In this document: piece by piece, positions 1 through 40,972 of the stretch | Position numbering within the stretch: position 1 is the first letter of the stretch | How the letters are laid out: each line of letters begins with the position of its first letter | Source: Candidatus Kapaibacterium sp. | GTDB lineage: Bacteria; Bacteroidota; Ignavibacteria; Palsa-1295 | Assembly: GCA_046590195.1 (NCBI GenBank) | Contig: JBKJTP010000102.1 | Coordinates: forward strand, 1 to 40,972 | Reading direction: 5' to 3' | Length of the DNA stretch: 40,972 bases | Translations under genes and position numbers: made by a program | Notes under the pieces: generated by a model | What the model saw: the letters and a program-made list of their open reading frames with translations, nothing else | Database searches by the model: none | What the model was told of the DNA's origin: nothing

Positions 1-130
1 TGCGCCATTCACGGGATCTCGAATGTAAATAATGCGCCATTACGAACTTGGACCTCTCGGCACTTCACAAGGTATAGACCACATCTTTGTTCCAGCAAGC
101 TAATTCTATGAGATTAAGAATCTAGTGCTT

Positions 131-153
131 AGGCCACCCGTCAGGATTCGAAC
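131..153 (-). other. tRNA 3'-end-like fragment (possible att site remnant)
   Basis: Minus strand reads GTTCGAATCCTGACGGGTGGCCT, resembling a T-loop plus acceptor 3' strand; the rest of a tRNA is absent. Confidence 0.35.
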
Positions 154-265
154 ATAAAGTTTGCATTGGTTGCGGGACCTGACTTTGGCAAGGGTGAAAT
201 GCTGAGTGTTTGAACCGTGGCGCACGCTTGGAGGATTGTGGTGTTGGAAGTCAGAGCAGAATTAA

Positions 266-1193
266 TGATCTGGTCCTGACTTAGTGGACAGTGGGAGTGC
301 TCGCGATTGTCAGGTGATGGTTGTTGCTTGATGTTCAAACTGTTCGGGTGATCGATAGTTCAGACTGGAGTGCAGCCTGGTTCTGTTGTAGAAGATCTCG
401 ATGTAGTCGAAGACCGATCGTTCTGCTTCCTGCCGCGTCTGATAGTGCTTCGGTGTTTCAGCTTTCAGCGATCGAAAGAACGACTCCATGGGTGCGTTGT
501 CCCAACAGTTGCCCTTGCGGCTCATGCTCTGCTGCAGGCCGTGTGTTGTCAGGATCGAGCGATACTGCTTCGAGGAGTACTGACAGCCTCGATCCGAGTG
601 ACAGATCAGTCCAGGTTGCGGCTGCCTGCGAGCAATCGCTTGACGGAGTGCCATGATCGGACCGGTCGCTTCAAGGTCATGCTGCATGCTCAGTCCGATG
701 ATCTTGCGTGAGTAGAGATCCATCACGGTCGCGACGTAGAGAAAGCCTTCACCGGTCGGGACATAAGTCATGTCGCAGACCCAGACACGATCGGCCTGAT
801 GCACAGTGAACCGTCGATCCAGCACGTTCGGTGTTGCTTTGGCATGATCGGATGTCGTTGTCCTGACAAACGCTTTGTGAGGCTCTACAGTAATGCCGTG
901 ATCCTACATGAGCTGACGCACACGATGTCTCGAACACGGATGTCCCTGTTGCTGCAATGCCGCGGTCATCCGGCGGCTGCCATAGACCCTGCGGCTGTGT
1001 ACATGCACGCTCTTCATCGGTTCGACCAGCGACCAGTTCGCCTGCTGGCGCTTGGCGACCACCTGCTTGAGATACCGGTAATACCCGCTCGGGCTGACGC
1101 GCAGCACCTGGCAGAGCACACGTACCGGATACATCCCAGCATAGAACTCGATCAGGCTAAACTTCACTGGTGGTCCCTCGAAAAGATAGCCGT
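266..1193 (-). mobile_element. Truncated IS3-family insertion sequence
   Basis: Terminal IR-like TGATCTGGTCCTGACTTAGTGGACA at 266 resembles IS3 ends; orfB with rve integrase core; only the last 9 codons of orfA (TAIFSRDHQ*, 1164-1193) remain; the other IR is missing. Confidence 0.9.
310..1167 (-). pseudogene. IS3-family transposase OrfB with in-frame stop
   Basis: ORFs 904..1167 (HTH part, YGSRRM) and 310..825 (WVCDMTY, HSDRGCQY, DNAPMESFF) are in the same frame, separated by a TAG at 904-906. Confidence 0.9.
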
Positions 1194-1221
1194 CCCATCA
1201 TGAGCAATGCCAGGCAGACTC

Positions 1222-1490
1222 CTATAGAATCTGCTGACCTCGTATTGATCAATAGCAGATCGTCTGATGTGGTTAATGCGATCCTGCTCTCACGTATCAC
1301 GTATCGAAAGATGATCCAAAACTTGCTTTGGGCAACAGACTATAACGGGATAGCACTACCCCTAGCGGCAGGTGTCGCCATCCCTCTCGGCATTGGAGTC
1401 TCTCCTGCCATAGGTGCTGAATTCATGAGCGCATCGACGGTCATTGTCGCTCTAAATGCCCTTTCGCTTAAACGAACCACGTTGATTTGA
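1222..1490 (+). pseudogene. C-terminal fragment of a P1B-3 Cu-ATPase (diverged copy of 9852-10120)
   Basis: Colinear high nucleotide similarity to the 3' end of the intact ATPase (IESADLVLINS...MSASTVIVALNALSLKRT); no N-terminal part. Confidence 0.9.
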
Positions 1491-1607
1491 CCCAGAATTT
1501 CTTTGCTTGACGCTTTTATTGATAGGAGCCGGATCTCTGTGTGGGAGGCCGTAACGCGGATCTCCTGTTTAGTTGTCACTTGGAACGGTAGTTAGGCATA
1601 GCATGTC

Positions 1608-1670
1608 CTCGCCAGGTGTTATCCGTATCACTTTGTTCTTCGTCTTGTTCACATACCAGATGGCCGGGTC
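1608..1670 (-). pseudogene. Short fragment of the secreted propeller gene (copy of 5419-5481)
   Basis: Encodes AIWYVNKTKNKVIRITPGE versus AIWYVNKTKNKVVRITPGE in the intact gene. Confidence 0.85.
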
Positions 1671-1777
1671 CAAGTTTCCGCCTGGCACGCCTTCGCACAC
1701 GGTCGATACACCGGAATTTCGCCAGACCTTAATACCAGCGAAAACCTGGGCATTCCTTGACATTCATTCCACCCTCG

Positions 1778-2182
1778 TTATGGTGTAACAGTTAGTGTTA
1801 GCGTCATCCCAAGATCGGGATGAGTGAGCACAGGGCATAAAACGTCATACGTGCCTGGAGCTAAACTGACAACCAGGTCAGCGGATTCTCCTTCTTTTAG
1901 ATGACGCTCAAGTTCCTTCTCGACACCGTTGCCCTTAATCTTGAAACTATGCATTTTACCACTATTCGAGATTCGGAATGTCGTATTTCCTGCTGGTATT
2001 GTTGTCGGCATGTGAATCTTCATCTCGTAGAGCGCTACCTCGACGATTTGACCGTCCGCAGTCTTTATGATACGTTGACCGCTTTGTGCGTTTTGAGAGG
2101 TCTTGCATGAGGTCAATGTAAGCGATGTGATTACGAGGATTGCCGAAACAGCAATGGTGGAAAAGCGGATGCGGATGTTCAT
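1778..2182 (-). CDS. Cupredoxin-domain lipoprotein (type-1 copper site)
   Basis: Lipobox-like LTSC; MHSF plus C-terminal YDVLCPVLTHPDLGM giving His/Cys/His/Met ligands. Confidence 0.85.
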   Translation of the reverse strand: MNIRIRFSTIAVSAILVITSLTLTSCKTSQNAQSGQRIIKTADGQIVEVALYEMKIHMPTTIPAGNTTFRISNSGKMHSFKIKGNGVEKELERHLKEGESADLVVSLAPGTYDVLCPVLTHPDLGMTLTLTVTP

Positions 2183-2398
2183 AGATTTATTGTTTGAACA
2201 TTCATCAGCAAATATTGCGCCTCACTAGACCGTGTGTACTTATTCCGCTACAGGTCAACCTTCTCCAGCAGTATCGCATACTGCTGGGTTTCTTAACTTA
2301 AAATGGATGGATCCCAACGATTTGATGAAGGGAGGAGTCATTCGTCTTCACAACTTGACGGCTGGTAGCCCGATTGCGCTATGTTTCACTGGATCCTG

Positions 2399-4798
2399 CT
2401 ATCTAACAATAGTTACAGGCACGCTGATGGTTTTGGTGTCAGATCGAATAGTGAGTCTGTAGATACCAGAAGGAATTGCGAGCATGCTCACGTTCAACAA
2501 GTGACTGCCAATTGAATATGAACCCTCGACGATCGTCTTCACATTCCGGCCCAGCGCATCCGTCAAGATTAATCTCACATACTTGTTTGCGAACAGTCCC
2601 AGTTGAACGTTCATCGACTCGTTAACAGGATTTGGGAATACGTGAAGCGTTGGCTCATTCGAGAGGCTAGCAGGAGTAGCGTCAACTCCTGCTGTTGGTC
2701 CTTCGAGTCCGGATGCTAGAGTTGTAATGCTCTCGGCAGGCAGCGTGAGACGGATCATGCTCTTTCCGTTTGCCGCGAAGGAGGGCAGAGGTGACCATAG
2801 GCGACCGGCTGTTGACTGCTCACCTACAACGGAGCCAGCTAGTGAAGTACCATCGATTGCGATCTCAGTTATGCGCTCGCTGGTTGCATTATTGATTATT
2901 ACGAAGACTAGCCTTCCTTGTGTAGTGTCTCGAAAGGTTGTAATCTGGACAAGCGAGTCGCTGCTACTGGATTCGATACGGACTGCACCACGCGGGATCC
3001 AACGTGCATAATGCCCAATAGCGTAACCCATGCCACTGATATAGACTCGATCCGTATCGACCAAGGCGATGCTGCTTGATTCGGTGAAGAAATCGATACC
3101 TCGGCCTGCGAAATGCTCTTCATGCGAGCGGCGATCCATCATCGCATTCATTCCATAGTATGCAGAAGCATCTGCATATTTGAACTCATCATGAATATGG
3201 ATAGCCCGAGCGCGAACATTCTCAAAGGCTTCGAACGAGTAATCGTTATTGCCTGGACCTTCCGATACTTCCACCATCCATATAGGGATGCCATACTGCT
3301 TACCAAGATTGCGGAGCTTTTGTCTGTTGGCGAGCTCAGATTGTATTGGGAGTCCACGACCAGATTCCTGCAAGATCCTTCGCACACTGGAGTATGGCGA
3401 TTCATATGGATACGGGTGATATGAGATCGCACCTACATACTGGCGGGCTTCTACGTCCTCAAGGATAGACTTCGCGACATCATAGGATCGTACAACGGTT
3501 TCTTCCCCTGGCACAATCAGTTTGCCTGTACCAAATCCGGCATCCTTAAGTCTCCTTCCAATCCGCTTGACAAGGTCAACGAGTAATTGATTTGTCCCTC
3601 CTACGATCTCCCTGTTGCCGCTAGTAGGCTCGTTCCATGGAGCCACCCAGCGCGGCGTGATGCCATAGACATCTCTCCAGCGAAGCATACCGGCAGTAAC
3701 GAACTCTGCACATTCATCCAGGTAGCGCTCATAGTCTTGTGTGCGGAACGGATCGAGAAAAGCAAGTGAACCCTTTGTAGAAAGCTTATTGGCGAGCGAG
3801 AAATTGTCGAATCCGTATGGCGTTGCAAGATCAACTACTTTCTCCTTCATCGCATCCTGTGCAATCCAGCTAAAGCCATCCTGATTGTAGACGAATGGGT
3901 CATCGTTATCATTGCGACGCTCATTCCACAGATCGACAGCGTTCGAGGGTGTCTCCATAATGCCGGGCTCTAGCTGTCCCATAGTGAGCTTGACCTGATT
4001 GTATAATTTTTCGATAGCGTCGGCTCGTTGTACCGCCGATAAGTAATCGTTGGTACCGTACGCTAGCGACAATGTAGTTGCGCCAAAGCCTTCCATCTGT
4101 TGATGGGTCACATCAGTGTTCACGCGGATCGATACAGGAATTGCAGGACTGGGAATGTCCTCCAAATCTCCAGCACCCCATGATTCGAAAACCGGGGCTG
4201 GATAGACCGGTGAAAAACCGATTGTGAAACGGAATGCCATGCCAGGCTGACCTACACCTACGATTGCATCGGGCGATGTATCGGTAGCGGTCAACGTAGC
4301 GATTCCATTGTGATAACCAGTTATGGTCATACCTTGGATCTCAATCCGCAAAGTATCGCCAGGCAAAGGCATAGCACCCTGCATGGAGGCTAAGATACGA
4401 GTTTGGGCAGTTGGAACACCGTCGTACTTGATCTCCCATTGACCACCTCGATCATTCCAATGAAAACCGTATCGAGCCTTATCACTTGCCCTTCTTCTCA
4501 CGAAGACCTGGGTCAGTATACTATCGGCTTTGTTAGTAGAGATGATGGCTTCACTAAACTGATCCGAGGCAAATACTACATGGTGCCATTCAACAAGCCC
4601 GAACAAGGTCGGGCTAGAGGTAAGACCCAAATCGCTATTATTGATGGTGCCAACTCCTGAGCCACCGAAGAGTACGGTCCAATTGGATCCTAGTGTCGGA
4701 CGTTCGAAGTCGTCAGAAACGTAAGTCTGAGCGCCAAGTCTAGGGGCAAGAATGAGAAGCAGAAGGGCAAGTACAGAGACGGTGCAAGGGTGGTTCAT
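2399..4798 (-). CDS. Secreted clan-A glycoside hydrolase (GH30-like) with N-terminal beta-sandwich and T9SS C-terminal domain
   Basis: Signal peptide; HQQMEGFG, PWNEP (acid/base), IWMVE (nucleophile), TLPAESITT; C-terminal VFPNP...DALGR...SGIY sorting-domain pattern. Confidence 0.8.
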   Translation of the reverse strand: MNHPCTVSVLALLLLILAPRLGAQTYVSDDFERPTLGSNWTVLFGGSGVGTINNSDLGLTSSPTLFGLVEWHHVVFASDQFSEAIISTNKADSILTQVFVRRRASDKARYGFHWNDRGGQWEIKYDGVPTAQTRILASMQGAMPLPGDTLRIEIQGMTITGYHNGIATLTATDTSPDAIVGVGQPGMAFRFTIGFSPVYPAPVFESWGAGDLEDIPSPAIPVSIRVNTDVTHQQMEGFGATTLSLAYGTNDYLSAVQRADAIEKLYNQVKLTMGQLEPGIMETPSNAVDLWNERRNDNDDPFVYNQDGFSWIAQDAMKEKVVDLATPYGFDNFSLANKLSTKGSLAFLDPFRTQDYERYLDECAEFVTAGMLRWRDVYGITPRWVAPWNEPTSGNREIVGGTNQLLVDLVKRIGRRLKDAGFGTGKLIVPGEETVVRSYDVAKSILEDVEARQYVGAISYHPYPYESPYSSVRRILQESGRGLPIQSELANRQKLRNLGKQYGIPIWMVEVSEGPGNNDYSFEAFENVRARAIHIHDEFKYADASAYYGMNAMMDRRSHEEHFAGRGIDFFTESSSIALVDTDRVYISGMGYAIGHYARWIPRGAVRIESSSSDSLVQITTFRDTTQGRLVFVIINNATSERITEIAIDGTSLAGSVVGEQSTAGRLWSPLPSFAANGKSMIRLTLPAESITTLASGLEGPTAGVDATPASLSNEPTLHVFPNPVNESMNVQLGLFANKYVRLILTDALGRNVKTIVEGSYSIGSHLLNVSMLAIPSGIYRLTIRSDTKTISVPVTIVR

Positions 4799-4894
4799 GT
4801 TAGTTACTCATATGGTGTTCTACTTAACCAACCGACAGAGGCAAAGTTACACTTGCTCGTACCGATAAAGGAAAGCTAATGCTAAGTGCGGTAC

Positions 4895-4957
4895 AGCCTT
4901 CTTGGCTAGCCTTCTTTGCTGGCTTTCTTGGCTGGCTTTCTTGGCTGGCCTTCGTTG
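4895..4957. repeat. 13-bp tandem repeat, about 4.8 copies
   Basis: agccttcttggct / agccttctttgct / ggctttcttggct / ggctttcttggct / ggccttcgttg. Confidence 0.9.
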
Positions 4958-5115
4958 TCTTTCCCTCGGCCTATCACAACTCACGCTCTCTCAACCAAGG
5001 GGAGGATTGACCTAACTACGCTCCGATTGAATCTAAGGATCATCCCAAATAACATCGCTCTTCATCGTAGTTGTACCACGTACGTAACTCAAGCATAAGG
5101 AGCCATGCACCGCCC

Positions 5116-5144
5116 AAAAAAAAGGCCTGCTAATAGCAGGCCTT
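5116..5144 (-). terminator. Rho-independent terminator
   Basis: aaggcctgct-aat-agcaggcctt hairpin followed by T8 on the minus strand, just after the 5164 stop. Confidence 0.85.
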
Positions 5145-5163
5145 AAAGCTTAGAGAAGGTACG

Positions 5164-6504
5164 TTACCGGCTAACCACAAACCGGTGAAAGCTTGCCTCG
5201 TCTTCCGATACTAAGTAGTATATCCCATTTGTTAAGTCGCTAACATCAACCGTTGTTGGCATCGTCGTAAGATCAACATGCTTCATTGTTCGTCCGAGCG
5301 CGTCCACAACGCGAACGGTACCGACAAGGCTAGATTGGTCAATGGTAAGAGTTGCATTGGCCGGATTTGGATAAAGACTGGCACTCGTCAGATCACTGCT
5401 TAATTCTACTGACAGCGGCTCGCCCGGTGTTATGCGTACCACTTTATTTTTCGTCTTGTTCACATACCAGATGGCTGAGTCAGGTCCAACTTTCACTCCC
5501 ATAATTCCTGCCTCGCCCGTATTTACAGATCCAAGATACTCTGGAGGATTAACTGTCACATCATAGATCCGAATCACTCCAGTACTGTTTGCGCTCACAA
5601 TCAAACGACCTTGGAAGTAATCGATTCCGCACAACTTGGTGAGCCCGGAATCTAATGTCTCCACCTTAACTCCCTCTACGAGTGAGTACTCCACCAGCAA
5701 CTCATTCTGAGTAAACAATTCGTCTGTGACCTCACCAGATCGCGTCTGAACGCGTAGAATGCGATTATTGCCATTATCTACCGCGTAGAGCCAGCCCGTT
5801 GACTCATCTAGCACCAGATGACTGGGCAGAGAAGCGACACGCTTCACAGGGACTGCAAATTCCCTTACAATACCATTTGAATGGTCATCCTCACCGTAGC
5901 CATGAGGGTCCTGAAAATCGTACCGATAAATTGCTTTGTTGAACCCGTCAAATACCCAATAGACATTTCCTGTGTCGGCTGCGATACCCATTGTGAACGG
6001 GCTCTCGTGCAGCATGTCTAAATGACTACCGAGTGGCTCATTTTCGATCCAATTATTCTGATTGATCCTAGCGAAGAGGGCAGTATCGGAATCCCAAAGC
6101 GCGGGTCCCATAAAAGTGCTTGTAGTGTTACCTGCGGTATTCCTGATGTCAGCGCTTGTACCGAAATTACCGTTTGCGGCCATTGCAATGCCGCTTGCAT
6201 TCATCATGAAGTGACCGGCATGAGAGTCATGACGATACTCGGTCCATTGAGTGCTTGTTCCAGCATTATAGACTATCACCACAGTCCCGCCGTTAGCGTC
6301 TCCTTTGTTTAAGATCCAAAGTTCTTTTTCTCTTCCAGGCACCCTACAAAAATCGAGGTCCTGAGGTGAAGATACCTTTGCCTTACTGTCTGCGACAACT
6401 GTCGCAATGGGAGTGGTGTTAATGTATCTATCGATTGGATTCTGTTGAGCTTGTACAATTGAACAACAACAACAGAAAGCGATGGCTACTAGTGATGATC
6501 TCAT
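5164..6504 (-). CDS. Secreted beta-propeller-like protein with His/Met motifs and T9SS C-terminal domain
   Basis: Signal peptide ending VQA-Q; propeller-like blades; HDSHAGHFM, SHLDMLHESP, HGYGEDDH; LYPNP...DALGR...NGIY C-terminus. ATG at 6504 preferred to TTG at 6525. Confidence 0.75.
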   Translation of the reverse strand: MRSSLVAIAFCCCCSIVQAQQNPIDRYINTTPIATVVADSKAKVSSPQDLDFCRVPGREKELWILNKGDANGGTVVIVYNAGTSTQWTEYRHDSHAGHFMMNASGIAMAANGNFGTSADIRNTAGNTTSTFMGPALWDSDTALFARINQNNWIENEPLGSHLDMLHESPFTMGIAADTGNVYWVFDGFNKAIYRYDFQDPHGYGEDDHSNGIVREFAVPVKRVASLPSHLVLDESTGWLYAVDNGNNRILRVQTRSGEVTDELFTQNELLVEYSLVEGVKVETLDSGLTKLCGIDYFQGRLIVSANSTGVIRIYDVTVNPPEYLGSVNTGEAGIMGVKVGPDSAIWYVNKTKNKVVRITPGEPLSVELSSDLTSASLYPNPANATLTIDQSSLVGTVRVVDALGRTMKHVDLTTMPTTVDVSDLTNGIYYLVSEDEASFHRFVVSR

Positions 6505-6553
6505 AGTTTGTGCATTGACTTTCAAGTCTGCGAATATAAGGATAAACCCAGGA

Positions 6554-6597
6554 TCTAGACTTAAATTCGACGGATTCTAGACTTAAATTCGGCGGAT
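6554..6597. repeat. 22-bp tandem direct repeat, 2 copies, 1 mismatch
   Basis: tctagacttaaattcgacggat / tctagacttaaattcggcggat. Confidence 0.9.
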
Positions 6598-6685
6598 TCA
6601 GGCCTCCAGATCCATAAAGCACACCTAACCTCCATAACTGGTACTCAAAGTGTCCTGACCAATCAGCCTTGCGTATTCGAGCCAC

Positions 6686-6871
6686 ATGTTGCAACGTCGA
6701 ACCGGGAAGAAAATAGCGAAAGCGCTTAGTATTGCTCTTCTACTCCTCCTTGGAGGAGTTCTCATCAGAGCTGAGTATGACTGGTTTGGATATTTGACGG
6801 TTGGAATTGCTGTCGTTTTCCTGTTTGAGTGGAGGCGCAGTGAAGGATCATCCGGTGAGCAGAGGTGGTGA
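6686..6871 (+). CDS. Possible small two-helix membrane protein
   Basis: Basic N-terminus followed by two hydrophobic stretches; no family recognised. Confidence 0.4.
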   Translation: MLQRRTGKKIAKALSIALLLLLGGVLIRAEYDWFGYLTVGIAVVFLFEWRRSEGSSGEQRW

Positions 6872-7035
6872 TCAACAGGACACTTTAAGCCGGATTTTCG
6901 CAGCCCATCTACTAATGCTGGAGGCTGTCTTTCTCTTGGATGCTTGTTATGGGAGACCAGCGTCCGAAATACCTTTTGGTTACACTAGGATCCAACAAGT
7001 TTTAGTCGGGTCTGACCAAGTCAACTTCAATGGTT

Positions 7036-7068
7036 ACTGTAACCACTAAGACATTAGCGGCGTCATAG
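7036..7068 (+). promoter_or_regulatory. Putative ECF-sigma promoter ACTGTAACC-N16-CGTCATAG (copy 1)
   Basis: ECF-type AAC/CGT boxes directly upstream of the sigma gene; same boxes and spacing at 11814. Confidence 0.8.
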
Positions 7069-7086
7069 TGCAGATCAAGAGATCAA

Positions 7087-7620
7087 ATGACCAACGAAGA
7101 AGTACAAAAGCAGATATTAGCACACCGATCTAAGCTTGTGGCCTATGTCGCGGGTAAGGTTCAGAACGTGGATATTGCAGAAGACATCGTGCAAGAAGGG
7201 TTACTCAAAGCTTTGCGGTCAGCGCCTGATCTCAAAGAAGATGAGAAATTGCTCCCGTGGTTTTACCGCATACTCCAAAATGCTATCATTGACGAGTATC
7301 GAAAGGAGGGTAGGTTAGCAAAGCGGCAGGAGGCTTATGCCATTGAACACACATCGATAATGACGGATGAGGATAAATCAACCGTTTGTGAGTGCTTCAA
7401 GGACCTGATGCCTTCGCTTAAACCCGAGTATGCAGAGGTGCTTGATGCTTTGGACCTCAATGAGGAGGATCCAGATGCGGTTGCAAATCGCCTTGGTGTC
7501 ACTCGGGGAAATCTCAAAGTGCGAGCGCACCGGGCTCGTCAACAGTTGAGATCGAAGCTTGAGGAGACCTGCCAAATGTGTGCACGACACGGGTGTCTGA
7601 ACTGTACTTGCATTCGGTAG
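7087..7620 (+). CDS. CorE-like (ECF44) metal-responsive ECF sigma factor
   Basis: Sigma2 (AEDIVQE, PWFYRILQNAIIDEYR) and sigma4 (VRAHRARQQL); linker CxC (VCEC); Cys-rich tail CQMCARHGCLNCTC; no adjacent anti-sigma. Confidence 0.88.
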   Translation: MTNEEVQKQILAHRSKLVAYVAGKVQNVDIAEDIVQEGLLKALRSAPDLKEDEKLLPWFYRILQNAIIDEYRKEGRLAKRQEAYAIEHTSIMTDEDKSTVCECFKDLMPSLKPEYAEVLDALDLNEEDPDAVANRLGVTRGNLKVRAHRARQQLRSKLEETCQMCARHGCLNCTCIR

Positions 7621-7640
7621 CCAATGATCTCACTTAACGC

Positions 7641-7862
7641 ATGGATTATACGCATATGGTTACAGAAACAATCAAGATCGGGGGGATGAGTTGCGCAGGT
7701 GCTTGCGTGCGCAGCGTTAAACAGGCACTCAACGAAGTCGATGGTGTGAAGATAAACGAAGTTGGACTCGGGTTCGCCAGCGTCACATACGATGAGGAAG
7801 CTGATGTTCGAGATCTCACACTTCAAGCGATTAAGCAAGCTGGCTTTAAGCCTGTGTCTTGA
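7641..7862 (+). CDS. CopZ-like HMA copper chaperone
   Basis: About 70 aa, GGMSCAGAC...VKQAL.EVDGV...AIKQAGF HMA pattern; start may be 7656. Confidence 0.85.
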   Translation: MDYTHMVTETIKIGGMSCAGACVRSVKQALNEVDGVKINEVGLGFASVTYDEEADVRDLTLQAIKQAGFKPVS

Positions 7863-7870
7863 ATCCTGAG

Positions 7871-7905
7871 AGGGAGGTCGGGCTCGGCTTCCCTAATTTT
7901 TTTTT
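7871..7905 (+). terminator. Terminator-like hairpin between chaperone and ATPase
   Basis: agggaggtcg-ggct-cggcttccct followed by aa and T9. Confidence 0.7.
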
Positions 7906-7930
7906 GCTGTGTCCAATCTGCACCATACCA

Positions 7931-10120
7931 ATGAATCACGCTGATCATAGTCATCACAACCGGCACGATCCTAAACCTCACCATTTGGATATGCCAGGCA
8001 AGCCCGAACCGGTTGGGCAGGACCCATTGGATGAGACGCTGGGCACTGATAGCGAGCACAAGCCTCATGTTGATGCTCATGCTCAAGCAGATCACTCGGC
8101 GCATGTCCATGATATGCATGCAGGACACAGTTCTGACGAGCATGCAGGACACAGTTCTGATAAGCACGCTGGACATAGTCCCGAGCTTTTCAAGCAAAAA
8201 TTCTGGACGAGTCTCGCTCTGACAATCCCGATCCTATTCTTTGATCATCACATTCAAGCTGCGATAGGCCTCAGAGGAATCGACTTTCAAGGCTCTGAAT
8301 TCATAACTCCAGTACTGTCTGTGATCCTTTTCATTTATGGAGGATCAGCATTCCTGCTCAGTGCCCGACACGAGTTAGCGAATCGCCAGCCTGGTATGAT
8401 GACGCTGATCTCGCTAGCCATCTCGGTTGCGTTCCTGTACAGCGTTGCCGTTAGCTTCGAAATGATAGGAGGGATGCCGCTCTATTGGGAGCTAGCTACT
8501 CTGATCGACATCATGCTACTCGGCCACTGGATCGAGATGTCATCGATACAGGGAGCAGGTAAGGCACTGGAACATCTCGCATCTCTTGTGCCGAATACAG
8601 CGCACGTTGTTCATGGACAGGCTATTCATAACATGGAAGTGAAAGCTGTGCGTCCTGGGGATCGAGTGCTTGTGCGTCCGGGTGAACAAGTACCACTTGA
8701 TGGCAAGATCGTGGAAGGTAAATCTAGCTTTAACGAGTCATTTCTTACCGGCGAGTCAAAACCTGTCCAGAAAGTCGAAGGTGATGAGGTACTGGCAGGC
8801 TCAGTAAATGGTGAGGGGGCAGTGACATTTGAGGTGTCCAGAACCGGGAGTAACACGACTCTCAATCAGATACAGAGACTGGTTGACGAAGCACAAAAGT
8901 CTCGGAGCAAATTCCAGAACCTTGCGGATCGTGCTGCATCGTGGCTGACATATATCGCCGTCGGTTCAGGCCTGATCACGTTGCTTGCATGGCTCATAGG
9001 AGGAGCGACGCCGGATTTCGCTATCATCCGAACTGTTGCCGTTCTTGTGATGGCATGTCCGCACGCACTCGGACTAGCGATCCCGCTGGTGATCGTGAAC
9101 GCCACATCGTTAGCTGCAAGGCATGGAATCCTGGTCCGAAATCGTGAGGCCTTTGAACGCGCACGGGACATTAAGCAAGTAGCGTTTGATAAGACTGGCA
9201 CGCTAACAGAAGGCGCATTTGGGCTGGTGGATATCAGCACATTAATTGATCGCCACGAGGCTCTTAGGCTCGCAGGTTCCCTGGAGGCGAGATCTGAACA
9301 TCCGCTGGCTCGGGCGATTGCAGCGTCAGCCATAGAAGTTAAAGCCAATCTTTCAACACCTTCTGATTTCAAAGTCGATGCAGGACGAGGTGTCGAAGGT
9401 GAGCTTGAAGGAAGACGCTACTACATTGGCAGTCTAAACTGGCTCCAGGAGCGGAAGATCAAGATTGGAAACGACTCATTGGAGTTTATTCGAGACTCAG
9501 AAAGCAAGGGCTACACAACAATAGTACTCTTTGATGACCACTCCGCCTTAGCCACATTTTCGCTTGGTGATAAGATCAAGTCGGACGCCAAGCTCGCAAT
9601 TCAGACACTACAATCACGAGGCATCGAGCCTGTGATGATCACGGGAGACTCTGAAACGGTAGCTAATAGTGTGGCCAGAGAACTTGGGATAAGATCAGTG
9701 CGTGCACGAGTCCTGCCTCAAGACAAAGCAGCAATTGTCAAAGAACTGAGCAAACAAGGAGCCGTTGCCTTTGTCGGAGATGGCGTCAACGATGCCCCGG
9801 CCCTTCTAGAGGCCGATCTGGGAGTGGCAATCGGTGCAGGTACCAATGTCGCTATTGAGTCTGCTGACCTCGTATTGATCAATAGCCGACCGTCCGATGT
9901 GGTGAATGCGATCCTGCTCTCAGGGATGACATATCGAAAGATGATTCAGAACCTACTCTGGGCAACGGGCTACAACGCGATTGCTTTGCCTCTAGCGGCT
10001 GGCGTTGCCATCCCGCTCGGCATTGTAGTCTCTCCTGCCATCGGTGCTGCATTCATGAGCGCATCGACGGTCATTGTCGCTCTAAATGCCCTTTCGCTCA
10101 AACGGACCAAGTTGATATGA
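7931..10120 (+). CDS. copB: P1B-3 (CopB-type) copper-exporting ATPase
   Basis: His-rich N-terminus, TGES, CPHALGL, DKTGTLT, SEHP, GDGVNDAP, YN and MSAST; ATG at 7931 preferred. Confidence 0.93.
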   Translation: MNHADHSHHNRHDPKPHHLDMPGKPEPVGQDPLDETLGTDSEHKPHVDAHAQADHSAHVHDMHAGHSSDEHAGHSSDKHAGHSPELFKQKFWTSLALTIPILFFDHHIQAAIGLRGIDFQGSEFITPVLSVILFIYGGSAFLLSARHELANRQPGMMTLISLAISVAFLYSVAVSFEMIGGMPLYWELATLIDIMLLGHWIEMSSIQGAGKALEHLASLVPNTAHVVHGQAIHNMEVKAVRPGDRVLVRPGEQVPLDGKIVEGKSSFNESFLTGESKPVQKVEGDEVLAGSVNGEGAVTFEVSRTGSNTTLNQIQRLVDEAQKSRSKFQNLADRAASWLTYIAVGSGLITLLAWLIGGATPDFAIIRTVAVLVMACPHALGLAIPLVIVNATSLAARHGILVRNREAFERARDIKQVAFDKTGTLTEGAFGLVDISTLIDRHEALRLAGSLEARSEHPLARAIAASAIEVKANLSTPSDFKVDAGRGVEGELEGRRYYIGSLNWLQERKIKIGNDSLEFIRDSESKGYTTIVLFDDHSALATFSLGDKIKSDAKLAIQTLQSRGIEPVMITGDSETVANSVARELGIRSVRARVLPQDKAAIVKELSKQGAVAFVGDGVNDAPALLEADLGVAIGAGTNVAIESADLVLINSRPSDVVNAILLSGMTYRKMIQNLLWATGYNAIALPLAAGVAIPLGIVVSPAIGAAFMSASTVIVALNALSLKRTKLI
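8117..8185 (+). repeat. 24-bp coding tandem repeat (HAGHSSDE/HAGHSSDK/HAGHSPE)
   Basis: catgcaggacacagttctgacgag, catgcaggacacagttctgataag, cacgctggacatagtcccgag. Confidence 0.9.
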
Positions 10121-10262
10121 CCAAATTGTCTAAGCGTGTAACTTTGTTGCCTCAGATGCATTAGATTGTGTCAGGCTTCAATCGTGAAGTGGCTTCCCTT
10201 GAAGCTTCTTCGTTTTGAGCAGTTGTAACTCCTTAATCGTGATTCGAAATCACCACTTCTTT

Positions 10263-11756
10263 ATGCGTCAGTTTCTATCACTATTGTTGCTTTTCGTTGC
10301 GACAGATGTCTTTGGACAGGAATTCTCGATGCCGGTAGCATTGGACGTAGGTTCTCAGGCACAAAGTAGGTCACCAGAGGTCCATTCCACAAGAGGTAAG
10401 GTGTACGTGGCCTATTTCGAAGGAGTTCTTAACATTCGATTCAGACGGTCCACCGACGGAGGTATCTCCTTTGGTACCCCTAGCCTTGTCGTTGAGGGCT
10501 TGAGCAGCAACCATTATAACATGATGTTGCAGCGCGCCCCTAAGTTCGTCGTTGATCCATCTGGACTGATACATCTCACGTGGACAGAAGATAGACACAT
10601 GATGCAAGGAGATGTTTGGTATGTGCGGTCCACTGATGACGGAAGTACCTGGACTCAACCAGTATCACTCTCGGGTAGTGGTGACTCAATGAAGTACGCT
10701 CAGGACTTTGCTTCAATCGCCTCCGATTCATCCGGAAATCTCTACGTGTCTTTTCTGGATTTTCGAGATCGGGTTCGAGGGCTCAGTGACTATACTCAAC
10801 TTTACCTTACGAAATCAACGGACAAAGGCTTGACGTGGTCTGAGCCGAAGCGAATCAGTTACTACACCTCGGGAGATGGGGGAACCTGTGAGTGCTGCAA
10901 ACAGGAGATCGCTGCAAGCAAAGAAGGTAAGGTTTATGTAGCCTATCGCTCCAATATTGATAACATCCGAAACATTTACATGGTAAGGTCGCTCGATCAG
11001 GGTTCGACGTGGAAGACGGCCGAAAGGGTACAAGACGGAGATTGGGAGCTTATGGCATGCCCTACACAAGGACCGAATGTCGCTCTTGATCCCGATGGAA
11101 ATCTACATATGACTTGGCGTGACGCCAGGAACAAGGATGGCAATCCGATAGGCAACCGGGTCTTCTATGATGTTTTTGACGATGGGACGGAGACGTCATT
11201 CCCAGATCGCGAAGTTACACCTATCAATGAAAACGGTAGCTGGCCAGCAATTACAATGGTAGAAGAGGCCAGCGGAATGTGGTATCCCGAGATCTACTAT
11301 CAGAGTAGCGGCATGAACGGAGCGATCAAGGTCAGACGATTCAATGGTGCCTCCTTTACTCCAGCCGAATCTATCGTTGATCGGAATTCCAGCTCAGAGC
11401 TTGTGAGCGTCACGGTTGACCAATCGAATAGAGTGCATGCCGTGTGGCAGGAGAGCGAGACCGGCTCGACAGATAAGGGAGACATCTATTATTCTCGATC
11501 TTCAATCGCCGCAGGTGTATCTCCGGCTGGGTCCCTTGAATATTTCATAGGCGTTAAGAATAACGTTCTAAAGTTTGATCATCAGACTAACAGGAGTTAC
11601 GAATTTACAATCTATGATATTTTGGGCAGGTCAACTATGAGAGGTACTATCTCTTCAGATCAAGAAATTGCGCTCAATGTGTTGCCAGCTGGCTTCTATA
11701 TGATCAAGCTGAATAGTGATGGACTTGAGAGCATCTCAAAGTTTACTATTAGGTAG
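10263..11756 (+). CDS. Secreted BNR/Asp-box beta-propeller with CECC and CPxxGP motifs and T9SS-like C-terminal domain
   Basis: Signal peptide; Asp-boxes STDGGISF, STDDGSTW, STDKGLTW, SLDQGSTW; TCECCK; MACPTQGP; IYDILGR...AGFYMIK. Confidence 0.8.
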   Translation: MRQFLSLLLLFVATDVFGQEFSMPVALDVGSQAQSRSPEVHSTRGKVYVAYFEGVLNIRFRRSTDGGISFGTPSLVVEGLSSNHYNMMLQRAPKFVVDPSGLIHLTWTEDRHMMQGDVWYVRSTDDGSTWTQPVSLSGSGDSMKYAQDFASIASDSSGNLYVSFLDFRDRVRGLSDYTQLYLTKSTDKGLTWSEPKRISYYTSGDGGTCECCKQEIAASKEGKVYVAYRSNIDNIRNIYMVRSLDQGSTWKTAERVQDGDWELMACPTQGPNVALDPDGNLHMTWRDARNKDGNPIGNRVFYDVFDDGTETSFPDREVTPINENGSWPAITMVEEASGMWYPEIYYQSSGMNGAIKVRRFNGASFTPAESIVDRNSSSELVSVTVDQSNRVHAVWQESETGSTDKGDIYYSRSSIAAGVSPAGSLEYFIGVKNNVLKFDHQTNRSYEFTIYDILGRSTMRGTISSDQEIALNVLPAGFYMIKLNSDGLESISKFTIR

Positions 11757-11777
11757 GCTTGTCTAATCGATTGACAT

Positions 11778-11805
11778 AAAAGGCTGTCTTGGACAGCCTT
11801 TTTTT
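11778..11805 (+). terminator. Rho-independent terminator
   Basis: aaaaggctgtc-ttg-gacagcc followed by a T run. Confidence 0.85.
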
Positions 11806-11813
11806 GTTCAGAA

Positions 11814-11846
11814 ACTGTAACCGGAGGAGATTTGGTGGCGTCATAG
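11814..11846 (+). promoter_or_regulatory. Putative ECF-sigma promoter ACTGTAACC-N16-CGTCATAG (copy 2)
   Basis: Same boxes and spacing as 7036-7068; lies between a terminator and copA. Confidence 0.8.
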
Positions 11847-11861
11847 GGGAAATTGATCCGT

Positions 11862-14132
11862 ATGATTCAAACTAAAATAAATAATACTGCGTCCCGGCAA
11901 TTGCCATCCGACGCTTCTACGATAGTCGTCGAAGGGATGACTTGCGCCTCATGCGGCCGCCATGTGGAGAAGTCACTTAGCAAAGTGCCTGGTGTCCTGA
12001 AGGCCAGTGTCAACCTCGCGACCAATAAAGCATCCGTACAACACGATCCATCCGTTCAACGGGAGGCTCTCTATCGAGCGATAGAACATGCAGGCTATCA
12101 TCCTGTCACTGAGGGCGAACCTCAGCAGAGTGCGAGCAGCTTGCACAAGAATCCATTTAAAAAGCCGCTGATCTTAGCAGCCCTGCTTACGCTGCCGATC
12201 TTTCTGCTCGAGATGATACCAATGATCATCCCTGCGGTCGGACAGTGGCTCTACGGTGTGCTGGATCATTCTACAAGCTCTACGATGGTATTCTTGCTTG
12301 CTACTGCGATCCAGTTCGGGCCGGCAAAGCTGTTCTATTCAGCTGGTTGGAGAGGGTTGATCCATGGCAGCCCGAACATGAATACCCTTGTCATGCTCGG
12401 AACAAGCGCGGCTTATGGTTACTCGGTTGTGCTGATGTTCTTCCCAACATGGTTACCAAACACTGGTGGCCACGGATACTTCGAGGCGGCCTCGATGGTG
12501 ATCACGCTGGTATTGCTAGGAAAGCACCTGGAGCACCTCGCAAAGTCGCGCACATCAAGTGCGATCCAGAAGCTCATCGCGCTTCAACCTCGAACAGCGA
12601 AGGTCGTGCTCGATGGCAAAGAGAGTGAAGTCCCCGTGGAGTCAGTAAAGGTGGGCGATCACGTGAGGATACGTGCTGGTGACCGAGTACCACTTGATGG
12701 AGAGATCGTTGGAGGAATGTCATTTCTAGACGAGTCGATGATCTCGGGCGAGTCGCTCCCGGTTGAGCGAAGCGTGGGGGATCCAGTGATCGGTGGTACA
12801 CAGAATTTGAGCGGCAGCTTCGTCTTTGAGGTGAAACAGGTTGGTACCGAGACGGTGCTTTCGAAGATCGTCAAAATGGTTGAGGACGCTCAAGGCAGCA
12901 AGCCGGCCATCCAAGCGCTTGCCGACAAAGTGATAGCTGTGTTCGTCCCGATCGTGCTAGGCCTGGCATTGGTGACATTTCTCGCATGGCTCCTCTTTGG
13001 ATCAGGCACAGCGAGTAACTTTGCGATCGGCGCTGCTGTGGCGGTGCTGATCATTGCATGCCCGTGTGCGATGGGACTTGCAACTCCGACATCCATCATG
13101 GTATCAACTGGCCGAGGAGCTGAACTCGGAACGCTGTTTCGCAACCCAGAAGCCTTGGAAACATTGGCCCACGTCGATGTCTTCGCCTTCGACAAGACCG
13201 GCACTTTGACGCTGGGCAAACCCGAGCTTACCGATCTACAAGTGGCCGATGGGAATGATGAAGAGTTGGTGCTCCAAGTATTAGGCTCGCTGGAAACGCA
13301 TTCAAATCATCCTGTTGCGCAAGCCGTAGTCAGAGCTGTACTGGAGTCAGGCACTGAGATCGTGGAGGTCGAGCAATTTCAAGAGATTGCGGGACGAGGG
13401 GTTTCCGGCAAAGTTGGAGCAATGGTATACTATGTTGGCTCGCACTCGTGGATGACGGAGCTTGGTCTTTCGACCGATGGGCTCGATCAGCCGTATCTAC
13501 GCTTTGCAGAAAAGGGCATGAGCACTGCGTTCCTGGCTAGCTCCGAGCGTTTGCTTGCGGTCCTTGCCGTGGCTGATGTTGTCAAGGAGTCTTCGGCGAT
13601 CGCTATTGAGCGACTGAAAAACGAAGGCAAAGAAGTTGTGATGATCACAGGAGACGATGAGCGTGTAGCTCGGGCGATCGCGCGCTCGATCGGGATCAGT
13701 AATGTGATCGCTGAGGTCTTACCTCAGGATAAGGCTAACATCGTGAAGGAATTACAGCGAGGAGGCAGGAAGGTTGCATTCATAGGCGACGGGATCAACG
13801 ATGCTCCTGCACTTGCCCAGGCCGATGTAGGAATAGCGATGGGTACCGGCAGCGACATAGCGATCGAAACTGGTGACGTGATCTTGATGAATGGCGATGT
13901 TACTTCAGTCTCAAAGGCAGCGAACTTGTCTCGGCTTACGATCAAGAACATCAAGCAGAACCTGTTCTGGGCGTTTGCCTATAATGTTCTGTTGATACCT
14001 GTGGCGGCCGGCGTTCTCTACCCATCGTTTGGGATCACGCTAAGCCCTGCGCTTGCGGCAGCTGCCATGGGGATATCCAGCATCTTTGTACTAGGAAATT
14101 CCCTCAGACTCAAGAAGGTCGCATTGGGCTAA
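11862..14132 (+). CDS. copA: P1B-1 Cu(I)-exporting ATPase
   Basis: GMTCASC HMA domain, YFEA, CPCAMGLATP, DKTGTLT, GDGINDAP, YN, MGISS. Confidence 0.95.
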   Translation: MIQTKINNTASRQLPSDASTIVVEGMTCASCGRHVEKSLSKVPGVLKASVNLATNKASVQHDPSVQREALYRAIEHAGYHPVTEGEPQQSASSLHKNPFKKPLILAALLTLPIFLLEMIPMIIPAVGQWLYGVLDHSTSSTMVFLLATAIQFGPAKLFYSAGWRGLIHGSPNMNTLVMLGTSAAYGYSVVLMFFPTWLPNTGGHGYFEAASMVITLVLLGKHLEHLAKSRTSSAIQKLIALQPRTAKVVLDGKESEVPVESVKVGDHVRIRAGDRVPLDGEIVGGMSFLDESMISGESLPVERSVGDPVIGGTQNLSGSFVFEVKQVGTETVLSKIVKMVEDAQGSKPAIQALADKVIAVFVPIVLGLALVTFLAWLLFGSGTASNFAIGAAVAVLIIACPCAMGLATPTSIMVSTGRGAELGTLFRNPEALETLAHVDVFAFDKTGTLTLGKPELTDLQVADGNDEELVLQVLGSLETHSNHPVAQAVVRAVLESGTEIVEVEQFQEIAGRGVSGKVGAMVYYVGSHSWMTELGLSTDGLDQPYLRFAEKGMSTAFLASSERLLAVLAVADVVKESSAIAIERLKNEGKEVVMITGDDERVARAIARSIGISNVIAEVLPQDKANIVKELQRGGRKVAFIGDGINDAPALAQADVGIAMGTGSDIAIETGDVILMNGDVTSVSKAANLSRLTIKNIKQNLFWAFAYNVLLIPVAAGVLYPSFGITLSPALAAAAMGISSIFVLGNSLRLKKVALG

Positions 14133-14257
14133 TCGGCGGCTACGCACAGTACTTACGCACCGGATCGGGGGAGTTTAGTGCAGTTGTGGCCGCCCACGCT
14201 GCCTTGGATGAGTCGGAACTGCAACATTTCCCAACGCATTCGTAGAGTGATACACAC

Positions 14258-14647
14258 GTGAATAAGCTTTTCTCCATACTCCTTCTTTTCGCTGTCGCCC
14301 TTTCGAGCGTCGGCATGAGTGTCAATCAGCACTCATGCAAGATGTCGAAAGAGGAGATCGAGGCCAGTATGTGCGAGATGTGCTCAAAGGAAGACCAAGG
14401 CGAGCCACTGGAATCTCCACAGAATAGTAAGAAGTCCTGCTGTTCGAACAAGGCTGTTCACCTGCGTCTGGATACGGACGCCACCAGCACAAAGGCTCAA
14501 TTCACACCGCAGCCGATCATTTCCGAGCCACTCGTAGATATTCTCCTGGAATCGGCGTGGGTGAACGCAGAGGCTGATGGACCCACCCAGATCGAGGCTC
14601 TCCCCGCTTTCCCGCTCTCAGAGGAACACACCGTTCTAAGGGTGTAG
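14258..14647 (+). CDS. HYC_CC_PP/DUF2946-like small Cys/His-rich exported protein
   Basis: Hydrophobic N-terminus, HSC, CEMC, SCC, Pro-containing tail ending VLRV; first gene of the metal-efflux operon. Confidence 0.65.
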   Translation: MNKLFSILLLFAVALSSVGMSVNQHSCKMSKEEIEASMCEMCSKEDQGEPLESPQNSKKSCCSNKAVHLRLDTDATSTKAQFTPQPIISEPLVDILLESAWVNAEADGPTQIEALPAFPLSEEHTVLRV

Positions 14648-14781
14648 TACGCCCTTTTCCTTCGTAGCACATCCCTCGAATTGGGAGTTTCGGCTACCCC
14701 TGCTACCCCAACAACTTTATAGATGACGCCGTCCTTCAGGAAAGGCGCGTCCATTTGCATTCATCCTTTTATCTTAGTTCA

Positions 14782-15798
14782 ATGATCACACGATCTTCAA
14801 TTTTTGCGTGCGCAATACTAATTTCGCTTTCCCTTACGGCCTGTTCGAAGAGCGAGACCACCCACGCCGATCATAAAGATAGCAGCGGCCATGCTCATGA
14901 CGCAGTTCATACCCATGATGCAAGCCACCCTCACTATACCTGTCCGATGCATCCTGAGGTGGTCAGCGAAACACCGGGTATCTGCCCGAAGTGTAAGATG
15001 GATCTCGTCCTACAGGACAATGCACAGCAGGCAGGGTTGCACGATGCATCCAAGTTCAAGATGGATCTCGAGACCTTGCCAGCAGAGGTTGCGCCGGGTC
15101 AGCCGGCGATCCTGAAGTTCATGCCGAAGAACGCGGTTGATAACTCGATGCTCAAGGATCTTCAGATCGTACATGAGATGCCGATGCATTTGTTGATGGT
15201 ATCAAGCGACCTGAGCTGGTTTGCACATGAGCATCCAGAGGCGAAGCCTGATGGCTCGTATGAGTTAGCCTACAAATTCCCCCGCGCCGATAATTATCTG
15301 TTCTTTTCAGACGTGACCCCGCAGGGTGCAACGAAGAGCCAGGTCTTTAAGCTGGCGAAAACGGTGGGTGCTGCCGCGGAGTCAAAGCCGAACCTCGTAG
15401 CGAATGCAAGCTTTAAGGCAGAAGGGTATGAGTATCAGCTTGTCTCTGAACCCTCGAGCCTTGTGGCTGCGAAGTCGGCGACAGTTACGATCCGCGTGAG
15501 TAAGGGAGGCAAGCCAGTAACGAACATCGACAATTATCTTGGTGCGCTTGGCCACATGGTGATCATCAGTGAGGACAAGGAGGAGTTCTTGCATGCGCAC
15601 CCAGAGGATCACGCGCATACCGATGCCGAGAAAAAGGATCATGGACATAAGCACGAGGTCGTGACAGCGCCTGCTGCAAAGGGACCGAACGTCAGCTTCA
15701 TGACGCTCTTTCCAAAAGCCGGCAAGTACAAGGTATGGGCACAGTTCAATATCGATGGCAAGGTACGCACGGCAGAATTTGTCGTATCGGTAAGCTGA
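14782..15798 (+). CDS. Heavy-metal-binding lipoprotein
   Basis: Lipobox LTAC; His-rich linker; YTCPMHP...CPKCKMDL domain; two repeated domains with HEMPMH...HEHP and GHMV...HAHP. Confidence 0.85.
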   Translation: MITRSSIFACAILISLSLTACSKSETTHADHKDSSGHAHDAVHTHDASHPHYTCPMHPEVVSETPGICPKCKMDLVLQDNAQQAGLHDASKFKMDLETLPAEVAPGQPAILKFMPKNAVDNSMLKDLQIVHEMPMHLLMVSSDLSWFAHEHPEAKPDGSYELAYKFPRADNYLFFSDVTPQGATKSQVFKLAKTVGAAAESKPNLVANASFKAEGYEYQLVSEPSSLVAAKSATVTIRVSKGGKPVTNIDNYLGALGHMVIISEDKEEFLHAHPEDHAHTDAEKKDHGHKHEVVTAPAAKGPNVSFMTLFPKAGKYKVWAQFNIDGKVRTAEFVVSVS

Positions 15799-17081
15799 TG
15801 TTGAAAGTCGCTCTCATTGTCGCTTTCAGTCTCTTCGCTGTAAGTGTCCAGGCTCAGATCAGGACACTTACAGTCGAGGAAGCGATCATTCGCGCCCAAG
15901 ATCGTGCGCCGGAGAAGTTGCGGACCGAATCGCTCGAACGTCAAGCGCAAGCCGTTCGACAGAATGCTTCAAGGGCCTTTGACAAGCGACCTGAATTAGA
16001 GGTCGAGTATATCACTGAAGCTCCGTTCGGTGAACGCGACTACGAGTTGTCCGTGGGTATCTTGCAGGAGATACCGGTCTGGGGTGTGTCGGCTCGTCGT
16101 GGCGATGTCGCGAGCGCGCTTGAGAAGGCAAGTGTCGAGAGTCGCAACACTCTCAACAACGCGATTGCGCTTCGCACCAGGTTGCTCTACAATCGAGCAT
16201 GGTCTCTCTCGCAACAGATCGAGTTGGGTAACCGATTGATCGCTACGTCGAACAAACTAGCTGCCGCAACCGATAAGCGACTGTCGGTAGGCGATGTCTC
16301 TCGACTCGAGAGAAACGCTGTCGTGCTCGAGACGAATTCGATCAGGATCGAGCATGAGCAGGTACACAGCAACTACGAGCAAGCGATCGGTGAGCTCGAA
16401 GCATTGACCGGTCTTGAGTTAAACGACGTTGAGCTCACGCCCGACAGATCGAGCACGATCGCGATAGACAGCTTCACTGTAAATGCGCATCAACTCTCGC
16501 CGGAATGGATTAGACTTCGGAATCAGACCGATATCGCACGCGCACAGCTCGAGCTGGCTAAGGCAGAACGGTCAGGCAACCCGACGTTGGGGTTGCACTA
16601 TTCGGAAGATCTCCTCACGATCGGTGACGAGGACATCGCTTACGATCCAGGAGCTTCTCATACTATTGCAGGCATCACGTCGCGGGGTCGCTCCGCAGGA
16701 CTAAGTTTTTCGATGGAGCTTCCGATCACGATACCGGGATTGTGGGGTCCCAGTAATTCGGAGGTCATCGAGCGCGAGACTGAACTTCGCTTGCTTGAAG
16801 CCGATCTCCGGGAATTTGAGATGCAGCTTGCAGGCAGAGTTGCGAGGTTACGTCCGAAATTATCTAGGATCACCCGTTCGGTAGGCATTTATCAAGAGTC
16901 GGTCGATTTGATCAACGAGAATTACGAGCTGCTCGATCGAGGATATGAAGGTGGCGAGCTTTCAGTAACGGAGCTACTCGTTGGCAGACAGCAGTTGGTC
17001 GAATTACAAACAAGACAGCTTGAACTCTTGAAGGAAATGCAGGAGGCTGAGATAGAGCTACAAAGTATTATCGGCAGATGA
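15798..17081 (+). CDS. TolC-family outer-membrane efflux protein (CzcC/CusC-like)
   Basis: Signal peptide, helical repeats (VGDVSRLE, YEGGELSVTELL); TGATG coupling to the upstream gene. Confidence 0.85.
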   Translation: MLKVALIVAFSLFAVSVQAQIRTLTVEEAIIRAQDRAPEKLRTESLERQAQAVRQNASRAFDKRPELEVEYITEAPFGERDYELSVGILQEIPVWGVSARRGDVASALEKASVESRNTLNNAIALRTRLLYNRAWSLSQQIELGNRLIATSNKLAAATDKRLSVGDVSRLERNAVVLETNSIRIEHEQVHSNYEQAIGELEALTGLELNDVELTPDRSSTIAIDSFTVNAHQLSPEWIRLRNQTDIARAQLELAKAERSGNPTLGLHYSEDLLTIGDEDIAYDPGASHTIAGITSRGRSAGLSFSMELPITIPGLWGPSNSEVIERETELRLLEADLREFEMQLAGRVARLRPKLSRITRSVGIYQESVDLINENYELLDRGYEGGELSVTELLVGRQQLVELQTRQLELLKEMQEAEIELQSIIGR

Positions 17082-17758
17082 AAAACATTCTTTTAGTAAT
17101 TCTTCTCAGCATTGTAGGCGCATTCAGTACGAATGCGATCGCTGGTGGTGGCGATGATCACACGCATGGCGATGGAGCAGTCGCTGTTACAGCCTCTACC
17201 GCGAAGGACGGCCAACTGCGAATTGTCAGCTATCCTGGTGGTCTTGAAGTGTTCGTAAAGTATCCTGCACCGAAGCTCAATGAGCCGGTCATTGGACGAC
17301 TGTTCTTTGCGGACTATGCGACAAATCATCCGGTCGATCCGACGGGTATTGAGTTGTCGTTTCCGGGCGCATTCGGAGCGAAGGTGACGAAGCAACCTAC
17401 AAAGATCAGCGATGGAGTTTATGAGTTTGTCGCTCTCTTTGCCCGGGATACAGGCCACACTGCTTTATTGCGATACACGTACGGAGCTGCTGAGCAGCTC
17501 GCATCGCTCTCACCATTCTATGCAGGAGCATCGGCAACGAGAGCGATGTCAGCCACTGGAGGTAATTCGCTGGCTCAAGACGAGGACGGGATTTTCCCAA
17601 CCTGGATACTCATCCCGATCGCGATCGGTCTTGCACTTCTATTTTACGTGCTCTTCACGCGTCGGAGAAAACGTCTGCAATTTGTGAAGTCGCAATCGAG
17701 TGCATCGACTATTTCGAAAGCAAACGCATCCACCGTCACACAAACGATATCAAAGTGA
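17078..17758 (+). CDS. Hypothetical periplasm-facing protein with N-terminal DDHTH and C-terminal membrane anchor
   Basis: Signal peptide, GGGDDHTHGD, TM helix followed by RRRKR; overlaps both neighbours by 4 nt. Confidence 0.75.
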   Translation: MKNILLVILLSIVGAFSTNAIAGGGDDHTHGDGAVAVTASTAKDGQLRIVSYPGGLEVFVKYPAPKLNEPVIGRLFFADYATNHPVDPTGIELSFPGAFGAKVTKQPTKISDGVYEFVALFARDTGHTALLRYTYGAAEQLASLSPFYAGASATRAMSATGGNSLAQDEDGIFPTWILIPIAIGLALLFYVLFTRRRKRLQFVKSQSSASTISKANASTVTQTISK

Positions 17759-18891
17759 AATATAAAAACCATATCGGGATGATCCTTTGCGTGACGGGCC
17801 TCTTTGCCGTCACACGTGCGCTTGCGCATGGCGATGAAGATCACTCGGCTCCGAGTACAAACGCAACTCCAGCTGCGAGTGACGCGACGGCCGTTGGGTA
17901 TATCAGCATTGTGAAAGAGTCACAGTTCGCTCTCGGAATTCTGACAGAGCGCGTCGCTGAAAGAACGATGGCAATGACCCGCACAGTCACTGGCAGGATC
18001 ATCCCGACTGCAAACGGCCGCGCCGAAGTCTATGCACCACAGGAAGGCCGCATCATTTCTTCACGTGCCTGGAAAATCGGGGATAGAGTCACCAAAGGTC
18101 AGGCGCTATTCTCTGTTGAACAGACGCTAACCGGGACTGAACGATTGGGACTTGAGCGCGACCTCATCGAAGCGCAGCGCGAAGTAGAAGAGGCTTCTCG
18201 CGACTACAACCGCAAGCGCTCGCTTGAAGGTGTAGTCGCTCAAAAGGAGATTGAGTTCGCGCGTATTCGTTTGGATGGTGCAAAGGAGCGGCAGGCAGCA
18301 CTACAGCGCGTGCTCTCGCAGGGGACAAAACCAGTTACTTGTACAGCACCGATCTCAGGAAGCATCAGCTCGGCCGATGTAGTGGGCGGAGAGTTCGTCG
18401 AAGTAAGCAAGCGTTTGCTGGAGATCGTCAACACTTCTGAGGTTTGGGTTGAAGCACAGTTCTTCGAGTCAGATCTTGCAGCGATGCCGAAGGGCACAGG
18501 CGCTATTGTCACAAGTCCTTCGGCTGTGGGTACATACGTCGGGTCGCTGATATCGGTTGGAAACGTGATCAGCGCTGAATCGAGAACGGCACCTGTCATC
18601 TTTGCTGTCGCGAATCGCAATGAGCAATTGAAGATCAATGCAAGCGCAGAGATCGCGATCAGCAGCGGAGTCGATCAATCAGTGATCGCCGTACCGAAAA
18701 CAGCGATTGTCCGATCTGGCGGCAAATCGTATGTCATCGTCCACCGCGGGCCGGAAGAATTTGAACCTGTCGAGGTCATGAGTGGCGCAGGTGCGGATGA
18801 GACGCATGTCCAGTTAACAAGCGGTGTCAAAATTGGCGACAAGGTCGTGACAACTGGCCTCACCCATTTCAAGGGCAACCTACCACAGTAA
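17755..18891 (+). CDS. RND membrane-fusion protein (CzcB/CusB-like)
   Basis: AHGDEDH N-terminus; APQEGRI, APISG, VWVEA, VPKTAI, GDKVVTTG motifs. Confidence 0.9.
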   Translation: MKYKNHIGMILCVTGLFAVTRALAHGDEDHSAPSTNATPAASDATAVGYISIVKESQFALGILTERVAERTMAMTRTVTGRIIPTANGRAEVYAPQEGRIISSRAWKIGDRVTKGQALFSVEQTLTGTERLGLERDLIEAQREVEEASRDYNRKRSLEGVVAQKEIEFARIRLDGAKERQAALQRVLSQGTKPVTCTAPISGSISSADVVGGEFVEVSKRLLEIVNTSEVWVEAQFFESDLAAMPKGTGAIVTSPSAVGTYVGSLISVGNVISAESRTAPVIFAVANRNEQLKINASAEIAISSGVDQSVIAVPKTAIVRSGGKSYVIVHRGPEEFEPVEVMSGAGADETHVQLTSGVKIGDKVVTTGLTHFKGNLPQ

Positions 18892-18902
18892 GAAGCGAAT
18901 TC

Positions 18903-21900
18903 ATGTTCGACAAACTTATTGCCTTCTCACTCAAGAATCGCCTGTTCGTGGTCGCAGCCGCGAGTCTGCTTTTGGTCTATGGCACCTATGTTCTGATCAA
19001 TCTGCCTGTAGATGTTCTGCCAGATCTTAACCGTCCGACCGTGACGATCATGACAGAAGCTGAAGGATTAGCGCCGGAAGAAGTTGAAACGTTGGTGACG
19101 CGCCAGATCGAAACCTCGATGAACGGCGCACCGGGTGTTGAAAGGGTGCGATCGGTTTCAGGTATCGGTCTTTCGATCGTTTATGTGGAGTTCGGATGGA
19201 GCACGGACATCTATCTTAATCGGCAGTTGGTTACCGAACGGCTTCAAACCGCTGCTGCAAGTCTTCCGCAAGGCATCACACCTACGCTGGGCCCGATCTC
19301 TTCAGTGATGGGGCAGATCATGATGCTTGGCGTCACATCGACCGAGCATCAGCCGATGGATGTTCGCACCTTCGCCGACTTTACGATTCGGCAACGTTTG
19401 CTTACGATCCCAGGCATCGCCCAGGTCATTGCAATTGGCGGCGGCGTGAAGCAGTACCAAGTCCTGCTGAACAACACAGCGCTGGCTTCATACGGTATCT
19501 CTGTTAATGAGGTAGAGGAAGCTTTGGCAGCATCCACTCGCAATACTACTGGAGGGTATATTGAGTCGCAGGGTGAAGAATACCTCGTCCGAAATATAGC
19601 GACCACTGCTTCGATCGAGGACATTGGCAATACCGTGGTGCAAGCGGAACGCGGCAGACCACCGGTGCTGGTTCGACACATTGCACGAGTTCAATTTGGC
19701 GCTCAGGTCAAGCGCGGTGACGCGAGTCTGAATGGGCGGCCGGCAGTCATCCTTTCGATTGAAAAGCAGCCGAACGCGAATACGCTGGAGTTGACCGAGC
19801 AGATCGATGCTGCGCTCGACGAGCTTGAGCACTCGCTTCCGGTTGGGATGAAGATCAACCGCGAGGTATTCCGCCAATCGCACTTCATTTCAAGCGCAAT
19901 TAGCAACGTCGAGGAAGCACTTCGCGATGGGTTCATCCTCGTTACACTTGTGCTGTTCCTTTTCCTGCTGAACTTCCGCACTACGCTCATCACCCTAACA
20001 GCAATACCCCTGTCGATCGTGATCACAGCGATCATCTTCCAGATCTTCGGAGTCTCGATCAACACGATGACGCTCGGCGGATTGGCAGTTGCGATCGGTG
20101 AACTGGTCGACGATGCTATCGTGGACGTGGAGAATGTGCACAGGCGGCTGCGAGAAAATCGCGCGCTTGCAAGTCCGCTGCCGGTCTTGACAGTAGTGTA
20201 CCGAGCATCTAAAGAGGTTCGGAATTCCATCGTCTACGCGACGATCCTTGTGGTGCTCGTCTTCCTACCACTCTTCGCAATGCAGGGGATGGAGGGCCGA
20301 ATCTTTGCACCGCTAGGTATCGCCTACATCACGAGCATCCTGGCGAGCCTCTTCGTATCGCTTACTGTTACGCCGGCCCTAGCTTCTTATCTGCTTGCAA
20401 AGGGCAAACTGAAAGAAGAGAAGGACAGCCGATTCGTTTCGTGGTTGAAGAATCAGGATAGAAGGGCTCTTGCAAAGAATCTGGAAGATCCCAAGCCGAT
20501 CCTGATCGGTGTTGGTGTGTTATTCGCAGCGTCGTTAGCGGTAGTGCCTTTCCTCGGTACTGAGTTCTTGCCACCATTTAATGAAGGCAGCCTAACGATC
20601 AACGTCCTCGCACAACCCGGCACTTCGCTCGAGGAATCGAATCGGCTCGGTACGAGCATCGAGAAGCAACTGATGCAAGTGCCGGAAGTTGTTAATGTTG
20701 CAAGGCGTACTGGCCGAGCTGAACTCGATGAACACGCCGAGGGCACGCATTCAAGCGAGATCGAAGTTGATCTCAAAGAAACTGATCGAGATCGTGAGGA
20801 GGTCCTGGCGGCGGTCCGCGAGCGACTCGATCTATTCCCCGGTGTTGTGATCAACGTTGGACAACCGATCTCGCATCGGTTGGATCATTTGCTCAGCGGC
20901 GTACGTGCCCAGATCGCAGTGAAGCTTTTTGGGAATGATCTCTCGGTCATCCGAGCAAAGGCGGAAGAGATACGCAAGGCACTGGCTTCGGTGCCGGGTG
21001 CAGTGGATGTCTCAGTCGAGAAGCAGACACTTATCCCTCAGATTCCTATCGTTATTGATCGTGCGCGTGCAGCTCAGTATGGGCTAGCTCCTGGATACAT
21101 TGCCGAGTATCTTGAGACGTTGCTTAACGGACGCGTTGTGGCGCAAGTCCTGGAAGGGCAGCGAACGTACTCCCTTGTGATCCGCGGCGACACAACGCTC
21201 AGAACGACACCTGAACTCATGGGTGATCTCTTTATCCAGTCGCCGACAGGGGTCAGTGTTCCTCTTCGAGAGATTGCCACAGTCAATGTTGGTCAAGGTC
21301 CCAATTCGATCAGTCACGAGAACGTCCAACGGAGGATTGTCATCCAGGCCAACGTTTCCGAACGGGCTCTTGGTGATGTCGTGAAGGATATGCAAGCTGC
21401 AGTTGCAGAGCGCGTGCAGATGCCGGAGGGCTATTTCGTTACTTTTGGTGGACAGTTCGAGTCCCAGCAGGATGCTAGCAGATTAATCGGCATTTTGAGT
21501 ATCTTCTCGCTCGCGGCGATGTTCCTTGTGCTGTACACGCACTTCAAGTCGGCGGCCATCGCGTGGCAGATCTTGCTGAACATCCCGCTTGCGCTCATCG
21601 GCTCGGTGATCGCTATCCTGATCACGAACGGAACAGTCTCCGTTGCAAGTTTGGTCGGCTTCATTACGCTGACCGGCATCGCATCACGAAACGGTATTAT
21701 GATGATCTCGCACTATCTTCATCTGGTCAAAGAAGAGGGAGAAACATTCTCAAAGGAGATGATCATTCGTGGATCGCTCGAGCGCCTGGTGCCAGTATTA
21801 ATGACTGCGATCACTGCAGGACTGGCTCTCATTCCTCTTGTGCTTGCAGCAGGTGAGCCGGGCAAAGAGATCCTGTATCCTGTGGCAGTCGTCATTCTAG

Positions 21901-22037
21901 GTGGTCTTGTAAGCTCAACACTTCTGGATATCGTGATCACTCCGCTAGTCTTTCATAAGTACGGGGAGCGAGCACTGAAGCGGTACATCGATGCTCATTC
22001 CAGGAATTCCCAACTCATAAACTCTGATGAACCATGA
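18903..22037 (+). CDS. CusA/CzcA-family heavy-metal RND transporter
   Basis: 1044 aa; VDVLPDL, AIGELVDDAIVDVEN, FLPPFNEG, ERLVPVLMT. Confidence 0.95.
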   Translation: MFDKLIAFSLKNRLFVVAAASLLLVYGTYVLINLPVDVLPDLNRPTVTIMTEAEGLAPEEVETLVTRQIETSMNGAPGVERVRSVSGIGLSIVYVEFGWSTDIYLNRQLVTERLQTAAASLPQGITPTLGPISSVMGQIMMLGVTSTEHQPMDVRTFADFTIRQRLLTIPGIAQVIAIGGGVKQYQVLLNNTALASYGISVNEVEEALAASTRNTTGGYIESQGEEYLVRNIATTASIEDIGNTVVQAERGRPPVLVRHIARVQFGAQVKRGDASLNGRPAVILSIEKQPNANTLELTEQIDAALDELEHSLPVGMKINREVFRQSHFISSAISNVEEALRDGFILVTLVLFLFLLNFRTTLITLTAIPLSIVITAIIFQIFGVSINTMTLGGLAVAIGELVDDAIVDVENVHRRLRENRALASPLPVLTVVYRASKEVRNSIVYATILVVLVFLPLFAMQGMEGRIFAPLGIAYITSILASLFVSLTVTPALASYLLAKGKLKEEKDSRFVSWLKNQDRRALAKNLEDPKPILIGVGVLFAASLAVVPFLGTEFLPPFNEGSLTINVLAQPGTSLEESNRLGTSIEKQLMQVPEVVNVARRTGRAELDEHAEGTHSSEIEVDLKETDRDREEVLAAVRERLDLFPGVVINVGQPISHRLDHLLSGVRAQIAVKLFGNDLSVIRAKAEEIRKALASVPGAVDVSVEKQTLIPQIPIVIDRARAAQYGLAPGYIAEYLETLLNGRVVAQVLEGQRTYSLVIRGDTTLRTTPELMGDLFIQSPTGVSVPLREIATVNVGQGPNSISHENVQRRIVIQANVSERALGDVVKDMQAAVAERVQMPEGYFVTFGGQFESQQDASRLIGILSIFSLAAMFLVLYTHFKSAAIAWQILLNIPLALIGSVIAILITNGTVSVASLVGFITLTGIASRNGIMMISHYLHLVKEEGETFSKEMIIRGSLERLVPVLMTAITAGLALIPLVLAAGEPGKEILYPVAVVILGGLVSSTLLDIVITPLVFHKYGERALKRYIDAHSRNSQLINSDEP

Positions 22038-22444
22038 AGAGAACATTCGTTATTCTTACGTTATCCGTCGGCAGCCTCTTAGGTTGCGGCAAATCTGAAA
22101 CCTCTGATGGAGCGGCAACGACCCATTCGGATACTACCATGCACTCTACATCACAGCAGCCATCGACTCACTCTGGCATGGGCTCAGGCTCCATGGATGA
22201 TCAGATGCGCGCTATGAATTTGCAGATGGTTCAGCATATGGGGCCGGCAGACGCTGAATACGATCACCGATTTATCGACATGATGATACCTCATCACGAA
22301 GGAGCGATCATGATGGCGAAAGATGCTCTCCAAAAGTCTCAACGTCCCGAGATTAAGAAGCTCGCAGAGGATATTATCGCAGCACAGGAGAAAGAGATCG
22401 CGCAATTGAAAGCATGGGGCGAGGCCTGGTACCATAAGCATTGA
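22034..22444 (+). CDS. DUF305 (CopM-like) Met/His-rich lipoprotein
   Basis: Lipobox LLGC; FIDMMIPHHEGAIMMA...IIAAQEKEI. Confidence 0.9.
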   Translation: MKRTFVILTLSVGSLLGCGKSETSDGAATTHSDTTMHSTSQQPSTHSGMGSGSMDDQMRAMNLQMVQHMGPADAEYDHRFIDMMIPHHEGAIMMAKDALQKSQRPEIKKLAEDIIAAQEKEIAQLKAWGEAWYHKH

Positions 22445-22497
22445 TCACATTTACTTGGACCGCGGATGAATGCCGCAGGCCCGCATCATCATATTCT

Positions 22498-23073
22498 ATG
22501 AAATATTTATTTCTACTTCTGTTCTCGATAGCGTGTGCTTCAGCAGCACACGCGCAGGATACCTGCAAGACCATTTCGCACAAGAATCCGCACGGTGCCT
22601 CAATGACCATCAGTCGCGTATGGATTCTGGACTCAGTTAATTTCCGGGTCCGACCGATCCAACAGCTTCCTTATCAGGAGGCAGCAACTGCCAGCTTCGA
22701 CTTTGAGGTCTGTATCCTTGCTCGTGATGGTAAAGAGTACTCTACACAAGTACGGTACATGACCACGCATGGCGTTGTCTCATATTCGATCAGCAATTTT
22801 CAGGCGCCCGGCGGCGTAAGTGCGGTCTTGAGCGAAGCACCTTCTTCTCAGCAGCTTATCTTTCCAAATCCTGCGCGAGAGATCATTACTATGCAGGGAT
22901 CAGCCGGAAGCGATTGGGTGATCTACGACATTGGTGGAGTAGCAAGGCTATCGGGCAGAACAACTGCATCTAGCGAGAGCGTAGAGGTCACGTCGCTCTT
23001 GCCGGGGTCCTACATCGTGAAGGTGACCACCTCGGCAGGTGTTGAAGAGACCCAACGATTGATCATTCAATAG
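22498..23073 (+). CDS. Small secreted protein with T9SS C-terminal domain
   Basis: Signal peptide ending AHA-Q; about 90 aa beta-rich domain; IFPNP...IYDIGG...PGSYIVKV. Confidence 0.8.
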   Translation: MKYLFLLLFSIACASAAHAQDTCKTISHKNPHGASMTISRVWILDSVNFRVRPIQQLPYQEAATASFDFEVCILARDGKEYSTQVRYMTTHGVVSYSISNFQAPGGVSAVLSEAPSSQQLIFPNPAREIITMQGSAGSDWVIYDIGGVARLSGRTTASSESVEVTSLLPGSYIVKVTTSAGVEETQRLIIQ

Positions 23074-23088
23074 CCACAGGAGTCGCAG

Positions 23089-24537
23089 ATGCAAAGACGA
23101 GACTTTCTAAAGGTTAGTGCTGGCATTGCGATCGGCGGTGCTTGGAGTTCTGCGCTGTCGGGATGCGAAGCACCGTCAGATACCATCGGTGTGGATCGAA
23201 ATGCGCCAGTGAAGTTGAGGGTACCCCAAACTCTTTCGTCTGGCTCGTTAACTGCGGCGTATGGTAGTGTCGAAGTGTGGCCGGGCGCTTCAACGAAGGT
23301 TGCAACACTCAACTCTGCTTACATTGGACCGACACTAATTCGGCAACGAGGTGAGCAGGTAAATTTGGCATTCGCCAACATGTTGGGGGAGCCCTCGATC
23401 ATCCATTGGCACGGGCTGAACATTCCTCCAGATATGGATGGTCATCCCATGGACGCGGTGCAAAGTGGAGCAGCATACAATTATTCCTTTACAGTAAAGG
23501 AGAGAGCTGGTACATACTGGTATCACGCTCACCCAGATATGCTCACTGCGAAGCAGGCGTACATGGGTGTCGCAGGACTTGTAATTGTTCATGATGCAGA
23601 AGAGCAAGCCCTGACGTTGCCTCGCGGAGAGTTTGACGTTCCACTGGTCCTTCAAGATAAGCGTACGAGCACAACTAACACTGAGCTTCCGTACGATCCT
23701 TCACACTCTGACATCATCAGCGGCTTCTTAGGCAGCAACGTATTCGTTAACGGTACGCCTAATGCCTATCGTGATGTAAAGTCTGGATTGTATCGCTTCA
23801 GGATCTTGAATGCCTCGAATGCAAGGGTGTATAGACTTGCGTTCAAAGATGATCGGAAGTTTCATATCATCGGGACAGATGGCGGTCTATTGGATAGACC
23901 ATATGAAGTGTCGGAAGCCATGCTTTCGCCAGGAGAGCGTGTCGAGGTCTTGGCCGCTTTTCAGGACGATGACATAGGCTCCGCGGTAGTGCTTGAGAGT
24001 AAGGAGTTTACTGTCTCAGGTAGTCACGGCGGCATGAATTCGCGTCAAGGCGAAGTCCTCAAGGTGATCACGTTCAATGTTCGATCTAAAGGCGATGAGA
24101 CTATCTCGCTGCCCGGCAGCCTCGTGAGCTTCGAACGATTGAGCGAAGCTGGCGCGGTTCGAGAGCGTACGTTTCAGTTGACAATGGATCATTCGCGAAA
24201 CAGAGGTATCCATATGATCGATGGGAAGGTGTTTGATATGGAGCGTTCAGACTATCAGATCCCTTTCGGCGAGCTTGAGGTATGGGAAATACAGAACCAA
24301 GCGGAGGGCCTGCATAGCATGCACATCCATGGTGCGCATTTTCAGATACTTGAACGTAGATTCGCCGGTCCGATGACGCCGGTTGACTATGGGTGGAAGG
24401 ATACCGTCCTTGTGAATGACAATGAAGTTGTAAGACTTGCTGTCCGCTTCGACTCGTTCAAAGGAAGATTCTTGTTCCATTGCCATTTTCTCGAACACGA
24501 GGATGACGGTATGATGGTCAATATCGATATTGTGTAG
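23089..24537 (+). CDS. Tat-exported multicopper oxidase (CueO-like)
   Basis: RRDFLK; HWHG, WYHAH, HSMHIHG, HCHFLEHEDDGMM. Confidence 0.95.
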   Translation: MQRRDFLKVSAGIAIGGAWSSALSGCEAPSDTIGVDRNAPVKLRVPQTLSSGSLTAAYGSVEVWPGASTKVATLNSAYIGPTLIRQRGEQVNLAFANMLGEPSIIHWHGLNIPPDMDGHPMDAVQSGAAYNYSFTVKERAGTYWYHAHPDMLTAKQAYMGVAGLVIVHDAEEQALTLPRGEFDVPLVLQDKRTSTTNTELPYDPSHSDIISGFLGSNVFVNGTPNAYRDVKSGLYRFRILNASNARVYRLAFKDDRKFHIIGTDGGLLDRPYEVSEAMLSPGERVEVLAAFQDDDIGSAVVLESKEFTVSGSHGGMNSRQGEVLKVITFNVRSKGDETISLPGSLVSFERLSEAGAVRERTFQLTMDHSRNRGIHMIDGKVFDMERSDYQIPFGELEVWEIQNQAEGLHSMHIHGAHFQILERRFAGPMTPVDYGWKDTVLVNDNEVVRLAVRFDSFKGRFLFHCHFLEHEDDGMMVNIDIV

Positions 24538-24593
24538 AGGACCCCGAGACAAGTCAACCACGCCAGAATCAATTTAGAACTGCAGCTATGCTT

Positions 24594-24627
24594 AGCGCCG
24601 CCTTTTGCCAGGGCGGCGTTTTTGTTG
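24594..24627 (+). terminator. Terminator hairpin between convergent genes
   Basis: gcgccgcctt-ttgcc-agggcggcgt followed by ttttgttg. Confidence 0.8.
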
Positions 24628-24648
24628 TTCCTGATTCTTTTGGATGAT

Positions 24649-24858
24649 CTAGTGACGTGTGTTGATACCGCAGGCTCTCATGATGCACCATCCTCGAGCG
24701 GCTTGGAACAACAGCAGAGCAGCCGAAGCCAGCATCAGCCAGCCAAGCCAATTGCCAACCATGAATCCGAACGCGGCACCAACGAGCAGTGCTGCGCCGC
24801 CAAGCCCGCGGACATAGCGACCTTTTGAATCAATGTTTCGATCGAACATAGTTGTCAA
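24649..24858 (-). CDS. Small membrane protein, DUF2892/YgaP-like
   Basis: RNID...R.VR, two TM segments, GWC...GINT; overlaps the carH stop; start may be 24849. Confidence 0.7.
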   Translation of the reverse strand: MTTMFDRNIDSKGRYVRGLGGAALLVGAAFGFMVGNWLGWLMLASAALLLFQAARGWCIMRACGINTRH

Positions 24859-25796
24859 GCTTCAAGTGAATGTGTGTGAAGTGGATCCGTCCTAAGTGAA
24901 TCAAGTATCTGACCAAGTTCGGACAGATCGTTAGAAGTGATTGCGCCAATCGCGTTTAGTGGAGTCATGTAGGGCCGCATGGATCGGCCACCAACTACGA
25001 TGTCGGTCTCAGCGGGAAGCAGGCGCCGAAGAGTCGTCAACTCACCTGCAAGCTCTAGATCATCCCCAGGATAGACGATGCTGAGTGCAACGGCTCTTGC
25101 ACCGCTTCGGATAGCAGCGTTTGCAATGTCAGCGGCTGGCAAACTAGCACCTAGATAAACAACTCTCCAGCCGAGATTACCAGCAGAGACAGCGATAAGC
25201 AACGCAGCCAGCTCATGCAGCTGTGCAGCAGGCGTTGCAACTACGAGTGTAGGCCCATTGCTTGCGCCGGTGAACGACCGCGTCTTCATCCCAAGGCTAT
25301 GACGGACGATAGCGCTGGCAAAGTGCTCATGAGCCGCAGTGATCGACCCATCACGCCACTTCTCGCCGATCAACTCGAGTAGCGGAGCCATCACCAGTTG
25401 TAGCGCACCGTGCGAGCCGAGATCCTTGTAGGCATCTGAAAGCGCCGCTTCAAGAGACACTGCATCTAGAACATCAATAGCAGCAACGCAACGACCAATG
25501 ATCTCGCCGGGAGTGGAACGGGGACTACTCGTTGGTGTCTGGTTCTTGATGCTCTGATCAAGCTCTCGAAGATCCTCGGTGCTCATCTTCGCCACGAGCC
25601 CGATGCGTCTGCCCGCATCCGTTACCGACTTTAAAAGCTGGAGTCTTTCGACCTGCGCCTCGGAGTAAGTCCGGCGGTTGGTATCGGTCCTTTCTGGGTC
25701 AATAGCGCCGTAGCGTCTTTCCCACACACGGATGACATGGGCACTCAGGCCCACCCGGTTTGCGACCACTTTCATCGTGTTGAGGGAATCTATCAT
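24855..25796 (-). CDS. carH: CarH/LitR-type MerR-family cobalamin-binding regulator
   Basis: MerR HTH (IRVWERRYG), W-x9-EH (WRDGSITAAHEH), B12 Rossmann domain (LHEL, YLGASLP, ALS, VGG); divergent from crt genes. Confidence 0.88.
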   Translation of the reverse strand: MIDSLNTMKVVANRVGLSAHVIRVWERRYGAIDPERTDTNRRTYSEAQVERLQLLKSVTDAGRRIGLVAKMSTEDLRELDQSIKNQTPTSSPRSTPGEIIGRCVAAIDVLDAVSLEAALSDAYKDLGSHGALQLVMAPLLELIGEKWRDGSITAAHEHFASAIVRHSLGMKTRSFTGASNGPTLVVATPAAQLHELAALLIAVSAGNLGWRVVYLGASLPAADIANAAIRSGARAVALSIVYPGDDLELAGELTTLRRLLPAETDIVVGGRSMRPYMTPLNAIGAITSNDLSELGQILDSLRTDPLHTHSLEA

Positions 25797-25797
25797 G

Positions 25798-25830
25798 ATA
25801 TTAGACAAGTTATAGACAAAAGATGAACAA
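25798..25830. promoter_or_regulatory. Putative CarH operator: three 11-bp direct repeats
   Basis: TAGACA at 25802, TAGACA at 25813, TGAACA at 25824: TnnACA at exact 11-bp period. Confidence 0.75.
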
Positions 25831-25962
25831 CCAGCCCCACCTGTTTTGTTCGCAGCAAAGCCGAACTGTTTATCCTATAAAACAGCACAATAGGCGATAG
25901 TTTGCCAGTGAACCCCACTCGCTGCTAGCTTAGTCCATGTTAGACAACATTAGCAGCTGTCT

Positions 25963-27507
25963 ATGTCAAAAGACGTTATTGTTATAGGCGCCGGGCCTGG
26001 CGGACTCGCATCCGCGATGCTCCTGGCCGCTCAGGGGCTGAAAGTAAAGGTGATCGAACGGCTACCCGTTATCGGCGGCAGGACTTCGAGCATCGAAGCA
26101 TCAGGATACAAATTCGATCTGGGCCCAACATTCTTTCTCTATCCAAGGGTCTTGAAAGAGATCTTCGAGATCGCGGGTACAAGTCTCGATCGAGAAGTTG
26201 AGATGATCAAACTCGACCCGCAATACCGTATTCAGTTTGGTGCTGGCGGGGAGTTGAACTGCACGCCTGACGTGGAAACGATGGCGCGTGAGATCGCCAA
26301 GCTTTCGCCGAGCGATGCTCCCGGTTTTCAACGATTTCTCGATGAGAATAGAACCAAGCTTGCTCGCATGGAGCCGTGTCTCGAGAGCCCGTTCAATAGC
26401 TGGAAGGATCTGGCGCAGGACCGTGTGCTCAAGATGCTGCCGATGCTTCGACCCCATCAATCGGTCGATACCTATCTGAAGCGATTTTTCAAAGATGAGC
26501 GCGTACGACTGGCGTTTTGCTTTCAGTCGAAGTACCTCGGCATGTCGCCGTTCAAATGTCCGAGCCTCTTTTCCATTCTCTCATTCCTCGAGTATGAGTA
26601 TGGAGTCTATCATCCTGTCGGTGGATGCAATGCGATCACACAGGCGATGGCTCGCGTAGCGAGGAAGCTTGGCGTGGAGATACTGCTTGATGAACCGGTG
26701 GAAGAGATGATGTTTAGTGGCAAGCGAGCCACAGGCGTGAGAACAAACAAGGCAACGCATCAGGCTGAAGCGATCGTATTGAACGCAGACTTTGCTCGCG
26801 CGATGGAGCGCCTCGTCCCCGATCATCTTCGCAAGAAGTGGACGAACAAGAAGCTCGCGTCAAAGAAGTATTCCTGCTCTACGTTCATGATGTACCTAGG
26901 GGTAGAAGGCACGTTCGATCTTCCACATCATACGATTCATATCTCAGAGGACTACGAGAAGAATCTCGATGAGATCGAGAACAAGCATGTACTCAGCGAT
27001 GATCCAAGTTTCTACGTGCAGAACGCCAGCGTGACCGATCCGACACTTGCTCCGAAGGGACACTCAGCACTCTACATTCTCGCGCCTGTGACTCATCAGC
27101 ATAAGAATGTGGATTGGGCAAAGGAGGCAGGGCCATTCCGCGAGAAGATGCTCCGCCAGATCAGGAAGGCCGGGTATACTATCGATCCGAGCAAGATCCG
27201 CTACGAACGAGTCATCACTCCAGCAGACTGGGACACGAAGTACGAGATCTATAAAGGTGCGACTTTCAATCTATCGCATACCCTGGATCAGATGCTTCAT
27301 CTCCGACCTCACAACAAGTTCGAGGATCTCGATGGCGTATATCTTGTGGGTGGCGGCACACATCCAGGAAGCGGTCTGCCCGTGATCTTCGAGAGCGCTC
27401 GTATCAGCAGCAGTCTATTGATGAAGGATCTTGGAGCAACGAGCGAAACAGTCCGACGTCATACAAATCTGCATCACGGCACAACTTCGAGCATGGCGCA
27501 TACATGA
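25963..27507 (+). CDS. crtN: CrtN-like C30 carotenoid desaturase (CrtI family)
   Basis: IGAGPGG FAD motif, FDLGPT, FQSKYLGMSP, YSCSTFMMYLG, GGGTHPGSGLP. Confidence 0.8.
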   Translation: MSKDVIVIGAGPGGLASAMLLAAQGLKVKVIERLPVIGGRTSSIEASGYKFDLGPTFFLYPRVLKEIFEIAGTSLDREVEMIKLDPQYRIQFGAGGELNCTPDVETMAREIAKLSPSDAPGFQRFLDENRTKLARMEPCLESPFNSWKDLAQDRVLKMLPMLRPHQSVDTYLKRFFKDERVRLAFCFQSKYLGMSPFKCPSLFSILSFLEYEYGVYHPVGGCNAITQAMARVARKLGVEILLDEPVEEMMFSGKRATGVRTNKATHQAEAIVLNADFARAMERLVPDHLRKKWTNKKLASKKYSCSTFMMYLGVEGTFDLPHHTIHISEDYEKNLDEIENKHVLSDDPSFYVQNASVTDPTLAPKGHSALYILAPVTHQHKNVDWAKEAGPFREKMLRQIRKAGYTIDPSKIRYERVITPADWDTKYEIYKGATFNLSHTLDQMLHLRPHNKFEDLDGVYLVGGGTHPGSGLPVIFESARISSSLLMKDLGATSETVRRHTNLHHGTTSSMAHT

Positions 27508-29030
27508 TCGCTAGGGAACATCTGTCGAATGCAGTAGTGATCGAAGCGCTGGGTGTCGTGGTTGCTGATGCGATGGATCGCGCCCGTCGGGCACAGCGAT
27601 CGTGGGGACGCTCGTCTCTCAGAAGTCGACGCGTACTTCTGCGAAGCCTGAGGCATGTAATCGCGAGTAACTCCATGGAGTTAGCAGAAGCGTCCGCTGT
27701 GCAGCGTGGTCGACCAGCAGCAGAATCCTTGACGGCCGAAGTATTGCCGTTGCTCGAAGCATGCAGATTCCTCGAGCGAGAATTGGCAAGCGTACTCGCA
27801 AGCAAGCGCGTCGGGAGTCGCCATAGACCGATCTGGCTCCAAGGCGTGACAAGCGTGATCGTGCGAGAGCCATACGGCGTGATGCTGATCATCGGCCCGG
27901 GCAACTATCCGTTATTGCTGCCGGGAGTTCAAATGATCCAGGCGATCGCCGCTGGCAACGCCGTGCTGCTCAAACCGGGTATTGGTGGTACGCCTTCGGC
28001 GCAAAGGCTGATAGCACTGATGCATGAGGCCGGATTCGATAAAGACCTATGCATACTCTTACCTGAAACAGTGCATGCCGCTGTTGCCACGATTGATCTT
28101 CGGCCAGATAAGGTGATCTTCACCGGATCATCCGCAACAGGTCAACATATCCTGCGTCAACTCGCCAACCACGCCATTCCGTCAACGATGGAGCTAAGCG
28201 GTTGCGATGCCGTCATCATTCGCGAGGACGCCGATCTTGATCTCGCAGCGTCGGCTATCGCGTTCAGCTTGACGCTGAATGATGGTGCAACCTGTATGGC
28301 GCCTCGAAGAGTATTTGTGAATACTCGCGTTGTGAAGAAGTTCGAGGCTCTGCTGACAACTAAGCTTTGTGCAAGGCTGAAGAACGGCGCATACTTCAAG
28401 ACTTTAGCGCAAGCGAGCCCGATCGAGCGATTGTCAGCATCACTGAACGCTAGCATTGCGCAGGCGATCGACATTGGAGCTGAGATCATTCATGGTAGTA
28501 TCGATCAACAACGATCTATGATCTATCCAGTGATCATCTCGAATGTGCCGTACGGATCCGATCTCCTTCAGGAAGATCACTTTGCACCGCTCCTAGCGAT
28601 CGCGATAGTTGCGACAGATGCAGAAGCTGTCGGCATGGCAAACGATCATGCGCTCGGACTCGGTGCATCGATCTTCACTCAGGACCTAGAAGCAGCGACC
28701 AGAATGGCGAGAGTGTTAGACGTGGGAGTGGTCGGCATCAACGATCTGATCATCCCGACAGCTGATGCGCGATTGCCTCTTGGTGGAAGGAAACAGAGTG
28801 GTTTCGGGAGCACACAGGGAGCAGAGGGACTGCTCGAGATGACAGTGCAAAAAGTTATCAGCGTGAATCGGAAGAAGACTCGTCAAGCCTATGCACCGAT
28901 CCGCGAAGCCGATGCCCCGCTGTTCGCATCGTTTGCCCAATTCACTCATTTGCAGGGCTTTCGATCGAGGGCGCGTGCTTTGCTCGCTCTCATCGAGCAA
29001 CTTAAAAGATTCAAACGTCCAAACCATTAA
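27504..29030 (+). CDS. aldH: Aldehyde dehydrogenase (carotenoid AldH/CrtNc-like by context)
   Basis: EPYGV, NYP, AGNAVLLKP, FTGS, MELSG, catalytic Cys in ATCMAP; lies between two CrtI-family genes. Confidence 0.8.
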   Translation: MIAREHLSNAVVIEALGVVVADAMDRARRAQRSWGRSSLRSRRVLLRSLRHVIASNSMELAEASAVQRGRPAAESLTAEVLPLLEACRFLERELASVLASKRVGSRHRPIWLQGVTSVIVREPYGVMLIIGPGNYPLLLPGVQMIQAIAAGNAVLLKPGIGGTPSAQRLIALMHEAGFDKDLCILLPETVHAAVATIDLRPDKVIFTGSSATGQHILRQLANHAIPSTMELSGCDAVIIREDADLDLAASAIAFSLTLNDGATCMAPRRVFVNTRVVKKFEALLTTKLCARLKNGAYFKTLAQASPIERLSASLNASIAQAIDIGAEIIHGSIDQQRSMIYPVIISNVPYGSDLLQEDHFAPLLAIAIVATDAEAVGMANDHALGLGASIFTQDLEAATRMARVLDVGVVGINDLIIPTADARLPLGGRKQSGFGSTQGAEGLLEMTVQKVISVNRKKTRQAYAPIREADAPLFASFAQFTHLQGFRSRARALLALIEQLKRFKRPNH

Positions 29031-29051
29031 TAGATAGCTTGCTAAACGAAT

Positions 29052-30590
29052 ATGATGTATCAGCAAACGGATAGAGTAGGCGTTATTGGTGGTGGACTGG
29101 GTGGCCTGAGCGCAGCGTGTACGCTCGCTGCACGCGGTCAAAAGGTCATTCTCTTTGAGCGCAATGAGTGGCTCGGCGGCAAGGCTGCGGTGCTCGAAGC
29201 GGAAGGCTTCCGCTTTGATATGGGGCCGACGATTCTCACAGTACGTTCTGTATTACGACGGATCTTCGCTGAAGCCGGAGAGCACCTAGAAGATCATCTT
29301 GAATTGATCAGGCTCGATCCGCAGTGGCGTTGCTTCTTTGAAGACGGTGCTACGCTCGACCTTCATCAGAATATCGGTGCAATGTCAACGACGCTCGACA
29401 AGTTTGCACCGGGTACCGATGCAGGCCGACACTACCGTGACTTCATTGCACTGAGCGAGCGCCTACACGGGATCTCTGACAACTACTTCTTCAATAAGCC
29501 CATCGGTGGGATCGGCGATATGTTCGACATGAAGACGTCGTTCGATACGAAGGTACTCGGCGATGTTCTTTCGATGAGGATGGGTAGAACGGTTGCGAGT
29601 ACGATCCGCGAATTCACTCCGGATCCCCGTGTTGCGCAGATGCTCGATCATTTCACGCAGTATGTGGGCTCGTCACCATACGGCTCACCAGCAATCCTCT
29701 GCGCTATTGCACATATGCAGACGGAGGAAGGCGTCTGGTATCCTGTCGGAGGTACACGCGCGGTGGCGGTTGCACTCGAGAATCTAGCGATCAGACTTGG
29801 TGTGGACATCCGCACCTCGACTGGCATCAGCAAGATAGTGCAAAACGGCGGCGCAGTTGCTGGCGTGGTCACGAACAGCGGCGAGCAGATTCGGCTTAGT
29901 TCAGTCGTGTCAAACTCTGATTCAGTTCGCACGCACCAAGAGCTTCTCGATAAGAAGAGCTCGACACGCTTTATGTCACGAAGAAAGTATGAGCCTGCGT
30001 GCTCGGGTGTTGTGCTGTATCTTGGATTAAACAAGCGTTATGAGCATCTCGCACATCACGATTTTGTCTTCAGCCGAGATCCGCATGAGGAATTCGACTG
30101 GATCTATAAGAAGGGCGAGCCTGCACCGGACCCAACATGCTATCTCGCTGCAACCTCGTTCTCTGATCCAACAACAGCACCCGCAGGAGGCGAAGCTCTT
30201 TACATACTCGTGCATACTCCATATCTTCGTCCGCATCATGATTGGAAGAAGATGTTGCCAGCGTATCGGCAGGTCATACTCGAAAAGCTAAAGCGAACCG
30301 CGGGCATGCAGGATATCGAAGAGCGCATCGTCTTCGAGCAAGCTCTTACGCCGCAGGATATCAACGATCGATATCACGTGCTCAACGGCGCGATCTATGG
30401 GCTAGCTAGCCATGGCCGCTTTCTTGGTGCGTTCAAGCCCGGCAATCGATCGCCGGACGTGAAGGGACTTTATCTCGCAGGCGGATCTGCGCATCCAGGT
30501 CCAGGCATGCCGATGGTAATGATGAGCGGATGGATAGCAGCAGATACGCTGCATAAGGATCAAAGCGTTAGTGCGACCGTAGCAGCATGA
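29052..30590 (+). CDS. crtP: CrtP/CrtNb-like diapocarotenoid oxygenase
   Basis: IGGGLGG, QWRCFF.DG, YVGSSPY, HMQ.EEGVWY, EPACSG, LAHH, GMPMV, matching my recollection of CrtP rather than CrtN. Confidence 0.8.
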   Translation: MMYQQTDRVGVIGGGLGGLSAACTLAARGQKVILFERNEWLGGKAAVLEAEGFRFDMGPTILTVRSVLRRIFAEAGEHLEDHLELIRLDPQWRCFFEDGATLDLHQNIGAMSTTLDKFAPGTDAGRHYRDFIALSERLHGISDNYFFNKPIGGIGDMFDMKTSFDTKVLGDVLSMRMGRTVASTIREFTPDPRVAQMLDHFTQYVGSSPYGSPAILCAIAHMQTEEGVWYPVGGTRAVAVALENLAIRLGVDIRTSTGISKIVQNGGAVAGVVTNSGEQIRLSSVVSNSDSVRTHQELLDKKSSTRFMSRRKYEPACSGVVLYLGLNKRYEHLAHHDFVFSRDPHEEFDWIYKKGEPAPDPTCYLAATSFSDPTTAPAGGEALYILVHTPYLRPHHDWKKMLPAYRQVILEKLKRTAGMQDIEERIVFEQALTPQDINDRYHVLNGAIYGLASHGRFLGAFKPGNRSPDVKGLYLAGGSAHPGPGMPMVMMSGWIAADTLHKDQSVSATVAA

Positions 30591-31357
30591 GTGAGCAGCC
30601 ACATATCTCACCATTGCTAGTTCGGTGGTTCACATGGTATTCACGGCGCTTGATTCAGCGTCACTTCCACTCATTGCGTATTTCAACATCGGCAGGATCG
30701 AGCGATGTCGATGATCGACCTGTCGTGCTCTATACCAACCATGCATCCTGGTGGGATCCGTTGGTAGGGCTGGTCGTGATCAACACGCGATTCAAGGAGC
30801 GTCCACTCTATGCACCGATAGACGCAGCGATGCTGGCGAAGTACAAGATGTTCAGGAGCATGGGATTCTTTGGCGTCGAGAAGGACACTCGCAAGGGAGC
30901 CATCGACTTCCTAACGCATTCAACGAGCGTACTCAACAAGGGAGATGCAATACTAGCGGTGACTGCTCAAGGTCGCTTCGCAGATGTCCGAGAGAGACCT
31001 GTAGGCATCAAGCGCGGTCTTGGACATCTATCTCTGAAAGTACCGGATGCGGTGTTCATTCCTGCCTGCATCGAGTATGTGTTCTGGGAAGAGAAGCTAC
31101 CGGAGATCCTGGTTCGATTTGGAAGTCCAGTGGAGATGTCTGATGGCGCAGAGCTCGAGATGAATCTATCCAGACTGGAAGGAGCACTCGAGAAGACCCA
31201 AGATGAACTTGCAGAGCTGTCACAGAGGCGGGACGTAGCAGCGTTTTCAATGCTGATATCTGGCCGGTCCGGTTTGGGTGGCGTCTACGATCGTTGGCGC
31301 TCAGTTCGCGCAAGATTATGCGGTGAGGAATTTAAGACGGAGATCGGAAGTGTATGA
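30587..31357 (+). CDS. Lysophospholipid acyltransferase-family protein (carotenoid acylation by context)
   Basis: NHASWWD HX4D motif; ATGA overlaps with neighbours. Confidence 0.85.
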   Translation: MSEQPHISPLLVRWFTWYSRRLIQRHFHSLRISTSAGSSDVDDRPVVLYTNHASWWDPLVGLVVINTRFKERPLYAPIDAAMLAKYKMFRSMGFFGVEKDTRKGAIDFLTHSTSVLNKGDAILAVTAQGRFADVRERPVGIKRGLGHLSLKVPDAVFIPACIEYVFWEEKLPEILVRFGSPVEMSDGAELEMNLSRLEGALEKTQDELAELSQRRDVAAFSMLISGRSGLGGVYDRWRSVRARLCGEEFKTEIGSV

Positions 31358-32511
31358 TGATCGAGTACTTCACGGTGGCTTGCCTCATCTTCGCAGTAAT
31401 ACCCTGCGCGATGTTCCTGTGGAACATTGGGGTCTATCGACGTTTACCGAAGGCGAGGCACGAAGCAGCATCCGATAACTCACTCCGAATATCGGTGCTC
31501 ATACCCGCACGCAACGAGGAGAAGAATATCGAAGCAGCATTGCGATCGATCCTTGCGAACGACTACAGCGGCTATGAAGTCATTGTGATGAACGATCACT
31601 CGACTGACCATACCGCGTCGATCGTCGAGCGACTTGCGACAATGCACCCGAATCTTAGGCTCGTCGAAGCACCACTGCTTCCGCACGGATGGTGCGGCAA
31701 GCAGCACGCTTGCTTTCAGCTTGCCAAGCTCGCGAAAGGCGATCTCATCGCATTCCTCGATGCAGATGTCCGGCTCTCCTCTGATGCGATAGGAAGAATG
31801 GTCGGCTTCATGGATCACAATAAGGCGGCACTCGCGAGTGGTGTGCCGAGACAGAGCTTTGGCAGCTTTGCTGATCGATTGCTCATACCACAGATCCACT
31901 TCGTATTGCTCGGCTTTCTGCCGATCTGGGCGATGCGCAGATTCAAGATGCCATCGATGTCAGGCGGCTGCGGGCAACTGTTCATCGCACAAAGGCTTGC
32001 ATACGATGTTTGTGGCGGACACAGCAAGTTGCCGGAGTCGCTTCATGATGGATTGAAGCTGCCAAGAGCCTTCCGCGACGCAGGATTTCCAACTGATCTC
32101 TTCGACGCAACAGATATTGCGTCATGCAGAATGTATACCTCCAACTCCGAGACTGTATTGGGCTTGGGAAAGAACGCTCATGAAGGACTCGGAGCGAAAG
32201 GGACGATCGTGCCAATGACGGGCATGCTGTTGCTCGGTCAGGTAGCTCCGACCATACTTCTTATGCTAGACATGGTTAGTGGCTCAGCGATATCATGGTC
32301 AGTCATGGCAGCTGTTATTGCTGCATATCTGCCGCGCATGATAGCTGTCAAACGTTTCAAGCAACCGCTTGTGAGCGCGTTGCTGCACCCGATCTCTATC
32401 GTCGGCTTGCTTTCGATCCAATGGATGGCGTTTTTCCGTCATCGCTCCGGAAAACCATCAAGTTGGAAAGGACGCACCTATGCTGACGTCAATCCGGCCG
32501 GCGGCAGTTAA
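31354..32511 (+). CDS. crtQ: GT2 glycosyltransferase (CrtQ-like)
   Basis: SVLIPARNEE, DHSTD, GWCGKQHAC, FLDADV, C-terminal WKGR. Confidence 0.75.
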   Translation: MMIEYFTVACLIFAVIPCAMFLWNIGVYRRLPKARHEAASDNSLRISVLIPARNEEKNIEAALRSILANDYSGYEVIVMNDHSTDHTASIVERLATMHPNLRLVEAPLLPHGWCGKQHACFQLAKLAKGDLIAFLDADVRLSSDAIGRMVGFMDHNKAALASGVPRQSFGSFADRLLIPQIHFVLLGFLPIWAMRRFKMPSMSGGCGQLFIAQRLAYDVCGGHSKLPESLHDGLKLPRAFRDAGFPTDLFDATDIASCRMYTSNSETVLGLGKNAHEGLGAKGTIVPMTGMLLLGQVAPTILLMLDMVSGSAISWSVMAAVIAAYLPRMIAVKRFKQPLVSALLHPISIVGLLSIQWMAFFRHRSGKPSSWKGRTYADVNPAGGS

Positions 32512-32540
32512 TTTCCCCACACAGAATCAGTCAACAATTT

Positions 32541-33050
32541 ATGTCCGTTCTATTGCTATTGGTCCAGTGGCTCGCTGTGCTTCAGCTTCTTGGCGAAGAC
32601 CCAGCCGAAGATCAGTTCGGAGAAGCTGTAAGCTGGAGCAAGTTCGCGTCGAAGCCGTTTGTGCTCGTGATCGGGGATCGTGAAGCGGCTGACCGCGCCA
32701 CTACCATTGGGACTGCGCTTCATGCTGCGCACAACACGCGGCACATCAAGCCGGAGCTACATCTGCATTCAACCACGGCAGATGAAAAACTCAAGGTGAT
32801 CGCGGTTGCGGCACTGCCCGATGTGCCAGGCATCTTCAAAGGACTATTCCGTAGTGGCTTCAAAGATGAAGGCAAGACCGGAGTCATCCTCGATTGGGAC
32901 CGCCTGCTCGCACGAAGCTGTGGATATAGAGATGGGACGGTCCTGCTGGTCTATAAATCTCCTGACTCCGATCTACTTCGCATCAGCGAAGTGAGCACGA
33001 AGGATCAAGCGATCGCCTTCGTATCAAAGCTCGCACTCTCGGCGAAGTGA
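32541..33050 (+). CDS. Hypothetical exported protein, possible thioredoxin-like fold without CxxC
   Basis: Hydrophobic N-terminus; DQFG, KPFVLVI, VILDWD pattern. Confidence 0.55.
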   Translation: MSVLLLLVQWLAVLQLLGEDPAEDQFGEAVSWSKFASKPFVLVIGDREAADRATTIGTALHAAHNTRHIKPELHLHSTTADEKLKVIAVAALPDVPGIFKGLFRSGFKDEGKTGVILDWDRLLARSCGYRDGTVLLVYKSPDSDLLRISEVSTKDQAIAFVSKLALSAK

Positions 33051-33135
33051 TCTCACTCGTCCTGATCTAAGCTATGCCGCTGAGCACGTCTATGACTGCA
33101 GCACATCGAAAGGACCAAAAATAAGCCAGTTATTC

Positions 33136-33168
33136 ACGCCGCCTTGAAGAGGGCGGCGTTCTTGTTTT
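33136..33168 (+). terminator. Terminator hairpin after the crt operon
   Basis: acgccgcctt-gaag-agggcggcgt followed by tcttgtttt. Confidence 0.75.
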
Positions 33169-33443
33169 AAGACTTCATTAGCCGAATTGGTCCGCGCACA
33201 AAAAAGCTTCCACATCAGTAAAGATTTCTTTATATGCGTCTCAACGAGCAAGTGTCTTTCTCCTGATTCCGAGGAATAACATCCATCAGCGATACGTGGC
33301 ACCGCGATTGACCATGGGCAGAATGGATAATTCGGATGGTAGCACTGAAATGATTAACACTACGATCCGGCATAGCCATCCATGAGTCAGATCGACCGAT
33401 GAAAGGGTCCATCTGCACACTTTTATAATTCTCGTCTCCGGCC

Positions 33444-35483
33444 ATGAATAAACCGAAATCCAAGAGAAACACGCTTCTGATCATCGGAAGCCTTCTCACA
33501 CTAGTGATCCTTACCCCATTGATCATCCCAGGTTGTGGTGCAAGTTCAGGTGGGTCTAATATTAACACCATCGCAGCTAAGCGGGGACTTAGTCCTGATG
33601 AAATGGAAAGTGCGATCAAAACCTATGTCGCTCCGGGTAAGTATGATGATTACTACATTTTCGCATCTGGCGGACACTCCGGCCAGGTCCATGTCATCGG
33701 CGTACCTTCAATGCGTCTGCTAAAGACGATCCCTGTTTTTACACCAGAAGCTTGGAGTGGGTACGGGTTCGGCAATGTAGATCATGAAGCCATGTTCGCT
33801 GAGGGCTCGAAGGGCGAACCAAACACACTCAAGTGGGGCGATACGCATCATCCAGCCATTTCCGAAACGAACGGAGAGTACGACGGACGTTGGCTCTATA
33901 TCAATGACAGAGCAAACGGACGCATCGCGTTCGTCGATCTGGGTGACTGGAAGACGAAGCAGATCTATCGCATCCCGAACACGCAAACCTCGCACGGTGG
34001 TGTATTTGTAACGCCGAACACGGAATACGCGCACATCTCATCGAAGGTGCCGATGGCGAATCCGTTCAATAATGCAACGGCGGGCGTTACCGAGGATGAT
34101 CACCTCAAGCGCTACAAGGACATCTATCGCGGCGTATCCACTTTCATGCGCATTGATCATGCAAATGGACGGATGGATCCATCCAAGAGCTTCCAGATCG
34201 AGTTGCCTCCATACAATCAGGATCTCGCAGATGCTGGGAAGGTCGAGAGCGATGGATTTGCGTTCATCAATTCGTACAACACTGAGATGGCTACCGGTGG
34301 CAATCAGCAAGGCCAGCCTTCGATCGAGGTGGGTGCATCGAAGAACGACTTTGATTACCTCCACATCATCGATTGGAAGAAGGCTGAGAAGCTCGTTGCA
34401 GCTGGTAAGACCGAGATGCACAACGGCATGCCTGTCATTCGTATGACAACTGCTGTTGCAGAAGGCATTCTTCACCTCGTGCCAGAGCCAAAGAGCCCGC
34501 ACGGTGTCGACATCGCTCCTGATGGTAATTACATTACGGTAAGCGGCAAGCTCGATCCTCACTCAACCGTCTATGAGATCGGTAAGATCAAGCAGGCGAT
34601 CGCAGCGAAGAACTACGAAGGCAAAGACTACTATGGAATTCCGATCCTCAACTACAAAGCCTGCGTGGCAGCACAGGTCGAACTCGGTGCAGGCCCACTT
34701 CACACACAGTATGATGGAGACGGATATGCCTACACGAGCCTCTTCCTCGAGAACGCTGTAGTAAAGTGGAGCCTCGGCGAGCCTTACTTCAAGGGCGACA
34801 AGGCATGGAAGGTCATTGACAAGGTTCAGGTGAACTACAACATTGGCCACCTTGCAATGCCACATGGCGATACTCGCAAGCCAGAGGGTAAGTACGTTGT
34901 CGCGATGAACAAGTGGTCGATCGATCGATACAACAAGATCGGTACACTGCTTCCGCAAAACTTTCAGCTCATCGACATCACCGGTGACAAGATGAAAGTA
35001 ATCGCTGATATGCCAGTCGGATTCGGCGAGCCGCACTATTCACAAATGATCCGCGCAGATGTGCTGAAAAGCATTCAGACTTATCAGCCTGGCACAAATC
35101 CGATGACGATGAAGCGGGATGAGCATTCCATCAAGGATGGCAAGGAGGCCCGCGTCGTCCGCAATGGCAACGTCGTCGATGTCTACATGTCCGTGATTCG
35201 CAGCACATTCACTCCAGATGTCGTGCAAGCGAAGGTTGGGGACAAGGTTCGCTTCCATCTGACGAACATCGAGCAGACGGTTGATGCCATCCACGGATTT
35301 GCGGTACCAGAATATAATATCATGGTCTCGCTCGATCCGGGCGAAACGACCACCGCGGAGTTCGTCGTCTCGAAGCCTGGAAGCTTTAGCTTCTATTGCA
35401 CGGAGTTCTGCTCGGCGCTCCACTTGGAGATGCAAGGCTGGCTGCTTGTGAGTGGCTCGGCTCCAACGCTAGCTAAGAAATAG
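33444..35483 (+). CDS. nosZ: Clade II (Sec-dependent) nitrous-oxide reductase
   Basis: No twin-Arg; SGGHSGQ, DTHH, KSPHG, GPLH, IGH, GEPH (CuZ); HG...CTEFCSALHLEM (CuA); no C-terminal heme c domain. Confidence 0.97.
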   Translation: MNKPKSKRNTLLIIGSLLTLVILTPLIIPGCGASSGGSNINTIAAKRGLSPDEMESAIKTYVAPGKYDDYYIFASGGHSGQVHVIGVPSMRLLKTIPVFTPEAWSGYGFGNVDHEAMFAEGSKGEPNTLKWGDTHHPAISETNGEYDGRWLYINDRANGRIAFVDLGDWKTKQIYRIPNTQTSHGGVFVTPNTEYAHISSKVPMANPFNNATAGVTEDDHLKRYKDIYRGVSTFMRIDHANGRMDPSKSFQIELPPYNQDLADAGKVESDGFAFINSYNTEMATGGNQQGQPSIEVGASKNDFDYLHIIDWKKAEKLVAAGKTEMHNGMPVIRMTTAVAEGILHLVPEPKSPHGVDIAPDGNYITVSGKLDPHSTVYEIGKIKQAIAAKNYEGKDYYGIPILNYKACVAAQVELGAGPLHTQYDGDGYAYTSLFLENAVVKWSLGEPYFKGDKAWKVIDKVQVNYNIGHLAMPHGDTRKPEGKYVVAMNKWSIDRYNKIGTLLPQNFQLIDITGDKMKVIADMPVGFGEPHYSQMIRADVLKSIQTYQPGTNPMTMKRDEHSIKDGKEARVVRNGNVVDVYMSVIRSTFTPDVVQAKVGDKVRFHLTNIEQTVDAIHGFAVPEYNIMVSLDPGETTTAEFVVSKPGSFSFYCTEFCSALHLEMQGWLLVSGSAPTLAKK

Positions 35484-35493
35484 ATCAGCTGGA

Positions 35494-35525
35494 GATGATC
35501 GATCGTCATCGGATGGTCGATCATC
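35494..35525 (+). other. 14-bp stem-loop without U-tract after nosZ
   Basis: gatgatcgatcgtc-atcg-gatggtcgatcatc. Confidence 0.65.
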
Positions 35526-35548
35526 GCCACTAACTATCACGTACCCTC

Positions 35549-36061
35549 ATGAACGCTGTGCATCGCTCCCAAGCTCAAGCCATCGGGAAACCACTACTAC
35601 TACCTCTCATGGCAAAGATGGTGATGATCTTGGCGTGTTCGATCGCACTCTTGGGTTGCAGCAGCGAGCGCGGTCTGCCTACAGTTGTGGCAGACCGTAC
35701 TACCTGCAGCAACTGCAAGATGCTTGTGAGCGAAACAGCTTATGCCACAGCGTTTCGTGTGGGTGATGATGATCAGGTCTTTGATGACATCGGATGCATG
35801 CTGGATAAGCTTGCAGATGACACGAGCCTCAGGCCCGAGCAAATCTGGGCGAGAGACATCAAGACCGATCAATGGATCGATGCGAAGACATCCTTCTTCG
35901 CATTCAGTAAGCAGCAAAGGACTCCGATGGGCTTTGGTTACGTCGCATTCCTTGCGAAGTCTGAGGCAGAAGCTGCTGCTGCAAGGTTAGGTGGTACCAT
36001 GCTGAGTGGCTTTGGAGAGCTCCAGGCACACTATCTGAACAACGAACATGCGAACAACTAA
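35549..36061 (+). CDS. nosL: NosL copper chaperone lipoprotein
   Basis: LLGC lipobox, CSNCKM, FDDIGC, TPMG. Confidence 0.9.
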   Translation: MNAVHRSQAQAIGKPLLLPLMAKMVMILACSIALLGCSSERGLPTVVADRTTCSNCKMLVSETAYATAFRVGDDDQVFDDIGCMLDKLADDTSLRPEQIWARDIKTDQWIDAKTSFFAFSKQQRTPMGFGYVAFLAKSEAEAAAARLGGTMLSGFGELQAHYLNNEHANN

Positions 36062-38042
36062 ACCAAAGGAGCGCGTCAAGCTGGAGTTCTCGCCAGCACT
36101 GCTCCTCATACCGCTGATCGTCGGTCTGCTAGCATTCTTATCCTACGATATGATGCTGTGGAAGATGACGCTCTATGCACCGATGTACCCTAAAGGCCTT
36201 GTCATGGAAGCCTATGGTACCAAAATACTGGGAGATCTGAGTGAGATCAACCTTCTGAATCACTATGTCGGCATGCACCCGATAACAGCGGACTCGATCG
36301 AGCTCATGTGGCTCTATCCGATGGGTGTGGCATCACTTGTGTTGGCAGGTATTACTGCAGCGATTGCGCCATCATTCCGGAAGTGGATCGCTGCAGGCGT
36401 CATGCTCATTCCCGTGAGCATGCTGGTAACAATTCAGTACTACCTCTACTACTTCGGACACAATCTCAGTCCCGATGCACCGATCGATCTGCCGCCATTT
36501 ACACCACTCGTTCTTGGCAAGAGCACGATCGTTGTGTTCAACTCCTTCTCGATCCCTGGGCCCGCGATGCTCTTCTATCTGCTCGCTGCTCTGGTGATCT
36601 GGTTCGGACCAACGATGCTCTCGAAGCTGTGGAAGCGTCGCTCACAAGCGAAGCTTGTTCATATTGCAGAAGGCAAGACCCATGCATTTCCGATGCTTCT
36701 GCTGGTTGCTTTCGTCTTTCTCACCGGCTCAGCACGTGCTAACGATCTGCAGCAAGTGATCTCCGCGGCGAAAGCTGGCGATACAGTACGTATCACCGGC
36801 TTTCACCGCGGACCGATCACGATCGAACGATCGCTCACGCTCGTCTCAAACAATAACGCAGTTATCGAAGGCGATAGGCATGGCTCGGTGATCACGGTGA
36901 AGGCGGATAATGTCACAATCATGGGGCTCACCGTGCGCAGGAGCGGATTTGAGATCCACGAGGATGCTGCAGGTATCTCGATCAGCGGTGACAATGTCAC
37001 GATCAAGGATAACAGGATCGAGGATGTCTACTTCGGGATCCATGCGACGGACTGCGGCAGCATTGTCATTAGCGGTAACCAGATCGAGCCGGGGCTGACG
37101 TACACGTCCCGGCCGGGACACGGCATCAATGTTTGGAATGTCAAGTCTGCTGATATCCGTAACAACCGGATATGGAATGCACGCGATGGTATCCTACTGA
37201 CATACGTTGAGAAGGTGCGCGTCGAGGGAAACCACGTGACAAAGTGCAGGTACGGACTGCACTCGATGTATTCAAAGGATATCGACTTTTCGAACAATAT
37301 CCTTGAGGATAATCTACTCGGCATCGCACTGATGTATTCTCAAAGCATGCTTGCGAAAGGCAATGTGATCCAGCGTCATCGCCGTGGATCCTCGCCGTAC
37401 GGCTTCCTGCTCAAGGATCTGGATAACCTGGTAATGGAAGACAACAGGATCATTGCGAATCAGATCGGCATCTTTGCCGATGCAGTGTCACTCGAGAACA
37501 ATAGCGCTTCACACGTGCGACGCAATCTCATCGCTGGCAATGAGGTCGCACTTTCCATGCAGAGCAACGTACGCCTGAACTTCTACGACAACAGTATCAT
37601 CGATAATCTTGTCGATTTCGAGAAACAGGGGGTACGGTTCAATACGGAGTGCAAATGGTCATCTGAAGGTCGTGGCAACTATTGGAGCAACTACCGCGGC
37701 TATGACAAGAATGGCGATGGCATCGGTGAGTTGGAGTACAGCGTCGAGGATTTGACTGAGCATGTGATCGATCGATCGACCGCCGCACGTGCATTTCTTT
37801 ACACTCCGTCGCATCTTACGCTCGAAAGCTCGATCCGGATGTTCCCGATCTTTCGTCCGGCACCCCTGCTCGCAGATCCGCATCCCGTCACGCAAATGCC
37901 AGCGAATGCCGCAGCATCGTTTTCGGTATCCCGTGTCGAGCAGCTGTTCGCATTTATCGGCCTAGTATTGTGGCTCGTCGGCGTAAGAGCTGTAAGAGGC
38001 TGGAGCCCTTTGCGTACCGTCACCTCATCCCATAGAAAGTAG
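36048..38042 (+). CDS. nosD: Fusion of NosB-like membrane protein and NosD
   Basis: aa 1-200: APMYPKGL...INLLNHYVGM plus TM helices; aa 232 onward: beta-helix with RYGLHSMYS, ALMYS, GNYWSNY.GYD.NGDGIGE. Confidence 0.9.
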   Translation: MRTTKPKERVKLEFSPALLLIPLIVGLLAFLSYDMMLWKMTLYAPMYPKGLVMEAYGTKILGDLSEINLLNHYVGMHPITADSIELMWLYPMGVASLVLAGITAAIAPSFRKWIAAGVMLIPVSMLVTIQYYLYYFGHNLSPDAPIDLPPFTPLVLGKSTIVVFNSFSIPGPAMLFYLLAALVIWFGPTMLSKLWKRRSQAKLVHIAEGKTHAFPMLLLVAFVFLTGSARANDLQQVISAAKAGDTVRITGFHRGPITIERSLTLVSNNNAVIEGDRHGSVITVKADNVTIMGLTVRRSGFEIHEDAAGISISGDNVTIKDNRIEDVYFGIHATDCGSIVISGNQIEPGLTYTSRPGHGINVWNVKSADIRNNRIWNARDGILLTYVEKVRVEGNHVTKCRYGLHSMYSKDIDFSNNILEDNLLGIALMYSQSMLAKGNVIQRHRRGSSPYGFLLKDLDNLVMEDNRIIANQIGIFADAVSLENNSASHVRRNLIAGNEVALSMQSNVRLNFYDNSIIDNLVDFEKQGVRFNTECKWSSEGRGNYWSNYRGYDKNGDGIGELEYSVEDLTEHVIDRSTAARAFLYTPSHLTLESSIRMFPIFRPAPLLADPHPVTQMPANAAASFSVSRVEQLFAFIGLVLWLVGVRAVRGWSPLRTVTSSHRK

Positions 38043-38050
38043 TACACATC

Positions 38051-38752
38051 ATGATCAAGATCCAGCGTCTTACGAAGCAGTTTGGGAAGGTCAATGCGCT
38101 CGATAGTGTTAACCTCACCATTGGTCGCGGAGAACTTGTCGCCGTGCTCGGACCTAACGGATCAGGCAAGTCCACGCTCTTTCGCAGCCTGCTAGGTATT
38201 CACGATTATGCGGGCAGCATTGAAATCGATGGCTTTGACCCGCTCCGTCACGGCAAGCAAGTGCGCAAAAGCATCGGTTTCATGCCACAGCACTCGGGAT
38301 TGCATGCAGATCTTACGGTGCAGGAAACACTGAGCTTCTATACGATGGTGAAGCAAAGCAGCGAGAATCGCGCGATCGATCTGCTTCAGCGAATGAACCT
38401 AGAGCATAAGCTCGATTCCAAAGTACGCGAACTCTCTGGCGGCATGCGCCAGCGCCTGGCTTTCGTTATCGCGATGCTAGCCGACCCACCGGTGCTCCTG
38501 CTCGATGAGCCGACCGCAAGCTTGGATTCCAGATCACAAGAGATGATCCTGCAGTGGCTTTCGCAGCTGCATAGGGATGGCAAAACGATCCTGATCAGCA
38601 CTCATTCGAAGCAGGACATCCTGTCTCTTGCAGTGCGCTCGATCACGCTGGAAGAGGGCAGAGTAGTAGATGATCGAAGCTACGCTGGATCAGGAGTACC
38701 TATGAACATGTCATTGGAAAATGAAGGAGCAGCAAGATGCTACAGTCATTAA
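38051..38752 (+). CDS. nosF: ABC ATPase NosF
   Basis: GPNGSGKS, LSGGMRQR, LLLDEP; position between nosD and nosY. Confidence 0.9.
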   Translation: MIKIQRLTKQFGKVNALDSVNLTIGRGELVAVLGPNGSGKSTLFRSLLGIHDYAGSIEIDGFDPLRHGKQVRKSIGFMPQHSGLHADLTVQETLSFYTMVKQSSENRAIDLLQRMNLEHKLDSKVRELSGGMRQRLAFVIAMLADPPVLLLDEPTASLDSRSQEMILQWLSQLHRDGKTILISTHSKQDILSLAVRSITLEEGRVVDDRSYAGSGVPMNMSLENEGAARCYSH

Positions 38753-39699
38753 AGATTGGATCTAAGGGCGGTGCTACAGCGATGAAGCCAATCATCCTCA
38801 AAGAACTCGCCGATGCCCGCCGTAACAAGTGGCTCCTCGGATACACGGTCTTGCTGGCAGTGCTCGGTTTGGCCGTTGCCTACACAGGACTTGGAAGTGC
38901 AGCAGGCTTATCGCTAACGATGTTTGGCCGCACAACCGCGACGTTGATCAACCTGACGCTCTTCCTCGCGCCATTGGTTGGCGTATCGCTCGGAGCAGCA
39001 ACGATCAGCGGAGAGCGAGATCAAGGCACACTGGATCACTTGCTTTCTCAGCCTATTGAACGAGGAGAGCTCCTGCTTGGGAAATACGTAGGTCTGTGGA
39101 CTTCTCTGCTCCTTGCCACGCTGATCGGCTTTGCTCCAGCGGGGGTAGTGGTTGCAGCATTCGCAGGCGTGGCTAGCTTCTACTCCTTTCTTATCTTTCC
39201 CTTACTCGCGCAACTCGTGATCTCGGCAATGTTGGCATTGGGGCTCATGATCTCGGTTCGAAGCGACGGTCGCTCGCAATCCCAGACATTCGCGATCCTC
39301 ATCTGGTTCGTCTTCGTGTTAGCGTATGATCTCTTACTGCTTAGCAGCTTCTCCATTACGAAGTTCTCTGCCGATATACTCGCGATGCTCTTGCTGCTCA
39401 ACCCGATCGATGCTGGACGCGTGCTTTCGATCCTTCTGCTTGAGCCAGATCTCTATATGCTCGGACCGGCAGGTGCATTCCTCATCGAGAGCGTTGGTGC
39501 GCTAGGCACAGGAGCGCTTCTGCTATCATCACTTCTCGTATGGACAGCCATTCCACTGATCCTCGCCAACCGCCACTTCAGGTTGCGCTCGGTGGAGATC
39601 ATCACGGATGGCGTGCCAGCAGCCTCCGAGGCGAAGGGCCTCCTCTCGAACGTGCAGGTGCTTATACTCAAAGGACGCAAGCTTCGGTCATCGACGTAA
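38737..39699 (+). CDS. nosY: ABC permease NosY
   Basis: RNKW, GERDQGTL..LLSQP, LLGKY, YD, LLNPIDA.R. Confidence 0.9.
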   Translation: MLQSLKIGSKGGATAMKPIILKELADARRNKWLLGYTVLLAVLGLAVAYTGLGSAAGLSLTMFGRTTATLINLTLFLAPLVGVSLGAATISGERDQGTLDHLLSQPIERGELLLGKYVGLWTSLLLATLIGFAPAGVVVAAFAGVASFYSFLIFPLLAQLVISAMLALGLMISVRSDGRSQSQTFAILIWFVFVLAYDLLLLSSFSITKFSADILAMLLLLNPIDAGRVLSILLLEPDLYMLGPAGAFLIESVGALGTGALLLSSLLVWTAIPLILANRHFRLRSVEIITDGVPAASEAKGLLSNVQVLILKGRKLRSST

Positions 39700-39737
39700 G
39701 TATTCTTCCGATCAACTCCCTGTTCAATTGTGCAAAA

Positions 39738-39768
39738 GAAAAGCCTGGGTCAACCCCCAGGCTTTTTC
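39738..39768 (+). terminator. Rho-independent terminator of the nos operon
   Basis: aaaagcctggg-tcaacc-cccaggcttttt. Confidence 0.85.
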
Positions 39769-39963
39769 ACTTACCTTGCCGAGGACGAGGTCATGAAGTG
39801 TTCGATTACTTTACGCTGGGGTAAGAAATGATATCGTGTGCGGCAAACAAAAAAGATGAATCATCTTCAAAAGCAAGCCAATTAGCTTCAGTTGAGCACG
39901 CACGCCCAGTGGCATATTCCTTTAATGGGTGAGAGCGGTACTCAATTATACATACGATGACCT

Positions 39964-40728
39964 ATGGAGCTAACACTAGATACGAATAACACCACTCAAT
40001 TCGCAGGCACAACGGACACACGCACGATCAAGGATATCGTGCTTGAGGATTTCCGCGCGGCAGGCGTATTTGAAAAATTTGGACTGGACTTCTGCTGCGG
40101 CGGAGGGAAAACGTTGCAGGAAGCCTGTGAAAAGAAGGGCATCGATCCCACATCAGTCCAGAAGGAGCTGAGCGCTGTGCGCAATTCATCTGCAGCAGGC
40201 GGAGTAACGCCACGATTCCAGAATTGGCCGCTGTCGCTATTGATCGACTACATCGAGGGCAACCATCACCTCTACATACGCAGTGTCTCATCCAGGATCC
40301 TGGCCCATGCGCAAAAAGTAGGCGGAACACACGCAGAGCGCTGGCCCTACACGCAGGAAGTGGCAAGTCTTTTTGCAGAAGTGTCTAGTGAACTCACATC
40401 CCATATGTTGAAAGAGGAGAAAAGCCTCTTCCCGCGGATCAAGCAGCTAGAGATCTCGGCGGATCCATCTTCGGTCGCAGCACTCGCTGGGCCGATTCAG
40501 CAAATGATGGAAGAGCACGATGGAGCCGGCGAAATACTCGACCGCATTCGTGAGCTTACAAACGAATACACTCTGCCTGAAGGTGGGTGCATGACGTTCC
40601 GTACGCTCCTCGGTGAATTGCAGGAGTTCGAGCGCGATCTGCATCAGCATGTCTTCCTCGAGAACAACATCCTCTTCCCGAAGGCGCAGCAACTGGCTTC
40701 CGCATGCACCGTGTCAAGTGCGCTATAA
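39964..40728 (+). CDS. ric: Iron-sulfur cluster repair di-iron protein (RIC/YtfE/ScdA)
   Basis: LDFCCGG, HHLYIR, HMLKEE..LFP, EHD, HVFLENNILFP. Confidence 0.95.
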   Translation: MELTLDTNNTTQFAGTTDTRTIKDIVLEDFRAAGVFEKFGLDFCCGGGKTLQEACEKKGIDPTSVQKELSAVRNSSAAGGVTPRFQNWPLSLLIDYIEGNHHLYIRSVSSRILAHAQKVGGTHAERWPYTQEVASLFAEVSSELTSHMLKEEKSLFPRIKQLEISADPSSVAALAGPIQQMMEEHDGAGEILDRIRELTNEYTLPEGGCMTFRTLLGELQEFERDLHQHVFLENNILFPKAQQLASACTVSSAL

Positions 40729-40972
40729 GCAACTTCTAAACAGGCTTGACATGCATACACTACGCTGGATCGGATTTACACTACTCATCGTAGCGACCGT
40801 TGCATCGGTCGCGTATAGCGCATCAAACCTGATCATGTAGTTGTGCGCAGTCAGCACAATCGCGTCACTTGGTATTACAGAAGTAATAGAGGAGAGAGGG
40901 AAGTAAGCCTACCCAGATCACGACGACCGGCCAAAGATTGCCGTGCAAGATGTCGTAGTTCGCTAGGATCGC

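Follow-up and report, generated by a model that had tools for sequence, protein, structure and literature searches.

T9SS-tailed proteins A and C as probable conserved components of a copper-resistance island in Candidatus Kapaibacterium sp.

Our analysis of this region points to a copper-resistance island in which two predicted secreted proteins with a T9SS C-terminal domain (CTD), A and C, are probably conserved components and not chance neighbours of the copper genes, C being predicted to dock onto the CueO-like multicopper oxidase encoded after it and A to handle copper outside the cell; to this reading as a whole we assign a probability of roughly 0.6. A third predicted secreted protein, B, may also be a copper protein. 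To our knowledge, the copper defences known so far (Cop, Cus, Cue, Pco) stop at the outer membrane, and comparison of sequences suggests that copper handling may extend past it.

Gene content of the island

In the analysed stretch of 40,972 nucleotides (the window), proteins A, B and C are encoded amid the genes of a CusCBA pump, a pair of copper ATPases, a DUF305/CopM protein and the CueO-like oxidase. The source organism is a soil bacterium, and besides the copper-resistance gene island the window also encodes NosZ with NosLDFY, a copper-rich enzyme system, 9 kb away. A search for sequencing runs of this DNA listed soil DNA runs from three studies and no RNA run. The features are as follows.

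310-825: rve-domain fragment (IS debris at the left edge)
1602..1694, minus strand: remnant of a second A-type gene copy, 68% identical to A residues 332-364
1778..2182, minus strand: small cupredoxin-like lipoprotein, EfeO N-domain-like (PF13473 23.4 bits, under the cut-off of 27)
2399-4798, minus strand: GH30-like protein, the fourth with a CTD, beside A and just beyond the 5164..23073 region
5122..5144, minus strand: terminator-like hairpin immediately 3' of A
5164..6504, minus strand: protein A, with signal peptide (by eye), six-bladed NHL propeller and T9SS CTD
7087..7620, plus strand: ECF sigma factor, SigZ-like, with Cys-rich C-terminal tail
7859..10120, plus strand: P1B ATPase, CopB-type, with His-rich N-terminus and CPH motif
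10263..11756, plus strand: protein B, with signal peptide (by eye), BNR_2 propeller and T9SS CTD
11778..11802, plus strand: terminator-like hairpin immediately 3' of B
11853..14132, plus strand: P1B ATPase, CopA-type, with HMA domain and CPC motif
14258..14647, plus strand: HYC_CC_PP family protein
14755..15798, plus strand: exported protein, HMBD/YtkA-like
15735..17081, plus strand: TolC-like outer-membrane efflux protein
17078..17758, plus strand: 226-aa protein with His-rich N-terminal stretch and C-terminal hydrophobic segment (by eye)
17755..18891, plus strand: CusB-like adaptor
18903..22037, plus strand: RND pump, CusA/CzcA-type
22034..22444, plus strand: DUF305/CopM-like protein
22498..23073, plus strand: protein C, with signal peptide (by eye), Ig-like domain (22558-22836) and T9SS CTD (22858-23070)
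23089..24537, plus strand: CueO-like three-domain multicopper oxidase with twin-arginine signal, lipobox Cys and no CTD
24594..24620, plus strand: strong terminator-like hairpin closing the CusCBA-DUF305-C-oxidase unit

The A-type remnant lies just downstream of the cupredoxin gene and adjoins the IS debris; the gene order cupredoxin then A recurs in locus L040, and a C-x4-H-x4-M motif can be read from the sequence of the cupredoxin-like protein. The ECF sigma factor gene is divergent from A and upstream of the CopB-type ATPase gene, the HYC_CC_PP family is a frequent neighbour of A in other genomes too, and a family search with the 226-aa protein gave no match.

Sorting domains and the question of chance

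The earlier note had described three unrelated T9SS-tailed proteins with clustered His/Cys/Met motifs next to or among the copper genes, and this description holds. All three ORFs are present, and their scores exceed the curated cut-offs for the type-A sorting domain both with TIGR04183 (cut-off 23; A 32.6, B 31.5, C 42.0 bits), the profile proposed as a check, and with PF18962 (cut-off 27; A 40.2, B 27.7, C 31.7 bits); their N-terminal parts have folds unrelated to one another, with an NHL propeller in A, a BNR_2 propeller in B and an Ig-like sandwich in C, and the motifs are real and kept among homologues. The CTD occupies about 5167-5376 in A and about 11562-11753 in B, and hydrophobic N-termini ending in AQ or GQ, recognized by eye, provide candidate signal peptides in A, B and C. 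In addition, PorU (709.8 bits, cut-off 420) and SprA (a 2465-aa frame over its cut-off) are encoded in the same genome.

The number of CTD genes by itself is near what chance would give. With 148 CTD matches in the 3.38 Mb of the genome, 0.78 are expected in 17.9 kb (P = 0.045 for at least three), and four in the 41-kb window correspond to P = 0.107. Because the genome holds so many of these domains, the count is weak evidence, and the case for more than chance rests on comparative genomics. Common T9SS cargo genes unrelated to copper might have hitch-hiked among the copper genes of a mobile island, as would fit these counts, the IS debris at the left edge, the GH30-like CTD protein beside A and the housekeeping synteny of B homologues, 16 of 19 of which have no metal gene nearby. 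However, each of the top five homologues of C is encoded upstream of the orthologous oxidase, an oxidase is found near A in 25 of 80 loci (best 80 of 293) against a baseline of 0.8%, and B-like proteins with the Cys motif of B occur in 10 of these 80 A loci, so that we regard mere chance as very improbable.

Gene neighbourhoods and fold of protein A

The survey of A yielded 293 relatives in species genomes, of which the best 80 loci were examined across Bacteroidota. Among these best 80 of 293, a metal gene of our panel was present in 48, the stricter copper set was passed by 37 and a multicopper oxidase occurred in 25, while 32, some of them short, contained no panel gene. For comparison, the bases no more than 10 kb from a panel match make up 3.2% of the own genome, and those equally close to an oxidase 0.8%; this baseline derives from a single genome, and related genomes do not count as independent samples. 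Likewise, five of the eight A loci from 41 genomes are copper loci by Pfam, and three in relatives, the own-genome paralogue on contig C235 included, are without a panel gene. Recurrent neighbours of A in the best 80 loci are the oxidase (21), CxxC redoxin-CTD proteins (19-22), AraC regulators (18-21), His-rich ATPases (17), DUF3347 (14), MbnP-like proteins (9-15) and CusB/CusA (12-13), with MauG-like genes beside A in 6 of the 80 (best 80 of 293). Pfam scans of the window ORFs for MbnP and CCP_MauG gave no match, and tblastn of an MbnP-like query against the own genome likewise gave none.

Moreover, all 17 CueO-like oxidases checked in A loci carry the T9SS tail (TIGR04183), 14 of them over the cut-off and three at 20.2-21.2 bits, and elsewhere in Bacteroidota this tailed oxidase accompanies A, CxxC redoxin-CTD, galactose-oxidase-like CTD and MbnP-like proteins. 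The association of T9SS cargo with copper genes thus extends further than the earlier note had it, to the oxidase itself. These neighbourhoods suggest that A is a conserved component of copper islands, and it would be a secreted marker of a Bacteroidota-wide copper gene module whose oxidase is usually T9SS cargo.

A has 906 homologues at E<=1e-5, all of them unnamed or labelled only as T9SS-domain proteins, and seven of its His are invariant in 30 diverse homologues (47-77% identity; codons within about 5818-6222). Its AF2 model (pLDDT 89) is a six-bladed NHL propeller, and an NHL Pfam match was found in its paralogue. The model aligns with the NHL domain of TRIM71/Lin41 (VIA-align Z 27.4, rmsd 2.2-2.3, 245-252 aligned) and with PAL 3fw0 at Z 25.2, level with many unrelated NHL and SMP-30 proteins, so that PAL, lactonases and TRIM NHL domains tie at Z 24-27; a profile search of solved structures, fold searches and an Atlas look-up returned only generic NHL or repeat-level matches. 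In our reading, A would bind copper beyond the outer membrane or make catalytic use of it there.

A different reading of the island is cofactor supply in place of defence, with A, and perhaps B and C, as secreted copper-dependent enzymes or helpers, and with the ATPases, chaperone-like proteins and redoxin serving to charge T9SS cargo with copper while it is still in the periplasm. Related loci do encode genuine cuproenzyme types with CTDs (galactose/glyoxal-oxidase-like proteins and two-domain and three-domain multicopper oxidases), as well as MbnP-like and MauG/MbnH-like proteins and CxxC redoxin-CTD proteins; A keeps about 50% identity from Kapabacteria to Flavobacteriales, as fits an enzyme, and the window includes the NosZ system. 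However, the island consists mostly of efflux functions (CusCBA and two exporting ATPases) which together with a CueO-like oxidase make up the classic detoxification set, and apart from the generic NHL fold A shows no match to a known enzyme. We consider cofactor supply unlikely, and favour copper resistance as the role of the island.

Protein C and the CueO-like oxidase

The gene of C starts 54 bp after that of the DUF305 protein and ends 15 bp before that of the oxidase; the run of genes from CusA through DUF305 and C to the oxidase is interrupted by no terminator-like site, and a strong one stands behind the oxidase gene. The top five homologues of C (44-55% identical in the search of the 41 genomes, 37-50% by tblastn) are all encoded upstream of an oxidase 43-52% identical to the Tat-lipoprotein oxidase of the window, at a spacing of 14-45 bp in four and with a single HMA/MauE gene between in the fifth. 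C3, H12, M16, C52 and H71 are kept in every covering row of the alignment (own protein, eight metagenome homologues and four relatives), and a C-family match was found in 15 of 41 genomes (G000 counted). Paralogues of C away from the oxidase are without the Cys pair, with the exception of two Cys-bearing, Met-rich ones (L047 and L050) that have no oxidase nearby; the Cys pair could be a simple disulfide. Metal genes were found at none of 13 loci of weaker C paralogues within the stretches fetched, and a tblastn search (E 1e-2) of the best 80 of 293 A loci found no C-like domains. Fold searches returned only generic tandem Ig/PapD-like matches, and the domain lies within a generic Ig-like repeat superfamily, whose 369 representative clusters include many giant repeat proteins. 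Taken together, the conserved residues and gene order suggest that C is a conserved copper-island component linked to the oxidase.

The oxidase matches PF07732, PF00394 and PF07731, corresponding to three cupredoxin domains, and has all four copper-binding motifs (HxH, HxH, HxxHxH and HCHxxxHxxxxM), in which H106/H108, H146/H148, H409/H412/H414, H464-C465-H466, H470 and M475 are invariant. Since its best model is CueO at 324.3 bits, below the equivalog cut-off of 525, we refer to it as CueO-like and not as an equivalog. Complex prediction with oxidase residues 29-482 and the N-domain of C gave a median of 0.71, compared with 0.01 for the best of three controls, a mark attained in 116 of 157 solved complexes and in 2 of 215 mismatched pairs; between runs, contacts agreed to at least 95%, and the partner pLDDT was at least 85. 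The predicted interface comprises K9, P11, H12, G13, A14 and H71-S77 of C and M366, D367, H368 and E400-E406 of the oxidase, just ahead of H409 in the HxxHxH motif, so that the model sets the two conserved His loops of C on the oxidase beside a type-1 copper ligand. A geometry of C guessed earlier from strand order was dropped, as the complex model has H12 and H71 at the same end. Co-variation with C of an LTMDH segment on the oxidase side of the interface was likewise rejected, as the segment occurs in all nine short Tat-lipoprotein oxidases examined, four of them without C. The 41 genomes contain 10 short Tat-type oxidases, of which three have a redoxin-CTD gene upstream in place of C and two have neither; since some of these oxidases are without C, C is not obligatory for the oxidase.

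Protein B

B contains a BNR_2 domain (59.1 bits, cut-off 31.4) and a CxCC...C motif (C209, C211, C212, C266; codons about 10887-11060) invariant in 13 sequences. While B may be a third secreted copper protein, the odds are about even that it alone is a bystander, a member of a BNR propeller family of unrelated function whose Cys motif is structural (disulfides or zinc). Homologues of B occur in 35 of 41 genomes (G000 counted), those of the relatives in lineage-conserved housekeeping synteny; the Cys motif is kept regardless of context, no oxidase lies near B in any of 19 loci of relatives, and copper genes are absent from all six metagenome loci, which are all short and come from the narrower of two alignments, the other having been set aside as too divergent. 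A single-protein metagenome scan with B found nothing. On the other hand, B shares its strand with the two copper ATPases that flank it and a terminator-like hairpin follows B only, so that B may be co-transcribed with the CopB-type ATPase; metal genes occur at 3 of the 19 loci of relatives, all in one genus (P = 0.02 against the 3.2% baseline), and CTD proteins similar to B (30% identity across 161 aa, E 6e-14) that share its Cys motif lie beside A in 10 of 80 loci (best 80 of 293).

Proposed function and significance

C would be made together with the CusCBA pump, the DUF305 protein and the CueO-like oxidase. Its His loops (H12 and H71) would dock on the oxidase near the type-1 copper site, where C could present Cu(I) for oxidation, and its T9SS tail would tie the oxidase activity to the cell surface. 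If the lipoprotein oxidase faces the periplasm, C would meet it in transit only. In a more specific version, which we consider unlikely, C would act in trans as a subunit that targets the oxidase to the surface and presents its substrate, and with A and perhaps B it would form an extracellular layer that oxidises and captures copper downstream of CusCBA. In most Bacteroidota the CueO-like oxidase would carry its own tail; in this lineage it would have become a Tat lipoprotein, bound at the type-1 copper side by a separate tailed Ig-like protein that brings the pair to the cell surface or keeps it there.

The gene-neighbourhood comparison proposed in the earlier note bore out its link between T9SS cargo and copper genes for A (metal genes in 48 of the best 80 of 293 loci) and for C (five of five best homologues by the oxidase), while for B the link is weak (3 of 19 loci of relatives, 0 of 6 metagenome loci). 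Its extracellular capture or buffering layer is a conjecture as to mechanism, and C fits a physical partner on the substrate side of the oxidase better than a free buffer. A search of one literature library, PMC8400371 included, found no paper giving T9SS cargo a role in copper homeostasis.

If the proposed reading is true, Bacteroidota would have an unstudied surface or extracellular branch of copper handling, which would include the oxidase itself in most lineages, the His-rich propeller family with its 906 members, and small partners of these proteins. The large unnamed family of A would gain its first functional lead, C and the oxidase would represent a concrete predicted partner pair, and T9SS mutants of culturable Flavobacteriia and Chitinophagia would gain interest for their behaviour under copper stress.

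Comparison with known systems

As T9SS cargo, A, B and C resemble the type-A cargo represented by gingipains and the cargo of Flavobacterium johnsoniae in their TIGR04183/PF18962 tails and the presence of PorU and SprA, and may do so in their signal peptides, recognized by eye. The link to MbnP/MbnH pairs is one of neighbourhood, as MbnP-like genes directly adjoin A in 9-15 of the 80 loci, while A itself is not similar to MbnP or MbnH. The oxidase resembles E. coli CueO, a Tat-exported periplasmic cuprous oxidase, in its Tat signal, three cupredoxin domains and four motifs, but differs in being a lipoprotein, in having no Met-rich insert (by eye) and in being paired with a CTD protein.

Presenting Cu(I) to the oxidase is the role proposed for PcoC/CopC-type proteins. 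Similar to PcoC/CopC with PcoA/CopA, C is small (about 100 residues), all-beta and probably exported, and its gene adjoins that of a multicopper oxidase within a locus for copper resistance; it has His/Met candidate ligands and a predicted docking near the type-1 copper site. However, C has no sequence relation to these proteins, its N-domain gave no Pfam family match at E<=10 and it is on that account not a CopC member, and its fold is a PapD/ASH-like Ig and not the CopC fold. C also has a T9SS domain and a conserved Cys pair, and its destination, judged from the tail, would be the cell surface, in contrast to the periplasm for PcoC/CopC.

Gene content and layout of the copper island

The window stems from a soil metagenome-assembled genome (3.38 Mb, 92% complete), and the named database relatives of its proteins belong to Kapabacteria and other Bacteroidota. 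Every gene from 7859 to 24537 lies on the forward strand, and this block, which includes two of the three T9SS-cargo proteins A, B and C, is listed below together with its surroundings.

Features of the copper island, those of the 7859-24537 block in gene order
left of A, GH30-like protein with a C-terminal T9SS sorting domain (CTD), small cupredoxin-like lipoprotein, remnant of a second A-type gene, IS3-type integrase fragment
5164-6504, opposite strand, protein A, divergent from the ECF sigma factor gene
7087-7620, ECF sigma factor
first gene of the block, + strand, CopB-type P1B ATPase with His-rich N-terminus and CPH motif
10263-11756, + strand, protein B, between the CopB-type and CopA-type ATPases
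next, + strand, CopA-type ATPase with HMA domain and CPC motif
next, + strand, HYC_CC_PP protein
next, + strand, HMBD/YtkA-like protein
next, + strand, TolC-like protein
next, + strand, 226-aa protein without family match
next, + strand, CusB, then CusA
next, + strand, DUF305/CopM protein
22498-23073, + strand, protein C
23089-24537, + strand, CueO-like multicopper oxidase, last gene of the block

Terminator-like hairpins stand after A, B and the oxidase, and none was found at the junctions among CusA, DUF305, C and the oxidase. The ECF sigma factor is SigZ-like, with a score below the equivalog cut-off, and its C-terminal tail is rich in Cys (CxC...CxxC...CxxCxC). It may regulate the island in response to metals or redox state. 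At 310-1694 the IS3-type integrase fragment (rve domains) and further broken frames adjoin the 31-codon remnant of the second A-type gene, and a cupredoxin-A gene pair, like that in the related locus L040, was probably destroyed by this insertion. The fourth T9SS cargo gene of the window (2399-4798), which adjoins A, encodes a 799-aa GH30-like glycosidase whose N-terminal domain is without assignment and for which no copper link was seen. Beyond the island, the genes at 24855-32511 (a CarH-like MerR/B12-binding regulator, then two amine-oxidase/desaturase-like flavoproteins, an aldehyde dehydrogenase, an acyltransferase and a GT2 glycosyltransferase) look like a light-regulated carotenoid-type cluster. 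At 33444-40728, 9 kb from the island, lies a nitrous-oxide reductase cluster, a copper-rich enzyme system with the order NosZ (nos_propeller plus cupredoxin/COX2 domain), NosL, NosD, ABC ATPase, ABC-2 permease and ScdA/hemerythrin protein.

T9SS sorting domains

The earlier note had attributed T9SS-type CTDs to A, B and C, and this was borne out, as all three exceed both curated cut-offs (TIGR04183 and PF18962). Its description of the three as unrelated proteins likewise holds, their N-terminal parts representing three unrelated folds. Components of the T9SS machinery, PorU and SprA, were found in the window's own genome together with 148 sorting-domain matches. Since the chance of finding three CTD genes in 17.9 kb is P=0.045, and that of finding four in the whole window P=0.107, the CTD count alone is insufficient for the claim.

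Protein C and the multicopper oxidase

The N-terminal domain of C (22558-22836), about 93 aa long, for which no Pfam family was found, was modelled by AF2 as an all-beta Ig-like sandwich (pLDDT 89.9) resembling PapD/ASH-type domains. This fold is generic, because a profile of the domain retrieved 369 representative clusters, many of which are giant repeat proteins. The specific feature of C is not the fold but the subfamily signature QDTC-x6-NPHGxxM ... FxVC ... THG, which is present in every row covering these positions in an alignment of the window's C, eight metagenome homologues (65-79% identity) and four relatives. A member of the C family occurs in 15 of the 41 genomes compared, the genome G000 counted, and the same genomes also hold C paralogues without the Cys pair. 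The five best homologues stem from four genomes and three genera, and each is encoded upstream of an oxidase orthologous to that of the window, with a gap of 14-45 bp in four cases and a single intervening HMA/MauE gene in the fifth; no metal genes were seen beside 13 weaker C paralogue loci in the stretches fetched. At L044:5153-6040, a relative carries a tandem double C domain that is strikingly Met-rich, with His/Met swaps at conserved positions, and is followed by an oxidase gene start at the contig end.

The survey was also made from the oxidase side, on the ten short Tat-type oxidases among the 41 genomes, nine of which have a lipobox Cys. Directly upstream lies C in four, and an unrelated CxxC redoxin with CTD in three; C stands one gene further off in one, and the remaining two have neither. 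The redoxin genes (L138:5547-6296, L139:2237-3106 and L140:4728-5492) encode AhpC/TSA-like thioredoxin-fold proteins with a T9SS tail next to Tat-lipoprotein oxidases.

Prediction of a complex between the oxidase and the N-domain of C gave a score of 0.71, whereas none of three controls exceeded 0.01. Of 157 solved complexes, 116 reached the mark of the oxidase-C pair, as did 2 of 215 mismatched pairs. At least 95% of contacts were common to the runs, and the partner pLDDT was at least 85. This model supports, but does not prove, binding of the C N-domain to the oxidase. On the side of C, the predicted interface consists of exactly the two conserved His loops, P11-A14 (with H12) and H71-S77, and on the side of the oxidase of M366-D367-H368 and E400-E406, the latter being the stretch just before H409 of the HxxHxH copper motif. 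From established knowledge of multicopper oxidases, we take H409 to be a type-1 copper ligand. The site at which CueO binds its substrate Cu(I) lies next to the corresponding His. The LTMDH segment at the oxidase side of the interface was also found in short oxidases without C and thus provides no evidence of co-evolution with C. On the likeliest reading, His, Met or Cys residues of C would bind Cu(I), and C would either pass it to the oxidase or complete the oxidase substrate site, and would tie oxidase activity to the T9SS route.

Protein A and its copper neighbourhood

Protein A was modelled as a six-bladed NHL propeller (pLDDT 89), with generic structural matches (TRIM71, PknD and PAL, Z 25-27). 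At E<=1e-5 it matched 906 homologues. The top 120 of these, all with at least 47% identity, are unnamed or labelled as T9SS-domain proteins only and stem from Kapabacteria, Flavobacteriales, Chitinophagales and Sphingobacteriales. In 30 diverse members seven His residues (H73, H76, H139, H144, H179, H186 and H207) are invariant, as are Asp and Met residues.

Among the 41 genomes, five of the eight A loci beyond the window, which include a paralogue in its own genome, are copper loci by Pfam. These contain oxidases, CusF, HMA proteins, a DUF326 protein and a His-rich ATPase, as well as CusCBA with a cupredoxin, galactose-oxidase-like CTD proteins and a two-gene two-domain oxidase with CTD. In a wider scan with one genome per species, the best 80 loci from 293 relatives were examined; 48 of these carried a gene of our panel of metal genes, 37 passed a stricter copper set and 25 held a multicopper oxidase, as against 3.2% of bases in the window's own genome that lie within 10 kb of any panel match and 0.8% that lie as near to an oxidase, a baseline of one genome set beside relatives that are not independent and loci many of which are short. 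Clustering of the neighbours in these 80 loci gave a cytochrome-c/propeller protein (24), oxidase (21), HYC_CC_PP (20), the CxxC redoxin-CTD family of L138-L140 (19-22), an AraC regulator (18-21), a His-rich ATPase (17), DUF3347 (14), MbnP-like proteins (9-15), CusB/CusA (12-13) and a galactose-oxidase-like CTD protein (7). On the likeliest reading, A would bind or use copper outside the cell.

All 17 CueO-like oxidases of the A loci (L065-L136; Flavobacteriales, Chitinophagales and others) matched TIGR04183, 14 above the cut-off and three at 20.2-21.2 bits. In the Kapabacteria relatives L143-L146, longer oxidases in housekeeping contexts appear to have both a twin-arginine signal and a CTD-like tail; for L143 and L144 the alignment shows this tail. 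CopA-type oxidases of 720-810 aa (L058:916-3165, L085:999-3278 and similar) have a C-terminal segment resembling an outer-membrane beta-barrel terminus (...GAGISFTY) and may be fusions with a CopB/PcoB-like domain. Paired genes for a two-domain oxidase-like CTD protein and a Cu-oxidase_2 protein adjoin A or a Tat oxidase (L036:5393-7464, L037:1099-3179 and L138:6323-8421).

Protein B

Protein B is a BNR_2 propeller with four Cys residues (C209, C211, C212 and C266) invariant in 13 sequences; in a separate alignment, its CxCC motif is kept in all but one of 19. Homologues occur in 35 of the 41 genomes (G000 counted), mostly in lineage-conserved housekeeping synteny. Metal genes were found at three of 19 B loci, all of one genus, and at none of six metagenome loci, and no oxidase lay near the homologues at the 19 loci. 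Counting for a copper link are the placement of B, which is flanked by the two ATPases and followed but not preceded by a terminator, and B-like CTD proteins in 10 of the 80 A loci (30% identity across a stretch of 161 aa that takes in the Cys motif, E 6e-14). We put the odds that B is linked to copper at roughly even.

Interpretation and comparison with known systems

Domain content, conserved residues, synteny and operon-like spacing were observed, and a single complex prediction was made with controls; we rate the island as a copper-resistance module one branch of which is conserved and predicted to be exported by the T9SS. In its chief rival, the island supplies copper to secreted cuproenzymes instead of defending the cell. 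This rival is supported by the genuine cuproenzymes among the cargo of related loci and by the nos cluster 9 kb away, whereas the predominance of efflux genes in the island speaks against it. With regard to the copper-resistance module, no T9SS cargo linked to copper homeostasis was found in the literature searched, which largely lay outside subscription journals. The window's oxidase is CueO-like, although its score is below the equivalog cut-off. In its proposed role next to this oxidase, C can be likened to PcoC/CopC beside PcoA/CopA, but it fails the CopC sequence test.

Follow-up and report, generated by a model that had tools for sequence, protein, structure and literature searches.

We examined a 40,972-nucleotide stretch of Candidatus Kapaibacterium sp. 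DNA (hereafter the window), in which the gene for an ECF sigma factor is followed on the same strand by a series of copper-associated genes (Table 1). The sigma factor contained both expected Pfam domains above cut-off (PF04542 at residues 12–76, 7.4e-14; PF08281 at residues 102–154, 4.8e-07) and scored 66.9 bits against TIGR02937 (sigma70-ECF, cut-off 42.9), and thus has the minimal ECF architecture; its best NCBIfam match was SigZ, under the cut-off of that model (104.7 vs 168.65 bits). The gene is flanked by a 61-residue ORF upstream and by the copZ-like gene downstream. Anti-sigma families gave no match among the window proteins that were scanned, a set that left aside the 61-residue ORF 5' of the sigma gene. 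The original prediction of an anti-sigma-free system agrees with the immediate surroundings, where no anti-sigma gene was recognised next to the sigma gene; the genome may encode an anti-sigma factor elsewhere. No CsoR or CueR was found above cut-off in the 92%-complete genome.

The predicted copper neighbours were all identified by their domains and motifs: the chaperone is copZ-like, CopB is of CPH type and CopA of CPC type. The copZ-like protein fell under the cut-off of the NCBIfam CopZ models, and its CAGAC motif also occurs in a relative (locus L085), where it was read from the DNA. CopB carries the motif ACPHA and 21 His within its first 120 residues, and CopA carries ACPCA and scored 603.9 bits against TIGR01511, both ATPases exceeding the cut-off of 397. 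We take the CPC signature to denote CopA (subclass P1B-1) and the CPH signature to denote CopB (subclass P1B-3). Among the ten genes beyond copA, which abut or overlap with no strong hairpin before 24594, are those for a Cys-rich secreted protein, an HMBD/YtkA-like protein, an OEP, CusB-like and CusA-like proteins, a DUF305 protein, a T9SS protein and a multicopper oxidase.

Table 1. Genes, predicted promoters and terminator-like hairpins of the copper island, in window coordinates.
Feature	Position	Strand	Basis
P1: -35 ACTGTAACC, 16-nt spacer, -10 CGTCATAG; predicted to serve autoregulation of the sigma gene	7036..7068	+	unique pair in genome; PWM 20.4
ECF sigma factor, CorE-like, 177 aa	7087..7620	+	Pfam Sigma70_r2 and Sigma70_r4_2; Cys columns
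copZ-like HMA metallochaperone, 73 aa, unusual C-A-G-A-C (CxxxC) metal motif	7641..7862	+	Pfam HMA 9e-07
Terminator-like hairpin, 10 pairs, and T run, between copZ and copB	7871..7904	+	-16.7 kcal/mol, z -2.4
CopB-type P1B ATPase, CPH motif, His-rich N-terminus	7931..10120	+	TIGR01511 599.9 bits
BNR-repeat protein, T9SS sorting tail, lying between copB and copA in the same direction	10263..11756	+	Pfam BNR_2, Por_Secre_tail
Intrinsic-terminator-like hairpin, 11 pairs, and T run, closing the upstream unit	11778..11808	+	-17.5 kcal/mol, z -5.0
P2: boxes and spacing as P1, directly 5' of copA	11814..11846	+	unique pair in genome; PWM 21.0
CopA-type P1B-1 ATPase, N-terminal HMA with CxxC, CPC motif	11853..14132	+	Pfam, NCBIfam, motif
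Ten co-directional genes that may extend the P2 unit	14258..24537	+	Pfam; transcript membership predicted
Strong terminator-like hairpin 3' of the multicopper oxidase gene	24594..24630	+	11 pairs, 7 G-C, T run

The motif ACTGTAACC-N16-CGTCATAG was present as two exact copies in the window, both on the + strand and each, on the coding strand, directly 5' of a start codon. P1 reads ACTGTAACC ACTAAGACATTAGCGG CGTCATAG and P2 reads ACTGTAACC GGAGGAGATTTGGTGG CGTCATAG. The claim that identical boxes with identical spacing but differing spacers precede the sigma gene and copA was thus confirmed at both positions. When up to 2 mismatches were allowed, the window search returned 2 matches, cf. 0 of 100 dinucleotide-shuffled sequences with any match. 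Throughout the genome (3,383,231 bases in 330 contigs) the full pattern occurred only at P1 and P2, i.e., at the sigma gene and copA, and it was not common at non-metal genes; the single boxes occurred 204 times (TGTAACC) and 72 times (CGTCATAG). Four extra matches to a looser pattern, which lay inside or before non-metal ORFs, were discarded. The two spacers were identical at just 5 of 16 positions, including a GG adjoining CGTC, and therefore P1 and P2 do not represent a duplicated stretch. A search for sequencing runs with this DNA gave 11, none of them recorded as RNA. Contigs from four DNA runs covered P1 with 0 differences; for the P2 region a single contig gave coverage, with 9 differences (positions not listed), and no footprint emerged.

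Between P1 and the sigma ATG (7087) lie 18 nt, and between P2 and the earliest candidate start of copA (TTG at 11853, with an alternative ATG at 11862) lie 6 nt. P2 starts 11 nt 3' of a terminator-like hairpin (stem 11778–11802 plus a T run), in agreement with the proposal that the second site directly follows a terminator; none of 200 shuffled sequences folded as well. Both sites have ECF-type promoter geometry, with AAC (7041–7043) and CGT (7061–7063) 17 nt apart in P1 and the same arrangement in P2 (AAC 11819–11821, CGT 11839–11841). An AAC-to-CGT spacer of 17 nt falls in the usual range for ECF sigma factors.

It had been suggested that the two sites drive sigma-copZ(-copB) and copA. The sigma gene, the copZ-like gene and copA do stand behind boxes, but copB does not, since a PWM scan of the window revealed no ECF box for either copB or the genes 3' of copA, and a hairpin intervenes between copZ and copB. 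Relative L085 has a hairpin of different sequence in the same place (-14.0 kcal/mol, z -2.6). Because a stable, conserved hairpin precedes copB, which has no box of its own, any link between copB and P1 would be by read-through only. It counts against the promoter model that copB, elsewhere the commonest target, here has no box and lies behind a terminator-like hairpin.

We examined 80 loci of other species, each with a gene for a homologous sigma factor. These contained 50 occurrences of TGTAAC[CT]-N15-17-CGT[CT], relative to 1.9 ± 1.3 expected from thirty dinucleotide shuffles (maximum 5) and 4 in a reversed-sequence control. With the form TGTAA[CT], a site adjoined the sigma gene in 54 of 80 loci, lying only before the gene in 26, only after it in 28 and on both sides in 0, while 26 loci had no adjoining site; control anchors within the same loci gave 1/345 and 4/345. 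A PWM that was trained on other species only, with the window left out, likewise placed sites scoring ≥14 next to the sigma gene in 46/80 loci vs 6/474 control bins. Among 37 ORFs behind strict sites were 11 P-type ATPases (8 CPH, 1 CPC and 2 cut short), 4 YHS proteins, 1 HMA protein, 2 cupredoxins, 3 DUF4396 proteins, 1 DUF2703 protein and 4 sigma factors. The genes behind sites thus encode mostly His-rich CPH copper ATPases, together with YHS, HMA and cupredoxin proteins, and an association of motif, CorE-like sigma factor and copper genes was observed across species.

Close relatives among metagenome contigs amounted to just 4 loci, all short. In two close relatives (L084 and L086; 81–87% protein identity) the boxes and the N16 spacing were kept, with spacer and flanks diverged, and among FCB relatives the layout of box, sigma gene and then copZ or copA recurred. 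The motif had been put forward as a consensus in an FCB-group organism. Its tie to homologous sigma factors stood, but it proved to be common to Verrucomicrobiota, Chloroflexota, Nitrospirota and others. Because it was found with homologous sigma factors and copper genes across species, sequence comparison supports a family-wide promoter code as opposed to a speciality of the FCB group.

Within the genome, P2 (21.0) and P1 (20.4) ranked second and third by PWM score. The top score (22.9) belonged to a site between atpE and atpF, and scores of 17–21 were reached in shuffled genomes; thus the PWM alone cannot tell P1 and P2 from chance. The genome contained 58 sites scoring ≥12, and three shuffled genomes gave 46, 80 and 71, i.e., no enrichment. 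A third regulon site in the genome was considered and dropped, since this count did not rise above that of the shuffled genomes.

The designation of the sigma factor as CorE-like was borne out by its sigma2 and sigma4 domains, a linker CxC and a tail rich in Cys. The linker CxC is C101-E-C103, and its columns were invariant in 20/20 homologues and 8/8 sequences. The tail has the form Cx2Cx4Cx2CxC (C162-x2-C165-x4-C170-x2-C173-x-C175); among 20 homologues C162, C165, C173 and C175 were invariant and C170 was conserved in at least 90%. Ala166, which follows the second tail Cys, occupies a position with conservation of at least 90% across the clade. The closest chains among solved structures (5uxx, SigH, SigE and SigW) span residues 10–161 at most and leave the Cys tail uncovered.

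Myxococcus xanthus CorE, which depends on copper, is an ECF sigma factor of the former group ECF44 that targets copB, copA and a multicopper oxidase, through promoters with AAC at -35 and 16–18 nt to the -10 region (PMC3107203). The related CorE2 (ECF238s15), also without an anti-sigma factor, responds to Cd/Zn; the CxC and the Cys-rich domain were reported to be essential for the activity of both proteins, and CorE has Ala at a position where CorE2 has Cys174, the replacement of which by Ala turns CorE2 to copper (PMC4937300). CorE was described as partially autoregulated and CorE2 as not autoregulated (PMC4937300). According to these published descriptions, the window sigma factor resembles CorE in its linker CxC, its C-terminal Cys-rich domain, the apparent lack of a co-encoded anti-sigma factor and the Ala at the metal-specificity position. 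Unlike CorE, it comes from a different phylum, its homologues being named Kapabacteria, it is just 33–42% identical to Myxococcaceae homologues, and its shorter tail holds 5 Cys and ends two residues past the last. A full box precedes the sigma gene here, whereas CorE is described as only partly autoregulated, and the -10 region has a clear CGTC, where the text of the CorE paper, which was compared rather than its motif figure, names just a conserved G. CorE2 as described is likewise similar in architecture and in the absence of an anti-sigma factor, which is only apparent for the window protein, but the window protein has Ala166 in place of Cys174. Its tail has 5 Cys, cf. 6 in the CorE2 Cys-rich domain, with spacing before the second Cys one residue shorter, and residue mapping onto CorE2 is therefore approximate. 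DNA binding and activation by CorE are reportedly switched on by Cu(II) and off by Cu(I).

Homologues of the window sigma factor were detected in 11 of 26 genomes of one family, the Myxococcaceae (E ≤1e-20, identity 30–42%), among which CorE itself was not singled out. All five tail Cys aligned with tail Cys of two Myxococcaceae homologues, and one homologue lies in a layout of cusCBA, sigma gene, one gene and multicopper oxidase gene that resembles the published corE-cuoB region. In the 1.5 kb flanks of 13 Myxococcaceae loci no PWM site scored above 12.1; the sites present in these loci were three of the form TGTAAG-N15-CGTC and a TGTAACG site scoring 9.6. Directly 3' of a sigma gene, in a layout of sigma gene, gene and multicopper oxidase gene, there is one TGTAAG site, which is suggestive only.

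In the ECF Hub classification, ECF238 merges ECF24 and ECF44 and includes Bacillus subtilis SigZ (PMC7826278). The window protein matches what is described there for ECF238 in its short Cys-rich C-terminal extension, apparent lack of an anti-sigma factor and predicted role in metal homeostasis (PMC7826278). The ECF Hub account of the group, as given in that source, is of promoter motifs that are not conserved, no autoregulation and a genomic context conserved only in s2 (PMC7826278). In contrast to that account, the CxC-bearing relatives examined here keep the motif in 54/80 loci, in 26 of them before the sigma gene. Our literature search found no published promoter consensus for ECF44 or ECF238.

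Overall, we consider it likely, with a probability of roughly 0.78, that the product of 7087–7620 is a CorE-type copper-sensing sigma factor that reads the TGTAACC-N16-CGTC promoters P1 and P2. The P1 and P2 boxes are very probably read by this neighbouring sigma factor, and copper is most likely the signal; Ala166 points to copper. Under this reading, cytoplasmic copper would be sensed by the sigma factor's own linker CxC and five-Cys tail without an anti-sigma factor, and the active protein would bring RNA polymerase to P1 and P2. P1 would give transcripts of the sigma gene and the copZ-like chaperone gene; as P1 would transcribe the sigma gene itself, the circuit would therefore have positive feedback. 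Transcripts passing the hairpin at 7871–7904 would extend to copB and the BNR gene, while P2 would drive copA and possibly the cus-like, DUF305 and multicopper oxidase genes, as far as the terminator at 24594. These transcript starts and extents, like the reading of the boxes by the sigma factor, are predictions from the DNA.

The alternative that best survives accepts the promoters and the sigma factor as described but has another thiophilic metal (Cd/Zn or Ag) or thiol/redox stress as the signal, the copper genes being co-regulated cargo. That CorE2, with a very similar tail, answers Cd/Zn and that one residue decides specificity (PMC4937300) speak for such a signal, as does the approximate mapping that results from the 5-Cys tail and its one-residue-shorter spacing. 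Nevertheless, every recognisable target, in this genome as in other phyla, is of copper type (CPH/CPC ATPases, CopZ/HMA, YHS, cupredoxin and multicopper oxidase), and the conserved Ala166 is as in CorE, which makes a non-copper signal unlikely.

Considerably less probable is that the boxes serve another ECF sigma factor of this genome, with a GTAACC-type -35 preference, and that the CorE-like neighbour is incidental. Such -35 boxes (GTAACC, TGTAAC or TGTAACC) are described or predicted for ECF16, ECF120, ECF127 and ECF231 (PMC7826278 and its supplement). The ECF16 proteins SigF of Caulobacter crescentus and EcfF of Bradyrhizobium have a GTAACC...CGTA target and act in the heavy-metal/oxidative stress response, in likeness to the system here (PMC7826278), but they differ in belonging to another ECF group, in having a six-helix membrane anti-sigma factor (NrsF/OsrA) and in lacking a Cys-rich tail. 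The genome carries at least 4 further ECF-like genes, and at loci L039 and L048 the gene behind the TGTAACC-N-CGTTTAA sites is that of a different sigma factor. Against these points, the motif travels over 80 species with the CorE-like sigma family and not with genome background, the island with its sigma gene and boxes was not found in 24/24 same-family genomes, and in this genome the motif is limited to two copper-island genes.

That the boxes are not promoters and reflect chance, a small duplicated element (the two being base-identical, as a recent duplication could yield) or a repressor operator is very improbable, given the absence of matches from shuffled sequence, the divergent spacers and flanks, box-specific conservation in relatives, and AAC/CGT cores with a fixed, unconserved spacer and a pre-start position, which suit ECF promoters and not a palindromic operator.

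The preferred reading of a CorE-type sigma factor acting at P1 and P2 raises a broader proposal, which we advance tentatively and rate a little short of even odds, that CxC-bearing CorE-like sigma factors share TGTAA(C/T)-N16/17-CGT(C/T) over at least 10 phyla with lineage-specific wiring, and with K144 tracking the sixth -35 base. If the code is shared, the box may stand before the sigma gene, giving feedback, in most Verrucomicrobiota and half of FCB loci; in Chloroflexota and Nitrospirota it may follow the sigma gene and precede a His-rich CopB pump. K144 (numbering of the window sigma factor) is the only residue that varies in the sigma4.2 recognition helix, and Lys was present at this position in 31/32 TGTAAC loci vs 3/23 TGTAAT loci. 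The comparison comprises just 2 independent pairs on supported branches (sign test p 0.5), and this co-variation is therefore a lead and not evidence.

Activation of copA, copB, a chaperone and an oxidase by a CorE-type sigma factor is already known from Myxococcus, and the present system is a well-supported but ordinary further example of such sensing. The ECF classification describes the group as without a conserved promoter and autoregulation, a statement that the consensus qualifies. If the broader proposal is true, copper regulons of many uncultured bacteria would be readable from sequence, including their DUF4396, DUF2703 and YHS proteins, and a tunable, anti-sigma-free pair of metal-switched sigma factor and promoter would be available. 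The locus provides a sequence-readable one-protein metal sensor, together with its targets, in a little-studied, uncultured soil lineage (Kapabacteria-like), and the family-wide consensus would be usable to predict copper regulons in metagenomes.

The full pattern of the predicted promoters, ACTGTAACC-N16-CGTCATAG (33 nt), was found by a pattern search of the window exactly where the original prediction had placed it, once upstream of the sigma gene (P1) and once upstream of copA (P2). Allowing up to two mismatches returned the same two matches and no others, and none of 100 dinucleotide shuffles of the window yielded any match. Genome-wide (3,383,231 bases in 330 contigs, 91.8% complete), the full pattern was likewise confined to these two copper-island sites, with part-motif counts of 204 for TGTAACC and 72 for CGTCATAG. 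Five of 16 spacer positions are identical between the two, and past a common AC the flanks are unlike; thus, the pair is not a duplicated segment. P1 stops 18 nt short of the ECF sigma gene's ATG; P2 starts 11 nt 3' of a strong terminator-like hairpin and ends 6 nt 5' of the first possible copA start. The claim that these are promoters of a CorE-like copper sigma is supported by strong comparative evidence, and the predicted promoters and the sigma factor belong to the known CorE-type system.

Features of the copper island and the rest of the contig
Feature	Position	Strand	Details
Integrase-core (rve) gene and C-terminal fragment of copper P-type ATPase	310-825 and 1203-1472		left contig end
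P1	7036-7068	+	before sigma gene
ECF sigma gene	7087-7620	+	177 aa; Sigma70_r2 and Sigma70_r4_2 domains
copZ-like HMA chaperone	7641-7862	+	73 aa
Terminator-like hairpin, copZ/copB gap	7871-7894, T run to 7904	+	-16.7 kcal/mol
CopB-type ATPase	3' of copZ/copB hairpin	+	CPH motif; 21 His in first 120 residues
BNR-repeat protein	10263-11756	+	T9SS sorting tail; between copB and copA
Strong terminator-like hairpin before P2	11778-11802, then T run	+	-17.5 kcal/mol, z -5.0
P2	11814-11846	+	before copA
CopA-type ATPase	3' of P2	+	CPC motif and HMA domain
Cys-rich protein directly 3' of copA	14258-14647		129 aa; signal-peptide-like start; CxxC, CC
MerR-family regulator	24855-25808		B12-binding domain
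Gene run divergent from MerR-family gene	25963-32511		
nos genes	33444-39699		

PMC4937300 gives two defining features of CorE-like sigmas, a C-terminal Cys-rich domain and a linker CxC, both essential, and states that neither CorE nor CorE2 of Myxococcus xanthus is anti-sigma-dependent. The same source attributes metal choice to the residue after the domain's second Cys: copper-sensing CorE has Ala185 there, Cd/Zn-sensing CorE2 has Cys174, and the C174A change makes CorE2 respond to copper instead. Across 20 aligned homologues, which share 43-86% identity with the window's protein, the linker CxC (C101 and C103), C162, C165, C173 and C175 were invariant, and C170 and A166 were at least 90% conserved; all seven Cys columns also matched two Myxococcaceae homologues. 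At the metal-deciding position the window's sigma has Ala166 (C165-A166), as CorE has Ala, whereas CorE2 has Cys. None of the window proteins scanned matched an anti-sigma family, the neighbours of the sigma gene being a 61-aa ORF upstream and the copZ-like gene downstream; no solved structure covers the sigma's Cys tail, and its best NCBIfam matches were SigZ models, under their cut-offs. Judged by these residues, the window's sigma is of the CorE type.

A search of 80 loci from 80 other species encoding sigma homologues (39-57% identity; 1.03 Mb in total) served as the principal test of the motif as a promoter of this sigma: the strict pattern TGTAAC[CT]-N15-17-CGT[CT] gave 50 sites, compared with 1.9 ± 1.3 (maximum 5) in 30 dinucleotide shuffles and 4 in reversed sequence. 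By position, 12 of these sites precede the sigma gene by ≤250 nt, 20 follow it closely and the remaining 18 lie in other parts of the loci. When the 32 sigma-adjacent sites were used to train a weight matrix, with the window excluded, scores of ≥14 beside the gene were reached in 46 of 80 loci vs 6 of 474 control bins. Many strict-pattern-negative loci carried TGTAAT-N15-CGTCAGC at about -46, and with the TGTAA[CT] version a site was present only before the sigma gene in 26 loci, only after it in 28, on both sides in none and on neither in 26 (control anchors, 1/345 and 4/345). The wiring of the box relative to the sigma gene varies with lineage, as labelled by our own assignment from sequence records: the site precedes the gene in 17 of 24 Verrucomicrobiota loci and follows it in 12 of 15 Chloroflexota loci, and the 13 FCB-group loci have five before and five after. 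Closer to the window, three short metagenome contigs encode sigma homologues at 81-87% identity. Upstream of the gene in two of them, alignment is lost except for TGTAACC, a G..G.CGTC block at N16 and a short leader before the ATG; in the third (L085), the order sigma, copZ, hairpin, copB is that of the window, the hairpin (655-690) being unlike the window's in sequence and similar in stability.

Family assignment of 37 ORFs behind sites identified 11 P-type ATPases (eight CPH-type with His-rich N-termini, one CPC-type and two incomplete ORFs), four YHS-domain proteins (two apparently from one genome counted twice), one HMA chaperone, two cupredoxins, three DUF4396, one DUF2703 and one DUF5676 protein, four sigma genes, one thioesterase and nine ORFs without family. 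The three DUF4396 ORFs and the DUF2703 ORF, from Leptospiraceae and Verrucomicrobiota-type loci (L017 7169-7783, L034 7309-7857, L062 7345-7926 and L042 811-1317), lie directly 3' of the promoter motif and are therefore candidate copper-response proteins. The window's layout recurs in FCB relatives: in one Kapaibacterium locus the box is followed by sigma, HMA and cusCBA-like genes, in two Rhodothermales loci by sigma and copA, and one of these two has a second box ahead of an HMA and OEP pair. Two Manganitrophus-type loci have tandem boxes 56 nt apart ahead of a His-rich CopB gene (L006 8704/8760; L007 5423/5479), and two Leptospirales loci have divergent back-to-back boxes (L024 5619-5662; L016 9207-9270), with copA or HMA as predicted targets one way and a cupredoxin-like or unknown small protein the other way.

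In the sigma4.2 helix N142, V145, R146 and R149 are nearly fixed and residue 144 is variable, being K in 31 of 32 TGTAAC-box loci vs 3 of 23 TGTAAT-box loci, where N and T are commonest. On the tree, the link between residue 144 and the -35 base came down to two independent contrasts on supported branches (sign test, p 0.5). We hypothesize that residue 144 may contribute to -35 box specificity.

Matrix scores bound the regulon in this genome. P2 (21.0) and P1 (20.4) ranked second and third; the top site (22.9; TGTAACC-N16-CGTCAGCC, contig C89 21671-21702) lies between atpE and atpF, encoding ATP synthase c and b subunits, and as a third promoter it is probably due to chance, since the best scores in shuffled genomes were 17-21. 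Sites scoring ≥12 showed no excess in the genome (58 vs 46, 80 and 71 in shuffles); thus, the readable regulon would be P1, P2 and their transcripts. Of the proposed sigma-copZ(-copB) unit, sigma-copZ does stand behind P1, but copB lies behind a hairpin and the matrix scan of the window found no box of its own. CopB is the commonest target in the sigma family, yet here it is 3' of a terminator-like hairpin, and it would be expressed either via P1 read-through or via an unrecognised promoter. By terminating part of the transcripts, this hairpin may adjust how much sigma and chaperone is made relative to the pump. A third copZ (CxxC)-copA pair, on contig C228 (about 1-2400, minus strand), has no ECF box and is preceded by a 7-bp inverted repeat, ATAGGAC-N6-GTCCTAT, which suggests that this putative housekeeping copper pump is under a separate regulator. 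In this 91.8%-complete genome, no CsoR was found, and no CueR above cut-off. The copZ-like protein of the island has C-A-G-A-C (CxxxC) in place of the usual HMA-chaperone CxxC, as does its close relative on L085; promoter-linked HMA proteins of L016, L023 and L031 have CxxC.

The BNR/T9SS gene is co-directional with copB and copA and ends at the strong terminator. Ten abutting co-directional genes follow copA, including those for an HMBD protein, cusCBA-like proteins, DUF305 and a multicopper oxidase, and from copA onward there is no strong hairpin until 24594-24620; the Cys-rich protein directly 3' of copA matched no Pfam family. Among 24 same-family genomes the sigma was found in none, and among 16 others from the class in only two; its closest named homologues are labelled Kapabacteria. 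The region appears to be a copper island that was acquired. The integrase gene and ATPase fragment beside it look like insertion or rearrangement remnants. Further along, the MerR-family regulator, which we take to be CarH-like, and a divergently oriented run of amine-oxidase/desaturase-type, aldehyde dehydrogenase, acyltransferase and glycosyltransferase genes look to us like a light-controlled carotenoid cluster. The nos genes (a nosZ-type nitrous-oxide reductase gene, then nosL, nosD and ABC transporter genes) encode copper-demanding enzyme functions on the same contig as the copper-export island.

In M. xanthus, PMC3107203 reports that CorE activates copB, cuoB, MXAN_3427 and partly copA, from promoters recognised in silico by AAC in the -35 box and, at a distance of 16-18 nt, by a conserved G at -10. 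Of 13 Myxococcaceae loci that we searched, three had TGTAAG-N15-CGTC, one such site being directly 3' of the sigma gene in the layout cusCBA, sigma, gene, multicopper oxidase. Metal genes were reported near 52 of 65 ECF44 members in 2016 (PMC4937300). For the merged group ECF238, the ECF Hub entry (PMC7826278 supplement) gives predicted promoter motifs as not conserved, the group as not autoregulated and genomic context as conserved in subgroup s2 only; a 2022 review made the case for splitting the CxC-bearing ECF44 clade off again (PMC8999054). We found no published promoter consensus for that clade, which subscription journals or supplements may hold. The motif conservation seen across CxC-bearing relatives fits a separate ECF44 clade, and a useful by-product of the comparison is a predicted, family-wide promoter consensus.
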